A DNA stretch of 64,000 nucleotides from NCBI RefSeq assembly GCF_028368995.1, contig NZ_JAQNDL010000003.1:416001-480000 (forward strand), given 5' to 3'. The stretch's first letter is position 1. Every line of letters starts with the position of its first letter. Under the pieces are notes generated by a model that was not told where the DNA came from, did no database searches, and saw nothing but the letters and a program-made list of their open reading frames with translations. Positions 1-64,000 of the stretch are shown here, one piece after another. The DNA is from Nannocystis bainbridge (GTDB lineage Bacteria > Myxococcota_A > Polyangia > Nannocystales > Nannocystaceae). Position numbers and translations under genes: made by a program.

Positions 1-491
1 CCGGCCGCGTCGCGCCCGACGTCGCAGCAGCCGCCCTCGACCACGCGCTCGCCCGCGGGCTGCTGGAGCTGCGGGGCGACGTGCTCGTGCGCGGCGGCAC
101 CGAGCCCACGCCGGGCCTCTCGCCGATCGGGCACAAGGTCCTCGATCTCTACATCCGCGCTGGCGTCGCCCCGCCCACCCTTAAAGAGGTACAGGCCGCG
201 GCCAACCTCGGCGAGCGCCAGGCCCTCGACACGCTGACCGCCCTGCAGAAGGCCGGCGTCCTGGTGCGGGTCTCCCCCGATCTCTCGCTCGCCCGCGAGC
301 ACCACGCCGCGCTGGTCGACAAAGTCCGGTCTCACCTGCGCACGAGCCCGCAAATCGACGTTCAGGCGCTCAAGGCGTTGACGGGTCTGTCGCGCAAGTT
401 CGTGGTGCCCTTCCTCGAGCACCTGGACCGGCTGGGCATCACTCGCCGGCAAGGCGAGGCCCGAATCGCGGGTCCAAAGCTCCACGTTTGA
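1..491 (+). CDS. selB: Selenocysteine-specific elongation factor SelB, C-terminal winged-helix part (5' truncated by window)
   Basis: C-terminal motif LKALTGLSRKFVVPFLEHLDRLGITRRQGEAR is typical of the SECIS-binding WH4 domain; selA nearby. Confidence 0.85.
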   Translation, partial: GRVAPDVAAAALDHALARGLLELRGDVLVRGGTEPTPGLSPIGHKVLDLYIRAGVAPPTLKEVQAAANLGERQALDTLTALQKAGVLVRVSPDLSLAREHHAALVDKVRSHLRTSPQIDVQALKALTGLSRKFVVPFLEHLDRLGITRRQGEARIAGPKLHV

Positions 492-811
492 GCAGCGCCG
501 CCATGCGAGAGCTAGTGACTCGCTCGCCGCCGACCACCCTCTCGCACCCGGTCGTCCCTTTGCACGCCATCCTCGCGCTCGTTCGCGCGGGCGCTTCCTA
601 CATGTCCCTTGCGCAAGGTGTCCCAATGCCGGTCCGTGACGAGCCTCGCGCCTCCCGTCCCTGTACAAGCTGGCGGCGAGCCGATACCGTACGCCGCATG
701 CATGCTGTCACCTCGGCCTCGCCGACGGCTCGGTTCGCCGTCTCGCCGGGGTACGACGGCACGCCGTCAACCTCAGCTCCGTCCCGGTCCTAGCGGGGCA
801 GGAGGGTCCAA

Positions 812-1480
812 GTGGGTCGCCTCAAGATATTCTCGCTGTTCTTCGGCGTCGGCCTCGTATCTGCGCTCGCCCCGATGCTCGTGGGCGGCTGCACGCAGTG
901 CGAAGAGTTCCGCGAATGCACCACCAAGCCGGGCCTGCGCTATGTCGAGTGCGGCAACACCCAGCACGAGTTCAACGACGGCGTCTCGGTCGAGGACGAG
1001 GACATCGCCTGGGATTATTGCTACTGCAACAGCAGCCGGCTGCAGTGCGAGAACGGCTCGAGCCTGCGCATGTGCAATTACATGACCGTCGACGGCAGCA
1101 CCGCCGCCCAGTACAACGACGGCACGGTCGCCGAGCTCACCACCGCGGTCGCGGGCTGCCTCGAATACACCGGCTGCGCCATCGAGACCGCGCGCTGCAA
1201 CTACGGCAGCTGGTATCTCAACTGTTCGCGCGGCGAGGAGCGGGCCTTCGTCAGCGGCGCCGGCGCCGTCTTCAAGGACGAGAAGAACGCCGTCGACACC
1301 TGCGTCGCCCGCGGCCCCGGCGGCTTCCTCTGCACGCCGATCATCAGCGACTGCGAGGACCTCGACTCGTGCGCCAGCAGCAAGGCCTGCAGCGAGTTCT
1401 GTTCCAAGCCCGCCTGCTTCAACAACAAGAACGCCGCGAGTTGCATCGCCGACCCCGCGTGCCGGTGGACCCCGCAATGA
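812..1480 (+). CDS. Cys-rich putative lipoprotein
   Basis: Hydrophobic signal ending LVGGC, 21 Cys, GC3-rich codons, GGAGG upstream, ATGA overlap with next gene. Confidence 0.7.
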   Translation: MGRLKIFSLFFGVGLVSALAPMLVGGCTQCEEFRECTTKPGLRYVECGNTQHEFNDGVSVEDEDIAWDYCYCNSSRLQCENGSSLRMCNYMTVDGSTAAQYNDGTVAELTTAVAGCLEYTGCAIETARCNYGSWYLNCSRGEERAFVSGAGAVFKDEKNAVDTCVARGPGGFLCTPIISDCEDLDSCASSKACSEFCSKPACFNNKNAASCIADPACRWTPQ

Positions 1481-2601
1481 CCGCGCCTCGCACCCTCCTC
1501 GCCGCGGCGCTCTCGACCGCGCTCGCCCTCCCGGCCCCCGCCCTCGCCGCGCCCGCGCCTGTGCCCGTGGCCGCCGCGCCCGTCGACTGGTCGTCCACCT
1601 TCACGCCGGCCGGCGCCAGCGCCCACCTCGGCGACAAGAAGCCCAACGTCATCGTCATCGCCGCCAACCCCGGTTCGCAGGCGGCCTCGGCGGTGTTCCG
1701 CTCGGCGCTCACCGCCTCGCGGAAGGCCGGCGTGGTGATCGACGGCCAGGCGCTCGGCGCCGTCGAGAGCCTCGACGACCGCGCCATCATCGACCGCGCC
1801 AAGGTCCTCCCGGTCCAGCAGATCGTCATCGTCCGCGTGTTCGAGGGCAGCCCCGGCGACCCGCCCAGCTTCATCGCCATGGGCTACGGCACCGACGGCA
1901 CCGTCTCCGTCGCGCTCAGCGGCACCGCCGGCGTCCCCCTGCCCGAGCCGGAGATGCCGACCGAGGTCAGCGTGCCCGACGCGGTCCCCGACACCGCGGA
2001 GGAGGGCCCCAAGGAGCCGGAGGAGTCGGACGAGGCCAAGCGAGCCCGCGAGGCGGCCGAGCAGGAGTACGCGGCCAAGCGCCTCGACGGCACCTGGGGC
2101 GCGCTGCGCCAGGGCACTCCGGGCACCTCGATCACTCCGATGCAGTTCTACGCCGCGATCGGCCGCGATGACCTCGCGCGTCAGGTCGACAGGCGCAAGA
2201 AGACCCGCCTCGGCGTCGCCCTCGGCGGCGGCATCGCCGGCGGCGGCCTGCTCGCGGTCGGCCTCACCTTCCTGATCCTCAACGCCACCGCAGCCCAGAA
2301 CGGCCCCGATTTCGGCGCCGACGACCCGCTGCGGGGCGGCACCGATCGCATCCGCTACCCGCTGTCGATGCCCGTCTCGGGCACGCTGCTCGGCGTCGGC
2401 GCGGCCCTCCTCATCGGCATGGGCGTGTTCCTCGGCGTCTACAAGGCCCACCCGGTCGGCCGCCGCGAGGTCCCCGGCCTCATCGACCGCCACAACCGCG
2501 AGCTCCGCCAGAAGCTCGGCCTGGCCGGCGAGACCGCCAGCGTCCGCCTCGCTCCCAGCCTCGGCGCCAGCAACGGCCTCGTGCTCATCGGCCGCTTCTG
2601 A
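1477..2601 (+). CDS. Hypothetical exported/membrane protein
   Basis: MTAPRTLLAAAL signal peptide, two C-terminal hydrophobic segments, myxobacterial-type ...LVLIGRF end. Confidence 0.7.
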   Translation: MTAPRTLLAAALSTALALPAPALAAPAPVPVAAAPVDWSSTFTPAGASAHLGDKKPNVIVIAANPGSQAASAVFRSALTASRKAGVVIDGQALGAVESLDDRAIIDRAKVLPVQQIVIVRVFEGSPGDPPSFIAMGYGTDGTVSVALSGTAGVPLPEPEMPTEVSVPDAVPDTAEEGPKEPEESDEAKRAREAAEQEYAAKRLDGTWGALRQGTPGTSITPMQFYAAIGRDDLARQVDRRKKTRLGVALGGGIAGGGLLAVGLTFLILNATAAQNGPDFGADDPLRGGTDRIRYPLSMPVSGTLLGVGAALLIGMGVFLGVYKAHPVGRREVPGLIDRHNRELRQKLGLAGETASVRLAPSLGASNGLVLIGRF

Positions 2602-2605
2602 AGCA

Positions 2606-2643
2606 GGCCTGTCTCTCGGGACATGCTCTTCGGAGCATGTCCC
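2606..2643. repeat. 14-bp-phased GACATGTC-family array forming a perfect hairpin between convergent genes
   Basis: Cores at 2606, 2620, 2634; GGGACATGCTC-TTCG-GAGCATGTCCC at 2618-2643. Confidence 0.85.
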
Positions 2644-2644
2644 T

Positions 2645-4012
2645 TCAGCCAGTCAGCACCGCCCGCACCGCCGTCGCCAGCGCGGCCTCCTCCTCCGGCG
2701 CGACCGTCCGCAGGTCGAGCAGCAGCTCGCCCCCGCTGACGCGCCCGACCACGCCGGCCCGCCGCAGCGCCGCCGCCGTCGCGGTCGGATCGGCCGTCGG
2801 CACCGCCAGCGCCGCGCTCGCCATCACGTCGCCCGGCAGCGAGCCGCCGCCGACGGTCGCCTCGCTGTCCCGGACCTGCCCCAAAGGCCAGCCGAGCAGC
2901 TGCGCCAGCGCCCCGGCCCGCGCGCGCAGCTGCTCCGCCGCCGGCGCCATCATGCGCCGCAGCGGCAGCGTTTCGGCCTGCCCGCTCGCGTAGGCGATCG
3001 CGGTCGCGTGCAGCGCCGCGACCGTGGTCTTGTCGGGCCGGAGGGCCCGCGCCAGCGGATGCCTGCGGCACTTCCCGACCAGCGCGGCCGAGCCGGCGAG
3101 CAGCCCCGCTTGCGGCCCGCCCAGCAGCTTGTCGCCGCTGCACGTCACGAGCTCTGCCCCCTGGGCCAGGTACTCCTGGACCGTCGGCTCGTCGCCCGCG
3201 ATCCCGCCCAGCGAGCCCGACCCGAGATCGGCGATGAGCGGCGCCCCGCGCTCGCGGCCCAGCGCCGCCAGCTCGCCCAGCGTCGGCTGGTGGACGAACC
3301 CCGCCTGCAAGAAGTTGCTGAGGTGCACCCACAGGATCGCCGACGCCCCCGCCGATTGCCCCGGCAGCTCGCCCGCCAGCCCCGCGGCGTAGTCGGCCAC
3401 GTGCGTCCGGTTGGTGCTGCCCGCCTCCCACACCTGCGCCCCGCCGGCCGCCGCCATCTCGGCCACGCGAAAGCCGTCGCCGATCTCCACCATCTGCCCG
3501 CGCGACAGCACCACCCCGCCCGGCCGGCCCACCGCCGTGCACGCCAGCAACAGCGCCGCAGCCCCGTTGTTGACCACGTGCACGTCCTCGGTCCCGAGCA
3601 GCGCTGCCAACAGCGGCCGCAGCCACGTCAGTCGCGACCCGCGCCGTCCCGTCTCGACCTCGAACTCGAGCTCGCAGTTGCCCGCCGCCGCCGTCATCGC
3701 CGCGACTGCCTCTCGGGACAGGGGCGCCCGCCCGAGGTTGGTGTGCAGCAGCACTCCGGTCGCGTTGATCAGCGCCCGCGGCCGCGGCGTCATCACCTCG
3801 GCCAGCCGCCTGGCCACCTCGCCGGCGATCGCCTCGACCTCGGGCGCCTCGGCGATCTCGCCGGCCTGCGCCCGCCGCCGCAGCTCCGCCAGCACCTCGT
3901 GGACCTGGCGCTTCTGGATCGTCCGCAGCGCCGGCGACGACGCGAGCGCCGGGTGTTCGAGGATCCGATCGACGCGGGGCAGGCGGAGCGACATGCCCTC
4001 TACTGCTGCCAC
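2645..4012 (-). CDS. selA: L-seryl-tRNA(Sec) selenium transferase
   Basis: INATGVLLHTNLGRAPL, VVNNGAAA, SRGQMVEIGDGFR, CSGDKLLGGPQAG (PLP lysine) motifs. Confidence 0.95.
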   Translation of the reverse strand: MAAVEGMSLRLPRVDRILEHPALASSPALRTIQKRQVHEVLAELRRRAQAGEIAEAPEVEAIAGEVARRLAEVMTPRPRALINATGVLLHTNLGRAPLSREAVAAMTAAAGNCELEFEVETGRRGSRLTWLRPLLAALLGTEDVHVVNNGAAALLLACTAVGRPGGVVLSRGQMVEIGDGFRVAEMAAAGGAQVWEAGSTNRTHVADYAAGLAGELPGQSAGASAILWVHLSNFLQAGFVHQPTLGELAALGRERGAPLIADLGSGSLGGIAGDEPTVQEYLAQGAELVTCSGDKLLGGPQAGLLAGSAALVGKCRRHPLARALRPDKTTVAALHATAIAYASGQAETLPLRRMMAPAAEQLRARAGALAQLLGWPLGQVRDSEATVGGGSLPGDVMASAALAVPTADPTATAAALRRAGVVGRVSGGELLLDLRTVAPEEEAALATAVRAVLTG

Positions 4013-4482
4013 AAGAGCAGCGCCACGACGAGCGCCGCGAACCCCAGCGTCGCCGCGGCCGGCAGCAGCAGCGACTCGCCCGACTCGCCCGCCAGGGCCT
4101 GCCGCACCCGCGTCACCGTCACCTCGCCCCCGCGCCGCAGCGCCGCGTCGACCTGCGCGCCCGGGTGGTGCACGCGTAAGGAGATCCCCCCGACCACGAT
4201 CACGTCGCCGTGGGCCAGCGGCGTCGCCCCGACCAGCGCCGTGCCGTCGCGGTACACCCCGTTCTTGCTGCCCAGGTCGGTCACCGTCAGCCCCTCCGGC
4301 GTCACGTCGAGCGCCGCGTGCACCCGCGACACGTCGTCGCCCGCCAGCATCACCGCCACCCCGGCCTCGCGGCCGACCAGCGCCCGCCCTGGCCGCAGCG
4401 CGTGCGTCCGACCGCGCCCCGCTCCGCTCTCCTCGCGCACGAAGATCTCCGGCTCACGACCCACGCCGCGACCATAGCTCAT
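4000..4482 (-). CDS. FHA domain protein with C-terminal transmembrane helix
   Basis: VGR...VSRVHA...DLGSKNGV FHA signature; start overlaps comEC stop. Confidence 0.85.
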   Translation of the reverse strand: MSYGRGVGREPEIFVREESGAGRGRTHALRPGRALVGREAGVAVMLAGDDVSRVHAALDVTPEGLTVTDLGSKNGVYRDGTALVGATPLAHGDVIVVGGISLRVHHPGAQVDAALRRGGEVTVTRVRQALAGESGESLLLPAAATLGFAALVVALLLWQQ

Positions 4483-6296
4483 CTCGCGCCCCCGAGCGCC
4501 ACGAACGCCCCGTCGATCCAGCACTCCGGCCCGTCCGGCCCCGCCCCGATCACCACCCGTCGCAGCCGCGTCCTCGCCTGGCACGCCTCCAGTTGTACCC
4601 GCAACGACTTGAGCACAGGTCCTTCGGGACATGTCCCTTCGAACATCATCCCGGCCCGCTCGAGCTCCGCCTGCACCGCCGCGGCCGCCGGCGGGCTGCG
4701 CGGCGCGACCACCTGCGCAGCCCCGCGAAAGCCCAGCGCCGCCAGCAATTCCGGCCACGCCTCCGGCCCCAGCCACGGGTCGCGCACGCACGCCAGCGAC
4801 CGATCGCTCGCCGCCGGCACGATCACCGCTGCGCTGCGCGGGCCCCCGATCGCCACCCACGCCCGCGGCGGCTCCAGCGGCCGCTCGCGCCCGACCCACA
4901 CCAGCGCCGCCAGCACTCCCACGCACGGCAACGTCCCCGGCACCCAGCGCAGCACCGCCGGTCGCCGCACGAACCATCGCAGCCCCAGCCCGATCGTCGC
5001 CAGCCCCGCGAGCAGCGGCCACGGCGGCTCCGGCACCTGCGCGAACAGGCTCGCCAGATCGATCACCACCTGCCCGCCGAGCGCCGCCGGTCGCAGCGCC
5101 TCCGGCCCCCACCACGGCGCCGCCGCCAGCCCCACGATCCCGAGCGGCAGCACCCACAGCGTGAACACCGGCACCGCGATCACGTTGGCCACCACCCCGA
5201 TCAGCGACGCCTGCCCGAAGTGCACCAGAACGATCGGCAATGTCCCGAAGGACACCCGCCAGCTCTGCGCCACCAGCCCGCGCGGCGCCTCCGGGTGGAC
5301 CAGCACCGCCATCGCCGCCAGCGACAGGTGCAGCCCCGGATCCAGCGCCCACGCCGGTCGCCACGCCAGCATCGCCGCGGCCGTCCACGCCAGCGCCGTC
5401 AGCCCGTGCCCCGGCCGGCCCGTCAGCGTCGCCACTTGAGCCAGCCCGAACATCACCGCCGCCCGCAACGCCGGGGGTTCGCCGCCTGTAACCCCCAGGT
5501 AGGCCAGCACCGGCAGCCACGCCAGCGCTGCCGCCAGCGTCAGCGATCCACCGAGCAGCAGACCGGCGCGCAGCAGCGGCCCCTGGACCAGCGCCGCTGC
5601 CACTGCCACGTTCATCCCGCTGACCGCCACCACGTGGCCGAGTCCTGCCCTTCGCAGCGCTGTCCGGCGTTCGGGCGCGAGCGCCGCGGGCTGGCCCAGC
5701 ACCGACGCCACCACGAAGCCCAGCGCCGGGTCGCCGCGTGCGGCTCGCGTCGTCCCGTCGCGCAGCTCGGCCACTGCCCGCCAGTAACCCTCGCTCCGCG
5801 GCCCCGCACGCCACGCGTTCTCCACCGAAAACGCCGCCACGGCCCCGTCGCGGGCTGGATCGAAGCTCCCCGCACCCGGCCACGACGGACCCTCGCGACG
5901 CGCGAGATCTCCGGCCTTGAGCCAGATTGGATCGCCCGCTGCAAGCGGACAAATCGCCTCGGGTACGTGCAGGGACCACACATTCGAGCTCCCTGCCGGT
6001 GTCGCAAACACGGCACAGCCCGCCGCTGCAGGGGCGCTCGCCCCGCGGACCGTCACGCGGATCAGCCCGGGCCCCGCGATCTCCGGCGCCTCCGCTTGCG
6101 GCAGCCGCCCACGCGCCGCCCCGGCCAGGCCTGCTGCCAGCACCACCGCGGGCGCTGCCAGCTTGCGGAGCCGCTGGCTCGCCGCTGCCGACAGCCCTGC
6201 CGCGCCTGCCAGCGCTGCTGAGTCTGCCCAGCCCGCATGCGCGAAACCGAGCACGACACCCATACACCAGGCCAGGCAGAAACACAGCGGCAGCAC
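4479..6296 (-). CDS. comEC: ComEC/Rec2 family competence protein (start uncertain)
   Basis: GLGHVVAVSGMNV, PPALRAAVM, DPGLHLS, HFGQASLIGVVANVIAVP competence-domain motifs. Confidence 0.85.
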   Translation of the reverse strand: MLPLCFCLAWCMGVVLGFAHAGWADSAALAGAAGLSAAASQRLRKLAAPAVVLAAGLAGAARGRLPQAEAPEIAGPGLIRVTVRGASAPAAAGCAVFATPAGSSNVWSLHVPEAICPLAAGDPIWLKAGDLARREGPSWPGAGSFDPARDGAVAAFSVENAWRAGPRSEGYWRAVAELRDGTTRAARGDPALGFVVASVLGQPAALAPERRTALRRAGLGHVVAVSGMNVAVAAALVQGPLLRAGLLLGGSLTLAAALAWLPVLAYLGVTGGEPPALRAAVMFGLAQVATLTGRPGHGLTALAWTAAAMLAWRPAWALDPGLHLSLAAMAVLVHPEAPRGLVAQSWRVSFGTLPIVLVHFGQASLIGVVANVIAVPVFTLWVLPLGIVGLAAAPWWGPEALRPAALGGQVVIDLASLFAQVPEPPWPLLAGLATIGLGLRWFVRRPAVLRWVPGTLPCVGVLAALVWVGRERPLEPPRAWVAIGGPRSAAVIVPAASDRSLACVRDPWLGPEAWPELLAALGFRGAAQVVAPRSPPAAAAVQAELERAGMMFEGTCPEGPVLKSLRVQLEACQARTRLRRVVIGAGPDGPECWIDGAFVALGGAR

Positions 6297-6423
6297 CTGG
6301 AAGAGTCGCTGCGACGGCGTTTCTTTTTGCAGCAGGGCGAGCGCGGACTTGCTCTGCCCTAGGACCTCGGATGCACTGCGAAATTGCCAGCGCCGGCCAC
6401 GTGGCCCTACACTAGGCCCAATC

Positions 6424-8118
6424 GTGCTGCTGACGAAGATCTGGGCTGCAATCCTCGCATGCCTCGCGACGGCCTTCCTCGCGGGTATGTTCCTCCTGTC
6501 TTTTGGGACCGCTGGAGGCTTCACGGACGCGGACCGTGCCGCACTCAAGGCGAAGACCGAGGCCGGTGTGGTCGCGCTCGAGGCCGCGATCCAGGCCTCA
6601 CCCGTCGCGCGAGCGCCGGCGATCCTGGCCGATCCGTATCTCAAACTCGCGCTCAATCCGGGTCAGCCCGGAGTCGGCAAGGTGACCCCGCCGTCGCTGG
6701 CTGACGCCTTCGCCACCGCCGCCAATTCGGCCGTGCTGTCCGACAACACGCAGATGACCGTCGGCCTGTTCGACAAGTCGGGCGCGCTGCTGGTGTACGC
6801 CGGCGGCGGGCACGACGAGCTCGTCGAGGCCGCGCTGCTGCCCAACTTCGTCACTGCCGCGACCGACAAGGAAGACCAGTTCTCCGCGGCGCTGCGCGGC
6901 TCGCTGCACGTCGTGCGGATCTCCAAGTCCGACGAGGCCAACCGGCGGCTCGTCGCCATTCACCCGCTCGACCTCGGCGCCAACTCGATCTTCCGCCGGA
7001 TCCTCGGCACGCAGAACCCTGCCGCCCTGGTGCGCAGCGGTCAGCCGCTCGAGAACACCCTGATCAACCCCGGCAACAGCGGCGACGCGCTCACCAAGTT
7101 CGCCACGGAGCACGGCAAGGACGCCCCCGGCGTCGGTGCCAGCGACGCCTACAAGGTCGGCGACGGCCTCAACGCCCGCATCGGCTCGATCGGTCGTGTG
7201 CCCGGGCCTGCCGGCGCCGGCGACGACGGCACCATGCTCGTCGTGCTCTCGGCCAACACCGCCGCTGCCGGGCAGAAGGACCTGTTCTCCGCCCTCAGCG
7301 ACGCCAAGGCCAACGGCTTGAGCGGCGAGCACCTCGCCATCCTCCTGTTCGTCCTCGCCATCGGCCTCGCCCTCGCCCTGTACTTGCCGAACCTCGAGGC
7401 CGCCAACCCGATCCGTCGCCTCACCGCCGAGTTCACCGCCATGCGGCTCGGCTCGCAGCAGCAGCTCTTCTACGACACCTACGGCACCGGCCCCGTCGCC
7501 GACCTCGCCAAGTCGGCGCACGCCTATCACGAGGCCCTGCGCTCGAGCCTCGCCGCCGGCGTCGCCGACGAAGACGTCGATCCCAGCGGTCGCGCCTCGC
7601 GGCGCGTCCAGGCCGTCAGCCCCACGCGTTCGCACCGCAAGGTCGGGCGCACCGGCGCTGCCGATCGCATCGACGCTGCGCCCGTGGTCGCCACCCCGGG
7701 CCCGGCCGAGGACGAGGCGCCGACCATGGCGCACCCCTCCTTGCCGTCCTCGAGTCAGCCGGCCGCCGGCCGCGGTCCTGGCTTCTTCACCATGCCTGCG
7801 ACCAAGCCGCTGCGCTCGCGCGAGACCGTCATCGGCAACCTGATGACGATGGACAACGACGCCCAGGGCGCCGGGCCCGAGCCGGCCAAGGACGACGCCG
7901 TGCGCGAGGCCTACTACCAGGAGGTCTTCGAGGAGTTCGTGAAGTTCAAGCTCGAGAACAACGAGCCGATCGACAACTTCACCTACGAGAAATTCGCCAC
8001 CAAGCTGCGGGCCAACACCGCCGAGCTGATGAAGCGGCCCGACGTGAAGGACGTGCAGTTCTCGGTCTACATCAAGGACGGCAAGGTCGCGCTCAAGGCG
8101 CGCGTCGTCCGCGGGTAA
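6424..8118 (+). CDS. Membrane protein with MXAN_5187-like C-terminal domain
   Basis: Two TM segments; C-terminus FTYEKFATKLRAN...VQFSVYIKDGKVALKA resembles the MXAN_5187 family. Confidence 0.7.
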   Translation: MLLTKIWAAILACLATAFLAGMFLLSFGTAGGFTDADRAALKAKTEAGVVALEAAIQASPVARAPAILADPYLKLALNPGQPGVGKVTPPSLADAFATAANSAVLSDNTQMTVGLFDKSGALLVYAGGGHDELVEAALLPNFVTAATDKEDQFSAALRGSLHVVRISKSDEANRRLVAIHPLDLGANSIFRRILGTQNPAALVRSGQPLENTLINPGNSGDALTKFATEHGKDAPGVGASDAYKVGDGLNARIGSIGRVPGPAGAGDDGTMLVVLSANTAAAGQKDLFSALSDAKANGLSGEHLAILLFVLAIGLALALYLPNLEAANPIRRLTAEFTAMRLGSQQQLFYDTYGTGPVADLAKSAHAYHEALRSSLAAGVADEDVDPSGRASRRVQAVSPTRSHRKVGRTGAADRIDAAPVVATPGPAEDEAPTMAHPSLPSSSQPAAGRGPGFFTMPATKPLRSRETVIGNLMTMDNDAQGAGPEPAKDDAVREAYYQEVFEEFVKFKLENNEPIDNFTYEKFATKLRANTAELMKRPDVKDVQFSVYIKDGKVALKARVVRG

Positions 8119-8224
8119 GCGCACGTCAGCGCGCGGCCCGAACGGGCTGCGAGCATCGAGGCCCGGGTCGGACCGCCATGGTCCCCCCGGGCCTCTGCAT
8201 GTCCGCTGCATTACACTGGGCCCG

Positions 8225-8800
8225 ATGCCGATCCTCAAAGTCGCCCAGATCGGGCACCCCGTGCTGCGCCAGAAGGCCCGCGAAGTCAGCCGCGAGGAGC
8301 TGCTGACCCCGGCGTTTCAGGCGTTCATCGACTCGATGATCGAGACCATGCGCGACGCCCAGGGCGCCGGCCTCGCCGCCAACCAGGTCCACGAGCCGGT
8401 GCGCGTGTGCGTCATCGAGGTCAAGGACAACCCGCGCTACCCCTACAAGCCCAACATCCCGCTGACGGTCCTCGTCAACCCCGTGCTGACCCCGCTGTGT
8501 GGCACGCGGTTCGAGAACTACGAGGGTTGCCTGTCGGTCCCCGACCTGCGCGGCATCGTCTATCGCTCGGTCGAGATCCGCGTCGAGGCGCTCGACCGCC
8601 TCGGCAACCCGATCGACAAGGTCGTCCGCGGCGTCACGGCCGGCACCTTCCAGCACGAGTGCGACCACCTCGACGGCATGCTGTTCGTCGACCGCGTCGA
8701 GGACCCTCGCACCTTCTGCACCTGGAAGGAGTTCGCCCGCCAGCACGAGGGCCGCTTCCGCGAGCACGTCAAGGAGCTCGTCGAGCACTACGGCTCCTGA
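8225..8800 (+). CDS. def: Peptide deformylase
   Basis: GAGLAANQV, EGCLSV, QHECDHLDG motifs. Confidence 0.95.
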   Translation: MPILKVAQIGHPVLRQKAREVSREELLTPAFQAFIDSMIETMRDAQGAGLAANQVHEPVRVCVIEVKDNPRYPYKPNIPLTVLVNPVLTPLCGTRFENYEGCLSVPDLRGIVYRSVEIRVEALDRLGNPIDKVVRGVTAGTFQHECDHLDGMLFVDRVEDPRTFCTWKEFARQHEGRFREHVKELVEHYGS

Positions 8801-8877
8801 GCGCCGCCACGCGCGACCTCGCCGCGGTGGTGCCTGCGTCCCCCTGAGCGCCGCGGATGTCCTGGCCGTGCCAGACT

Positions 8878-8913
8878 GACATGCCCCTTTGAACATGCCC
8901 GAACGGGCATGTC
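8878..8913. repeat. 14-bp-phased array (3 cores) downstream of def
   Basis: gacatgcc 8878, aacatgcc 8892, ggcatgtc 8906. Confidence 0.8.
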
Positions 8914-9081
8914 CGATGTGCCAGCTTCGGCTCGCGCTCGCCGCGGTCCGCCGGCGCGCAGCGGCGCCCGCAGACGCTGGCCCGCGGACCCGGCGATCTC
9001 GGGGTCCGAGCGGCCCGGGGCGGCGCGGACCCGGGTTCGGGCGGGCGCGTGCGGGCTTGCGATGGTACACTCGCGCCGCTC

Positions 9082-10536
9082 GTGACCCCCACGCGCCGCA
9101 TCCTCGCCGCCAGCCTCGCCTCGCTGGCCCTGCACCTCTCGCCGCTCGTGCCCGGCGGGTGCGGCCTCGACATCAAGCTGGAGATGCCCGAGATCGAGTT
9201 CGAGGTCACGCAGTTCGAGACCGTCGAGCTCGACCAGGAGCTCAAGGGCGCCCCCCCGCCCGAGCCGCAGTCCGAGCCCGAGGTCACCCCGCCGCCGATG
9301 GGCCCTGACAAGCCGCCCGAGGGCGAGGGGCCCAAGCCCGAAGCCGAGCCGCCCAAGCCCAAGCCCAAGTTTGGCGAGAAGACCTCGCGCGTGGCCGAGC
9401 TCGGGCCTGGCAGCAGCAACTTCTTCATGTTGCTGGCGGCCAAGAAGGTCTCGGGCTTGCCGTTCGCCGAAGCGATCGTCGAGATCATGTCGCCGCTGCC
9501 CGACTTCGACTTCATCGTCACCGGCGGCGGCTTCCATGCCCTCAAGGACTTCAACTACATCGTCATCGCCAGCCCCAACCTGCGCGACCTGACCCAGACC
9601 TTCCTCGCCGTCGAGTATCGGCTGTCGCAGGCCGAGGTGCAGGCCGGCCTCGAGCGCGCCGCCGCGGCCGAGGGCCTCAAGATCGACTGGGAGGTCCGCG
9701 ACGGGCGGACCATGGGCAACCCGCGGCCGGTCGCCAACCCCGACCAGGACGACGACCCGCGGTGGTTCGTCTTCCTCGACGAAGACGTCGCCGTCTACGT
9801 GCGCGAGGAGTTCTTGCCCGCGATCACCGAGGGCCCCGACGAGTCCAAGGGCAACACCGCCGGCAACTTCGTCGCCAACCTCACCAAGCTCAAGAGCTTC
9901 GCCGCCCGCGAGCCGCGGGCCGGCCTCCAGCTCGTCCTCAAGGACCTCCGCGCCAGCATCAAGCTCAAGGGCGAGCCCCCGTTCCCGATCCCCAACAACC
10001 TCGAGCTCATGGCCGAGGCCGCCGCCACGCCCGAGCTCATCATCAAGGCCGAGTACCTCGACGCCGTCGAGGCCGCCCAGATGGAGCGGCAGTGGACCGA
10101 GGACCTCCCGGCCTTCATGGACGCCAAGGTCCCGTTCTACGCCCGCTTCATGGTCCGCAGCTTCTACGACGCCACCGAGGTCGCCCGCGACGACAAGGCC
10201 CTCAACCTGCGCGCCGACTTCACCAAGGACCAGGCCAAGTTCATCCTCGAGCAGATCGCCGAGGGCGCGCGCCGCATGCTCCGCCGCACCCCCGAGCAGA
10301 TCGAAGCCGCCCGCAAGCAGCGCGAGGAGATGTGGGCCGCGCGTAAGAACGGCAAGCTGAGCCCGAGCGAGGCGCTCACGCCGAAGGACCCCGGCAAGTC
10401 CGGCAAGCCCCCCGGCGAGCCCTTGCCGGCGCCCGGCGCCCCGCCCCCGCAGGACGGCGGCCCGGCCCCGAGCGCCCCGCCCGACGCGCCCGCGCCCGCG
10501 CCGACGCCCGCTCCCGCTCCCGCTCCGTCGCCCTGA
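9082..10536 (+). CDS. Hypothetical exported protein with Pro-rich linkers
   Basis: Long ORF with strong GC3 bias, N-terminal hydrophobic segment. Confidence 0.7.
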   Translation: MTPTRRILAASLASLALHLSPLVPGGCGLDIKLEMPEIEFEVTQFETVELDQELKGAPPPEPQSEPEVTPPPMGPDKPPEGEGPKPEAEPPKPKPKFGEKTSRVAELGPGSSNFFMLLAAKKVSGLPFAEAIVEIMSPLPDFDFIVTGGGFHALKDFNYIVIASPNLRDLTQTFLAVEYRLSQAEVQAGLERAAAAEGLKIDWEVRDGRTMGNPRPVANPDQDDDPRWFVFLDEDVAVYVREEFLPAITEGPDESKGNTAGNFVANLTKLKSFAAREPRAGLQLVLKDLRASIKLKGEPPFPIPNNLELMAEAAATPELIIKAEYLDAVEAAQMERQWTEDLPAFMDAKVPFYARFMVRSFYDATEVARDDKALNLRADFTKDQAKFILEQIAEGARRMLRRTPEQIEAARKQREEMWAARKNGKLSPSEALTPKDPGKSGKPPGEPLPAPGAPPPQDGGPAPSAPPDAPAPAPTPAPAPAPSP

Positions 10537-10857
10537 GCAGCCGCGAGCTTCCAGCGCGAGTGACTCGCGCAGCAGACTCGCGGGGATGCTCGCGCTCGGC
10601 AACATCGACCGCGAACCGAAGCGCGACCTGCTGCACCGTCCGCGCGCCGCGGAGCTCGCCCCGTGCATCCGCGAGCCCGAGGCGCGAACCGAACCCCGCC
10701 GCAAACTTCGAACTCACCACGCTCGAGCTCGCCGCCGCATCCGCCGCGCTCGCCGACCGAGCTCGACGCCATGCCGCGGAGCGCCCGCGAGCGCTCCGCC
10801 CGCCCACCCATCTCCTCCTCGCAACTGTGGCCAGCGGCCCGCAGCGGCGCGTTCGAG

Positions 10858-10879
10858 CACATGTCCCTCAAGACATGTC
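10858..10879. repeat. 14-bp-phased pair
   Basis: cacatgtc-cctcaa-gacatgtc. Confidence 0.8.
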
Positions 10880-10944
10880 CCTTCGACCCTCTCACAGCCC
10901 GCCGCTTCGTGGATCGGCGCCGGCCTGCGCGCTATCGTGGCGGC

Positions 10945-11961
10945 ATGGCCTACCGACTCACCCGCAGCGAGTCCATCCATCAGGCCGCGCTGCGGATCGT
11001 CGACGAAGAGCTGGGCCAGGCGATCGCTCGCCTGCGTGAGGCCCACCCCGACGCTCCCGACACGCACACCCGCGTGCACGCGGCCCGCAAGGCGATCAAG
11101 CGCACCCGGGCCCTGGCTCGCCTGCTGCGCGACGGCCTCGGCGCCGGCTTTCACCGCGACAACCTCGACCTCCGCGACGCCGCCCGACGCCTCGCCGAGC
11201 GCCGTGACGCGGCCGTCGCCGCCGACGTGTTCACCGGCCTCTTCCCCGAGTCCGAGGGCGCGCTGGCCGTCGTCCGCGAGCGCCTCGCCGCCGTGCGCGA
11301 CCAGGCCGTCGCCGGCGAGGACGCGCTCGACTCGGCCGCCGACGACCTCGCCCGCGTCCGCCAGCGCAGCGCCGACTGGCCCGCCCTGGCGCGGGGCTTC
11401 GACGCGCTCGAACCTGGCCTGAAGGCCAGCTACCGCCAGGGCCGCCAGGCCATGCGCGACGCCTTCGCCGACCCGAGCCCGGAGGCGTTCCACGCCTGGC
11501 GCAAGCGCGTCAAGGACCTCTGGTACCACACCCTGCTGCTGCAGAACGTCTGGAAAGGCGTGCAAGCGGCCTGGGCCGAGGCGATCGAGCAGCTCTCCGA
11601 CGCGCTCGGCGAAGACCACGACCTCGAGGTCTTGCGCATGGCCCTCGGCCAGCACCGCGATCTCAACGCCGAGGCCCGCCGCGCCGTCCTTGCCCGCGCC
11701 GACGCCCGCAGCGCCGAGCTGCGCGCCCGCGCCTGGTCGCTCGGCCGCCGCCTCTACGCCGAACGCCCGCGCCGCTACATCGCGCGGATCAGCCACTACT
11801 GGCAGGTCTGGCGCAGCGGCCAACCCCGCCCGGCCGAACCCCGCCCCAGCCGCGGCGCCGAGGCCCCCAAGACCTCGCTGGCGCCCGATCCGGAGTTCAT
11901 ATGTCCCGGAGACCAGGTCGCCGAGGACATGGCCCAAAAGTCATGTGACGGCGATGACTGA
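10945..11961 (+). CDS. CHAD domain protein
   Basis: VHAARKAIKRTRALARL, FHAWRKRVKDLWYH, LGEDHDL motifs. Confidence 0.9.
   Translation: MAYRLTRSESIHQAALRIVDEELGQAIARLREAHPDAPDTHTRVHAARKAIKRTRALARLLRDGLGAGFHRDNLDLRDAARRLAERRDAAVAADVFTGLFPESEGALAVVRERLAAVRDQAVAGEDALDSAADDLARVRQRSADWPALARGFDALEPGLKASYRQGRQAMRDAFADPSPEAFHAWRKRVKDLWYHTLLLQNVWKGVQAAWAEAIEQLSDALGEDHDLEVLRMALGQHRDLNAEARRAVLARADARSAELRARAWSLGRRLYAERPRRYIARISHYWQVWRSGQPRPAEPRPSRGAEAPKTSLAPDPEFICPGDQVAEDMAQKSCDGDD
11898..11947. repeat. Degenerate 14-bp-phased array inside the 3' end of the CHAD gene
   Basis: catatgtc 11898, accaggtc 11912, gacatggc 11926, gtcatgtg 11940. Confidence 0.65.
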
Positions 11962-12004
11962 AGCCCGACGCGCGGCCCGATCGACCCAGGCCGCGTGGCC
12001 GCGA

Positions 12005-13108
12005 TCAGTCCTCGCCGACGTAGCCGTCCTCGAAGCAGTAGAGGCGCCGCGCGAAGTTACACTTGGAGGACAACGCGACCGTCCACTGCCGCTCGGCACG
12101 CCACGCCTCCCACGCTGGCCCCATCTCGACAGCCAATCCATTGAGCCCACGCATGGCTTGAAAGCGGCCCGCAGCCGATGTCCAGCTGTCGCAGTGGTCG
12201 AGCGGGTGCAGCACGTTCCCGAGGCCGGTGGTGTTGGTCCACACGAACTCCTCGGTCACCATCGCCCCGGTCTCGTCGATCGAGAGCCCGGTTCGTGGCC
12301 CGCTCGCCACCAGCTCGGCGAAGTCCGCCGCGATCACGCGCCCGTTGCGGAGGAAGTAGGGCACCTGCTGCAGATCGATCTGCTCGAACCGCGACGACGG
12401 CGACTGCGAACCGTCCGACAGCCACGCGCGGAACGTGTCGGCGTTGGCCAGCCCGACCGCCTTGGCCCGATCCCGACAGCGGATGTCGGCCCCGTCGAGC
12501 CCCCCGAGCGCGCCCGTGTAGACCTGGCTGGTCACGAACGCCAGACGCCCCTGCCACGTACAGCCCGCCCGGCACGGCGGCTCCTCGCCCGAGGCGACGC
12601 CGGTCCCGTTGAGGTCGCCCAGATCGCACACCTCGAAGCCCTCGTCGACGACCCCGTCCCCGCAGTGGGCCGCCAGCTGGCAGCCGTCGCAGCCGCCGTA
12701 CTCGCTCGAGTTGCCGTCGCCGAGGTCGCACGCCTCCACGCCTGCCCGCACGAAGCCGTCGCCGCAGACCGCCGCGGCGCACTGGTGCGTGCACGCGCCA
12801 TGGTCGGCGTTGGCGGGCCCGTCGTCGCACGCCTCGCCGGCATCGATCGCCCCGTCGCCGCAGTAGGACATGGCCTCGCCGGTGGAGGTGCTGGTGGTCC
12901 CGCCCGGATCGTCCGCCGTGGTGGTCGGCGCCTCGCCGGTGCTCTCCGTGCCGTCCGGCATCTCGCTGGTGGTCGCCGGGGCCGCGCTCGTCGTGCCCGG
13001 CTCGCTCGCCGTCGTCGCCGGCGCGCCCGGGTCCTCGCCCGTACAGCCATATGTCCCCCAGGACATGCCCGCAAAGACAGCCGCGATACGGATCCGCGTC
13101 AATGCCAT
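12005..13108 (-). CDS. Myxococcus Cys-rich repeat (DUF4215-like) plus DUF1554-like lipoprotein
   Basis: Three CGDG...E.CD repeats; FVTS...[13 protein letters not shown]...FRAWLSD...VWT domain. Confidence 0.8.
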
Positions 13109-13956
13109 CACGCGCCTTCGAAGCAGTAGAGGTGAGCCGACTCGAGGCATGTCGTGGGGTTCGCCACTGTGTCGAACGTCCAGGTCGAGTCGGTCGCCCC
13201 GGGCGTGCCGAAGTAGCCCGACTGATCGGCGAGCGTCGCCGACGTCCAGTCCTCGCAGTGCGTCGCACCCGGCACCGCCGAGCCGTCGGGCATCGTCCCG
13301 GTCCACGCGCCCGCGCCGGACACCAGCGCCCCGTGTTCGTCGCGGTCGATCGGCGCCAGCAGCGGCCCTGCGACCAGCGCGGCGAAGCTGACCGCCACCA
13401 GCGCCCCGTCGGGCCGCACGTAGCGGCCCTCGCCCGCGAACACCCGCTCACGCGCCGCTGCCGTCGAATCGCTGAGCCACGCCGTGTACGTCGCAAACGA
13501 CGGCAGACCGCCCGCCTCGGCCAGCTGGCGGCAGATGCCGTCGGCGAACTCGAGCCCGCCGATGTCGTCGGGCCGGAACTTCTCGCTCGTGACGAAGACC
13601 ACCCGCGCCCGCCGGCAGCCCGCGTCGCACCCCGCGTCGTCCGGGTCGTCGCACTCCTCGCCCTCGTCGACGATCCCGTCGCCGCAGACCGCCGCCGTCC
13701 CGCTGCTCGTGCCCGTCGTCGTCTGCCCCGCGGTCGTGCCCGTCGTCGTCTCGCCGTCGGACGTCGCCTCGCCGCTCTCCGTGCCCGTGCCCACCTCGCC
13801 GTCGCCCGTCGAGGTCATCACCCCCGTGTCCGCGTCGCCGCTGCTCGAGCCCGTCGAGGAGCTGGTGTCGGGCCGCTCCCAGTCGAACAGCTTGAGCCCC
13901 GGCGCCACGCACCCGGGCGCGAGCACGGCGAGGAGCACGAGCACGACGGACCGCAT
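13108..13956 (-). CDS. Paralogous Cys-rich repeat plus DUF1554-like lipoprotein
   Basis: LAPGC lipobox, Thr-rich linker, [19 protein letters not shown]...ADGIC...AWLSDS...LYCFE. Confidence 0.8.
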
Positions 13957-14068
13957 CGCCTTTCACCGTAGCAGCGCGCGAACACGCGCACAAGCCCTGC
14001 CCGTCCCCGCCAAACGCCGCTTACCGACAAGCGTGAAACCCGCACTCGCGCCGGCGCGCGTGGCCTCT

Positions 14069-14200
14069 GCGCGACATGTCTCTCGAGACATGTCGCGCCC
14101 GGGCTACGGCGTACTTCCGCCCCTCGCCGCGCGCCCTCGACCCGAGCTTTCTCCGTGTCCTCGACGAAATAACTTTAAGACATGTCCTTCACGACATGTC
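14069..14200. repeat. Two 14-bp-phased GACATGTC pairs; the first is a perfect inverted repeat
   Basis: Cores 14073/14087 (gcgcgacatgtctc-tc-gagacatgtcgcgc) and 14179/14193. Confidence 0.85.
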
Positions 14201-14210
14201 CCATGATTCA

Positions 14211-14630
14211 TCATCCGCCGCCGCGCACCAGCCGTCGCAGCCACCGCCACGCGCGGACCCACCAGCTCGCCATCGGCTCCTCCAGCGTGTCCGCCGGCGA
14301 GGGCTGGCCGCTCCGAGCCAGCATCTCGGGCGTGATGTAGAGCCCGCGCATCGTCACCCGGCCCGGCTCGTGCTCGCCGATCGAAGGCCGCGCCAGCGGG
14401 GCGAACAGCCCCAGCGCCCGGCTGCGATACCCGAACCCGTCCGGCTCCGCGGAGCGCCAGAACTCGGGCTCCGACAGCCGCGCCGCCAGCTCCGGCTCGT
14501 CGGTGAGCGGCGTGACGCGGTAGCTGATCCAGAACATGTCCTCGAACCGCGGCTCGCTCAAGTACGCGACCACGCGGTCGTCGAGCACGACGTCCCACCC
14601 CTCCGACCGCCCGTAGTCGGTCGCCTTCAG
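14211..14630 (-). CDS. Small hypothetical protein (start uncertain)
   Basis: Protein-like segment YGRSEGWDVVLDD...EDMFWISYRV with GC3 bias. Confidence 0.5.
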   Translation of the reverse strand: MKATDYGRSEGWDVVLDDRVVAYLSEPRFEDMFWISYRVTPLTDEPELAARLSEPEFWRSAEPDGFGYRSRALGLFAPLARPSIGEHEPGRVTMRGLYITPEMLARSGQPSPADTLEEPMASWWVRAWRWLRRLVRGGG

Positions 14631-14757
14631 CCGGCGCCCCGGCGCCTGTCGTTCGCCGCGACGAGCCACGCGTCGAGCATACCGCGCCAAGCCTCGCCTC
14701 TGCCGCGCGAGCTCGCGCCGCGAGCCATCGCCACGGCGCGAACCGCTGCGCCGCCGC

Positions 14758-15729
14758 TCAGCCCTGCGCCGCGCGGCGCAGCCGATCCGCGATCGCCCGC
14801 CCGAGCCCGACCTCGGGCACCGTCTCGACCACGATCGTCTCGACCTCTGGCGCGTCGAGCTCGCGCAGCGCGGCGAACAGCGCGTGCGCATAGCCCTCGA
14901 GCTCCGCCGGCATCACCTGCCAGCGACCGACGAACCCGGGCGGCCGCGGCCGCTGGCTCATCACCGCCACCGCGGGGCCGCCCAGCGCCGCCGCCTCGCC
15001 GGGCGCCACCAGCACCACCCGGGCCCGCGGCGCATAGTGACGGTGGCGCAGACCTGGCGATCGGGACATGGCCTCCGGGTCCTGTCCCGAGAGCACATCG
15101 ACCTCGCCGACGGCCGCCCGCAGCGCCTCGAGCGGCAGCCCGCCCATGCGCAGCACCATCGGCACCGGCCGCGTCGCGTCGACCACCGTCGACTCGAGCC
15201 CGACCGCGCACGGCCCCCCGTCGAGGATCACCTCGACCACCCCGTCGAGGTCGGCGAGCACGTGCCCGGCGGTCGTCGGGCTCGGCCGGCCCGAGCGGTT
15301 GGCCGACGGCGCCGCCAGCGGCCGCCCGCACGCGCGCAGCAGGGCCAGCGCGGCCGGGTGGCCGGGGATCCGCACGGCCACGGTGTCTTGCCCGGCGGTG
15401 GTCGCGTCGGGCACGACGGCGGCGCGCGGCAGCACCAGCGTCAGCGGACCTGGCCATAAAGACATCAGCCGCTCGGCCGCCGGCGGCACCGATCGCGCCA
15501 GCGCTCGCGCCTGCTCCGGGGCCGCCACGTGCACGATCAGCGGGTTGTCGGCCGGCCGCCCCTTGGCCGCGAAGATCCGCCCCACCGCCGCCGCGTCGAG
15601 CGCGTCAGCGCCGAGGCCGTAGACCGTCTCGGTCGGGAACGCCACCAGCCCGCCGCGGCGCAGCACCTCGGCCGCGCGGGCGATCGCCGCCGGGTCGTCG
15701 GCCGGCAACAGGGCTGTCTTCACGGACAT
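14758..15729 (-). CDS. sua5: L-threonylcarbamoyladenylate synthase (Sua5 type)
   Basis: VAFPTETVYGLGADA, KGRPADNPLIVH, AAPSANRSG, SPG...HYAP (SUA5 domain). Confidence 0.95.
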   Translation of the reverse strand: MSVKTALLPADDPAAIARAAEVLRRGGLVAFPTETVYGLGADALDAAAVGRIFAAKGRPADNPLIVHVAAPEQARALARSVPPAAERLMSLWPGPLTLVLPRAAVVPDATTAGQDTVAVRIPGHPAALALLRACGRPLAAPSANRSGRPSPTTAGHVLADLDGVVEVILDGGPCAVGLESTVVDATRPVPMVLRMGGLPLEALRAAVGEVDVLSGQDPEAMSRSPGLRHRHYAPRARVVLVAPGEAAALGGPAVAVMSQRPRPPGFVGRWQVMPAELEGYAHALFAALRELDAPEVETIVVETVPEVGLGRAIADRLRRAAQG

Positions 15730-15768
15730 GTCTCTTCCGCCATCCCCGGCTGTCCGCCGGGACATGTC
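15725..15768. repeat. GACATGTC modules between the kinase stop and the sua5 start
   Basis: gacatgtc 15725 (contains sua5 start codon) and tgtc-cgccgg-gaca-tgtc 15751-15768. Confidence 0.7.
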
Positions 15769-15770
15769 CT

Positions 15771-16751
<981 letters not shown>

Positions 16752-16982
16752 GTGGGGGAGCGCGGCGGGGTTGGGCTAGGTTATGCAACCTACACCACCT
16801 GGTCCCGTCTCGTCAGCCGTCCTCGCGGGGGCCGGGGCGGCGGGTCCGATGCAGGTCGCGGCGCGCACCTTAGCCGCTAGTGCGGGTGGAGCACAAAAGA
16901 CAGGCGGGCGGCGCGGTGGGGCGAAATCGCCACCCCCGCGCCGCCCGCCTGCTCGGCGCCCGGGGCGCCGAACGAACGATGT

Positions 16983-17510
16983 TCAGACGCCGAGCTCGAG
17001 GCTGACGGCGACGCCGTGGACCACCGCCGCGGTGCGCACCGCGTCGTGGATCTGCTCCGCCGTGCCGCCGGCCTCGCGGATCGTCTTCTCGTGGGAGACG
17101 ACGCACCGCTCGCAGCCGAAGACGGCGCTGACGGCCAGGCAGAACAGCTCAAAGTCGAGCTTCGAGCTGTGCGGCTTGGCGATCCGGGTCATGCGCAGGC
17201 GGGCCGGTAGCTTGTCGTAGTCCTCGCTGCCGACCATGTGCTTGAACCGGTAGTACACGTTGTTCATCGCCATCAGCGCCGCCGCGGCGCGGGCGTCCTC
17301 GACGGTCGCCGCGTCGACTTGCTCGCGCGCGGCGTCGATGAGCACCTGGGTCAGGGTCGCGTTGCGGGAAGCGATGGCGCAGGCCACCGCGATCCCCCAG
17401 CGCTGCGCCGCGGTCAGCGACGACTCCTGCAGGACGTTCTGCAGGTTCACCTTGAGGTCCCTGGCGGCCTCGGGGAGCGACTCTCGCAGTGATTCGATGG
17501 TGTTGGCCAT
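16983..17510 (-). CDS. ahpD: Alkyl hydroperoxide reductase AhpD
   Basis: [32 protein letters not shown] (CxxC); downstream of ahpC. Confidence 0.9.
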
Positions 17511-17550
17511 GGTGTCCTCCTTCCTTCGCGACCCTATCCGCTGCCCGTGC

Positions 17551-18084
17551 TTACGGGTTGAGGGTCGCCTCGCCCTTCTGCCAGTTGCACGGGCACAGCT
17601 CGTCGGTCTGCAGACCGTCGAGCACGCGCAGCACCTCGCCGACGTTGCGGCCGACCGACAGGTCGTTGACCGAGACCCAGCGGATGGTGCCCTGGGGGTC
17701 GACGATGAAGGTCGCGCGCAGCGGCACGCCGTCCTTGTGCAGGATGCCGAGCGCCTGCGACAGCTCGCGCTTGGTGTCGGCGACCATCGGGATCTTCAGA
17801 TCGCGCAGGTCGTCGTGGTTGTTACGCCACGCCAGGTGGACGAAGTGGGTGTCGGTGCTGACGCCGAGGACCTGCGCGTCGCGGTCGGAGAAGTCGCCGC
17901 TGCGACGGCCGAACTCGGCGATCTCGGTCGGGCAGATGAACGTGAAGTCCATCGGCCAGAAGAAGAACACCCGCCACTTGCCGGTGTAGCTCTTGTCGTT
18001 GATCTCGGTGAACTCTTTGCCCTTGTCGCGGCTGACGACGGCCTGGAGGGCAAACTGGGGGAACTGATCGCCTACGGTCAACAT
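17551..18084 (-). CDS. ahpC: Peroxiredoxin AhpC
   Basis: [35 protein letters not shown]. Confidence 0.95.
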
Positions 18085-18237
18085 GGTCTGGTCTCTCTTC
18101 CTTGGGCGAGCGGCAACGCTCGCGGACATGGGTGCAATAGCAGGCGCCGGACCATACGACAGAGTCAACGAAATCAGACACTTGTCCGTTTGCTCGGGGC
18201 CGGCCGACCCCGACCGGTCGTGGTCCACCGTCCCATC

Positions 18238-18265
18238 GGTACCGAAACACTGGCATTTCGGTGCC
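18238..18265. promoter_or_regulatory. Imperfect inverted repeat between ahpC and the sigma54 activator; candidate activator site
   Basis: ggtaccgaaa-cactggca-tttcggtgcc (10-bp arms, 1 mismatch). Confidence 0.4.
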
Positions 18266-18285
18266 CGGCGATCCAGACTGGGGCC

Positions 18286-19782
18286 ATGGACACCGACGAT
18301 CTCCTGCGCCGCGGCCTCGACTGGGTGGCTCGGATCGCGCCCTACGACCTCGCCGCCGTGTTCACCCTCGACGACGGCGGCCTGGTCGTCCGCGCCGCCC
18401 GCGGCAACCTGGCCAGCCAGGTCCGCGGCCACCGCATCGACCTGGCGCGCTTCCCGACCCTGCGCGAGGCGCTCGAGACGCGCCGCGCCCGCGCCTTCAC
18501 CGAGGACGATCACCGCCACGGCGACGGCGATCCCTTCGACGGCGTCCTGGACCTCTCGCCCGGCCACGCCTGCATGGTCGTGCCGCTGCACGCCGCCGGC
18601 CGCTCGCTCGGCGTGCTCACCCTCGACCGCACCCACTGCGAGCGCTATCCGCAGGCCGTGGTCGACCAGGTCGAGACCTACGGGCAGATCCTCGGCCTCG
18701 CGCTCGACAACGCCGAGCGCCGGGTCGTGCTCGAGACCCTGCGCGAGGCCGAGCTCGAGCGGGCCCGCGAGCAGGACGAGGTCGCCGCCGGCTACGGGGT
18801 GCTCGAGCGCAGCGCCAGCCCGGCCGTGCGGGCCGTGGCGGCGCGCGCCCGCCAGGTCGCCGCCACCGACACGCCGGTGCTGATCCTCGGCGAGACCGGC
18901 ACCGGCAAGGAGCGGCTCGCCCGCGCCCTGCACCGCTGGAGCGCCCGCGCCGACCGGCCCTTCGTCGCTATCAACTGCGCGGCGATCCCCGCCTCGTTGC
19001 TCGAGAGCGAGTTGTTCGGCCACACCCGCGGCGCCTTCACCGGGGCCACGCGCGACCGCCTCGGCCGGTTCCAGCTGGCCAGCGGCGGCACGCTGCTGCT
19101 CGACGAGATCGGCGAGCTGCCGATCGAGCTGCAGGCCAAGCTGCTGCGCGTCGTGCAGGAGGGCGTGGTCGAGCCGGTCGGCAGCGACAAGAGCGTCAAG
19201 GTCGACGTCCGCCTGCTCGCCGCCACCCACGTCGACCTCGAGAAGGCGATCGCCGGCGGCCGCCTGCGCGAGGATCTTTACTATCGCCTGGCCGTGTTCC
19301 CGCTGCGCCTGCCGCCGCTGCGCCAGCGCCTCGAGGACCTGCCGCTGCTGTCCGCCGCGATGCTCGCCGAACAGAGCCAGCGGACCGGCCGCCGCGGCAT
19401 GCGGATCAGCGAGGACGGCCTGACCCGCCTGCGCGCCCACGCCTGGCCGGGCAACCTGCGCGAGCTCAGCAACGTGCTCGAGCGCGCCACCATCGTCACC
19501 ACCGGCGACGTGCTCGGCCCGGAGGCGTTCGAGCTCGGCGACATGTCCCATGCGCCAGGTCCCGTCGAGCCCGCGCTCACGGCCCCGCCGTCGGCCACGC
19601 CGATGCAGCACGACGGCCGGATCGCCACGCTCGAGGAGGTGACGGCCCTGCAGATCCAGCGGGTCCTGACCCACACGCGCGGGCGGATCTACGGCCCCGG
19701 CGGCGCCGCCGAGCTGCTCGGGGTCCCGCCCTCGACGCTGCAGAGCCGGATGAAAAAGCTCGGCGTCGCCCGCACCGCGTGA
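18286..19782 (+). CDS. GAF-AAA+-HTH sigma54-dependent activator, NorR-like
   Basis: [37 protein letters not shown]; GAF has DPFDG...HAC...LTLD as in NorR. Confidence 0.9.
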
Positions 19783-19846
19783 GGCGCGAGCGGCCAGCGG
19801 AGCCTCGCGGCGACGAGGCCCGACGTCTGCCAGATCCGTCCGAATG

Positions 19847-19896
19847 GACATGCCCGTTCGAGCATGCCCTTTCGGGCATGTCCACGACGACATGCC
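19847..19896. repeat. 14-bp-phased array (4 cores) between convergent genes
   Basis: gacatgcc 19847, agcatgcc 19861, ggcatgtc 19875, gacatgcc 19889. Confidence 0.85.
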
Positions 19897-19914
19897 CTAA
19901 AGTTCAGCGACGCC

Positions 19915-20565
19915 TCAGCGGAACAGCAGGCTCCACAGCGCGTCGACCATCGACTCGGCCACGATCTCCTGCTTCACCGGCCGGCCGGTCTCGAGCTGGG
20001 GCGGCGGCGGTGGCACGCTGCGGGCGGCCGCGCGGGCGCGGGCCGCCTCGCCGATCGCCCGCCCGCCGGCCCGCAGGAACGCCTCCACCTCCTCGAGCTC
20101 GCCGGCGTCGAGGAACAGCCCGTGGTGGCGGCACTCGTCGACGATCACCCCGCTGATCGAGCCGAAGTTGCGGCGGTTCATCACCTCGCGGCAGCGCGGG
20201 CACTCGCGGTAGCGGACATCGGACTCGCGGGTCGCCGGCGCGGGCACGCGGGCGCGCAGGTCGGCCTCGTGCATGGCCCCGGTCCCGGGGCTGGGGTCGA
20301 GGCCGGAGGTCAGCACCTCGAGCTCGCCGGCGTCGAGCCAGATCCCGCCACAGCCCGCGCAGGTGTCGAACTCGATCCCGTGGCGGACGGCGGTCGCGTG
20401 CAGCGGCTCGCCGCAGCCCGGGCAATCGCCGCCGCGGGGCGTCCGGGCGCCCGGATCGCGGTACTCCGGCGGGCGAGCGGGCTCGTCGGGCAGCAGGTCG
20501 GCCAGGGCCTGTGAGATCCGGGCAGCGCGGGCGCGGGACTCCTCCGTCGGGCGGGGACGACGCAT
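19915..20565 (-). CDS. Double zf-TFIIB-like zinc ribbon protein
   Basis: CPGC...DTCAGCGGIWLDAGEL and CPRC...DECRHHGLFLDAGEL. Confidence 0.8.
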   Translation of the reverse strand: MRRPRPTEESRARAARISQALADLLPDEPARPPEYRDPGARTPRGGDCPGCGEPLHATAVRHGIEFDTCAGCGGIWLDAGELEVLTSGLDPSPGTGAMHEADLRARVPAPATRESDVRYRECPRCREVMNRRNFGSISGVIVDECRHHGLFLDAGELEEVEAFLRAGGRAIGEAARARAAARSVPPPPPQLETGRPVKQEIVAESMVDALWSLLFR

Positions 20566-20620
20566 GACCGCACGATACCAGCGAACGCCCGGTCCCGTGG
20601 TAAGAAGCCCGCGAGCGCTC

Positions 20621-21220
20621 ATGAGCACGACGCGAACCTTCCGCCGGATCTGCATCTTCTGCGGCTCGAACAGGGGTCTCGAGCCCGGCTTCGCCGAGGT
20701 CGCCCGCGGCGTCGGCGAGCACCTGGCCCGCAGCGGGATCGGCGTCGTCTACGGCGGCGGCAAGATCGGCCTCATGGGCGAAGTCGCTGACGCGGCCCTG
20801 CGCGCTGGCGGCCAGGTGTTCGGCGTCATCCCGCAGAAGCTGTGGGACGTCGAGGTCGGCCACGGCGGCCTCACCGAGCTGTTCGTGGTCGACAGCATGC
20901 ACGCCCGCAAGATGATGATGGCCCAGCTCAGCGACGCCTTCATCGCCCTGCCCGGCGGCTTCGGCACGCTCGAGGAGCTGTTCGAGGCGATCACGTGGAT
21001 GCAGCTCGGCTACCACCGCAAGCCGGTCGGCCTCGTCAACGTCGGCGGCTACTACGACCACCTGCTGGCCTTCCTCGACCACGGCGCCGCCCAGGGCTTC
21101 GTCCGTGACAGCCACCGCCCGCTGATGCTGGCGGCGCCCGACATCGGCGGCCTGATCGAGCAGATGGCCCACGTCGAGATCCCCCACTTCAGCCTCGGCC
21201 ACGCCCCGCCGCGGCTGTAG
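20621..21220 (+). CDS. LOG family (TIGR00730) nucleotide phosphoribohydrolase
   Basis: ICIFCGS, VYGGG.IGLMG, MHARK, ALPGGFGTLEELFE. Confidence 0.92.
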   Translation: MSTTRTFRRICIFCGSNRGLEPGFAEVARGVGEHLARSGIGVVYGGGKIGLMGEVADAALRAGGQVFGVIPQKLWDVEVGHGGLTELFVVDSMHARKMMMAQLSDAFIALPGGFGTLEELFEAITWMQLGYHRKPVGLVNVGGYYDHLLAFLDHGAAQGFVRDSHRPLMLAAPDIGGLIEQMAHVEIPHFSLGHAPPRL

Positions 21221-21256
21221 CCGCGAGGCGCCCCGCCGCCCGGCTCACGCCGCAGC

Positions 21257-21348
21257 GCGCTGTCTCAATAGACATGTCCTCTCGGACATGTCTATTTCGC
21301 CATGTCCGGACGGACATGCCCCCGGGGGCATGACCTATCCGCCATGTC
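21257..21348. repeat. Longest 14-bp-phased array (7 positions) between convergent genes
   Basis: Cores at 21257 (half), 21271, 21285, 21299, 21313, 21327, 21341. Confidence 0.9.
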
Positions 21349-24049
21349 CGCGCAGCCAGGCCTCGATCTCGGCCCGGTCGGCGCTCGCGTCCAGCCCCGT
21401 CAGCTCCTCCGCGGCCGCGCGGGCCAGCGCGCGCGCCTCGGCCTGGGTCGCCTTGCGGGCCCAGCGGGTGCGGGCCAGCGCGAAGCGGGCCCACGCGGCG
21501 TCGCGCGGGCGCTCGTGGGCGGCGTACAGCTCGAGCGCGCGCTCGAACTGACGCGCCGCCTCGCCGACGCGGTTGCGGGCCAGCGCCACCTCGCCGAGGC
21601 CGGTCAGCGCCGGCGCCACGTCGAGGTCCTCGGGCCCGCGGGACGTCTGGAAGATGCCGAGCGCGCGCGTGTAGAAGCGGGCCGCCTTGTCGAGGTCGCC
21701 GCGCTGCAGGTGCAGCTCGCCGAGGCTCAGCAGCGCGTAGCCGACCTCCGGGTGCTCCGCGCCGAGGGCCTTGGCCGCGCCGACGGCCGCGCGCTCGAGC
21801 AGCTCCAGCGCCTTGGCCGACTCGCCGCGGCTGCGGTAGATGTTGCCGAGGTCTTGCTGGGCGTGCGACGCCTCGATGCTCTCGGCCCCATTGGTCTGCT
21901 CGCGGATCGCCAGCGCGCGCAGGCCGAGGCGCTCGGCCTTGTCGAGGTCGCCGCGGTCGAGCGCGAGGCGGGCCAGGTTGCCGAGCGCCAGCGCGACGTC
22001 GGGGTGCTCGGGCCCGAGGATCCGCTCGAACAGCTCGAGCGCCCGCTGGTAGCACACGCGCGCGTCCTCGAGGCGGTCGCGGCGGTAGTGCAGGTTGCCG
22101 CGGTTGTTGAGCGGCCCGGCCATCTCGAGCGCGTCGGCCCCGAGCTGCTCGCTGACGATCGTCAGGATCTGCTCCATCACCTCCTCGGCCTCGTCGAGTC
22201 GGCCGCGGTCGAGGTAGATGAGCCCGAGGATGTTGAGCGCCCAGGTGCCGCGCAGCGTGGTCGCCTCGCCCTGGGCCACGTTCATCGCCTGCGCCAGCCT
22301 GGCCCAGCGGATGCCCTCCTCGTGGCGAGCCATGCGACCGCCGACGAGGTCGGCCATGCCGGTGACGATGTCGGTGAGCAGCGCGTCCTGGCCGGTCTCG
22401 GCCGCCAGCACCATCGCCTCGTCGAGCCACGCCTCGGCCTGCTTGAGGTCGGAGACATCGCTGGCGAACATCGCCGCGCGGAAGCGGGCCAGCGCCGCCA
22501 GCGGGCGCCAGCCGACCGCGTCAGCCTCGGGGATCAGCGCGCGGCTCTGCCCCAGCCCCTCCTGAAAGCGACCGGTCACCCCGAGCGTCCGCACCTGCCG
22601 CAGCGCCTGGCGCACGCGCAGCACCTCGGCGCGCACCTGCTCGTCGGCGGGCGGCGGCGACTGGCGGGCCAGATACGACAGGTCGAGGCAGGTCGTCGGC
22701 GGCGGCAGGTCGCTCACCGCCGCGACCGCGTGCTGGACCGCGTCGGCGTCGATCGCCGCGAACCGCTCGAGCGTGCCGTCGAACGCCCAGCGCGCGTCGA
22801 GCAGGCACTCCTCGGCGCGGCCGACCAGGTCGCTCGACCAGCGCGGATCGATGCGGGGCATCATGCACAGCCGCGACTTGGCGTCCGCCCACGACGCGGT
22901 GAACACCTCGACGATCGCCGACGCGCGCCGGAACGTGCGCTCGCCGAGCGCCGGCGCCGCGGCGATGAACGCCGCCTCCACGCCCGGCCGCGCCGCCGCC
23001 CACTGCGTCACCAGCTCCTGCCCGCCGTCCCAGCACGCCTCGGCCTGCCAGCGGCCCTGCACCTGCGTGTACCCGACCTCGCCGGCGATCACGGCCCCGA
23101 GCCCGAGCACCGCCGCCGCCGCGAACCTTCGCCGTCGCCGCGGCGTCCCGCTCTCGAGCTCGGCCAGCAGCGCCGCCATCGACGGCCACCGCTGCGCCGG
23201 CTCGCTCTGCATCCCGCGCTCGATCGCCTGCCGCAGCCACGACGGCACCTTCGCCCCCGCCGGCGGCTCGCGCCGCTTGTTGCCGAGGATCGCCGCGCGA
23301 AAGTCCTCCGTCGTCTTGCCCGCGTACGGCCGCTCGCCGTACAGCCCCTCCCACAGCGACACGCAGAACGCGAACTGATCGGTGCGCGCGTCGACGACCG
23401 CGCCGTTCCAGTGCTCGGGCGCCATGTAGGCCGGCGTGCCCATCAGCGAGCCCGCCTCCGTCACTCCGCTCCACAGCACCGCCGTCGGCGCCCGCATCAC
23501 CGTGTTCTCCTCCGGGCTGCGCGTCGCCAGCTCGCCGCGCGCCAGCCCGAAGTCCATCACCCGCACGCGGCCGTCCTTGCCGACCATCGCGTTGAGCGGC
23601 TTGAAGTCGCGGTGGACCAGGCCCGCGCTGTGGGCCGCCGCCAGCCCGCGCCCGGCCTGCAAGTACGCGCCGAGGATCTCCCGCGGCCCGTGCAGCTTGA
23701 CCCACGCGTGCAGCGTCGAGCCCGACACGTACTCCATCGCCAGGTAGAGCGTGTTGGCGTACTCGCCGACCTCGAACACCTGGACCACGTTGGGGTGTGA
23801 CAGCAGCGCCAGCGCCTGGGCCTCGCGGCGCATGCGGTCGCGCTCGTCGGCCCCGCCGCTGCCGCGCAGCAGCTTGATCGCCACGCGGCGGTTGAGGTCG
23901 GCGTCGTAGCCGAGCAGCACGCGGCCCTGCGCCCCGGCGCCGAGGCTGCCGAGCACGTGGAAGCGGCCGATCCGGCGCGGGAGGCCGTCGCCCTCGTCGC
24001 GCGGCGCCGCCTCCACGCGGGTCTTGTCGTCCTCGGGGGGGCCGGGCAT
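21335..24049 (-). CDS. Ser/Thr protein kinase with TM helix and C-terminal TPR repeats
   Basis: HRDFKPLN, DFGLA, GTPAYMAPE, DQFAFC; TPRs with LGPEHPDVA repeats. Confidence 0.93.
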   Translation of the reverse strand: MPGPPEDDKTRVEAAPRDEGDGLPRRIGRFHVLGSLGAGAQGRVLLGYDADLNRRVAIKLLRGSGGADERDRMRREAQALALLSHPNVVQVFEVGEYANTLYLAMEYVSGSTLHAWVKLHGPREILGAYLQAGRGLAAAHSAGLVHRDFKPLNAMVGKDGRVRVMDFGLARGELATRSPEENTVMRAPTAVLWSGVTEAGSLMGTPAYMAPEHWNGAVVDARTDQFAFCVSLWEGLYGERPYAGKTTEDFRAAILGNKRREPPAGAKVPSWLRQAIERGMQSEPAQRWPSMAALLAELESGTPRRRRRFAAAAVLGLGAVIAGEVGYTQVQGRWQAEACWDGGQELVTQWAAARPGVEAAFIAAAPALGERTFRRASAIVEVFTASWADAKSRLCMMPRIDPRWSSDLVGRAEECLLDARWAFDGTLERFAAIDADAVQHAVAAVSDLPPPTTCLDLSYLARQSPPPADEQVRAEVLRVRQALRQVRTLGVTGRFQEGLGQSRALIPEADAVGWRPLAALARFRAAMFASDVSDLKQAEAWLDEAMVLAAETGQDALLTDIVTGMADLVGGRMARHEEGIRWARLAQAMNVAQGEATTLRGTWALNILGLIYLDRGRLDEAEEVMEQILTIVSEQLGADALEMAGPLNNRGNLHYRRDRLEDARVCYQRALELFERILGPEHPDVALALGNLARLALDRGDLDKAERLGLRALAIREQTNGAESIEASHAQQDLGNIYRSRGESAKALELLERAAVGAAKALGAEHPEVGYALLSLGELHLQRGDLDKAARFYTRALGIFQTSRGPEDLDVAPALTGLGEVALARNRVGEAARQFERALELYAAHERPRDAAWARFALARTRWARKATQAEARALARAAAEELTGLDASADRAEIEAWLRGHGG

Positions 24050-24231
24050 GCGGGCCGACGAGCATAACCGGCTTCGCCGCGCGGCCCCAAGTGGTCTCGC
24101 GCCCGCACGCCCGCGAACGCGTACGCGTGATTCTGCGCCGCGGCTCGGGCCGCCGCGTCCGCTGCGAGTCGTGCGGCCACGCAAGAACCTGGCCCGAAGA
24201 CCAGGTCCTCAAGCACCCTCGCCGCGCTCCG

Positions 24232-27876
<3,645 letters not shown>

Positions 27877-29619
27877 GGCCGAAGGCTTACCACGCCTCGC
27901 GCCGCGCTCGCGTGCCTCGCCCTCGCGACGCTCGCATGCTCTCGTCACACCGAGGTCGACAGCGGGGACGGCGCAGCGGGATCCACCCGGCCAGCCGCGG
28001 GCGAACGCACCGTCCACCTCGCCCTGGAGACCGCGTTCCACTCGCTGGATCCAGCCGACGCGGGCGACGCCGTCAGCCGTCGCTTGACCTCACAGATCTT
28101 CGACACGTTGCTCGACTGGGATCCACACGCCGATCCCCCGCGCCTCGTGCCCGAGCTGCTCGCCGACCTGCCCGAGATCAGCCCCGACGGTCTCACTTAT
28201 TCGTTGCGCTTGCGGGAGGGTCCGCGGTTCCAGCGCGACACCTGTCTCAAAGACCAGGCGCGTCCCGTCCGCGCCGGCGACGTCGCGGCCTCGCTGCTGC
28301 GCATCCGCCCGGACAAGCACGCCGCGTGGTCGCTGCTGGCCGGCCGGATCGCCGGCCTCGACGCCTGGCATCGCACGCCCGACGAGCGCGCGCCGATCAC
28401 CGCCGACGACGCGGCCGGCACCGTCACTCTCCGGCTCACGCGCCCGCAGCCGGAGTTCGCGGCGATCCTCGCCCACCCCGCGCTGGCGATCGTCCCGCCC
28501 GAGTGCGTCGATCACTACGACGGCTCGGCGCCCGAGCGCCCGCGGTTCGCCCGCCATCCGGTGGGCAGCGGGCCCTATCGCCTCGACCACGCCGCCAGCG
28601 AGTTCCCACGCACCGCCGTGCTCGTGGCCACCGACGCGCCGCGCCCGTACCCGCAGCCGCCCGGGCGGCCGCCGCTGCCGTGCACGCAGGCACCCGCGGC
28701 CGCGCGCGTGGTGCTGACCCACTTCCAGCACGGCGAGCCGGCCCTGCGCGCCTTCCAGGCCGGCGAGCTGGCGGCGATCGTGCCCGGCCAGGCGCAGTTC
28801 GCCGAGGTGGTGGCGCTCGGGCGACCTGTCCCCGGGGCCCTGCCCTCCGGGACAGGTCTCGAAAAATTCCCGGTCGCCGCGATCGACCTCCTCTACTTCA
28901 ACATGGCGAGCCCGGAGATCGGGCATCACCCCGACCCGGCCCGCGCGCGCGAGAACCTGGCCCTGCGCCGCGCGATCGCCCGCGCGTTCGATGTCCCGCG
29001 CTACCTCGAGGTCGTGCGCAACGACGCGTGGGCCGAGGCTAGCGCCAGCGTGCTGCCGCGCGAGGTCTCGCCGCGCGTCGATCTCGCGGACGCACCGGCC
29101 CGGCCCGACCTCGCCGGCGCGCTGCAGATCCTCGCCGACGCCGGCCTGTCCCACAGGACATTTGTCTTGAACTACTGGGGCGGCCCCAGCGAGCCCGAGC
29201 GGCAAGAGGCCGCGCTCCTGCGCGAGTTCCTGCGCCCGCTCGGCGTCGACCTCCGCTTCACCCCGCGCGACAATTTCCTGTTCGACCCGGGCCTGCGCGC
29301 CTCGGCCCACCTGTTCGGCCTCCGCTTCGACGCCGACTACCTCGACCCGAGCAATTTCTTGTCGTCGCTGACCTGCCAGGCCCCCGACAACCTGGCCGGC
29401 TTCTGCGACCCGGGCTACGACGCCGCCTACGCCGCCTTCGCCGCCCTGCCCCCCGGCCCGACCCGCGACGACGCAGCCCGCCGCCTCCAGGCGCTGCTCG
29501 GCGAGCAGATGCCCGTGCGACCGATCGATCAACCGAGCGCGTGGTACCTCCACCAGCGCTGGCTCGGCGGACTGGTCCGCCACCCGCTGGCCGGCCTGCG
29601 CATCGAGCTGCTGTGCCCC

Positions 29620-29724
29620 GACATGCCCTGAAGGACATGCGCCGTCTCAATGCATCTTGAGACATGTCCATGAGAGCATGCCTCTTTGGACATAAACTTT
29701 CGCGCATGCTCTGGGAGACATGTT
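29620..29724. repeat. Two 14-bp-phased arrays (2 + 5 cores) between convergent genes
   Basis: 29620, 29634; 29661, 29675, 29689, 29703, 29717. Confidence 0.85.
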
Positions 29725-29786
29725 CCGATTGCCGAGGAGCGAGTGAAGCGCCGGGCTCCATTGAAGCGGGCCGCCAGAGCGCGGGG

Positions 29787-32336
29787 TCAGCGGAGTTTGA
29801 GCCGCAGCCGCACGCGCGAGGTCTCGTCGCTCACCGGATAGCGCACCGACTCCAGCTCGTCGCGCACGCATCCCTGCCACGACGAGGCCGACGCGTCGAT
29901 CGGCACGGGCTCGAGGTTCAGGCTGCCGACGACGCCGCGACCCCGCGTGATCGACACATCCGCGGCGATCACCGGCGGAGCACCGACACACGCGCGAAGC
30001 GCCGCGAGGGCCCCGAGCGTCGCGGTCGTCGCCTCCGCGGTCGTCACGGTCGCTGCCGTCGCCATTCCGGCTTTCACCGCACGCGTCACCGGCTCCGAAC
30101 CGGGCTTCACCGCGCGCCGCGACGGACGAACCGGGACGGGGTCGACGCCGACCTGCGGCGGCTCGCTCGGCGGTCCCTGCGACGGCTCGACCCGCGTCGT
30201 CTCGCTCGTCGTCGCCTCCAGCGAGATCGGCTCGTTCTTCGCCTCGATCTGCGTCGGCTCGGCTCGTGCCGGCTCGCTCCGCTGCGATGATTCGGGCGGT
30301 GCTTCCGGGCCCGTGAGCGCGGACAACAACGACGCGAGCACAGCTCCGATCACGCCCCCACCCGCGAGCCTCCACCACACCGCAGGACCGAAGGCGGGCG
30401 CCGGGCTCGGCGACGCCGGCAGCGAAGCCGCTTGCATCGCGGCTGCCTGGGATGGGGCCGCCGGTGATGCCGGAGCCGCCGCGCGCGAGGCGACCGAGCT
30501 GGGAGCGCGGAGCTCCTGGATCGACGCCGCGGTGCTGCGAAGCATCTGCCCGAAGTGCGCCATCGTCACCGTGCGCCGCTCGGGCTCGGGCGCCAGGACC
30601 TCCGCGAGCTGCTCCAGGAGCTCGCTCTCGGCCAGCTCCGGCGCCGCTTCGAGCAACACTTCGCGAAGTCGATCGTCGAGCGCTTCGCGGGGGCCGGCGT
30701 CGATGATCTTGTGGACCCGCGCGCCGCCGTTGCGCTCGCCGGTCACGAGCGAGTACAGGATGAGGCCCAGGGAGTACACGTCGCTCAGGCGCGTGTGTTT
30801 GATGCCGCGCAAGATCTCGGGCGCGACCCAATCGGGTTGCCCGAAGTTGGGGCCCGTGTCGCCGCGGTGCGGCGGCGCCTCGGCGTAGCGCTGATCGGAG
30901 GCGGCGAAGAAGTGATCGAGGAGGCGACAGTCGCTCAGATCGATCACGCGGACCCGCGGCGTGGTCCCTTGCTCGAGGATGAAGTTGCCCGGGTGGACGT
31001 CGCCGTGGATGATGCCCCGGCTGTGGGCCTCGCTCAGCGCCTCGGCGATCTCAGCGACGGTCTCGACCGCCGCGAGCGCATCGAGCCGGCCCCGCGCGAG
31101 CCGCTCCGCCAGGGTTGCGCCCGGGATGTACTCCTCGACGAGGTACCACGCACCATCTTCGCAGTGATCGCAGTCGTGAATGCGGACGAACGCCGGGTGC
31201 GACAGCTTCTGCAGCGCCGTCGCCTCGCGGCAGATCTTCGAGGCGCGCGGCTTGGCCTCCGTCCGCGGGCCGATCTTGACGATGACCTCGCAGTCGAGCA
31301 CGTGGTGGTACGCGCGCCAGGTCTGACCGTTGCGCGTCTCGGCGAGGCGGAGCCGGAGCTCGAGGCGACGCTCGAACAGCTGCGGCGTGACGGTCGCGCT
31401 GCACGGATCGCCGCTCGTCGCCTCGGAGCACATCGGCTCGGGTGTCGGCGCCGGGCCCTTGTCCGCGGGCACCGGCCACACATGCAGCGCCGGCCGCAGC
31501 GTCGGGTCCGCCGCGCGCTGCGGCCACACGTGGGCGCCCGCGACCACCAGCCGCTCACGCAGCTCGGCCATCGTCGCCGGCCGCCGCTCCACCTCGGGAT
31601 CGCCGGCCGCGAGCACGACGCGCTGCAAGGGCACGGGCGTGTCCTCCAGCCCCTGCGGCCAATCGGTCGCCGGGCGCCGCGCCAACAATCGATAGAGCGT
31701 GCGACCCAGGCCGAACACGTCGGTCCGCGCGTCGATCGTGTCCCCGGCCTCCGGCGGCCTGTAGCCCTCCGTCCCGAGCGGGATCCCGACGGCGGTCGGA
31801 TGCCGGGGCGGCTTCAGCTCGAGCGTCGCCTCCGGCGTGACCTTGGCGAGCCCGAAGTCGACGAGCTTCGCGTCCTGTCCCGACCACATGATGTTCGACG
31901 CCTTGACGTCGCGGTGGATCACGCCGGCCGCGTGCGCTTGCATGAGCGCCTCCGCGATCTGGACCCCGATCCGCCACACCTCCACCGGCATGAGCCGCTT
32001 CGCCGCGCCGCACCACTGGTCGAGCGGCGCGCCGTCGATGAAGGCCGTGGCGATGTAATAACCGTGCGGGGTCTTGTCGCAGTCGATGAACTCGGCGATG
32101 TGCGGGTGCCTCAGCCTGGCGAGGATCCTGCCCTCACGATAGAACCTCTCCTCGCTGGCCGCGTCGAGCTCGGGGTGGAGCACCTTCACCGCGATCGTCC
32201 CGCCGCCTCGCAGGTCGTGCGCGCGATACATGCTCGCCGTCTCGTTGTCGTAGATGCGAGCTTCGAGCCGGAAGCGATCGCCCAACACGCAGCCGGCGAG
32301 ATCGACGCGAGCAGGCGAGCGAGGTGAGGGCGGCAT
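29787..32336 (-). CDS. Tandem dual-domain Ser/Thr kinase with C-terminal TM region
   Basis: Kinase 1: HRDVKASN, DFGLA, DVFGLG; kinase 2: HGDVHPGN, DLS, WVAPE, DVYSLG. Confidence 0.85.
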   Translation of the reverse strand: MPPSPRSPARVDLAGCVLGDRFRLEARIYDNETASMYRAHDLRGGGTIAVKVLHPELDAASEERFYREGRILARLRHPHIAEFIDCDKTPHGYYIATAFIDGAPLDQWCGAAKRLMPVEVWRIGVQIAEALMQAHAAGVIHRDVKASNIMWSGQDAKLVDFGLAKVTPEATLELKPPRHPTAVGIPLGTEGYRPPEAGDTIDARTDVFGLGRTLYRLLARRPATDWPQGLEDTPVPLQRVVLAAGDPEVERRPATMAELRERLVVAGAHVWPQRAADPTLRPALHVWPVPADKGPAPTPEPMCSEATSGDPCSATVTPQLFERRLELRLRLAETRNGQTWRAYHHVLDCEVIVKIGPRTEAKPRASKICREATALQKLSHPAFVRIHDCDHCEDGAWYLVEEYIPGATLAERLARGRLDALAAVETVAEIAEALSEAHSRGIIHGDVHPGNFILEQGTTPRVRVIDLSDCRLLDHFFAASDQRYAEAPPHRGDTGPNFGQPDWVAPEILRGIKHTRLSDVYSLGLILYSLVTGERNGGARVHKIIDAGPREALDDRLREVLLEAAPELAESELLEQLAEVLAPEPERRTVTMAHFGQMLRSTAASIQELRAPSSVASRAAAPASPAAPSQAAAMQAASLPASPSPAPAFGPAVWWRLAGGGVIGAVLASLLSALTGPEAPPESSQRSEPARAEPTQIEAKNEPISLEATTSETTRVEPSQGPPSEPPQVGVDPVPVRPSRRAVKPGSEPVTRAVKAGMATAATVTTAEATTATLGALAALRACVGAPPVIAADVSITRGRGVVGSLNLEPVPIDASASSWQGCVRDELESVRYPVSDETSRVRLRLKLR

Positions 32337-32391
32337 CCCCGTGAGCGTGGCGTGACGCGGTCGAACAGGTCAACCGCACCGCGAGGCCAGC

Positions 32392-33294
32392 ATGGACACG
32401 CGCGCCGAGGTCGGCGACAACGAGGCCATGTCGCTCCGCGCCGCGCTGTCCCTCGTGCTCGCCGGCCCCGCTCTCGCGGCTCCTCCCGGCGCGCCGCTCA
32501 TCCCGCCGGACGCCGACAACGTCGCCCTGTGGGACCACCTGAACGCCGCCGATCCGTCGCTCACGACGGCGCCGGCGCCGGTCGAGCGCGCCGTCGCGGT
32601 GGCCGAGCTCGCCGAGGCCAGGCTCGCCGGGGCGGACGCCGTCGACGTGATCGAGCTGCTCATGCTCGCGAGCGGAGCCCGCCGCGTCGCCTACCAGCGC
32701 ACCGATGGAACGCAGCGCGGTCTACATCTTTGCGCCCTGCTGCACGACGCGGAGGTGGTGCTCGGCCGCCCGGAGCTGGCCTCCGCGGTCGTCGAGTCGG
32801 CCACCAAGTTCCGCGACGAGGCGCGAGCTGGTCTCACGAGTCACCCGACCGCGCCCTGCGTGGCACCTGCGAGTGTGAGCAACGAAATAAAAGCAGTACC
32901 CGAAGGCCCTGCGCCGCTCACCGAGACGGCTGACGCTCCGCCGCCCCGCCGACCCATCGCGAAGCTCGCCGCCGGCTCCGCCCTCGCGGTCGTCGGCGTG
33001 GCACTGGCGTGCGGCGCCTTCGCCAGCCTGGCCGGTCGACGCCGCGCCGACGTTTCCATCGCCGAGCTCAACGCCGCCTGGGTCGCCGAAGATCGCAGCC
33101 CGACCCTGCAAGAGCTCGAGCTCGGCGCCGCGGCGAACCGTCGCTACGAACGGCTCGGGACGGCGGCGTTGGTGCTTGGCATCGCCGGAGGTGTAAGCCT
33201 GCTTACAGGCCTTGCAGTGGCCCTCGCTCCGCAGCGCGCCGCCTCACGCGCGCGAGTTCGCGCCAGCGGCGCTGGGCTCGTATATACCTTCTGA
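32392..33294 (+). CDS. Hypothetical exported/membrane protein
   Basis: Signal-like N-terminus (MSLRAALSLVL), two C-terminal hydrophobic segments. Confidence 0.65.
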   Translation: MDTRAEVGDNEAMSLRAALSLVLAGPALAAPPGAPLIPPDADNVALWDHLNAADPSLTTAPAPVERAVAVAELAEARLAGADAVDVIELLMLASGARRVAYQRTDGTQRGLHLCALLHDAEVVLGRPELASAVVESATKFRDEARAGLTSHPTAPCVAPASVSNEIKAVPEGPAPLTETADAPPPRRPIAKLAAGSALAVVGVALACGAFASLAGRRRADVSIAELNAAWVAEDRSPTLQELELGAAANRRYERLGTAALVLGIAGGVSLLTGLAVALAPQRAASRARVRASGAGLVYTF

Positions 33295-33315
33295 AGCGCC
33301 CGCCGGGAGCTCTCG

Positions 33316-34989
33316 ATGGTCCTCCGCCTCTGCCTCTCCCTTGTCCTCGCCCTCGTCACGCTCGCCGGCTGCACCGCGGACGCTCCGTCGTACGCCGCGC
33401 TGACGGCCGCCGCGAATCTGTCCGAAGGGACAGGCAGCACCACCACCGAATCGACGACGCACCTCCCCGCGGACACGACCGCGCCGTCGACGACGACGGG
33501 CGCGACCATGGGCGCGGCGGACAGCGGCACGAGCGACGCGAGCGCGAGCGAGGCCGGCCCGACCACCGCCGACGACGCCGAACTGCTGCCGCCGCAGATC
33601 CTCGCGGTCGACATGCCCGACGCGGTCCACATGGCCGGGCCGGTCGCGGTGCAGGTGACCGCCGAGCGCGCGACTGCGGTCCGGGCCACGCTCGACGGGC
33701 TCGAGCTGGCGCCGTTCGTGGATCAGGGCGGCGGCGTGTGGCTCGGCGCGGTGCCGATCTTCGGCTCGGTCGACGAAGGTGATCACGTGGTCGAGGTGAC
33801 GGCGACCCACGGGCCGCTGCTCGCCACCTGGCCGCCGCTGTCGCTCTCGGTCTCGACGCCGGAGCCGGGCACGCAGGCGTGGGCGGTGCTCGCCCCGCCG
33901 GCCTCGACGACGCGGCGGGCGGCGGTCACCCCCGAGGGCGATCTGCTCGAGGTCGGCGCCTCGGAGGTCGAAGGCGTGATGAAGCCGGCGATCCGCAAGC
34001 GCTCCGCCAAGAACGGCGGCGAGCCGTGGCCCGAGGGCACGATCGTGCTCGACGCCCGCGAAGGCTCGGCGGACGCGATCGCGGTGCGGGCCGACGGGTG
34101 GATGTGGGTGGCGATGAACGTCGCCGACCCCAACAATAAAAAGTGGCAGCCGCGGATCGTCCTGCTCGACGCCGAAGGCCACGCGACGGGCGTCGAAGCA
34201 CCGACCGAACCCGGACCCTCGGTGCGTGGCATCGCGGCGACCGAGGACGGCGGGTTCTTCGCGGTAGGCTTCGGCGCATCGGGTTTCGGAGACATCGACG
34301 TCGCGCACTGGCGGATGACCGGCGAGGACGTGGCGACCGCGACGGCGAAGCGGTGGGACTACTGGCCCATGGGCAACAAGGCCTTCCAGCACACGTTCGA
34401 CGACATGGCCTTCGACGTCGTCGTTACAGATGGTGTCGCCTGGGTGGTCGGCGCGAGCACTGGTGACCACGATGAGCTCAAAATAAAACTGACCCGTGGC
34501 TTCGTCGTGCGCCTGGACGTGGAAACCGGCGCGCAGCTCGGACCCGGGTTTGTCGCCGCGCCCGTGACGTTGTGGCGTCACAGCATGTTCCTCGCCGCAA
34601 GTCACCATCCCGACGGTGTCATCGTCACTGGCAACGAGAGCACCATCGATGGCATCGACCAGCGAATCACGGTCCAGGCGTTCGACGCCAGCGGCGCGCG
34701 CATTTACCACAAGAGTGAATGGATCGCGACCGTCGCGTATGGGACCGGCGTCGCGTGGAGCGTCCACGGAGCCGTCCTTGCCACCGGCGCCGTGCACGAC
34801 GGCGACGGACTCCGCGGCATCCTCTACGGTCGCGGGGCACCCGGCCTCAACTTCGATCACTGGTTCCCCGGAACTGAGCCCTCCGCGGCGAATGGGCTCG
34901 CCCTGGACGCCTACGAACAGGTGTACCTGGTCGGCGAACGAACCATCGGCGGCGTGCGGCAGGCACGAGCCGCACGGATCCACCGATAA
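33316..34989 (+). CDS. Lipoprotein with Thr-rich linker and probable beta-propeller
   Basis: TLAGC lipobox; repeated beta-strand motifs (AIAVRADG, GIAATEDGG, GLALDAYEQVYLVG). Confidence 0.7.
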   Translation: MVLRLCLSLVLALVTLAGCTADAPSYAALTAAANLSEGTGSTTTESTTHLPADTTAPSTTTGATMGAADSGTSDASASEAGPTTADDAELLPPQILAVDMPDAVHMAGPVAVQVTAERATAVRATLDGLELAPFVDQGGGVWLGAVPIFGSVDEGDHVVEVTATHGPLLATWPPLSLSVSTPEPGTQAWAVLAPPASTTRRAAVTPEGDLLEVGASEVEGVMKPAIRKRSAKNGGEPWPEGTIVLDAREGSADAIAVRADGWMWVAMNVADPNNKKWQPRIVLLDAEGHATGVEAPTEPGPSVRGIAATEDGGFFAVGFGASGFGDIDVAHWRMTGEDVATATAKRWDYWPMGNKAFQHTFDDMAFDVVVTDGVAWVVGASTGDHDELKIKLTRGFVVRLDVETGAQLGPGFVAAPVTLWRHSMFLAASHHPDGVIVTGNESTIDGIDQRITVQAFDASGARIYHKSEWIATVAYGTGVAWSVHGAVLATGAVHDGDGLRGILYGRGAPGLNFDHWFPGTEPSAANGLALDAYEQVYLVGERTIGGVRQARAARIHR

Positions 34990-34996
34990 GCGCCGC

Positions 34997-36094
34997 TCAC
35001 TGCGGTATGAAACTGTTGCACGCCTCTTGGACGAGGCTCGCGGCGGCGCCGTTGAAAAACGTCGCGTACTGCTCTGCGCAGCAGTCGCCGTCATCGTGAT
35101 AGGGGAACTGTTCGATCACGTCCGTCAGGTGCATCGGGCCGGGGGGGTCGTTGTAGGTGCAGCCCGGAACCGGCTCACCCACAAGCAACTGCGGCACGAT
35201 GGCGAGGGCGACGATCGCATCCTCGTCGCCGCCCTTTGCTGCCACCACGGCATCGCGGACTTTCTTCGCGCTCAGGATCGATTGGTCGTCCTCGCGATCC
35301 ATGATGAACACGAACACCAGGAGCGCGTCGGGCCGCAGAAAGCCGGCGTTACAGCCGTCGGGCCCGTTGAGCTCGGGCGAGAGCGCCGCGACCAGCGAGT
35401 CGGCCAGCGGCGGATCGGCCCCCCATGTACCCACCTGCGCGATGCACTTGAACGCCTCGATCGGGTCCGGCTCCCCCGCGATGATGTAGCGGTTGCCACC
35501 GTACAGGTCACAAGGCTTGTTGTACGCGTAGGCGCCTGCGTTGAACACGAGCCCTGCGCCCCGGGTCTTGTCGCACGTCCAAACTTGATCGACGTACTTC
35601 CCGCACTCGTAGTCGGGGGCGTACTCACCGCAGTTGCCCATGTTCAAACAGAAATCCGGCGATTCGCATTGCTGGCCGCGCCACATCTTGTCGGCGTTGA
35701 TCGAGATGACGTGCGGATCGAAGTCGGCGAAGTCGTTCGCTATGGTCTCCATGAAACCGGGCAGGCTGGCGATGAGCTGTTCCTGCTCGGTCACCATCGT
35801 GTGCAGCGCCGAGATCGCGAACACGAAGTCGATCTTGCCCTTGCAGCCCGCGGGTGTCGGATCGCCGAGGTCCGGCGGCAGTTGCATGTCGAACGTCGAC
35901 GCTGCGCCCGAGTCGCTCGCCGCGCTGCTGTCCTCCGAGCTGCCGCTGGTGGACGTCGAGGTCGAACTCATCGTCGTGTCCGAGCTGCTCGAGGTATGCG
36001 CCACCGAAGTGACGCCCGGGCCCGTCGAGAACCCCGGCGAGTTGTCGGCGCCGCAGCCGAGCGCGAGGACAGCGGCGAGGACGAGGGGACGCAT
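34997..36094 (-). CDS. Lipoprotein with vWA-like Cys-rich domain, copy 1
   Basis: ALGC lipobox, Ser/Thr linker, GCKGKIDFVFAIS, NAGFLRPDALLVFVFI.D.EDD. Confidence 0.8.
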   Translation of the reverse strand: MRPLVLAAVLALGCGADNSPGFSTGPGVTSVAHTSSSSDTTMSSTSTSTSGSSEDSSAASDSGAASTFDMQLPPDLGDPTPAGCKGKIDFVFAISALHTMVTEQEQLIASLPGFMETIANDFADFDPHVISINADKMWRGQQCESPDFCLNMGNCGEYAPDYECGKYVDQVWTCDKTRGAGLVFNAGAYAYNKPCDLYGGNRYIIAGEPDPIEAFKCIAQVGTWGADPPLADSLVAALSPELNGPDGCNAGFLRPDALLVFVFIMDREDDQSILSAKKVRDAVVAAKGGDEDAIVALAIVPQLLVGEPVPGCTYNDPPGPMHLTDVIEQFPYHDDGDCCAEQYATFFNGAAASLVQEACNSFIPQ

Positions 36095-36366
36095 GCCGTT
36101 CAGAGCCTAGCTCGGCCAGGCGCGCGATGTCACGCATTTCTGCGTCCGCACCGCTCTGGTGGCCATCAGCCTCGCCTCCGGAACCGGTGCGCCTGAACAG
36201 CTTCCGCCGGTCGTCGAGGCCGCCTCGGGCAGCGACCTCTGTCTCCGGGCGCGAGCCACTGCCCCGGGCCGCGAGTGGAGGTCACCGCATCCCATCCTCT
36301 TCTTCGGCAGCAGCGGAAGCATCCGTGCCTCGGTGCACGGCATCGCGGCGACCGAGGACGGCGGCT

Positions 36367-37464
36367 TCACTGCGGTATGAAGCTGTTGCACGCCTCGTGC
36401 ACGAGGCTCGCGGCGGCGCCGTTGAAGAACGGCGCGTAGTTCTCCGCGCATACGTCGCCATCGTCGTGGTAGGGGAACTGCTCGATTACCTCGATCAAGT
36501 GCTGGGGACCCGGAGGATCATTGTAGGTGCAGCCCATGACCGGGTCGCCCACAAGCAACTGCGGGACGATCGCCAGCGCGACGACGGCGTCTTCGTCGCC
36601 CCCCTTCGCCGCCATGACGGCATCCCGGACCTTCTTCGCACTCAAGGTCGATTCGTCATCCTCGTTGTCCTTGATGAGCACGAACACCAGGAGCGCGTCG
36701 GGCCGCAGAAAGCCGGCGTTGCAGCCCTCGGGCCCGTTCATGTCGGGCGTAAGCGCCGCGACCAGCGAATCGGCGAGCGGTGAATCGTCGCCGAACGTGC
36801 CCACCTGCGCGATGCACTTGAACGCCTCGATCGGGTCCGGCTCCTCCGCGATGATATAGCGGTTCCCACCGTACAGGTCACAAGGCTTGTTGTACGCGTA
36901 GGCGCCCGCGTTGAACACGAGCCCTGCGCCCCGGGTCTTGTCGCACGTCCAAACTTGATCGACGTACTTCCCGCACTCGTAGTCGGGGGCGTACTCACCG
37001 CAGTTGCCCATGTTCAAACAGAAATCAGGCGACTCGCACTGCTGGCCGCGCCACATCTTGTCGGCGTTGATCGAGATGACGTGCGGATCGAAGTCGGCGA
37101 AGTCGTTCGCTATGGTCTCCATGAAGCCGGGCAGGCTGGCGATGAGCTGTTCCTGCTCGGTCACCATCGTGTGCAGCGCCGAGATCGCGAACACGAAGTC
37201 GATCTTGCCCTTGCAGCCCGCGGGTGTCGGATCGCCGAGGTCCGGCGGCAGTTGCATGTCGAACGTCGACGCCGCGCCCGAGCCGCTCGCCGCGCTGCTG
37301 TCCTCCGAGCTGCCGCTGGTGGACGTCGAAGTCGAAGTCATCATCATGTCCGAGCTGCTCGAGGTATGCGCCACCGAAGTGACGCCCGGGCCCGTCGAGA
37401 ACCCCGGCGAGTTGTCGGCGCCGCAGCCGAGCGCGAGGACAGCGGCGAGGACGAGGGGACGCAT
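36367..37464 (-). CDS. Lipoprotein with vWA-like Cys-rich domain, copy 2
   Basis: 365 aa, same length as and near-identical to 34997-36094. Confidence 0.8.
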   Translation of the reverse strand: MRPLVLAAVLALGCGADNSPGFSTGPGVTSVAHTSSSSDMMMTSTSTSTSGSSEDSSAASGSGAASTFDMQLPPDLGDPTPAGCKGKIDFVFAISALHTMVTEQEQLIASLPGFMETIANDFADFDPHVISINADKMWRGQQCESPDFCLNMGNCGEYAPDYECGKYVDQVWTCDKTRGAGLVFNAGAYAYNKPCDLYGGNRYIIAEEPDPIEAFKCIAQVGTFGDDSPLADSLVAALTPDMNGPEGCNAGFLRPDALLVFVLIKDNEDDESTLSAKKVRDAVMAAKGGDEDAVVALAIVPQLLVGDPVMGCTYNDPPGPQHLIEVIEQFPYHDDGDVCAENYAPFFNGAAASLVHEACNSFIPQ

Positions 37465-37828
37465 GCCGTTTGGAGCCTAGCCCGGCCAGGCGCGCGATGT
37501 CACGCATTTCTGCGTCGGCGTCATCCTGTCGCCCGGTCGCCTCGCCTCCTCGACCTGTGCGCCTGGGCGGCTTGCGTCGGCCTTGCCGGTCGTCGAGGCC
37601 GCCTCGGGCAGCGACCTCTGTCTCCGGGCGCGAGCCACTGCCTCGGGCCGCGAGTGGAGGTCACCGCATCCCATCCTCTTCTTCGGCAGCAGCAGAGGCA
37701 TTCATCACCGACTGCATGAGACCCGCGCCCTCACCGATGAGCGTCTCTCACCGGGGGACGAAGCTCCTCCACGCCCCGTGGACGAGGCTCGGCATTCGGA
37801 CGACGCGCATGCTCTTGCTTCCTCATGT

Positions 37829-37864
37829 TACATGTCCCTTTCGACATGTCCCTTAAAACATCCT
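37829..37864. repeat. 14-bp-phased array at the right edge of the accessory block
   Basis: tacatgtc 37829, gacatgtc 37843, aacatcct 37857. Confidence 0.8.
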
Positions 37865-37889
37865 CGACGCGAGCTCGACGCGTCCTCGC

Positions 37890-38453
37890 TCACAGCCACG
37901 ACCCGAGCGTCAGCGACAGGGTCAGCGTCTCGGCCACGCCTCTGCCCTTGAACTGCACCATGTCGATCGCCCCCTCGGCTCCGATGAGGAACCGCTTGCC
38001 GACCCGGCCCCAGATGCCGACGCCGAGCCCGTAGTGATACGCATCGGCCGCGCCGACCTCGACGCGCGCCCGTCCGGTCGCGAACCGGTGGCTGTAGCCG
38101 CCGCGCAGCAGCATGTAGCCGAACGCCCGGCGGTTGACCGCGCCGAGCCGCAGCTCCGGCGCCAGGTGCAGCGTGCGGTCGAACCCGGTGGTCCGGCGGT
38201 CGACCATCTCGTAGCCGGCGCGGCCGCCGAACGCGACAGCGAACCCGCCGCTGGCCCGGAACACCCCGATCGACCCGCCGATCGCCGCGCCCGGGCGATA
38301 GTCCGCCAGCACGAACGCCGCCGGGTCGACGCGCAGGTAGCCGCGCAGGCAGCCCATCGCCTGTCCTTCGCGCCAGCCCGGGCACCGCGGCTCCGCGGCG
38401 GCCGCCGCCGGCACCAGCCCGATCCACAGCCCCAAAAGTGGCGCCCAGCGCAT
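37890..38453 (-). CDS. Putative small outer-membrane beta-barrel protein
   Basis: Signal peptide MRWAPLLGLWIGL; alternating amphipathic strands; aromatic near C-terminus. Confidence 0.55.
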   Translation of the reverse strand: MRWAPLLGLWIGLVPAAAAAEPRCPGWREGQAMGCLRGYLRVDPAAFVLADYRPGAAIGGSIGVFRASGGFAVAFGGRAGYEMVDRRTTGFDRTLHLAPELRLGAVNRRAFGYMLLRGGYSHRFATGRARVEVGAADAYHYGLGVGIWGRVGKRFLIGAEGAIDMVQFKGRGVAETLTLSLTLGSWL

Positions 38454-38600
38454 CGACCGGACACTGTGACCGCACTCTTGCGCGCAGCAATCGCCGCCCG
38501 CGAGCCCAGCGACGCGGCGCACAGGCGATAATTGCGCCCCGTCACGCGCCCGCCTCTTTACGCCCCGCGCGCCTCTGCTAGCCTGCGCGCCACGAATCGC

Positions 38601-39020
38601 ATGCAACGCACCTTCGCCATCATCAAGCCAGACGCCGTCGCCGCCGGTCACCAGGGCGGGATCCTCGCCGCGCTTCAGGAGTCCGGCCTGCGCCTCGTCG
38701 CCATCAAGGCCATTCGCCTCTCCACCGCCCAGGCCGAGGGCTTCTACGCGGTCCACTCGGCCCGCCCGTTCTTCCGCAGCCTCGTCACCTTCATGACCGA
38801 GGGTCCGGTGGTCGCCATGGTCCTCGAGGGCGAGGACGCCATCGCCAAGTGGCGCGGCCTGATGGGCCCGACCGACGCCACCAAGGCCGGCAAGGAGACC
38901 CTCCGCGGCCGCTTCGGCACCAGCATCGAGCGCAACGCCACCCACGGCTCCGACGCGCCCGACACCGCCGCCTACGAGATCGGCTTCTTCTTCAGCGGCC
39001 TCGAGCTCGCCGGCCTGTGA
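38601..39020 (+). CDS. ndk: Nucleoside diphosphate kinase
   Basis: [32 protein letters not shown]. Confidence 0.97.
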
Positions 39021-39051
39021 GCCGCCCGGGCGCCCTCGCATCACCTGTCCC

Positions 39052-40203
<1,152 letters not shown>

Positions 40204-40271
40204 CACCGGACCGCGCGGCCCGAATCCGCGCGTGGGGCCGCGGCGGCCGGCGTGGTAGCCTGCGGCCCGAC

Positions 40272-43200
40272 GTGGCCGGCCCCGGAGACACCCAAGCGCC
40301 CCGCGCCGGCGCCTCGGAGCTGGACGCGACCACGGCCCCGCCCGCGCTTTCGGCCAGGGACCCGCTCGCCACCGTCGCCAGCGCCAGGCCAGCCCCGCCG
40401 GTCCACGACCCGCTCGCCACCGTCGCCAGCGCCAGGCCGGCCCCGCCGGTCCACGACCCGCTCGCCACGATCGCCAGCGCCAAGCCGCAGTGGGACGCCC
40501 CCGCGCCGGGCGAGCGCGACGCCGCCGGTCCGCCGCGGATCGGTCGCTTCGTGGTCCTGCGCGAGGTCGGCCGCGGCGCGATGGGGGTCGTCTACGCCGG
40601 CTACGACGAGGAGCTCGACCGCCGCGTCGCGCTCAAGTTGGTCCAGACCAGCGGCCACGACGACCCCTCGTTCGGCCGCGCCCAGCTGCTGCGCGAGGCC
40701 CAGGCGCTGGCCCGCCTCACCCACCCCAACGTCGTCGCCGTCCACGAGGCCGGCGAGTTCCGCGGCGCCGTCTTCATCGCCATGGAGTACGTCGACGGCG
40801 TCGACCTCCACCGCTGGCTGGCGCAGGCGCCCCGCAGCTGGCGCGAGATCGTCGCCGCTCTGCGCCAGGCCGGCGAGGGCCTGCGCGCCGCCCACGACGG
40901 CGGCCTGGTCCACCGCGACTTCAAGCCGAGCAACGTGCTCGTCGGCGCCGACGGCCGCGTCCGCGTCGCCGACTTCGGGCTCGCCACCCGGCGCGGAAGG
41001 ACAGGTTCTTCGGGACATGTCCCGAAGACCACGTCACCGCTGATCACCGCCGAGGCCCTGGCGACCCTCGCCGGCAGCGGCGCGCTGATCGGCACCCCCG
41101 CTTACATGGCGCCGGAGCAGCTGCGACGCGAGCCGGCCACCGCCGCCAGCGACCAGTTCGCGTTCTGCGTCACCCTCTACGAGGCGCTGTACGGCCGGCG
41201 CCCGTTCACCGGCGACACCCTCGAGGTCCTCGCCGAGCACGTGCTGCACGCCGAGCCGCCGCCGGCCGCGCCCGACCCGCGCGTGCCGCAGTGGCTGCAC
41301 GCCGTGCTCGTGCGCGGCCTGGCCAAGGATCCCGCGCGCCGCCACGCCGGCATGGCCGAGCTGCTCGAGCTGCTCGGCCGCGATCCCGAGGCCGAGCGCC
41401 GGCGCACCCGTCAGCGGCTGCTGCAGATCGCCGTCGCCGTGGCCGCCACCGTGATCGTCGTGCTCGGCGGCGTCGCGGCCACCCGCGCGCTGGTCCGCGC
41501 CACCGACGAGCGCCGCGCCGAGGCCCGCCTCGACGTGCTGCGCGGCCAGCTCACCGCCCTCACCGTCGCCCGCAAGCCCGACGAGGCCGCCCGCCTGTTC
41601 GCCGCCTTCGCCGCCCTGCCCGACAACCGCGGCACCGCGGCCCTGGCCCGCGCCTACCGCGAGTGGGGCGAGGCCCAGACCGACCCCGCCGCCGCCATCG
41701 ACGCCCACGCCGGCGCCTACATCGCCGCGCGCACCCGCGAGGACCAGGCCGCCGCCCTGCGCCTGCTCGCCCTGCGCCTCGCCGACAGCCGCAACTTCAC
41801 CGCCGCGGCCGCCGCCGTGGCCGCCCTCGACGCCCGCGCCCCCGAGCTCGCCGGCGACCCCCAGCTCGCCGGCCTGCGCCTGGCCGCCGCCCTCGACCGC
41901 CGCGACCTGCCGGCCGCCCGCGCCGCCCTCGACCGCCTGCCGGGCGACGATCCGAGGAGGTCTTACGGACATGTCCTTGAGAACATGTCCTCGGGGACAT
42001 TCATCGCCCGCACCGCGATCGGCCAGCGCCGCGGGGTCGACCCCGAGTTCACCGTCGGCGACTTCGACGGCGACGGCCGCCTCGAGCTGGCCACCCACGC
42101 CGACCAGCGCGAGTCGGTGGTGGTGCTGCGCGCCGACCCGAGCCTCACGCGCGTGGCCGAGGTGCCGGCCCCCGGCCTCGCCGCCGCCGCACGCATCTTG
42201 CCGCCCGCGCTCGGCGGCGAACCACTGCTGCTGCTCGGGTTCGAGAACCCTGGCGGCATCGGCGACGCCTTCGTCCGCTACGCCGTCCACCCCGCGCACG
42301 CCGGCCCGAAACTTCACGAGTGGCTCGACAGCGCGGTCCTCGGGGCCGCCGTCGCCGACCTCGACGGTGACGGCCGGGCCGAGCTCTACACCGGCAGCGG
42401 CCCGTACGCCCGCAAGCTGCGGCAGACCGCTCTGGATCCTCAAGGCGCGTGGCAGACCCGGCCCGCCCACCCCTCGACTGACGCCGCCATCTCCGACATC
42501 AACGCCGTGCTCGCCGGCGACCTCGACGGCGACGGCCGGGCCGAGCTCGTGGTCGTCGCCGGCCCGTGGTCGGCCTACGACGTCCGCGTGTTGCAGGCCG
42601 GCGACGACGGCCGCCTGCGCATGCTGGCCCGCCGCAGCCTCGGCTTCGTCGAGTCGGCGGTGCTGCTGCGGGCCGGCGGCGAGCTGCGGATCGCCGCCAC
42701 CAAGCGCGACGACTACCCCAACCCCGGCCGCTTCTCCGAGGCCGCCCCGTACGGCGAACCCGAGGGCCTCTACGTGCTCGCGCTCGACGGCGACACGCTG
42801 GCCACGCGCCAGCACTTCGCGCTGCCCGAGGGCGCCGAGCCGCGCTCCGGGCCTCGCTGGCTGCGCGTCGTCGACCTCGACGGCGACGGCGTCGACGACC
42901 TCGTGGCCGAGAGCGCGCACGACCTGGCGATCCACCGCGGCGACGGCGAGGCCTTGCAGGCGCCGCTGCGGCTCGCCGGCGTGCACGTGCGCGCCGCCGC
43001 CGACTTCGACGCCGACCCCGCTCACGAGCTCCTGGTCGTCTTGCCCGGCGACGGCGACAACCTCGTCATCCTCGGCGCCGGCGACACCCCGCTGCCCGCC
43101 ATCGACCGCCCCGAGCCCGAGGCCCGGCCGATCGGCGCCGTCTCCGACCCCGCGCTCGTCGACGCCTGGCAGCACGCCGAGGAGCTGGCCGCCATCGGCC

Positions 43201-44876
43201 TGCCGCGCCGCAGCGCCGACGAGCTGGCCGCCATCGCCCGCCTCTCGGAACATGCCCATGAGGACATGCTCCTTCGGGCAGCCGATCTCTACGCCGCCGC
43301 CGAAGCGCACGCCCTCGCCGCCGAGCACTACCTCGCCGCCGCCGCCAGCCCCGACCTGGCCGCGCGCGCCCTGGCCGGCGCGATCGCCAGCCGGCGCGCC
43401 CTCGGCGACTACGCGGCCGCGCTCGAGCTCGCGGTCCGCCGCGCCGCCCTGCCCGGCCTCGACCTCCGGATCCGCCGCGAGGCCGAGGCCGAGCTCGACG
43501 CCCTGCGCCGGGCCACCGCCCAGCGCCCGACGCTCGCGCTCCGCTTCGATCGCCCGCTCGATCCGTCGTGGCGCGTGTTCGACCCGCTGTCGTTCGCCCG
43601 CAGCCCCGGCGACGGCAGCCTGTCCCTTCAGACATCCGCCGATCGCGTGCTCGCCGAGTTCCCGCTCGAGTGGGACCGCGGCACCACCTCGCTCACCGTC
43701 GACGGTGCGCTCGGTGACCTCGAGTGGGGCAGCCACCTGACCATCGCCGTCACCCCGGTCGACGGCGACGACATCTACCTCGGCGTGCGCGCCGAGTCGC
43801 GCGGCCGCAGCGAGCGGCCCGAACAGAACGTCACCCCCGTCACCGGCGCCAACGGCAACCTCGGCTTCTACGGCCTCTCGCTCCCCCCCGGCGGGTCGCG
43901 GCGCTTCCGCGTCGGCATTCATCACTTCCCCGACCTCGGCACCGCCCACCTCGAGCTCGCCACCGACGGCGAAGCGCCGCGGCGGGTCGTGCTGCGCCAG
44001 GGCCCGCAGTCGCCGCCGCCCGGCCCGCTGCGCCTGCGGATCCTCAGCCGGCCCGTCCAGCCGAGCAGCGTCGCCGACCTGCAGGTGTTCGCGATCGAGA
44101 TGGTCGGCCTGCGCCGCGGCACCCTGCCGGCGAGCCCGAGCGCGGACGACCCGTGGCGCGCGGTCGCCCGGCTGATCGCCGAGGACGAGATCGACGCCGC
44201 GCTCGAGCGCCTCGCCACTGCCCCGGCCGCCGCTCCCGAGGCGCTGTGGCGCGTCGACCTGCTGGCCCGCACCGGCCGCATCGACGACGCCGCCGCGGCC
44301 TTGCGCACCAGCCTCGCCGGCCTCGCCGAGGACCACCCGTTCCACGCGCGCCTGCGCCAGCGGCTCATGCGCGACCCCGACAACTTCATCCTCGCGGCCA
44401 AGCGCGTGCTCGGGCCGGCGCTGTACGACCTGTTCGTGGACCCGAGCCGGCTCGAGTACACGTGGCGACCGGCGCGGATCCGTCATCACCTCGCCGACCT
44501 CGCCGACCTGCCGGTGACGCTGCCCGAGCGCGCCAGCGCCGACGCCCGCCGCCACCATCGCAACGCCCTGTACCTGCGCGGCTTCGCCTGGCAGCGCGCC
44601 GGTCGCTACGACCACGCCCTGCGCGACCTCGAGGCCGTGCTCCCGCTGCTCACCGAGTCGGACGACGCGCCCATGCGCAAGTACGTGCTGCGCCGCCTCG
44701 TCGACGCCAGCATCCACATGCGCGACCCGACCCGCGCGCGCCGGTGGATCACCGCGGCCCTGCTCGAGTCGCAGACCGCCGACCTCCTGCTCGAGGGCCT
44801 GCGCCAGCGCCCCGGCGTCGAAGCGATCTTCACCTCCGCCGACTGGGCCCGCTTCGAGGCGCTCACGCGCCGCTGA
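40272..44876 (+). CDS. Large Ser/Thr kinase with TM helix, FG-GAP/VCBS repeats and helical repeats
   Basis: GRGAMGVVY, HRDFKPSN, DFGLA, YMAPEQ; TM; GDFDGDGRLE, DLDGDGRAE twice, DLDGDGVDD. Confidence 0.9.
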   Translation: MAGPGDTQAPRAGASELDATTAPPALSARDPLATVASARPAPPVHDPLATVASARPAPPVHDPLATIASAKPQWDAPAPGERDAAGPPRIGRFVVLREVGRGAMGVVYAGYDEELDRRVALKLVQTSGHDDPSFGRAQLLREAQALARLTHPNVVAVHEAGEFRGAVFIAMEYVDGVDLHRWLAQAPRSWREIVAALRQAGEGLRAAHDGGLVHRDFKPSNVLVGADGRVRVADFGLATRRGRTGSSGHVPKTTSPLITAEALATLAGSGALIGTPAYMAPEQLRREPATAASDQFAFCVTLYEALYGRRPFTGDTLEVLAEHVLHAEPPPAAPDPRVPQWLHAVLVRGLAKDPARRHAGMAELLELLGRDPEAERRRTRQRLLQIAVAVAATVIVVLGGVAATRALVRATDERRAEARLDVLRGQLTALTVARKPDEAARLFAAFAALPDNRGTAALARAYREWGEAQTDPAAAIDAHAGAYIAARTREDQAAALRLLALRLADSRNFTAAAAAVAALDARAPELAGDPQLAGLRLAAALDRRDLPAARAALDRLPGDDPRRSYGHVLENMSSGTFIARTAIGQRRGVDPEFTVGDFDGDGRLELATHADQRESVVVLRADPSLTRVAEVPAPGLAAAARILPPALGGEPLLLLGFENPGGIGDAFVRYAVHPAHAGPKLHEWLDSAVLGAAVADLDGDGRAELYTGSGPYARKLRQTALDPQGAWQTRPAHPSTDAAISDINAVLAGDLDGDGRAELVVVAGPWSAYDVRVLQAGDDGRLRMLARRSLGFVESAVLLRAGGELRIAATKRDDYPNPGRFSEAAPYGEPEGLYVLALDGDTLATRQHFALPEGAEPRSGPRWLRVVDLDGDGVDDLVAESAHDLAIHRGDGEALQAPLRLAGVHVRAAADFDADPAHELLVVLPGDGDNLVILGAGDTPLPAIDRPEPEARPIGAVSDPALVDAWQHAEELAAIGLPRRSADELAAIARLSEHAHEDMLLRAADLYAAAEAHALAAEHYLAAAASPDLAARALAGAIASRRALGDYAAALELAVRRAALPGLDLRIRREAEAELDALRRATAQRPTLALRFDRPLDPSWRVFDPLSFARSPGDGSLSLQTSADRVLAEFPLEWDRGTTSLTVDGALGDLEWGSHLTIAVTPVDGDDIYLGVRAESRGRSERPEQNVTPVTGANGNLGFYGLSLPPGGSRRFRVGIHHFPDLGTAHLELATDGEAPRRVVLRQGPQSPPPGPLRLRILSRPVQPSSVADLQVFAIEMVGLRRGTLPASPSADDPWRAVARLIAEDEIDAALERLATAPAAAPEALWRVDLLARTGRIDDAAAALRTSLAGLAEDHPFHARLRQRLMRDPDNFILAAKRVLGPALYDLFVDPSRLEYTWRPARIRHHLADLADLPVTLPERASADARRHHRNALYLRGFAWQRAGRYDHALRDLEAVLPLLTESDDAPMRKYVLRRLVDASIHMRDPTRARRWITAALLESQTADLLLEGLRQRPGVEAIFTSADWARFEALTRR
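40359..40487 (+). repeat. 48-bp coding tandem repeat (about 2.7 copies)
   Basis: DPLATVASARPAPPVH units starting 40359, 40407, 40455. Confidence 0.9.
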
Positions 44877-44929
44877 CGCTTGCCGGCCGCGCGGGCGCCA
44901 GGTATTCGTGTCCCCAGGAGGAGACCGCC

Positions 44930-45172
44930 ATGAGGAAGCTGCGCGCGAGCGGCCCCCCGAAGCTGGAGGGCGAATCCCCGCTCCTGACCGCCGACGACCT
45001 CGCGGTGTGGTTCCACTGCTCGCGGCGAGCCGTCTACGACCGCGTCTTCCGCAACCAGATCCCCGGCGTCGTCCGCCTCGGCCGCAGGCTCTACTTCGAT
45101 CGCGTCACCATCCAGGAGTGGCTGCGCCGCCGCCTGCTCGGCGCCCCGCCCGAAGACCTCGAGTTCCACTGA
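44930..45172 (+). CDS. Small excisionase-like (HTH_17) DNA-binding protein
   Basis: LLTADDLAVWFHCSRRAVY...IPGVVRLGRRLYFDR..IQEWL; AGGAGG RBS. Confidence 0.8.
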   Translation: MRKLRASGPPKLEGESPLLTADDLAVWFHCSRRAVYDRVFRNQIPGVVRLGRRLYFDRVTIQEWLRRRLLGAPPEDLEFH

Positions 45173-45173
45173 C

Positions 45174-46166
45174 TCAGTGGAAGTAGCGCTGGATCTGCCC
45201 GCCGTTCTGCTCGAACTCGAAGGCGAACCCGAACTCGATCAGCCCCGTCCGCGGATCGATCAACTGCGCCGGCGGGTTGCCGAACGGCGCCGCCGCCCGC
45301 ACCGCGCGGATCGCCTCCTCGTCGAGGTAACCCAGCCCGGCCGGCCGGTCGATCGAGATCTTGTGGATCGAGCCGTCGGGGTTGAGGCGGATGTAGAGCG
45401 ACGTCACCCACGACTTGGTGCCGACCTTCATGCTGTCCGACGCCCGGCGCTCGTGCAGCGGGCCCGGCTCCCAGTGGCCGGCCACCGCGTCGCGCACCCG
45501 GTTGAAGAACGACGCGTACTTCCAGCGGCGCGAGTTGAGGACGTTGTCGGCCCCCTCGGGCACGTTCTTGTCGATCGAGTCCATCGTCCCGGCCTGGCCG
45601 AGCGCTCGCTCCATCGACCCTGGCGTGCCGCGCAGCCCCGGGTTGCCGCCCGGCGCTGCACCGCCTGGCGCCAGCGGCATCGGCCCCAGCGCGCCCGGAT
45701 CGACCTGCGGCCCCTCCGGCTGCAACCCCTCGCGCACGCTCGGCGCCTGCTGCGGACGCCGCTTGTTCGGCGAGTTGTCCGCGTCGGGCGCGGTGCCCGG
45801 CAGCATCGGCAGCCCGCCCGGCGTCGGCCGCACGTTCGGCGCGCGCGTCTCCTTGTCGGTCGACTGGTCGAACTCCGACAGGTACTTGGCGTCGTCGGGC
45901 GCCTTCTCCTTGCTCGTCCGGTCCTGCTTGATGAGGCGGCCCTTCGGCGGCTCGCGCGGCTGCGCCTCGGCCTCCGGCGGCGGCTCCTCCTCCGGGGGCA
46001 CCAGCGCCACGTCCATCCACCCCTCCGAGCGCGGCAGCGGCGGCGTGTCCCAGCCGAGCTCGATGAGCTGGTTGCCCAGCGGCCACAGCACCAGGTGCAC
46101 CAGCAGCGACGCCAGCAGCATGAAGACCACCAGGGTCAACCCGGAGTTGTCGCGCGGGCGTGGCAT
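45174..46166 (-). CDS. TonB/TolA C-terminal domain protein
   Basis: N-terminal TM SLLVH, Pro-rich linker, LNPDGSI...GLGYLDEEAIRAVRAAAPFGNPP. Confidence 0.85.
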   Translation of the reverse strand: MPRPRDNSGLTLVVFMLLASLLVHLVLWPLGNQLIELGWDTPPLPRSEGWMDVALVPPEEEPPPEAEAQPREPPKGRLIKQDRTSKEKAPDDAKYLSEFDQSTDKETRAPNVRPTPGGLPMLPGTAPDADNSPNKRRPQQAPSVREGLQPEGPQVDPGALGPMPLAPGGAAPGGNPGLRGTPGSMERALGQAGTMDSIDKNVPEGADNVLNSRRWKYASFFNRVRDAVAGHWEPGPLHERRASDSMKVGTKSWVTSLYIRLNPDGSIHKISIDRPAGLGYLDEEAIRAVRAAAPFGNPPAQLIDPRTGLIEFGFAFEFEQNGGQIQRYFH

Positions 46167-46224
46167 GGGCCGTCCCCAGTATAGCCGCCTCGGTCGCCAA
46201 CGGCTGCGGTATACCCTGCGGCCG

Positions 46225-47115
46225 ATGACCGTCACCGCCCGCCCGCTCTCCCCCGGCGCCGAGGCCCTGCTGGGGCGCGAGGTCCCCGTCCTCGACCTGG
46301 GCTTCGTCCAGCCGATCGACTACATGGGCAACGACAACGACATCGTTCAGGCCGCTCGCGTCAGCTACGGCCCGTCCACGCGCAAGGTCCACGACGACCG
46401 CGGCCTGCTGCGCTACCTCATGCGCCACCGGCACACCACGCCGTTCGAGATGTGCGAGGTCAAGTTCCGCTGCAAGATGCCGATCTTCGTCGCCCGCCAG
46501 TGGATCCGCCACCGGACGGCCAACGTCAACGAGATGTCGCTGCGCTACAGCGAGGCGCCCGACGAATTCTACGTCCCGGCGCTCGAGCACGTCACCCTGC
46601 AGTCGACGACCAACCGCCAGGGCCGCGACGCCGAGACCGCCGTCCCCGCCGAGCTGCGCGAGCGGGTGCGCGCCCTGCTGCACACCCGCCACGAGCAGCT
46701 CTACGCCGACTACCAGACCCTCGCCGGCGAGCTCGGGATCGCCCGCGAGCTCGCCCGCACCCTGCTGCCGGTGTCGCTTTACACGCAGTGGATCTGGAAG
46801 ATCGACCTGCACAACCTGATGCATTTCCTCGACCTCCGCCTCGACCCCCACGCGCAGATCGAGATCCGCCTGTTCGCCGAGGCGATGGCCGGGTTCGTCC
46901 AGGCGTGGGTCCCGCAGTCGTGGGAGGCCTTCGTCGACTACCGCCGCGAGGCCCTGCCCCTCACCCGCCTCGACGGCGTGGCCCTGGCCCACATGCTGAA
47001 GGGCGAGGACGCCGACGCCGCCGCCGCCCGGGCCGGCCTCCAGGGCCGCGAGCTGCGCGAGTTCCACGACAAGCTGGCCCGCCTGCGCGGCCTGACCGAA
47101 GAGTCAGGTTCGTAG
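46225..47115 (+). CDS. thyX: FAD-dependent thymidylate synthase
   Basis: AARVSYG, HTTPFE, IFVARQWIRHR-x7-SLRYS, RELAR, LHNLMHFL.LR..HAQ.EIR. Confidence 0.97.
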   Translation: MTVTARPLSPGAEALLGREVPVLDLGFVQPIDYMGNDNDIVQAARVSYGPSTRKVHDDRGLLRYLMRHRHTTPFEMCEVKFRCKMPIFVARQWIRHRTANVNEMSLRYSEAPDEFYVPALEHVTLQSTTNRQGRDAETAVPAELRERVRALLHTRHEQLYADYQTLAGELGIARELARTLLPVSLYTQWIWKIDLHNLMHFLDLRLDPHAQIEIRLFAEAMAGFVQAWVPQSWEAFVDYRREALPLTRLDGVALAHMLKGEDADAAAARAGLQGRELREFHDKLARLRGLTEESGS

Positions 47116-47152
47116 CGACATGTCCCCGAGGGCATGCCCCGAAGGGCATGTC
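47103..47152. repeat. 14-bp-phased array between convergent genes
   Basis: gtcaggtt 47103, gacatgtc 47117, ggcatgcc 47131, ggcatgtc 47145. Confidence 0.85.
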
Positions 47153-47164
47153 TCGAAGCGCACC

Positions 47165-47791
47165 TCAGCCCGCGACCCGGCGCGCCACCACGATCGCCAC
47201 GTCGTCGGGCAGCGCCCCGGAGCGCAGGCGCACGAGGTCGAGCAACCGCGCGGGGATCGCCGCCAGGTCCTGGCCCGTCACGACCTCCGCGATCGCCTCC
47301 AGGCGCGCATATTTCAACAGCCCGTCGGTCGCCAGGAGCAGGGTCGCGTCGCCCAGGCTGCCCGAAAAGGCCACCGGTGACGCGCACCGGCTCCCCAGCA
47401 GCGGCTTGCGCGGCTGACCCGCGGTGAGGTCGACGCAACGACCCGCGGCGTCGAACAGCAGCGCGCCCGAGTCCCCGACGCTGGCGCCGAAGATCCGTTC
47501 GCCGTCCACCCGGAGCACCACCGCCGTCGCCTCGCCGAGCGGCAGCTCGCGATCGACCCGGAGCAGCAGCTCCGCCCAGCCCGTCCCGTCCGGCAGCCTG
47601 AGGCTCGCCGCCACCGCCGCGATCACGGCCTCCGCCGCGGCCGCCCCGCCGCCGCTCCCGCCCGCGCCGTCGGCGACCACCAGCGTGGCGCCGCTCGCCA
47701 GCGGGAACACGCCCGCGCGGTCCTGGGCGCCCTCGAGCGCGCACGCGAGGGCCAGCGGTCGTCGGGGGTGCACGAGCGAATCGGAGACCAC
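47165..47791 (-). CDS. PP2C/SpoIIE-like protein phosphatase
   Basis: QDR, VVADGAGG, ASVGDS, LLATDGL, DDVAIVV. Confidence 0.85.
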   Translation of the reverse strand: MVSDSLVHPRRPLALACALEGAQDRAGVFPLASGATLVVADGAGGSGGGAAAAEAVIAAVAASLRLPDGTGWAELLLRVDRELPLGEATAVVLRVDGERIFGASVGDSGALLFDAAGRCVDLTAGQPRKPLLGSRCASPVAFSGSLGDATLLLATDGLLKYARLEAIAEVVTGQDLAAIPARLLDLVRLRSGALPDDVAIVVARRVAG

Positions 47792-48034
47792 GATGTCGCC
47801 GAGCTTACCAGCTCCGCGCGCCCGCAGACCACCCGAACCTCCGAGGATGTCCCCGAGGGATAGGTCGCGCCCGTGACGTGTGGCCTCCGCGTCCACGCCT
47901 CCGCCGGCCCGTGGACGCGCAGGCCTGCTCCGCCTCAGGACGGTCAACAGCGTCACCTACGCCCCGCCGGAGTGGATCTGCAAGTACGGCTATCACTACG
48001 GCCCCTGCACGCACGTCTGCGGCGAGTGAGCGCC

Positions 48035-48199
48035 GACATGTCCGCAAGGACATGCATGGCATCACCTGCCTGAGATGGCCTCATGGACATGCCCTTTAAA
48101 ACATGTCCATGAGGCCATCCAGCCGGAGCACGCCGCCTCCCCCTCATCCAAAACTTTCGCAGGACATGCGCCTTTCAAACATGTCCTCGAAGTCACAAG
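48035..48199. repeat. Cluster of 14-bp-phased arrays with an 18-bp-arm perfect inverted repeat
   Basis: Cores 48035/48049/48063; 48072/48086/48100/48114; 48163/48178 (15-bp spacing); IR gatggcctcatggacatg...catgtccatgaggccatc 48074-48119. Confidence 0.85.
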
Positions 48200-48338
48200 A
48201 CCCGTCTCGGGCCCGCTCTCGGGCCTCCGACCCTCGCCGCGCGCACCCGCCCGCCTTCGCCGCAGATCGGCCCTGCGCCCCCTGCCGGCGCCACTGGCTT
48301 GCTCGCGGCCGTCCGCCCGTTCACCCTCTGCGGACGGC

Positions 48339-51300
48339 ATGGCACTCCGTCGGCGCTCCGCCCTGCGGCTCATCGCTCTCCCCGCATTCGGCCTGCTGCT
48401 CGGCCTCGCCTGCGGCCCCGACGACGCCTGCCCGCGGGCCTCGTGGTGCGGCGAGGACGGCCGCTGGTCGCAGATCGTCACCCTCGTCGACGACGCCGTC
48501 CTCGTCGATCTCGACGGCGACGGCGAGGACGAGGCCGTCGTCCTCTCGCGCGAAGGTCAAAAGCTCACCCTCGCCCGCGGCACCGGCTCCCATGCCTGGC
48601 GCGCCAGCCTCGATCTCGTCGAGCGCCCGGTCGCGCTCGCGGCCTTGCCCGGCGAGGTCGCGGCCGCGCTGAACCACCCGCCGCGGATCGCCATCTTCGG
48701 CATGGACGGCGACGGCCGGCTGGTCCGCCGGCGCGACATCCCGCTGCGCGACGACCCGATGCGCCTCGACAGCGCCGACCTCGACGGTGACGGCGCCCCC
48801 GAGCTCGTGGTCACCATCCCTGACGCCAGGCGGATCGCCGTCGTCGACCCGCGCGACGGCACCGTGCGCGAGCACCCGGCCGGCCGCCAGCCGCTCGACG
48901 TCGAGGTCGGCGACGTCGACGGCGACGGCCACCGCGACGTCGTCGTCCTCGACCGGGGCGCCGACGCGCTGCTCGTGCTGCGCGGCGCCGGCGACGGCAC
49001 GCTCGCGCCCGCGGTCGCCCACCCGTCGACGTGGCGCGGCTTCTGGCTCACGCTCGCCGATCACGACGGCGACGGCGACCTCGACGCCGTCACCCGCGAC
49101 GCCCAAGCGGGGGTCGTGCTGTTCCACCGCAACGACGGCCACGCCCGCTTCTCGAGCCCTATCGGCCTCTCCACCGTCAGCACCAGCCCCATGCACCTCG
49201 GCCTGGCGGCCTCCCCCTCCGCGGCGAGCGGCCTGACGAGCGCCAGCTTCCCTTTCCACGAAGTCCTCACCACCTACGTCGGCAAGGGCGCGTCCTGGCT
49301 CGGCCGCGTCGACCGCAAGCTCGATGGAGCGCGATGGATCGGCCCCGGCACCGGCGGCCGGCTGCTGATCGGCTCCCGCCTCCACCTCGGCCGGTTCGCC
49401 TGGCGGGCCGGCCCCACGCCGCTGCAGGTGGCGCGAAACAGCGAGGTCAAGTTCTACCACGAGCGCGCGCTGGCCACCGGCGACCTCGACGGCGATCACC
49501 TGCTCGACATCGCCGCCTCGTCCGGCAATCACGTCCACCTGTTTCACGGCCGCGCCGACCGCGACTTCGAACCCGCCGAACCACTCCAGCTCGACGCCCC
49601 TGCGACCGCGATTGTCGTCGCCGACGTCACCGGCGACGGCCGTGACGACATCGTCGTCGACGACGGCGACGACGTGCGCGTCTTGATCGCCGGCGCCGAC
49701 GTCCCGTTTCAGCTCGGCCCGCGCGTCGCCACCGGCATCCCCGCGCGCGCCCTGGTCGCGCTGCGCACCGGCGCCGACCAGCCGCCCGCGATCGCCGTGC
49801 TCGCCGCGCCGAAGAACTCCGGCGACCTCGAGGTCCCCGGCGCCCGGGTGATCCGTTTCGGCCCGGACGGCCTCGCCAGCGCCACTGCCGGCATCGACGG
49901 CCTGTTCGTCGACGTCCTCGTCCCCGTCGACCTCGACGCCGACGGCATCGACGAGCCCCTGGTCCTCGGCCGCCGCGACGGCGTCCCCGTGCTCGCCCAC
50001 CTGATCCCTGCCGGCGCCGGGTTCGAGCTGGCCGCCGAGCACGACCTCTCGGGCCTCTCCGATTTCGTGCCCAGCAGGTGGTCTCGCCTCACCACGGCCG
50101 ACCTCGACGGCGACGGCGACCCCGAGGTGTTCGTCGGCGACGTGTCCCGCCGCTGGCACCTGGACGGCCTCGCCGACGGCGCGCTCGTGGCGACGGCGGC
50201 GGACGTGCCCGCCCCGTCGCACCTGCGTGACCTCGACGGCGACCAGCGGCTCGACGCGGTGATGTACCGCGACCGCACCCTCGCGTACCAGCGCGGCCTC
50301 GGCGACGGGACCTTCGCGCCCGAGGTGCTCGAGCACGAGTTCGCGAGCGGCGACAGCGTCGCCTTCCCCTCGCGCCCCGACGCGCAGTTCGACCTCGCCC
50401 TGCTCGAATACGAGGGCATCAGCGCTCACCTCGTGCGCGAGGTGATGCGGCCGGTCCGCGACGGCGAGAGCTTCGGCCTGCTCGGGGCCGGCAGCGAGCT
50501 GCTGACCGGCGACCTCGACGGCGACGGCTGCGACGACGTGGCGATCCTCGGCGATGGCGGCATCAGCTGGCGCTGGGGCGGCGAGACGGACCCGCTCACC
50601 CGGTCCGATGGCATCTACTACAAGGGCTGGAGCCGCGGCCTGGCGATCGGCGACCTCGACGGCGACGGCGCCGCCGAGGTGCTCACCGCCGACTTCGTCA
50701 ACGGCGTCGACGCCTTCAGCGCTGCGCAGCGCGTCGAGCGGAGGCTCGACCTCTCCCTGCTCACGACTGAGACGATCGAGAGCCTCGCGGTCGCCGACGT
50801 CGACCTCGACGGCCACCCCGACATCCTCGCCCTCCACATGAACGAAACCACCCGGCTGGACATCGCCTTCGGCGCCGCCGAGCCGTTCGCCTTCGAGCCG
50901 TGGCAGACCGTCGCCGACATCCCGGTCCGCGCGCTCGCGCGATTCCAGGTCGGCGACTTCGAGGGCGACGGCGACCCCGACGTGCTCGTCAACCTGCTCG
51001 AGAACTCCCCGGTGCTGCTGCGCAACGACGGCGGGGGCGCGTGGCAGCCGACCGGCGTGCGCGGCCAGCGGGCCTTCTTCGCGCCGGTGGGCGACCGCGC
51101 CGAGCTGGTGGCGCAGGACGGCGCCGCCGTCTACCGCCACGACGACGCCGACCTCGAGCGCCGCGTCGTCCTCCACGACGACATCGCCGGCTGGCTGGTG
51201 CAGGCCGCCGACGTCGACGGCGACGGCCGCTACGACCTCACCGTCAGCGAACAAGAAGGCACGGTCGCTTGGCTGCTCGGCGGCGACGCGCCCGTGCGGG

Positions 51301-51425
51301 TCCCCCTCGTCGACGAGGTGGCGCTCTCGGCCGTGGCCTACCCGGACGTCGACGGCGACGGCCGCCCCGACCTCGTCGCCCTCGCTGGCGGCGGCATGCT
51401 GGTCCGCCAGACCCGCCGGCCGTGA
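48339..51425 (+). CDS. FG-GAP/VCBS repeat lipoprotein
   Basis: GLAC lipobox; more than 12 D-x-D-G-D-G motifs. Confidence 0.9.
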   Translation: MALRRRSALRLIALPAFGLLLGLACGPDDACPRASWCGEDGRWSQIVTLVDDAVLVDLDGDGEDEAVVLSREGQKLTLARGTGSHAWRASLDLVERPVALAALPGEVAAALNHPPRIAIFGMDGDGRLVRRRDIPLRDDPMRLDSADLDGDGAPELVVTIPDARRIAVVDPRDGTVREHPAGRQPLDVEVGDVDGDGHRDVVVLDRGADALLVLRGAGDGTLAPAVAHPSTWRGFWLTLADHDGDGDLDAVTRDAQAGVVLFHRNDGHARFSSPIGLSTVSTSPMHLGLAASPSAASGLTSASFPFHEVLTTYVGKGASWLGRVDRKLDGARWIGPGTGGRLLIGSRLHLGRFAWRAGPTPLQVARNSEVKFYHERALATGDLDGDHLLDIAASSGNHVHLFHGRADRDFEPAEPLQLDAPATAIVVADVTGDGRDDIVVDDGDDVRVLIAGADVPFQLGPRVATGIPARALVALRTGADQPPAIAVLAAPKNSGDLEVPGARVIRFGPDGLASATAGIDGLFVDVLVPVDLDADGIDEPLVLGRRDGVPVLAHLIPAGAGFELAAEHDLSGLSDFVPSRWSRLTTADLDGDGDPEVFVGDVSRRWHLDGLADGALVATAADVPAPSHLRDLDGDQRLDAVMYRDRTLAYQRGLGDGTFAPEVLEHEFASGDSVAFPSRPDAQFDLALLEYEGISAHLVREVMRPVRDGESFGLLGAGSELLTGDLDGDGCDDVAILGDGGISWRWGGETDPLTRSDGIYYKGWSRGLAIGDLDGDGAAEVLTADFVNGVDAFSAAQRVERRLDLSLLTTETIESLAVADVDLDGHPDILALHMNETTRLDIAFGAAEPFAFEPWQTVADIPVRALARFQVGDFEGDGDPDVLVNLLENSPVLLRNDGGGAWQPTGVRGQRAFFAPVGDRAELVAQDGAAVYRHDDADLERRVVLHDDIAGWLVQAADVDGDGRYDLTVSEQEGTVAWLLGGDAPVRVPLVDEVALSAVAYPDVDGDGRPDLVALAGGGMLVRQTRRP

Positions 51426-51434
51426 CGCCGGCAC

Positions 51435-51566
51435 GACATGTCCCCGCGGACATGTCCCATCGGCGCGCCGTAGCACCGCCGCTGCGACTGATGTCCCATC
51501 CAACATGTTACAAAGGACATATGACCGCCGGCGCGCCGCTGCGAATGATGTCGCATCCGACACATC
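51435..51566. repeat. Three 14-bp-phased groups between convergent genes
   Basis: 51435/51449; 51488/51502/51516; 51545/51559. Confidence 0.8.
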
Positions 51567-51624
51567 CCCGAGGCCGCGCGCTCGACGGCCCGGGCGCGTC
51601 GCTCCGCCGATCCGGCTTACGCGA

Positions 51625-52575
51625 TCACTCCGCCTCGCCCGCGGGCGGCTCCGCGTCCGCCTCCCACGCGTCCGGGTCGAGGTCCACCGCCTCCGCCATG
51701 TCGCGCCAGTCGAAGCCGAGCGCCTCGGCCGCGCGCAGCCACGCCTGCGCCTGCGAGGGCGAGCGCGGCACGCAATCGCCGGTCGCGTACATCACCCCGA
51801 GCGTCGCCGCCGACCGCCCGTGCCCGGCCTGCGCCGCCCGCTCGTACCACTCGAGCGCCCGCGCCGGGTCGCGCTCGACCCCGCTGCCGGTCGCATAAAA
51901 GCCGCCGAGGTTGCCCATCGCTCGCACGTTGCCGGCCTCGGCCGCCCGGCGGCACCACGCTACCGCGGCGACCTGGTCTTCGGGACATCCAGCCCCGCTG
52001 GTGTGGATCACGTACAGCTCGAACATCGAATCGGCGTGGCCGCACGCCGCCGCCTGCTCGTGAAACTCGCGCCCCCGCGCGAAGTCCCGGCCCGCGCCGC
52101 CCAGGTCGAGGCACGCGTACACCCCGAGCATGTAGTGCACCTGCCCGTCGTCGTCGCGCTCGCGGGCCGCGTGCAACCACGCGAGCGCCCGGGCCCCGCG
52201 CGCCGGATCGGCCGCCCGCCACGCGACCCGGGCCGCCAGCGCCGCCGCCGGAGCGTCGCCCGCCTGCGCCGCCGCTTCGACCGCCGCGAACGCTCCGGCG
52301 AGCTCGCCCGCCTGCAGCAGCAGGCGCGCCCGCTCGCGCGCCGCGGCGTGCAGCCCGAGCCCCGCCGCCTCGACCAGCGCCGCGTGGATCGCCGCCTCGA
52401 GCTCCGCCAGCACTTCGCCGCGCACCGGCTCGAGCCCGAGCATCGCGTCGGTGCCGCGAAACTCGAGCGCGACCGCGGCGTTGCGCGCCGCCTCGTAGAG
52501 CCTGGCCGCGTCACCGGAGCCGAGCAGCCGTTGCAGTTCGTCGCGCTTGAGGACGGCGTCGAGGGTGCGTGACAT
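51625..52575 (-). CDS. Sel1-repeat protein
   Basis: AMGNLGGFYATGSGVERDPARALEWYERAAQAGH-type repeats. Confidence 0.9.
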   Translation of the reverse strand: MSRTLDAVLKRDELQRLLGSGDAARLYEAARNAAVALEFRGTDAMLGLEPVRGEVLAELEAAIHAALVEAAGLGLHAAARERARLLLQAGELAGAFAAVEAAAQAGDAPAAALAARVAWRAADPARGARALAWLHAARERDDDGQVHYMLGVYACLDLGGAGRDFARGREFHEQAAACGHADSMFELYVIHTSGAGCPEDQVAAVAWCRRAAEAGNVRAMGNLGGFYATGSGVERDPARALEWYERAAQAGHGRSAATLGVMYATGDCVPRSPSQAQAWLRAAEALGFDWRDMAEAVDLDPDAWEADAEPPAGEAE

Positions 52576-52624
52576 GGCGTACCGGCCCGAAGGTACACCG
52601 CTCGCGTGATACCGTCATCGCCCC

Positions 52625-53257
52625 GTGCTCGAGCCGCTGATCCTCGTCACGGCGACGATCGTCGCCGTCCTCCTCGTGGCCCGCTCGCTCGCGGGCGACC
52701 GCCAGATCCGGCGGGCGCTGCGGCGGCGCCGGGTGACGGCGATCGCTACCGTCCGCGACGGCGAGCACGTGCGGCTCCGCGGCCGCGTGGTCCTGCCGCC
52801 GGGCGCCCTCGCGGCGCCGCTGACCGGCCGGGCCTGCGCGTACTACGTCGCCATCGTCGACCAGCAGAGCGCCAACAACGACTGGCGCCAGCTCGCGCAC
52901 GAGGAGCGCGCCGTCGCGTTCGACCTCGACGACGGCACCGGTCGGGCGCGCGTCGACATGGCCCGGTCGAAGGCGCTGGTCCTCCGCGATCACCGGACCC
53001 GCCGCGGCCCCGAGAGCGACCCCACCGCCGCGGAGCTGGCGTTCCTCGACCGCCAAAAGCTCGCGACCACCGACTTCCGCGGCCGCAAAGCCGCCACCCG
53101 CTTCTACGAGGGCGCCCTCCCTGCCGACGCGCAGATCACCGCGCTGGGCGTCGCCCGCGTCGAGCTCCGCGACGGCGAGCGCCACGTCGTCCTCACCGCC
53201 CCCAGCGACGCGCCGCTGTACCTGAGCGACGAGCCCCCGGTCGTCCAGGCCCCGTGA
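52625..53257 (+). CDS. Membrane-anchored protein resembling the GIDE domain family
   Basis: N-terminal TM; VRLRGRV...LAAPLTGRACAYY...FDLDDGTGRARVD...RFYEGAL. Confidence 0.6.
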   Translation: MLEPLILVTATIVAVLLVARSLAGDRQIRRALRRRRVTAIATVRDGEHVRLRGRVVLPPGALAAPLTGRACAYYVAIVDQQSANNDWRQLAHEERAVAFDLDDGTGRARVDMARSKALVLRDHRTRRGPESDPTAAELAFLDRQKLATTDFRGRKAATRFYEGALPADAQITALGVARVELRDGERHVVLTAPSDAPLYLSDEPPVVQAP

Positions 53258-53355
53258 ACAAGCTCGCAAGGACATGTCCTTTACGACATGTCCCAATCTT
53301 CATCCACCAAGAGCCGGCGCGCGGCTCCGGCACGCCCTGTCCCTTGAGACAGCCA
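53257..53355. repeat. 14-bp-phased array plus an isolated TGTC-N6-GACA monomer
   Basis: 53257 (degenerate)/53271/53285; tgtc-ccttga-gaca 53338-53351. Confidence 0.85.
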
Positions 53356-53507
53356 CGAAGATCGCGTCCGCGCTCCCGCGCGCGCAGCGCCGCAGGCCAG
53401 CGAGATCGACCGGCTCGCCCCCATGACCCCGCATGAGGCCGCCCCTGCACCCCTGGCCTTGCCGGCGCGCCGGACGGTCGTACACAGCGCACGCGAGGGC
53501 CGCCGTC

Positions 53508-54176
53508 ATGCTCACCAAAATTCCGTTCACCGAGATCCTCAAGTCCGTCCCTGGCTTCTTCGGGATCCGCCTCGAGGAGCAGCCGAAATACGAGGTGGTC
53601 GAGACGCTGGACGACGTCGAGATCCGTCACTACGCGCCGGCGCTGCTGGCCCGCCTCACGGTCGAGGGCGAGCACGACAAGGCCGTCGACCAGGCCTTCG
53701 ACCGCCTCGCCCGCTACATCTTCGGCGAGAACCACCCCCAGGTCCGCATGGCGATGACCGTCCCGGTCGAGCAGCACCCCGAGGGCGAGCCCGGAGCGCT
53801 GGCCGTCCCGACCGAGCCCCACCCCGAGGGCGAGCGCATGGCCATGACCGTCCCGGTCGTGCAGAAGCAGGGCGGCAACGGCTGGACCGTCGCCTTCTTC
53901 CTCTCCAACGAGCTCTTCACCTCCGAGGCGCCGCGCCCCGACGACCCCGCGATCGAGCTGATCCACGAGCCCGCGCGCACCGTCGCCGCCCTGCGCTACC
54001 GCGGCAACTCCTCCGAGAACAAGCGCGAGGACTCCCGCCGCCGCCTGCTCGCCGCCCTGGCCAACCACCCGCGCTGGCAGATCGCCGAGAACGTCTACTG
54101 GGCCCAGTACGACGCCCCCTTCACCCTCCCGTTCGCCAAGCGCAACGAGGCCCTGGTCGAGCTCGAGTCGCGCTGA
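53508..54176 (+). CDS. SOUL family heme-binding protein
   Basis: EQPKYEV...EIRHY...AFDRLARYIFGEN...MAMTVPV (twice)...AQYDAPFTLPFAKRNE. Confidence 0.9.
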   Translation: MLTKIPFTEILKSVPGFFGIRLEEQPKYEVVETLDDVEIRHYAPALLARLTVEGEHDKAVDQAFDRLARYIFGENHPQVRMAMTVPVEQHPEGEPGALAVPTEPHPEGERMAMTVPVVQKQGGNGWTVAFFLSNELFTSEAPRPDDPAIELIHEPARTVAALRYRGNSSENKREDSRRRLLAALANHPRWQIAENVYWAQYDAPFTLPFAKRNEALVELESR

Positions 54177-54348
54177 CCCGCCGCTCTCCTCCCGCGCGAC
54201 CGACTCGCCGACTCACGCTCGACGCGCGCCGCGCCGACACGTCGAGTCATCCGCCGAAGAGCGCCGTGGAAGCGTGTTCGACCACGCCCGCGAGTTTGCC
54301 CGCCGAAGAGCGCCGCAGAGCCGCATCCTCCCCCTCGCCTCCGGCCTC

Positions 54349-54398
54349 GGCCTGCCCATCAGGACATGTCTTCGATGACATGTCCTGCGAGACACATC
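54349..54398. repeat. 14-bp-phased array between convergent genes
   Basis: ggcctgcc 54349, gacatgtc 54363, 54377, gacacatc 54391. Confidence 0.85.
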
Positions 54399-55638
54399 AC
54401 TGCGCTCGCCGCCGGCGCCGCCCGGCCAGCAGCATCAGCGACGCCAGCCCTGCCAGCCCCGCGTCTCCGGCTCCGCTCGCGCAGCCGCAGCCGCGGTCGC
54501 CGAGCCCGTCGTCCTCCGCCCGCCCGGTGCCCTTCTGGCACGCGGGATCGGGCTCGAACGGCGCGTCGCTCTTCTCCTCCGGCGGCTTCGCCGCCCACTC
54601 GATCTCGAGCTCGTCGGACAGCGCCCCGAGCTGCGCCCGCAGCACCGCCCGTCGGCTCTCCGGCACCGTCGGCGGTGGCGCGCAGTTGTCCTCGATCGAG
54701 GTGTACTCCGGCGGCGCGGAGTCGTTGAAGCGCTCGAACGCCAGCTCGCCCTCGACCAGGCTCCACGTCACCGGCGCGCCGATCATCACCTTGCCCTCGC
54801 CGTCGCGCACGATCGCCCGCGCCCCGAACGGCGTGCCGGCGAAGGCCGCCACGATCTCGAGCGACGCCGCCTGCTCGACCGGCGTCGCCACCACCGTGGC
54901 CACCGGCAGCACCGCGCCCGCCACCTCGAGCGTGATCGTGCGCGTCTCCCCCGGGCCGACGCGCATCGGCCAGATCGTCTCGGTGTCCTCGATCGGCGTC
55001 AGCGCCTGCCCAGGTCCGCCGTCCGTCGCCGCCAGCACCCGCCCCTGCGCCAGGTCCCAGGCGACCCGCTCGCCCGCCCCGTCGATCACGTTGATGGGGA
55101 AGCCGACCGTCACGCCCGGCACCAGCCGCAGCGGCTCGTCCGCGGCCGGGATCCGGTCGGCCGGTCGCGACGAAAGCCGCTCGGCGAAGCGCTCCGCCTT
55201 CAGCTCCATGTGCCACTCGAGCCGCGCTCGCAACCCGTCGACGGGGACCACCTCGACGCGGAAGCGGTCGGGCAGGACCTCCCATTCTTCCTCGAGACAG
55301 ACCGCGCTCGGCGTGTAATCGACCTGCACCCCGCTCGGCCCGTCGAGGATCACGCAGCCGCCGTCTTTGAACGGCACCCCCGCGATCGCCATGTCGTAAC
55401 ACTCCTCGGCACCGTGGACCGTTACGCTGCCCGCATCGAACTCCGCGAGGTCGAAGCACACGGTCGAGCCCTGCAGGGCGCGCAGCCCCGATGGCTGCTG
55501 GATCTCCGAATAGAACAGCGGCGACAGCGACACGCGGAGACGCCCCTCCTCGCTGTTGGGCTCCGTGCAGCCGCTCGCGGCCAGACAGACGCTCAGGACC
55601 AGGCACCCGGGGACGACGTGGACAATCCAATGAGACAT
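54397..55638 (-). CDS. MYXO-CTERM sorted surface protein
   Basis: N-terminal signal with ASGC; C-terminal RGCGCASG...LASLMLLAGRRRRR. Confidence 0.8.
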   Translation of the reverse strand: MSHWIVHVVPGCLVLSVCLAASGCTEPNSEEGRLRVSLSPLFYSEIQQPSGLRALQGSTVCFDLAEFDAGSVTVHGAEECYDMAIAGVPFKDGGCVILDGPSGVQVDYTPSAVCLEEEWEVLPDRFRVEVVPVDGLRARLEWHMELKAERFAERLSSRPADRIPAADEPLRLVPGVTVGFPINVIDGAGERVAWDLAQGRVLAATDGGPGQALTPIEDTETIWPMRVGPGETRTITLEVAGAVLPVATVVATPVEQAASLEIVAAFAGTPFGARAIVRDGEGKVMIGAPVTWSLVEGELAFERFNDSAPPEYTSIEDNCAPPPTVPESRRAVLRAQLGALSDELEIEWAAKPPEEKSDAPFEPDPACQKGTGRAEDDGLGDRGCGCASGAGDAGLAGLASLMLLAGRRRRRAQ

Positions 55639-55966
55639 AGGCCCTCAGGATCTGCGCCGCTCGGGGCGAAGTCAACTCTCGGCTGCCCGACCTCGCTACC
55701 TGGAAACAGCGCCGCCGACCCACCCCCGACCGCGAAGCCGACATCCTGTCCTTCGCGCCATGTCACCGCATCGACCTCGGGACCCGTCCGACCTCGAAGC
55801 ATTGCAACTTCGCAAAGCCACCAGGACGGCCCCCGACCCCGCGGCCTCGATCGACCCCTCCGGGCGACGGGCGATCGGACGTGCACACCGGTCGCGGAGC
55901 CCCTGGAACGACACCGACGCCTCGCCGGGGTCGCCAAGTCCCCGCCTCTCCACGCGGCTCGTTCGT

Positions 55967-56044
55967 TCACTGTCTCTCGAGACATGTCTTTCATGACATG
56001 TCCATGAATACATGTCCGATTCGACATGTCTCACTCGACATGTC
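55967..56044. repeat. Most regular 14-bp-phased array (5 full cores plus a half)
   Basis: tgtc-tctcga-gacatgtc-tttcat-gacatgtc-catgaa-tacatgtc-cgattc-gacatgtc-tcactc-gacatgtc. Confidence 0.92.
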
Positions 56045-56057
56045 CATGACATCCATC

Positions 56058-56666
56058 TCACCCGCGCAGCAGCCCCAGCCCCGGCACGAAGCGACCCACC
56101 CGCCCCGCGTAGCTGCGGTACTTGCCGCCGTGCACGCGCAACAGATACGGCTCTTCGACCCAGCGCACCTGCAGCTCGACCGCGAGCAGCAGGCAGGCGA
56201 ACGACGCCAGCGCCACCGCGTTCGGCAGCACCACCACCAGCGCCGCCGCCGTGAACAGCATGCACGAGAAGATCGGGTTTCGTACCAGCGCGAACGGCCC
56301 CGCCGTCACCAGCTCGGTCCGCTCCTCGCCGCGCACCCCGATCCGCCACGAGCGGCCCATCGCCGTCTGGGCCGCGTAGGTCGCCGCGATCCCGACCAGC
56401 ACCGCCCCCCCGCCGAGGATGAACTGCCCCGGCCCGACCTCGGGCGACGCCACCCACCCGAGCAGCCCGGCGATCGGCGCCACCAGGCTGAGCACCACCC
56501 CCAGCACGAACAGCGCCCCGCCCCACCACTCCACAGAACCTGGCCTTCCGGACAGCCCATGAAACCCCGTCGACCCGGTCTGGCGCAGGTGCTGGTACGT
56601 GCGCAGGCCGAACGCGACGGCGTAAAAGCCGAGGATCATGAGCAGGGCGACGACTTCGAGACGCAT
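56058..56666 (-). CDS. Isoprenylcysteine carboxyl methyltransferase (ICMT/STE14) family membrane protein
   Basis: AQTAMGRSWRIG...ELVTAGPFALVRNPIF...EEPYL...Y..Y...VGRFVP. Confidence 0.88.
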   Translation of the reverse strand: MRLEVVALLMILGFYAVAFGLRTYQHLRQTGSTGFHGLSGRPGSVEWWGGALFVLGVVLSLVAPIAGLLGWVASPEVGPGQFILGGGAVLVGIAATYAAQTAMGRSWRIGVRGEERTELVTAGPFALVRNPIFSCMLFTAAALVVVLPNAVALASFACLLLAVELQVRWVEEPYLLRVHGGKYRSYAGRVGRFVPGLGLLRG

Positions 56667-56684
56667 ACGAATTCCTCGCCCGCC

Positions 56685-56715
56685 AATGTGAACCCTGCAG
56701 CCGCTACAGGGTCAA
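56685..56715 (-). promoter_or_regulatory. MerR-type promoter/operator for the ICMT-family gene
   Basis: Minus strand TTGACC-CTGTAGCGGCTGCAGGGTT (19 bp)-CACATT with dyad ACCCTG(T/C)AG. Confidence 0.8.
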
Positions 56716-56725
56716 GCGAAGAACG

Positions 56726-59700
56726 TCACGCCGCCGGCGCGCGCGGCCCGAAGCGGGCGTACACCGCCGGCAGCACCAGCAGGGTCAGCAGCGTCGCCGA
56801 CACCAGCCCCCCGATCACCACCGTCGCCAGCGGCCGCTGGACCTCGCTGCCCGGCGCGCTCGACAGCGCCATCGGCACGAAGCCTAGCGCCGCCACCAGC
56901 GCCGTCGTCAGCACCGGGCGCAGCCGCAGCTCGGCCGCCTGCGCGATCGCCCCGACGTGGTCGGCCCCGTCCGCTTGCAGGCGCTGGGCGAAGGTCACCA
57001 GCACCAGGCCGTTGAGGACCGCGACGCCGAACAGGGCGATGAAGCCGACCCCGGCGGAGATCGAGAACGGCAGGTCGCGCAGCCACAGCGCCACCACCCC
57101 GCCGACCACCGCGAACGGCACCCCGAGGAAGATGATCACCGCCGCGCGCATCGACCCCAGCGCGGTCCACAGCATGAACACGATCAGCGCCAGGGCCAGC
57201 GGCACCACCACCACCAGGCGGTCGCGCGCCGCCAGGTAGTGCTCGAACGTCCCGCCGTACTCCACGCGATAGCCGACCGGCAGCGTCACCCCGGCGGCGA
57301 TCGCCGCCTGCGCGTCCTCCACCGTCGAGCCGAGGTCGCGCCCGCGGACGTTGAACTCCACGATCACCCGCCGCGACTGCTTGTCGCGGTTGACCAGCAC
57401 CGGCCCCGTCGTGTGCTGCAGCGTCGCCACGTCGCCCAGCGGCACGATCTGCCCCGTGTTCGCGCGCAGCGGGATCGCCGACAGCGAGTCGAGGTCGCCG
57501 GTGATCGGTTGGTCGAACTTCACCATCATGTCGAACCGGCGCTCGCCCTCGAGCACCTCGCCGACCTTGTGTCCGACCGCGATCGCCTCGGTCGTGATGT
57601 TGATGTCGGCGATCGTCAGCCCGTAGCGGGCCAGCTTGGTCCGGTCCGGATCGATGCGCAGGTACTGCAGCCCTTGCAGCTGCTCGACGCGGGCGTCGAC
57701 CACCCCGCGCACCCCCTTCACCCGGTCCAGCACCGCCTGCCCGATCGTGCGCAGCGCCTCGAGGTCCGGCCCGTAGATCACCACCCCGACGTCCGAGCGG
57801 ATGCCCGCCACCAACTCGTTGGTGCGCATCTGGATCGGCTGCGAGATCGCCCCTGCCACCTCCGGCACCGCCTGCTCGACCCGCTCCGACATCTCCTCGG
57901 CGATGTCGTCCTTCGTCAGCCCTGGCCGCCACGCGTCGCGGTCCTTCAGCTGCACGTACACGTCCGACTGCTCGACCCCCATCGGGTCCGTCGCGATCTC
58001 CGGCGAACCTGTCCGCGAGACCACATGCACGATCTCCGGGATCTCCCGCATCGCCCGCTCGATGCGCTCGCTCGTCGCCACCGACGCCGACAGCGCCGTC
58101 CCCGGCATCCGCCGCGCCTCGATCAGCAGATCGCCCTCGTCGAGCTGCGGCACGAACTGCGCGCCCAGGCGGCCGAACAGCGCCACCCCGCCGGCCAGCG
58201 CAAGAACCCCCACCATCATCGTCGCCCACCGCCAGCGCAGCGCCGCCCGCAGCACCGGCGTGTAGAGCTTGTGGACCGCGCGCAGCAGCAACGTCTCGCG
58301 CGCCTCCGCGTGCGGCTGCACCAGGTAGCTCGTCAGCACCGGCACCAGCGTCAGCGAAAAGATGAACGCCCCCGCCAGCGCCAGCAGCACCGTGTACGCC
58401 ATCGGGTGGAACAGCTTGCCCTCCATCCCGGTGAGCGCGAGGATCGGCAGATAGACGATGGCGATGATGATCTCGCCGAACACCGCCGCCCCGCGGACCT
58501 CGAGCGTCGAGTCCTGGATCACCGCGATGCGCTGCTCGGTCGTCAGCGCCGCCCCGGCCTGCCGCCTTGCCTCGCCGAGCCGGCGGGCCGCGTTCTCGAC
58601 CACGATCACCGCCCCGTCGACGATCAGCCCGAAATCGATCGCCCCCAGGCTCATCAGGTTGCCTGACAGCCCGGCCGCGTTCATCACGATGATCGCGAAC
58701 AGCATCGCCAGCGGGATCGTCGTCGCCACCACCAGCCCCGCGCGCAGGTCGCCGAGCAGCAGCAGCAGCACCAGGATCACCAGCGCCGCGCCCTCCGCCA
58801 GGTTCGTGGCCACGGTGGTGATCGTGCGGTCGACCAGCAGCGTGCGGTCGTAGAACGGCTCGATGCGCACGCCCTCGGGCAGCGTCGGCGCCAGCGCCTC
58901 GAGCTTGTCCTTGATCCCCTGCGTGACCGTGCGCGAGTTCTCGCCCATCAGCATCAGCGCCACGCCGACCACCACCTCGCCCTCGCCGTCCTTCGTCGCC
59001 GCCCCGCGGCGCAGCTTGGGCCCGAAGCGCACATCGCCGACCGAGCTCACCGTGATCGGCACGCCTTGCGGCGTCGCCCCCAGCACCACCCGCTCGAGGT
59101 CCTCGCGGCTGCGGACCAGCCCGTTCGAGCCGATCACCACCTGCTCCTGGTTGCGCTCGACGTAGCCGCCGCCGGCGTTGGCGTTCGACTGCTCCAGCGC
59201 CGCCGCCACCTCGCCGATCGACAGCCTCAGCGCCTGCAACCGCTCTGGCCGCAGCACGATCTGGTACTCGCGGTTCTCGCCGCCGAAGCTGTTGGTCTCG
59301 ACCACCCCCGGCACCATGCGCAGCTGCGGCCCGACGTACCAGTCGAGCAGCTCCTCGAGCTCCATCAGCGAGTGCTCCTCGCTGCGCAGCGTGAACTGAT
59401 AGATCTCGCCGAGCCCGGTCGAGATCGGCCCCATCTCTGGCCTCCCGTAGGCCGCCGGCACCGCCTCGGTCGCCTCGCGCATGCGCTCGTTGATCAGCTG
59501 GCGCGCGAAGTAGATGTCGGTGCCGTCCTTGAACACCACCGTCACCACGCTGAGCCCGTACTTCGACACCGAGCGGACCTGCGTCATCTTCGGCAGGCCC
59601 GACATCGCCCGCTCGACCGGGATGCTGATGTACTGCTCGACCTCCACCGGTGACAGCGCCGGCGCGGCCGTGATCACCTGCACCTGCACGTTGGTGACAT

Positions 59701-59827
59701 CGGGCACCGCGTCGATCGGCAGCTCGAGCGCCGCGCGCACCCCGACCACCACGAACAGCAGCGTCGCCACCAGCACCAGCGCCCGGTTGCGCAGCGACCA
59801 CGCCACGATCACGGTCAGCGCGTGCAT
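56726..59827 (-). CDS. czcA: CzcA/CusA family heavy-metal RND efflux transporter
   Basis: LPIDAVPDVTNVQVQV, NLMSLGAIDFGLIVDGAVIVVEN, RLRPVLTTA, GSEVQRPLATVVIGG. Confidence 0.95.
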   Translation of the reverse strand: MHALTVIVAWSLRNRALVLVATLLFVVVGVRAALELPIDAVPDVTNVQVQVITAAPALSPVEVEQYISIPVERAMSGLPKMTQVRSVSKYGLSVVTVVFKDGTDIYFARQLINERMREATEAVPAAYGRPEMGPISTGLGEIYQFTLRSEEHSLMELEELLDWYVGPQLRMVPGVVETNSFGGENREYQIVLRPERLQALRLSIGEVAAALEQSNANAGGGYVERNQEQVVIGSNGLVRSREDLERVVLGATPQGVPITVSSVGDVRFGPKLRRGAATKDGEGEVVVGVALMLMGENSRTVTQGIKDKLEALAPTLPEGVRIEPFYDRTLLVDRTITTVATNLAEGAALVILVLLLLLGDLRAGLVVATTIPLAMLFAIIVMNAAGLSGNLMSLGAIDFGLIVDGAVIVVENAARRLGEARRQAGAALTTEQRIAVIQDSTLEVRGAAVFGEIIIAIVYLPILALTGMEGKLFHPMAYTVLLALAGAFIFSLTLVPVLTSYLVQPHAEARETLLLRAVHKLYTPVLRAALRWRWATMMVGVLALAGGVALFGRLGAQFVPQLDEGDLLIEARRMPGTALSASVATSERIERAMREIPEIVHVVSRTGSPEIATDPMGVEQSDVYVQLKDRDAWRPGLTKDDIAEEMSERVEQAVPEVAGAISQPIQMRTNELVAGIRSDVGVVIYGPDLEALRTIGQAVLDRVKGVRGVVDARVEQLQGLQYLRIDPDRTKLARYGLTIADINITTEAIAVGHKVGEVLEGERRFDMMVKFDQPITGDLDSLSAIPLRANTGQIVPLGDVATLQHTTGPVLVNRDKQSRRVIVEFNVRGRDLGSTVEDAQAAIAAGVTLPVGYRVEYGGTFEHYLAARDRLVVVVPLALALIVFMLWTALGSMRAAVIIFLGVPFAVVGGVVALWLRDLPFSISAGVGFIALFGVAVLNGLVLVTFAQRLQADGADHVGAIAQAAELRLRPVLTTALVAALGFVPMALSSAPGSEVQRPLATVVIGGLVSATLLTLLVLPAVYARFGPRAPAA

Positions 59828-59829
59828 GT

Positions 59830-61050
59830 CTAGTGCCCGTGGTCCTCGCCGAACGTGCCCTTCAGCAGCACGCTCTTGAGCGTCCACGCCCCGCGCGTCA
59901 CCACCGGCTCGCCCTCGCGCAGCCCCTGGAGGATCTCCACCACCCCCGGAGCCGCCGTCCCGAGCACCACCTCGTGCAGCTCGAACGCCCCGTCCTCGCC
60001 GCGCACGAACACCACCGTCTTGCCGGCGACCTCGATGATCGCGTCGCGCGGGACCGCCAGCACCGGCGTCGGTTCGGCCCGCGGATCGGTGACGGCGATC
60101 CGCGCCTTGCCGAACAGGCCCACGCGCAGGATGCCCTCGCGGTTGTCGATCGGGATGCGGGCCACCACCGTCTGCGCCTCGGCGTCGACCGTCGGCGCGA
60201 GGTACTCGATCTTCCCGTGGAAAGGGTGATCGGGGTACGCGTTGAGCTCGACCTCGACCGCCGCGCCGACGCGGATCTTCGCCAGCAGGTGCTCGAACAG
60301 GCGGGCCACGAACCACGCCCGCTCGAGGTCGACGATCGTCGCCAGCGTCTGCTCCGGCGTCACCGGCTGGCCCGGCACCACGTTGCGCTGCGTCACGAAC
60401 CCGGCGATCGGCGCCCGCAGCGAGAACACCGTCGCCTTGCCCTTCGCGCCCAAACCGAGCGCCTGCAGCCGCTGCTTGGCCGCCTGCGACTCGGCCTCGA
60501 GCGCGGCCGCCTCGGCGCGCGCCGCCGCCAGCTCCTGCTGCGACGCCATGCTGCGCTCGGCCAGCGCCTCGAGCCGCGTCAGGTTGGCCCGCGCCGACGT
60601 CGTCCGCGCCTGCAACGACGCCAGGTCGGCGCGCAGGCTGCCGAGGCTCGGCGCGCGCACCGTCGCCAGCACCTGCCCCGCCTTAACGACGTCGCCCTCG
60701 CGGAACAGCACCTCCTCGACGATCCCGCCGACCTTCGCCGGCACCTGGGCCGTGCGCCCCGGATCGGCCTCGACGTGCCCGGTCGCGAACAACACCGGCG
60801 CGACCACCTGCCGCTGCACCGGCTCGCTCTGGATCTGCGCCTCCGCGATCACCTGCTCCGACAGCGCCACCCGGCTCGGCAGCTCGTCGTGTCCGTGGCC
60901 TTCCTCTTCGTGCTCGCCGTGCTCCCCGCCCTCGCCGTGCGCGTGCTCGTCCTCGCCCTGCGCGTGCGGCTCCGCCTCGACCGCCCGCGCCCCGCAGCCG
61001 AGCAGCAGCAGCGCCGTCATCACCATCATCGATCGCACCCTCTGCATCAT
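59830..61050 (-). CDS. czcB: CzcB-like RND membrane fusion protein with His-rich N-terminus
   Basis: HAHGEGGEHGEHEEEGHGH; LRAPIAG; GLREGEPVVTRGA. Confidence 0.9.
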   Translation of the reverse strand: MMQRVRSMMVMTALLLLGCGARAVEAEPHAQGEDEHAHGEGGEHGEHEEEGHGHDELPSRVALSEQVIAEAQIQSEPVQRQVVAPVLFATGHVEADPGRTAQVPAKVGGIVEEVLFREGDVVKAGQVLATVRAPSLGSLRADLASLQARTTSARANLTRLEALAERSMASQQELAAARAEAAALEAESQAAKQRLQALGLGAKGKATVFSLRAPIAGFVTQRNVVPGQPVTPEQTLATIVDLERAWFVARLFEHLLAKIRVGAAVEVELNAYPDHPFHGKIEYLAPTVDAEAQTVVARIPIDNREGILRVGLFGKARIAVTDPRAEPTPVLAVPRDAIIEVAGKTVVFVRGEDGAFELHEVVLGTAAPGVVEILQGLREGEPVVTRGAWTLKSVLLKGTFGEDHGH

Positions 61051-62306
61051 GGCTGCACCCGCTCCGGCAACAGCCCCGTCACGCGCGCCAGCTCGACCGC
61101 GCCGAGGGCCAGCGCCCGCCGGGCTTCGAGGTGGGCCGCGAGGTACTCGAGCAGCGTCTGCTGCAGCACCACCGCGTCGCGGATCGAGACCCGCCCGACC
61201 GCCATCTCCTGCGCCAGCGCCTCGAGGTGGCCCTCCGCGCGCTGCAGGCGTTCGGCCTCGAACAACCCCAGCTCTGCCTTGCGGGCCTCGACCTCGCGCA
61301 GCGCCACCTCGACCTCCGCCTGCACCACTCTTCGCCAGCGCTCGACCTCTGCCTCGGCGCGGCGCGCCAGCGCCTTGCTCTCCGCGATCTCTCCCTTGTA
61401 CGTGCGTCCGAGCGGGGCCGGCAGCACGATCGGGAACGCGATCCCGCCGCCCATCACCTGCTCCGCGAACCCGTCGCGCTGCGCGTAGAGCACCACGCTC
61501 GGGTTCGGCGCTCGCAGCCGGCGGAACATCTCGACCTGGCGCACGAACACCTCGCGCTCCGCCTTGGCCAGCTCGATCTCCGCCCGCTTCGTCAGCGCCG
61601 CCGCGATCAGCTGCGACAGATCTTCGGGCACCGGCAGCGGCGTCAGATCGCCCTCGACCTCGAGGCTCGCGCCCTCCTGCCCGAGCAGCCCGGCCAGCAC
61701 CCCGCGCGCGGCCGCGATCCGGCGGTCCGCCTCGATCTGCTGCCGGCGCACCCGCACCGACGCCGCCACCACCACGTCCGTGTTGATGCCCGAGCCGAGC
61801 CCGGTGCGCTCGCTCGTGCGGGCCAGCTCGACCAGCGTCTCCGACGTTTTGGCGATGCGCCCGATCATCGCCTTCTGCTCGCGCGCCGCGATCCACTCGT
61901 ACCAGGCCGTCAGCGCCGCCGCCGCGACATCGCGCCGACTCAGCTCGATCTGCCGCTCCGCCTGCGACACCTCCGCGTCGGCCATCGCCATCCGCTTGCG
62001 CCGCTGGCCCGCGATCTCGAGCTCCTGCGACACTCGCCCGAACACATTGATGTCGCGGTCACCGGTCCACAGCCCGACGCGGCGGGCCGCCGTCACCTCG
62101 ACCTGCGGGTTGCTCGGCAGCAGCGTGCGCGCTCCCAGCTTGCGGCCCTGCGCCGCCTCGCGGCCGGCCTCGGCGGCGCGGATGCTCGGGTGCCCGGCCA
62201 GCGCGCAGGCGACCACCGCCGCGCGCCCGAGCGGCCCCTGACAGCTCGCCGGAGGCGGCGGCGCGGCCAGCAGGGCGGCGGTGAACAGCGCGGGGAGCAG
62301 CGGCAT
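61047..62306 (-). CDS. czcC: CzcC/TolC family outer-membrane efflux protein
   Basis: Signal peptide; HPSIRAA, SQELEIAGQRRKR, helical TolC repeats; first gene of CBA operon. Confidence 0.85.
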   Translation of the reverse strand: MPLLPALFTAALLAAPPPPASCQGPLGRAAVVACALAGHPSIRAAEAGREAAQGRKLGARTLLPSNPQVEVTAARRVGLWTGDRDINVFGRVSQELEIAGQRRKRMAMADAEVSQAERQIELSRRDVAAAALTAWYEWIAAREQKAMIGRIAKTSETLVELARTSERTGLGSGINTDVVVAASVRVRRQQIEADRRIAAARGVLAGLLGQEGASLEVEGDLTPLPVPEDLSQLIAAALTKRAEIELAKAEREVFVRQVEMFRRLRAPNPSVVLYAQRDGFAEQVMGGGIAFPIVLPAPLGRTYKGEIAESKALARRAEAEVERWRRVVQAEVEVALREVEARKAELGLFEAERLQRAEGHLEALAQEMAVGRVSIRDAVVLQQTLLEYLAAHLEARRALALGAVELARVTGLLPERVQP

Positions 62307-62361
62307 TCGGGCCTCGTGAAGCGACGATCCGCGCGCAGACCGTGCAGGCGGGTCGGCGTCG

Positions 62362-62392
62362 AGGCTAGACCTTGTAGCGACTACAGGGTCAA
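62362..62392 (-). promoter_or_regulatory. MerR-type promoter/operator for czcCBA
   Basis: Minus strand TTGACC-CTGTAGTCGCTACAAGGTC (19 bp)-TAGCCT; dyad GACC(C/T)TGTAG-N3-CTACA(A/G)GGTC. Confidence 0.9.
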
Positions 62393-62477
62393 GCGAACCG
62401 GGCTGCCGGGCACGTGCGAGGTGACGCACGTTTCATCGCGTCGTGACAGGCGAGCGGCCGCGGAGCAAGCTCGGGTT

Positions 62478-62993
62478 GTGATCCGAGACGACGAGCAGAT
62501 GACCATCGGTGCGCTCGGCCAAGCCACCGGCGTCGGCGCCGAGACCATCCGCTACTACGAGCGCATCGAGCTGCTGCCGCAGCCGGCCCGCACCTCCGGG
62601 GGTTACCGCGTCTACCGGCCCGAGCACGTCCGCCGCCTCAACTTCATCCGCCGCAGCCGCGAGCTCGGGCTCAGCATCGACGCCGTGCGCGAGCTGCTGT
62701 CGCTCGCCAGCGACCGCCTGCGCCCGTGCGCCCGCGTCGACCGCCTGGTCCGCGACCACATCCACGACCTCGACCACAAGATCGAGGGCCTCCAAAAATT
62801 GCGCAGCGCCCTGCAACGCCTGGCCGACTCGTGCCGCGGGGGCGGGCGCGTATCCGAGTGCCGGATCCTCGAAGCCCTGCAGGAGGCCGAGGAGGCCCTC
62901 GCCGGCCCTGACGTCGAGTGCGCCGAAGAAGACTGCGCGGGCCGACGCGCCAGCGACAAACAGCCCAAACCCCGCCGCGAGCGCCGCGCCTGA
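62478..62993 (+). CDS. MerR family metal-responsive regulator (CadR/PbrR/ZntR-like)
   Basis: MTIGALG...ETIRYYERIELL...RTSGGYRVY...LNFIRRSRELG; Cys in RPCA and SCRGGGRVSECRIL. Confidence 0.93.
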   Translation: MIRDDEQMTIGALGQATGVGAETIRYYERIELLPQPARTSGGYRVYRPEHVRRLNFIRRSRELGLSIDAVRELLSLASDRLRPCARVDRLVRDHIHDLDHKIEGLQKLRSALQRLADSCRGGGRVSECRILEALQEAEEALAGPDVECAEEDCAGRRASDKQPKPRRERRA

Positions 62994-63095
62994 GAAGTTC
63001 TTCCTCGGTATCGTTCGAGCTGCGTTCCGCCTCGCCCGCGTGCTCCGCGGCCGCCTGGCGCCTCCATCCGCGCCGACCTCCTGCACCCGCTTCCT

Positions 63096-63190
63096 CGCTC
63101 CTCACCCCGGGCCGTTCGGCGTCCTCCTGCGCACAGCCTGCGCTCGCTCCCCCGCTCCTCACCCGGGCCGTTCGCCGTCCTCCTGCGCAC
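63096..63190 (+). repeat. About 38-bp direct repeat in a pyrimidine-rich intergenic tract
   Basis: cgctcctcacc(c)cgggccgttcg(g/c)cgtcctcctgcgcac at 63096 and 63153. Confidence 0.7.
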
Positions 63191-63583
63191 CTCCGCCGTC
63201 CGCGCCCGCTTCGTCGATCTTCACCCTCGTGCCCTTCGCCTTTCGTCGCCCTGCTCTCACCCACGTGCCGCTCGCCTGCGTCGGTGGCATCCTCGCCTGA
63301 CCTTGCGCGGCCTCTCCCTCTCGCTGCCCGCCGCGATCGGCTTCATCGCCCGCCGCGGGACCCCCGTGGTCCGCGGCCTGCCATCACCCTTCGACCGGCA
63401 GCTCGCGCAGCGCCGAAGCCCGCCTCGCGCTGACGGCTCGCGCCTGCGCCCGCTGCTCGCCTCGATCGCCGCTCTCGGCTCGGTGCCGGGCGAGCTCGCC
63501 TCCCGCACCGGCACCCAGCCCCCGCGATCACTCGCCATCCCCGCCTCCTCGGCTCTGCGGTCGCCCTTCGGTCGGAGGCGCGC

Positions 63584-64000
63584 ATGAGGATCCTCGTGGT
63601 CGAGGACGACGAGCGGCTGCTGCAGCTGCTCCAGCGCGGCCTCGGCGAGGAGGGCCACCTCGTCGACGCATGCACCACCAGCGCCGACGCTCTCGGCCAG
63701 GCGCAGACCATCGCCTACGACGTCGTCCTGCTCGACTGGATGCTGCCCGACGGCGACGGCCTCTCGCTCTTGCGCGCCTGGCGGGCCCGCGGCGTCGACA
63801 CCCCCGTCCTCATGTTGACCGCCCGCGGCAGCGTCGGCGAGCGCGTGCTCGGCCTGCGCACCGGCGCCGACGACTACCTCGTCAAGCCGTTCGACTTCAG
63901 CGAGCTGTTGGCTCGCATCGAGGTGCTCGCGCGTCGGCGCGGCGGCGACGTCGTCCACCTCCGCGCCGGCGACGTCGGCCTCGACACCCGCCAGCGCGCC
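63584..64000 (+). CDS. OmpR-family response regulator (3' truncated by window)
   Basis: MRILVVEDD...LLDWMLPDGDG...PVLMLTA...GADDYLVKPF; GGAGG RBS. Confidence 0.93.
   Translation, partial: MRILVVEDDERLLQLLQRGLGEEGHLVDACTTSADALGQAQTIAYDVVLLDWMLPDGDGLSLLRAWRARGVDTPVLMLTARGSVGERVLGLRTGADDYLVKPFDFSELLARIEVLARRRGGDVVHLRAGDVGLDTRQRA

Follow-up and report, generated by a model that had tools for sequence, protein, structure and literature searches.

The window, by which we mean the whole stretch of 64,000 nucleotides analysed here, carries short palindromic elements both between and within its genes, as single copies and as arrays. The loci are given below with the strand of the neighbouring genes in brackets.

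2606..2641: array of 2-3 units that takes up the convergent gap between ORF 1477-2601 (+) and the selA-like gene 2645-3994 (-)
4614..4649: abutting elements at 4618 and 4632, in the 3' part of a ComEC-like ORF, which scores low and is of uncertain coding status
5241..5254: exact single element within the ComEC-like ORF
8878..8913: degenerate 3-core array past the stop of ORF 8225-8800 (+)
10858..10890: 2-core array between tandem genes (gap 10537-10944)
11898..11947: degenerate array where ORFs 10945-11961 (+) and 12005-13066 (-) converge
13048..13083: exact element and degenerate neighbour, ~25 nt past the stop of ORF 13108-13944 (-)
14073..14206: two 2-core arrays (14073-14094, 14179-14200), the second 15 nt past the stop of ORF 14211-14588 (-)
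15715..15768: two elements (15715, 15751), 7 nt past the stop of ORF 15771-16706 (-)
19837..19896: array of 4-5 units between convergent genes (gap 19783-19914)
21257..21348: array of 6-7 units between convergent genes (gap 21221-21334)
24800..24813: one-mismatch element within dnaE (24232-27876, -), with a second at 26977-26990
28841..29160: two single elements (28841, 29147) within an SBP_bac_5 gene
29620..29724: interrupted array that begins at the SBP gene's stop (29631) and lies in the convergent gap ahead of the kinase ORF 29787-32288 (-)
33419..33432: exact single copy close to the 5' end of the putative ORF 33316-34989 (+), for which no Pfam match was found
37829..37860: 2-3 unit array, 44 nt past the stop of ORF 37890-38435 (-)
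40169..40200: array of 2-3 units that overlaps the final codons, stop included, of the RlmN-like gene 39052-40203 (+)
41968..42000: 2-3 unit array in the kinase/FG-GAP ORF 40272-44876 (+), between Pfam domains
43253 and 43621: further elements in the same kinase/FG-GAP ORF
47103..47162: 3-unit array that takes up the convergent gap between the thyX-like gene 46225-47115 (+) and ORF 47165-47791 (-)
48035..48117: interrupted array between divergent genes (gap 47792-48338)
51435..51566: 2-core array followed by degenerate units in a convergent gap, 14 nt past the stop of the FG-GAP gene 48339-51425 (+)
53271..53351: 2-core array, 18 nt past the stop of ORF 52625-53257 (+), plus a lone element at 53338
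54349..54398: 3-unit array in a convergent gap; its end lies 3 nt from the stop of ORF 54397-55638 (-)
55967..56044: 6-unit array, the longest of the window, 14 nt past the stop of the PEMT-like gene 56058-56534 (-)
56541..56554: lone element with one mismatch, between tandem genes (gap 56535-56725)

The element is a 14-bp inverted repeat

An earlier note on this DNA had described dispersed palindromes phased at 14 bp, and our analysis confirmed that they are real and genome-wide. The sequence GACATGTC occurs 29 times in the window, compared to 0.75 ± 0.99 expected from 100 dinucleotide-preserving shuffles (maximum 4). The distances between the 244 CATG sites of the window peak sharply at 14 (33 pairs), 28 (12) and 42 (10), all other lags up to 100 having at most 8 each; 19 CATG clusters are linked at these distances, and Tandem Repeats Finder reported period 14 at seven window loci. 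Genome-wide, the same lags are found 3736, 2073 and 1586 times, while lags of 13 and 15 are found 72 and 262 times. Of the 26 places that had been listed, 25 hold at least one half-site pair with up to two mismatches; the one at position 599 is a single, weak half-site.

The minimal unit is the bipartite inverted repeat TGTCC-N4-GGACA, centred on its spacer. It is the top inverted repeat of the 5-N4-5 type in this genome of 11 Mb and 71.5% GC, with 1987 exact copies, whereas spacers of 0-3 and 5-11 give at most 16 each. Allowing up to one mismatch, 6245 copies are present (N3, 266; N5, 272), 37 of them in the window, where spacers of 1-3 and 5-8 give 0-3 each. The CATG-containing core arises where units abut and their outer arms fuse into GGACATGTCC, which also sets the 14-bp phase; only 369 of the 1987 exact copies have CATG on both flanks. 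The conserved core and the free spacer measure 10 and 4 bp, not 8 and 6 bp as noted earlier. No family matching the element was found in Rfam and no prior description of the word in the literature searched. Present in thousands of copies across genome and genus, the apparently undescribed word looks like a recognition word for a paired DNA-binding protein.

Position relative to genes

All gene contexts were taken from a purpose-made, crude gene caller that covers 81% of the genome. The position of the elements peaks 5-24 nt past stop codons. Convergent intergenic regions are occupied most often (748/1419, 53%), followed by tandem (1024/4313, 24%) and divergent ones (246/1444, 17%), and 378 of the 607 arrays with at least four CATG cores (62%) are convergent. 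An element is found within 100 nt past the stop of 1954 of 6920 genes and within 100 nt before the start of 542; the 100 nt upstream of gene starts are depleted. Where tandem gaps are long, elements are densest 10-25 nt past the stop (~4 per nt), thinning to ~1 per nt beyond 200 nt, a profile that suits a function at the 3' end at least as well as it suits mere tolerance. Genes with higher codon scores more often have a 3' element, a trend that could reflect expression instead of nativeness.

About 40% of all copies (2439/6245) lie inside genes, for instance under the Pfam domains of the SBP_bac_5 gene and within the dnaE reading frame. High-confidence interior coding DNA contains 430 exact and 1027 one-mismatch copies, compared to 0-3 and 54-127 for control spacers.

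Only 234 of 6917 protein genes are followed by a strict hairpin-plus-T terminator. Many tRNA genes of the genome are followed by ordinary hairpin-plus-T terminators with unrelated stems, and the element lies downstream of only 8 of 104 tRNA/tmRNA genes. At tandem loci a T-rich tail was detected in 55 of 1321 cases (~4%), its mirror image in 35; the minority of elements with such a tail look like true intrinsic terminators.

Base tolerance within the element

In one-mismatch variants the tolerance is specific for the base and mirror-symmetric: positions 2/13 and 4/11 are nearly invariant, positions 3/12 and 5/10 tolerant (8 and 7 changes at 2/13, 171 and 219 at 3/12), and the most tolerant position of the stem is the middle one. 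Changes that keep a wobble pair in the sense RNA (257) are about as frequent as those that keep it in the antisense RNA only (234), so that there is no sense-strand bias. The loop shows no strand preference either (CGAA 73, TTCG 82). At the 3/12 pair, uncompensated C·A (631) exceeds compensated C-G (385), meaning that covariation is absent. Flank composition is mirror-symmetric, the flank bases are independent of each other (mutual information 0.03 at the first flank position), and the 1069 true single copies (657 intergenic, 412 genic) show no complementarity outside the 5-bp arms (observed/expected 0.74-1.18). Half-site words are not enriched once inverted repeats are masked (ratios 1.04-1.32). 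In arrays, variant arm triplets are complementary across the spacer about twice as often as in controls (e.g., CTC 72 and 63 vs. 24 and 34), which hints at some hairpin or palindrome constraint. Judged by the other patterns, recognition looks protein-like, the element behaving as a double-stranded DNA site for a putative symmetric, dimeric protein. The binding code proposed in the earlier note is borne out as far as this symmetric recognition pattern is concerned.

Turnover and conservation

Among element pairs up to 150 nt apart, 1318 of 3018 are in the 14-bp register; with more than half of the pairs out of register, a fixed phase is not obligatory. Arrays reach 20 units, and their lengths fall off roughly geometrically. 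The array at C3:1085843 contains eight near-identical units, showing recent unit duplication; slippage of 14-bp units and multiples thereof lengthens and shortens arrays, contrary to the argument against slippage made earlier.

At orthologous places where other species have at least two elements, the genome has at least one in 22 of 24 cases and an equal number in 7 of 24. Arrays are kept at the same gene end in congeners where the rest of the gap cannot be aligned, with conserved CATG cores and diverged spacers. The array at 19837..19896 has such counterparts in two congeners, and the array at 21257..21348 is kept in three with differing spacers. In dnaE, arms identical to the window are present in 4/5 (24800) and 5/5 (26977) congeners, and the SBP_bac_5 element at 29147 keeps its arms while its spacer differs among species. 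The per-site conservation excess of genic copies is weak: the element is retained at 32 of 53 orthologous genic sites, and identity at third codon positions is 0.868 for the motif, 0.832 for the flanks and 0.684 for the spacers, a comparison small enough (204 third-codon motif sites) to be compatible with moderate selection.

Distribution in accessory DNA and among relatives

The word is scarce in accessory or recently acquired DNA. A 3' element is present at 0-17% of the genes in low-density blocks and at 31-45% of those elsewhere; two of the four blocks were tested, and both are without long synteny in most congeners, whereas the window stretch tested is syntenic in 5/5. Exact copies number 114-2090 in the Nannocystis genomes (11/11) and 87 and 161 in two sister genera, a weak enrichment; 12 other genera of the family have 1-7 and 16 genomes of other families 0-8. 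Among the genomes compared, enrichment is thus found only in Nannocystis and, weakly, the two sister genera; the note had guessed the family, Nannocystaceae, correctly. The strong tie to gene 3' ends, the ~40% of genic copies, the scarcity in accessory DNA and the growth of arrays by slippage were absent from that note.

The genome encodes a ComEC domain, DprA and a ComEA-like ORF, the last below the curated cut-off. The same searches also matched controls (9-11 of 14 genomes), and these genes are common in non-competent bacteria; they are only a necessary condition for a role in DNA uptake.

Interpretation

What the analysis established is the word itself, the rule of its spacing, a symmetric constraint that is specific for the base, where the word lies, how far it extends among taxa and how its arrays turn over. 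From these we infer a protein and a role in uptake or self-recognition: TGTCC-N4-GGACA may be a self-DNA recognition word with dynamics like those of DUS/USS or HIP1, a reading to which we give a probability of roughly 40%. This lineage-specific, hyper-abundant 14-bp word would be read on double-stranded DNA by a dimeric protein of the DNA-uptake, recombination or modification machinery that prefers word-bearing DNA. The word accumulates where the genome tolerates it, being commonest in promoter-free DNA just past stops, most of all where genes converge, rarer upstream of genes, present also in coding sequence and scarce in recently acquired DNA. Such a distribution, together with the weak per-site conservation in genes, would mark a 'self' word propagated by a bias acting across the genome, for which DUS/USS and HIP1 are the best precedents. 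Arrays at gene ends would be tolerated, perhaps partly co-opted as hairpins with a 10-bp stem. Against uptake speaks that known uptake words are asymmetric and single, whereas TGTCC-N4-GGACA counts only as an inverted repeat. To our knowledge, no uptake word forms phased arrays of up to 20 units.

Close to the proposal of the earlier note, a chromosomal protein could bind cooperatively at gene 3' ends, with dimers on abutting sites 14 bp apart forming short filaments between gene ends that serve as transcription roadblock or insulator, topological barrier or nucleoid anchor. The protein-like recognition pattern agrees with this equally well, and the exact register of 1318 pairs, the peak past stops that persists in long gaps, the occupancy of convergent gaps by elements and long arrays, the rarity of strict terminators past protein genes, the persistence of arrays amid unalignable DNA and the rise with codon score all argue for it. 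We nevertheless regard it as rather unlikely, as 2439 copies lie in genes, where a roadblock would be harmful, and a block starting 5-24 nt past the stop would, given the footprint of RNA polymerase, bring the enzyme to a halt at the stop codon or ahead of it. More than half of the close pairs are out of register, genes of accessory blocks mostly lack elements, and so do tRNA/tmRNA gene ends. No nucleoid protein known to us recognises a word this specific that is present in thousands of copies.

The position past stops and in convergent gaps is typical of REP elements and terminators, and two adjacent cores could form a hairpin of a 10-bp stem and a 4-nt loop in the 3' UTR, acting as RNA or single-stranded DNA, ending or stabilising transcripts from either direction and owing its uniform sequence to shared origin. 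The fixed 4-nt spacer would be an ideal loop, the array at 55960-56055 has a predicted fold of -31 kcal/mol (z = -3.1), and the minority of elements with T-rich tails, the complementary array triplets and the rarity of classic terminators past protein genes point the same way. We consider such a hairpin improbable: covariation and wobble bias are absent, the middle of the stem tolerates most changes, the flanks are mirror-symmetric, the single copies have 5-bp arms without flank pairing, 430 exact copies lie in interior coding DNA, and tRNA genes use ordinary terminators instead. No Y1/RAYT transposase gene (Y1_Tnp, PF01797) was found in the genome, nor a match in Rfam. Least probable, and in our opinion very doubtful, is a by-product without function of its own. 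Either a sequence-biased repair or modification system, as was reportedly once proposed for HIP1, would over-represent the word, or a burst of a now-dead small repeat would have been followed by microsatellite-like slippage in neutral DNA. Weak genic conservation, recent unit duplications, the geometric array lengths and an accumulation that is greatest where constraint is least are in line with this, but arrays persist at 22 of 24 orthologous places with cores kept while spacers diverge, and third-codon identity is higher in the motif than in the spacer. Genic copies arose by point changes, as a reading frame cannot take an insertion of 14 bp, and a more than 100-fold excess in coding DNA would need a strong and very specific bias, itself another system.

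Comparison with known systems

REP/BIME elements with RAYT, known from enterobacteria and pseudomonads, are short, genus-specific palindromes in at least hundreds of copies, located just past stops and in convergent gaps and often clustered with fixed linkers. The Nannocystis word resembles them in its short palindromic units, copy number, placement, clustering and genus specificity, but its unit has 14 bp (REP, 20-40 bp), no detectable pairing constraint and no accompanying Y1_Tnp gene, and ~40% of its copies are genic. Intrinsic (hairpin plus U-tract) terminators share the position past stops, the hairpin potential and, in a minority, the T run; in contrast to them the stem sequence is uniform and a T-rich tail is confined to 55 of 1321 tandem loci. 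In the met-boxes of MetJ, short palindromic boxes lie head-to-tail in exact register and are bound cooperatively by one dimer each. The head-to-tail repetition in register is shared, but MetJ-type operators are few per genome and located in promoters, whereas the Nannocystis word occurs in thousands at gene 3' ends and within genes and is depleted in the 100 nt before starts.

HIP1 (GCGATCGC) of cyanobacteria is described as a hyper-abundant, lineage-specific palindrome with about one copy per gene in coding and non-coding DNA and with sites conserved within and between ORFs, its function having long been obscure, with no evidence for a gene-level role (PMC5861425). The Nannocystis word is likewise a hyper-abundant, lineage-specific palindrome of coding and non-coding DNA, but bipartite with a 4-bp spacer where HIP1 is an uninterrupted 8-mer, and its genic copies have only a weak excess of conservation whereas HIP1 sites are reported as conserved. 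Links of HIP1 with methyltransferases and, in newer work, with transformation have also been reported.

DUS of Neisseriaceae and USS of Pasteurellaceae are asymmetric 9-12-mers that count as single words, whereas the Nannocystis word is enriched only as an N4 inverted repeat, forms phased arrays of up to 20 units and carries a T tail at ~4% of loci. DUS and USS are lineage-specific short words with hundreds to thousands of genic and intergenic copies, the intergenic ones being inverted repeats concentrated in the terminator zone; they are rare in recently acquired DNA, and their density or dialect varies among related taxa (bioRxiv 10.1101/2025.10.24.684340). The Nannocystis word shares with them the lineage specificity, the genic and intergenic occurrence, the concentration at gene ends, the scarcity in acquired DNA and the differences in density among relatives.

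The repeated unit is a 14-bp inverted repeat with a fixed spacer

The window contains 29 occurrences of GACATGTC, compared to 0.75 ± 0.99 in dinucleotide-preserving shuffles, and the whole genome (11.05 Mb on five contigs, 71.5% GC) contains 2237. Among the 244 CATG sites of the window, a distance of 14 nucleotides was found 33 times, 28 nucleotides 12 times and 42 nucleotides 10 times, with all other distances up to 100 occurring at most eight times. Genome-wide, the counts are 3736, 2073 and 1586, in comparison to 72 at distance 13 and 262 at distance 15, showing that the phasing described in the earlier note goes well beyond chance. Tandem Repeats Finder detected period-14 arrays at seven window loci. 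Elements are present at 25 of the 26 places that the note had listed; the remaining one, position 599, is a lone half-site.

A position matrix of the 3736 in-register junctions revealed a core consisting of the 10-bp palindrome GGACATGTCC, which is followed by four free bases. The fixed spacing reported before is thus confirmed, but the sizes given for it, an 8-bp core and a 6-bp spacer, have to be corrected. The minimal recurring object is TGTCC-N4-GGACA, an inverted repeat centred on the spacer (termed element or word here). GGACA and TGTCC of abutting units fuse into the core, which generates the 14-bp phase. The genome contains 1987 exact copies, while no other spacer length between 0 and 11 yields more than 16; if up to one mismatch is allowed, 6245 copies are found with N4 compared to 266 with N3 and 272 with N5. 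Despite its composition, which is AT-richer than the genome, the word is the commonest 5-N4-5 inverted repeat present. Only 369 of the 1987 exact copies have CATG on both sides, and the first flank position of isolated copies is often C/G instead of A/T. Half-site words alone are close to expectation after masking of inverted repeats (ratios 1.04-1.32), showing that the dimeric site is the unit and ruling out the half-site as a word in its own right.

Element pairs up to 150 nucleotides apart are located at multiples of 14 in 1318 of 3018 cases. The register is therefore common, not obligatory. Eight near-identical units lie at C3:1085843 (contig C3), and other repeats have periods of 42 or 56. 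Identical neighbouring units of this kind reveal array growth by slippage, one or several units at a time, which the earlier note had argued against. GGACATGTCC also fits the half-site consensus of vertebrate p53, RRRCATGYYY; this is surely a coincidence, yet one that will produce misleading matches in literature and motif searches.

Elements accumulate behind genes and are also present in coding DNA

Gene context was derived from a crude codon-usage caller built for this analysis (7818 genes, 81% coverage), on which every context figure depends; for 24 window ORFs, Pfam agreed with the gene calls that mattered. Of the intergenic regions, elements are present in 748 of the 1419 convergent ones, in 1024 of the 4313 tandem ones and in 246 of the 1444 divergent ones. 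With a stricter definition based on CATG arrays, 661 convergent, 636 tandem and 138 divergent regions remain, and 378 of the 607 arrays with at least four CATG cores (62%) are convergent. The distance from stop codon to element peaks sharply at 5-24 nucleotides. An element lies within 100 nucleotides after the stop in 1954 of 6920 genes and within 100 nucleotides before the start in 542. Long tandem gaps have their highest element density 10-25 nucleotides after the stop and their lowest in the 100 nucleotides before the next start.

Called genes contain 2439 of the 6245 elements. High-confidence interior coding DNA (5.19 Mb) carries 430 exact and 1027 one-mismatch copies, compared to 0-3 exact and 54-127 one-mismatch copies for control spacers of 1, 3, 5, 7 and 10. 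Genic copies in the window include those in dnaE and in an SBP_bac_5 gene; copies are also present in the following ORF:

Window 4479-6656 (-), ORF matching the 'Competence' domain of ComEC (PF03772, E = 3.5e-34); three word copies in its called 3' part, where the codon score is low

Frame 0 accounts for 294 of 2379 genic copies and is dominated by Cys-Pro-x-Gly-Gln/His (C-P-x-G-Q(H)) peptides, which presumably resemble cysteine-rich repeat proteins and may account for peaks in element spacing at 36, 72, 108 and 144. A peptide motif as source of the word was rejected: its two main frames mirror each other and share no common peptide.

The word is dense in Nannocystis and turns over rapidly

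All ten congeners carry the two-core pattern. Among 14 further genera of the family it was found in one (two hits), and the 16 genomes from other families lack it. A scan of GTDB with one genome per species yielded 78 stretches, nearly all of them in records bearing the name Nannocystis or in Nannocystaceae/Myxococcales MAGs, with three stray singletons. Every one of the 11 Nannocystis genomes is enriched in the minimal word (114-2090 exact copies), and two sister genera are weakly so (G011 and G013, with 87 and 161 copies compared to 10 and 1 for controls). Background levels were found in the 12 remaining genera of the family (1-7 copies) and in the 16 genomes from other families (0-8). One sister genus contains single copies only, without arrays. 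No other outstanding 5-N(0-12)-5 inverted repeat, as would be expected for an alternative word, was detected in 400 kb and 200 kb of two sister genomes, G013 and G024, respectively. Among 2.9 million viral contigs a single stray match was obtained, a coding tandem duplication in a contig with 66% GC. The gradient runs from dense copies with arrays in Nannocystis, through a sparse scatter of single copies in the two sister genera, to none detectable in the other sampled genomes, and offers a natural experiment on how such words originate.

In orthologous convergent gaps of the congeners, arrays stay beside the same gene end while nothing else in the gap can be aligned; within these arrays the CATG cores are kept and the spacers diverge. 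Where another species has at least two elements, our genome has at least one in 22 of 24 mapped places, but an equal number in only seven of 24. Single elements of other species have a counterpart at 81 of 105 mapped places. Genic copies are kept in 32 of 53 orthologous sites, and in this small test third-codon identity was 0.868 for the motif, 0.832 for the flanks and 0.684 for the spacers. Constraint on genic copies is weak.

Low-density blocks are probably genomic islands

Element density is patchy, with a mean of 28 per 50 kb and a variance of 162. Almost no word copies are present in the following blocks:

C1:1100000-1300000, low-density block on contig C1
C2:750000-800000, low-density block on contig C2
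C2:1600000-1650000, low-density block on contig C2
C5:400000-500000, low-density block on contig C5

Low-density blocks have a lower GC content and a GC skew near zero, and a 3' element is found at 0-17% of their genes. Coverage by the codon-trained caller is lower in several of them (0.59-0.61 in the two lowest). Two of four stretches taken from such blocks were tested and are without long synteny in most congeners; the tested window stretch is syntenic in five of five. From the missing synteny of these two pieces we conclude that the low-density blocks are probably genomic islands. The word can already be used to tell core from acquired DNA in Nannocystis genomes and to flag gene 3' ends for annotation.

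Further repeats and clusters were observed:

C2:2556665-2559233, about 30 tRNA genes in 2.6 kb with visibly AT-richer spacers and zero word copies; looks like an acquired tRNA array
Window 36222-36275 and 37601-37654, 2.8 copies each of a 20-bp unit with the consensus GCCYCGGGCCGCGAGCCACT
Window 36367-37464 (-), ORF of 365 amino acids flanked by the two GCCYCGGGCCGCGAGCCACT repeats; these may delimit a segment that is mobile or has been duplicated
Window 40359-40486, tandem repeat of a 48-bp unit (2.7 copies that are 95% identical), close to the 5' end of the kinase/FG-GAP ORF 40272-44876

The word is more probably a protein site than an RNA hairpin

An inverted repeat behind genes might act as a hairpin in RNA or as a site in duplex DNA. 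Several observations favour the hairpin: variant arm triplets in arrays are complementary across the spacer about twice as often as controls, the array at 55960-56055 folds at -31 kcal/mol (z = -3.1), a few elements with T tails resemble real terminators, and in a strict scan classic terminators follow only 234 of 6917 protein genes. However, the substitutions do not follow pairing. At the arm pair 3/12, uncompensated C·A (631) is more frequent than compensated C-G (385; MI 0.02), and substitutions that would preserve a wobble pair in sense RNA (257) are not more frequent than substitutions that would preserve one in antisense RNA alone (234). Loop sequences are strand-symmetric and flank composition is mirror-symmetric. 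Likewise, 1069 true single copies (657 intergenic, 412 genic) are unpaired beyond their 5-bp arms (observed/expected 0.74-1.18). T-rich tails are present at only 55 of 1321 tandem loci, compared to 35 for the mirror image, and the classic terminator was rejected as a general explanation. Of the 104 tRNA/tmRNA genes, only eight are followed by an element; this speaks only weakly against a general terminator role because many of these tRNAs lie within clusters.

One-mismatch variants show a base-specific tolerance that is mirror-symmetric between the arms, with 8 and 7 changes at positions 2/13, 61 and 62 at 4/11, and 171 and 219 at 3/12. This symmetry, together with half-sites that alone are near expectation, supports a symmetric site for a dimeric protein, as suggested by the earlier note. 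On balance, these observations point to a duplex-DNA site for a symmetric dimer, and a hairpin role in arrays would be at most secondary.

Terminator-like structures in window 44000-63999 number five, compared to 3.2 ± 2.2 in shuffles. Many tRNA genes of the genome precede ordinary GC hairpins with a T tract (for example C1:21050, C1:362009 and C1:1004619); a recurring ...TTTGGTC(G) tail often closes the T tract and may represent another conserved feature of 3' ends. Downstream of dnaE (window 24050-24231), a hairpin-like sequence AACCTGGCC-CGAA-GACCAGGT is present, related but not identical to the word; it is found at the same place in three congeners with some bases changed.

Possible functions

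The word behaves like a protein site and builds up wherever the genome tolerates it, above all in promoter-free DNA behind stop codons, least ahead of starts, and in coding DNA too. It is scarce in acquired DNA, turns over fast at individual sites and is limited to one lineage. This combination leads us to rank a 'self word' comparable to DUS or HIP first, with a probability of roughly 40%. In that case it would be, to our knowledge, the first uptake or self-recognition word in Myxococcota. Such a signal would be palindromic and two-part, and could serve as a handle for easier genetic engineering of these natural-product-rich bacteria. As a recognition site, the word would represent a previously unnoticed genome-wide system covering about 0.8% of an 11-Mb chromosome (6245 x 14 bp).

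A protein that binds cooperatively at gene 3' ends is a less probable reading; the sharp peak behind stop codons speaks for it and the copies within genes speak against it. More doubtful is a specific role for a dimeric protein, sitting in register on arrays a few bases past stops, as a factor-dependent boundary of transcription units (terminator, insulator or supercoil barrier). If true, it would serve about half of the gene pairs in convergent orientation and, overall, as many as about 30% of genes. Bacteria would then have their own version of termination by a protein roadblock, here in a genome with classic hairpin-plus-U terminators behind only about 3% of its protein genes, and a new way to define gene boundaries. 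Equally unlikely is a REP-like RNA hairpin, for which the folding of the 55960-56055 array speaks; REP membership fails on RAYT, extragenic location and pairing. Least probable is a by-product without function; slippage growth and the weak constraint on genic copies speak for it, and cores kept in orthologous arrays speak against it.

Comparison with known systems

As the earlier note had stated, the repeats do not match CRISPR arrays, which consist of 23-50-nt direct repeats with unique spacers alike in length; here the period is 14 bp, the spacers have four nucleotides and there are thousands of dispersed loci. MITEs, with terminal inverted repeats and direct target-site duplications, were rejected because the flanks are mirror-symmetric (A/C left, T/G right) and genic copies cannot be 14-bp insertions. 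No Rfam family reached its gathering score in the window, and a full-text literature search found neither the motif nor a Nannocystis repeat family described.

Membership in the REP/REPIN-RAYT group was rejected on three grounds. The RAYT Y1 transposase (PF01797) has no match in the genome, which is 90.5% complete by marker genes, while the control search was positive in six of 14 reference genomes. REP/REPIN sequences are extragenic, whereas 2439 of 6245 Nannocystis elements lie in called genes and 430 exact copies in interior coding DNA. They are also imperfect palindromes of 20-40 nucleotides with maintained pairing, in contrast to a 14-bp unit without covariation, wobble bias or pairing of single-copy flanks. 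Intrinsic terminators combine a GC-rich hairpin with a direct U tract, in contrast to elements that are T-tailed at just 55 of 1321 tandem loci.

The closest match is the DNA-uptake enhancing sequences, followed by HIP1 of cyanobacteria (PMC5861425). Like DUS/USS, the Nannocystis word is lineage-specific, strongly over-represented in genes and intergenic DNA, concentrated in the terminator zone after genes and scarce in acquired DNA. For DUS/USS a single asymmetric word suffices, unlike in Nannocystis, where half-sites are near expectation (1.04-1.32). A preprint places about half of the uptake-sequence copies and more than 90% of their inverted pairs in predicted terminators (bioRxiv 10.1101/2025.10.24.684340). 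Generic uptake genes are present in the genome (a ComEC domain, DprA and a ComEA-like ORF below cut-off) and are not diagnostic. Like HIP1, the word is a hyper-abundant palindrome occurring about once per gene in coding and non-coding DNA (6245 copies, 7818 called genes). The word belongs with the lineage-specific, hyper-abundant words, among which it stands out by a two-part palindrome, a spacer of strictly four bases and phased arrays located where genes end.
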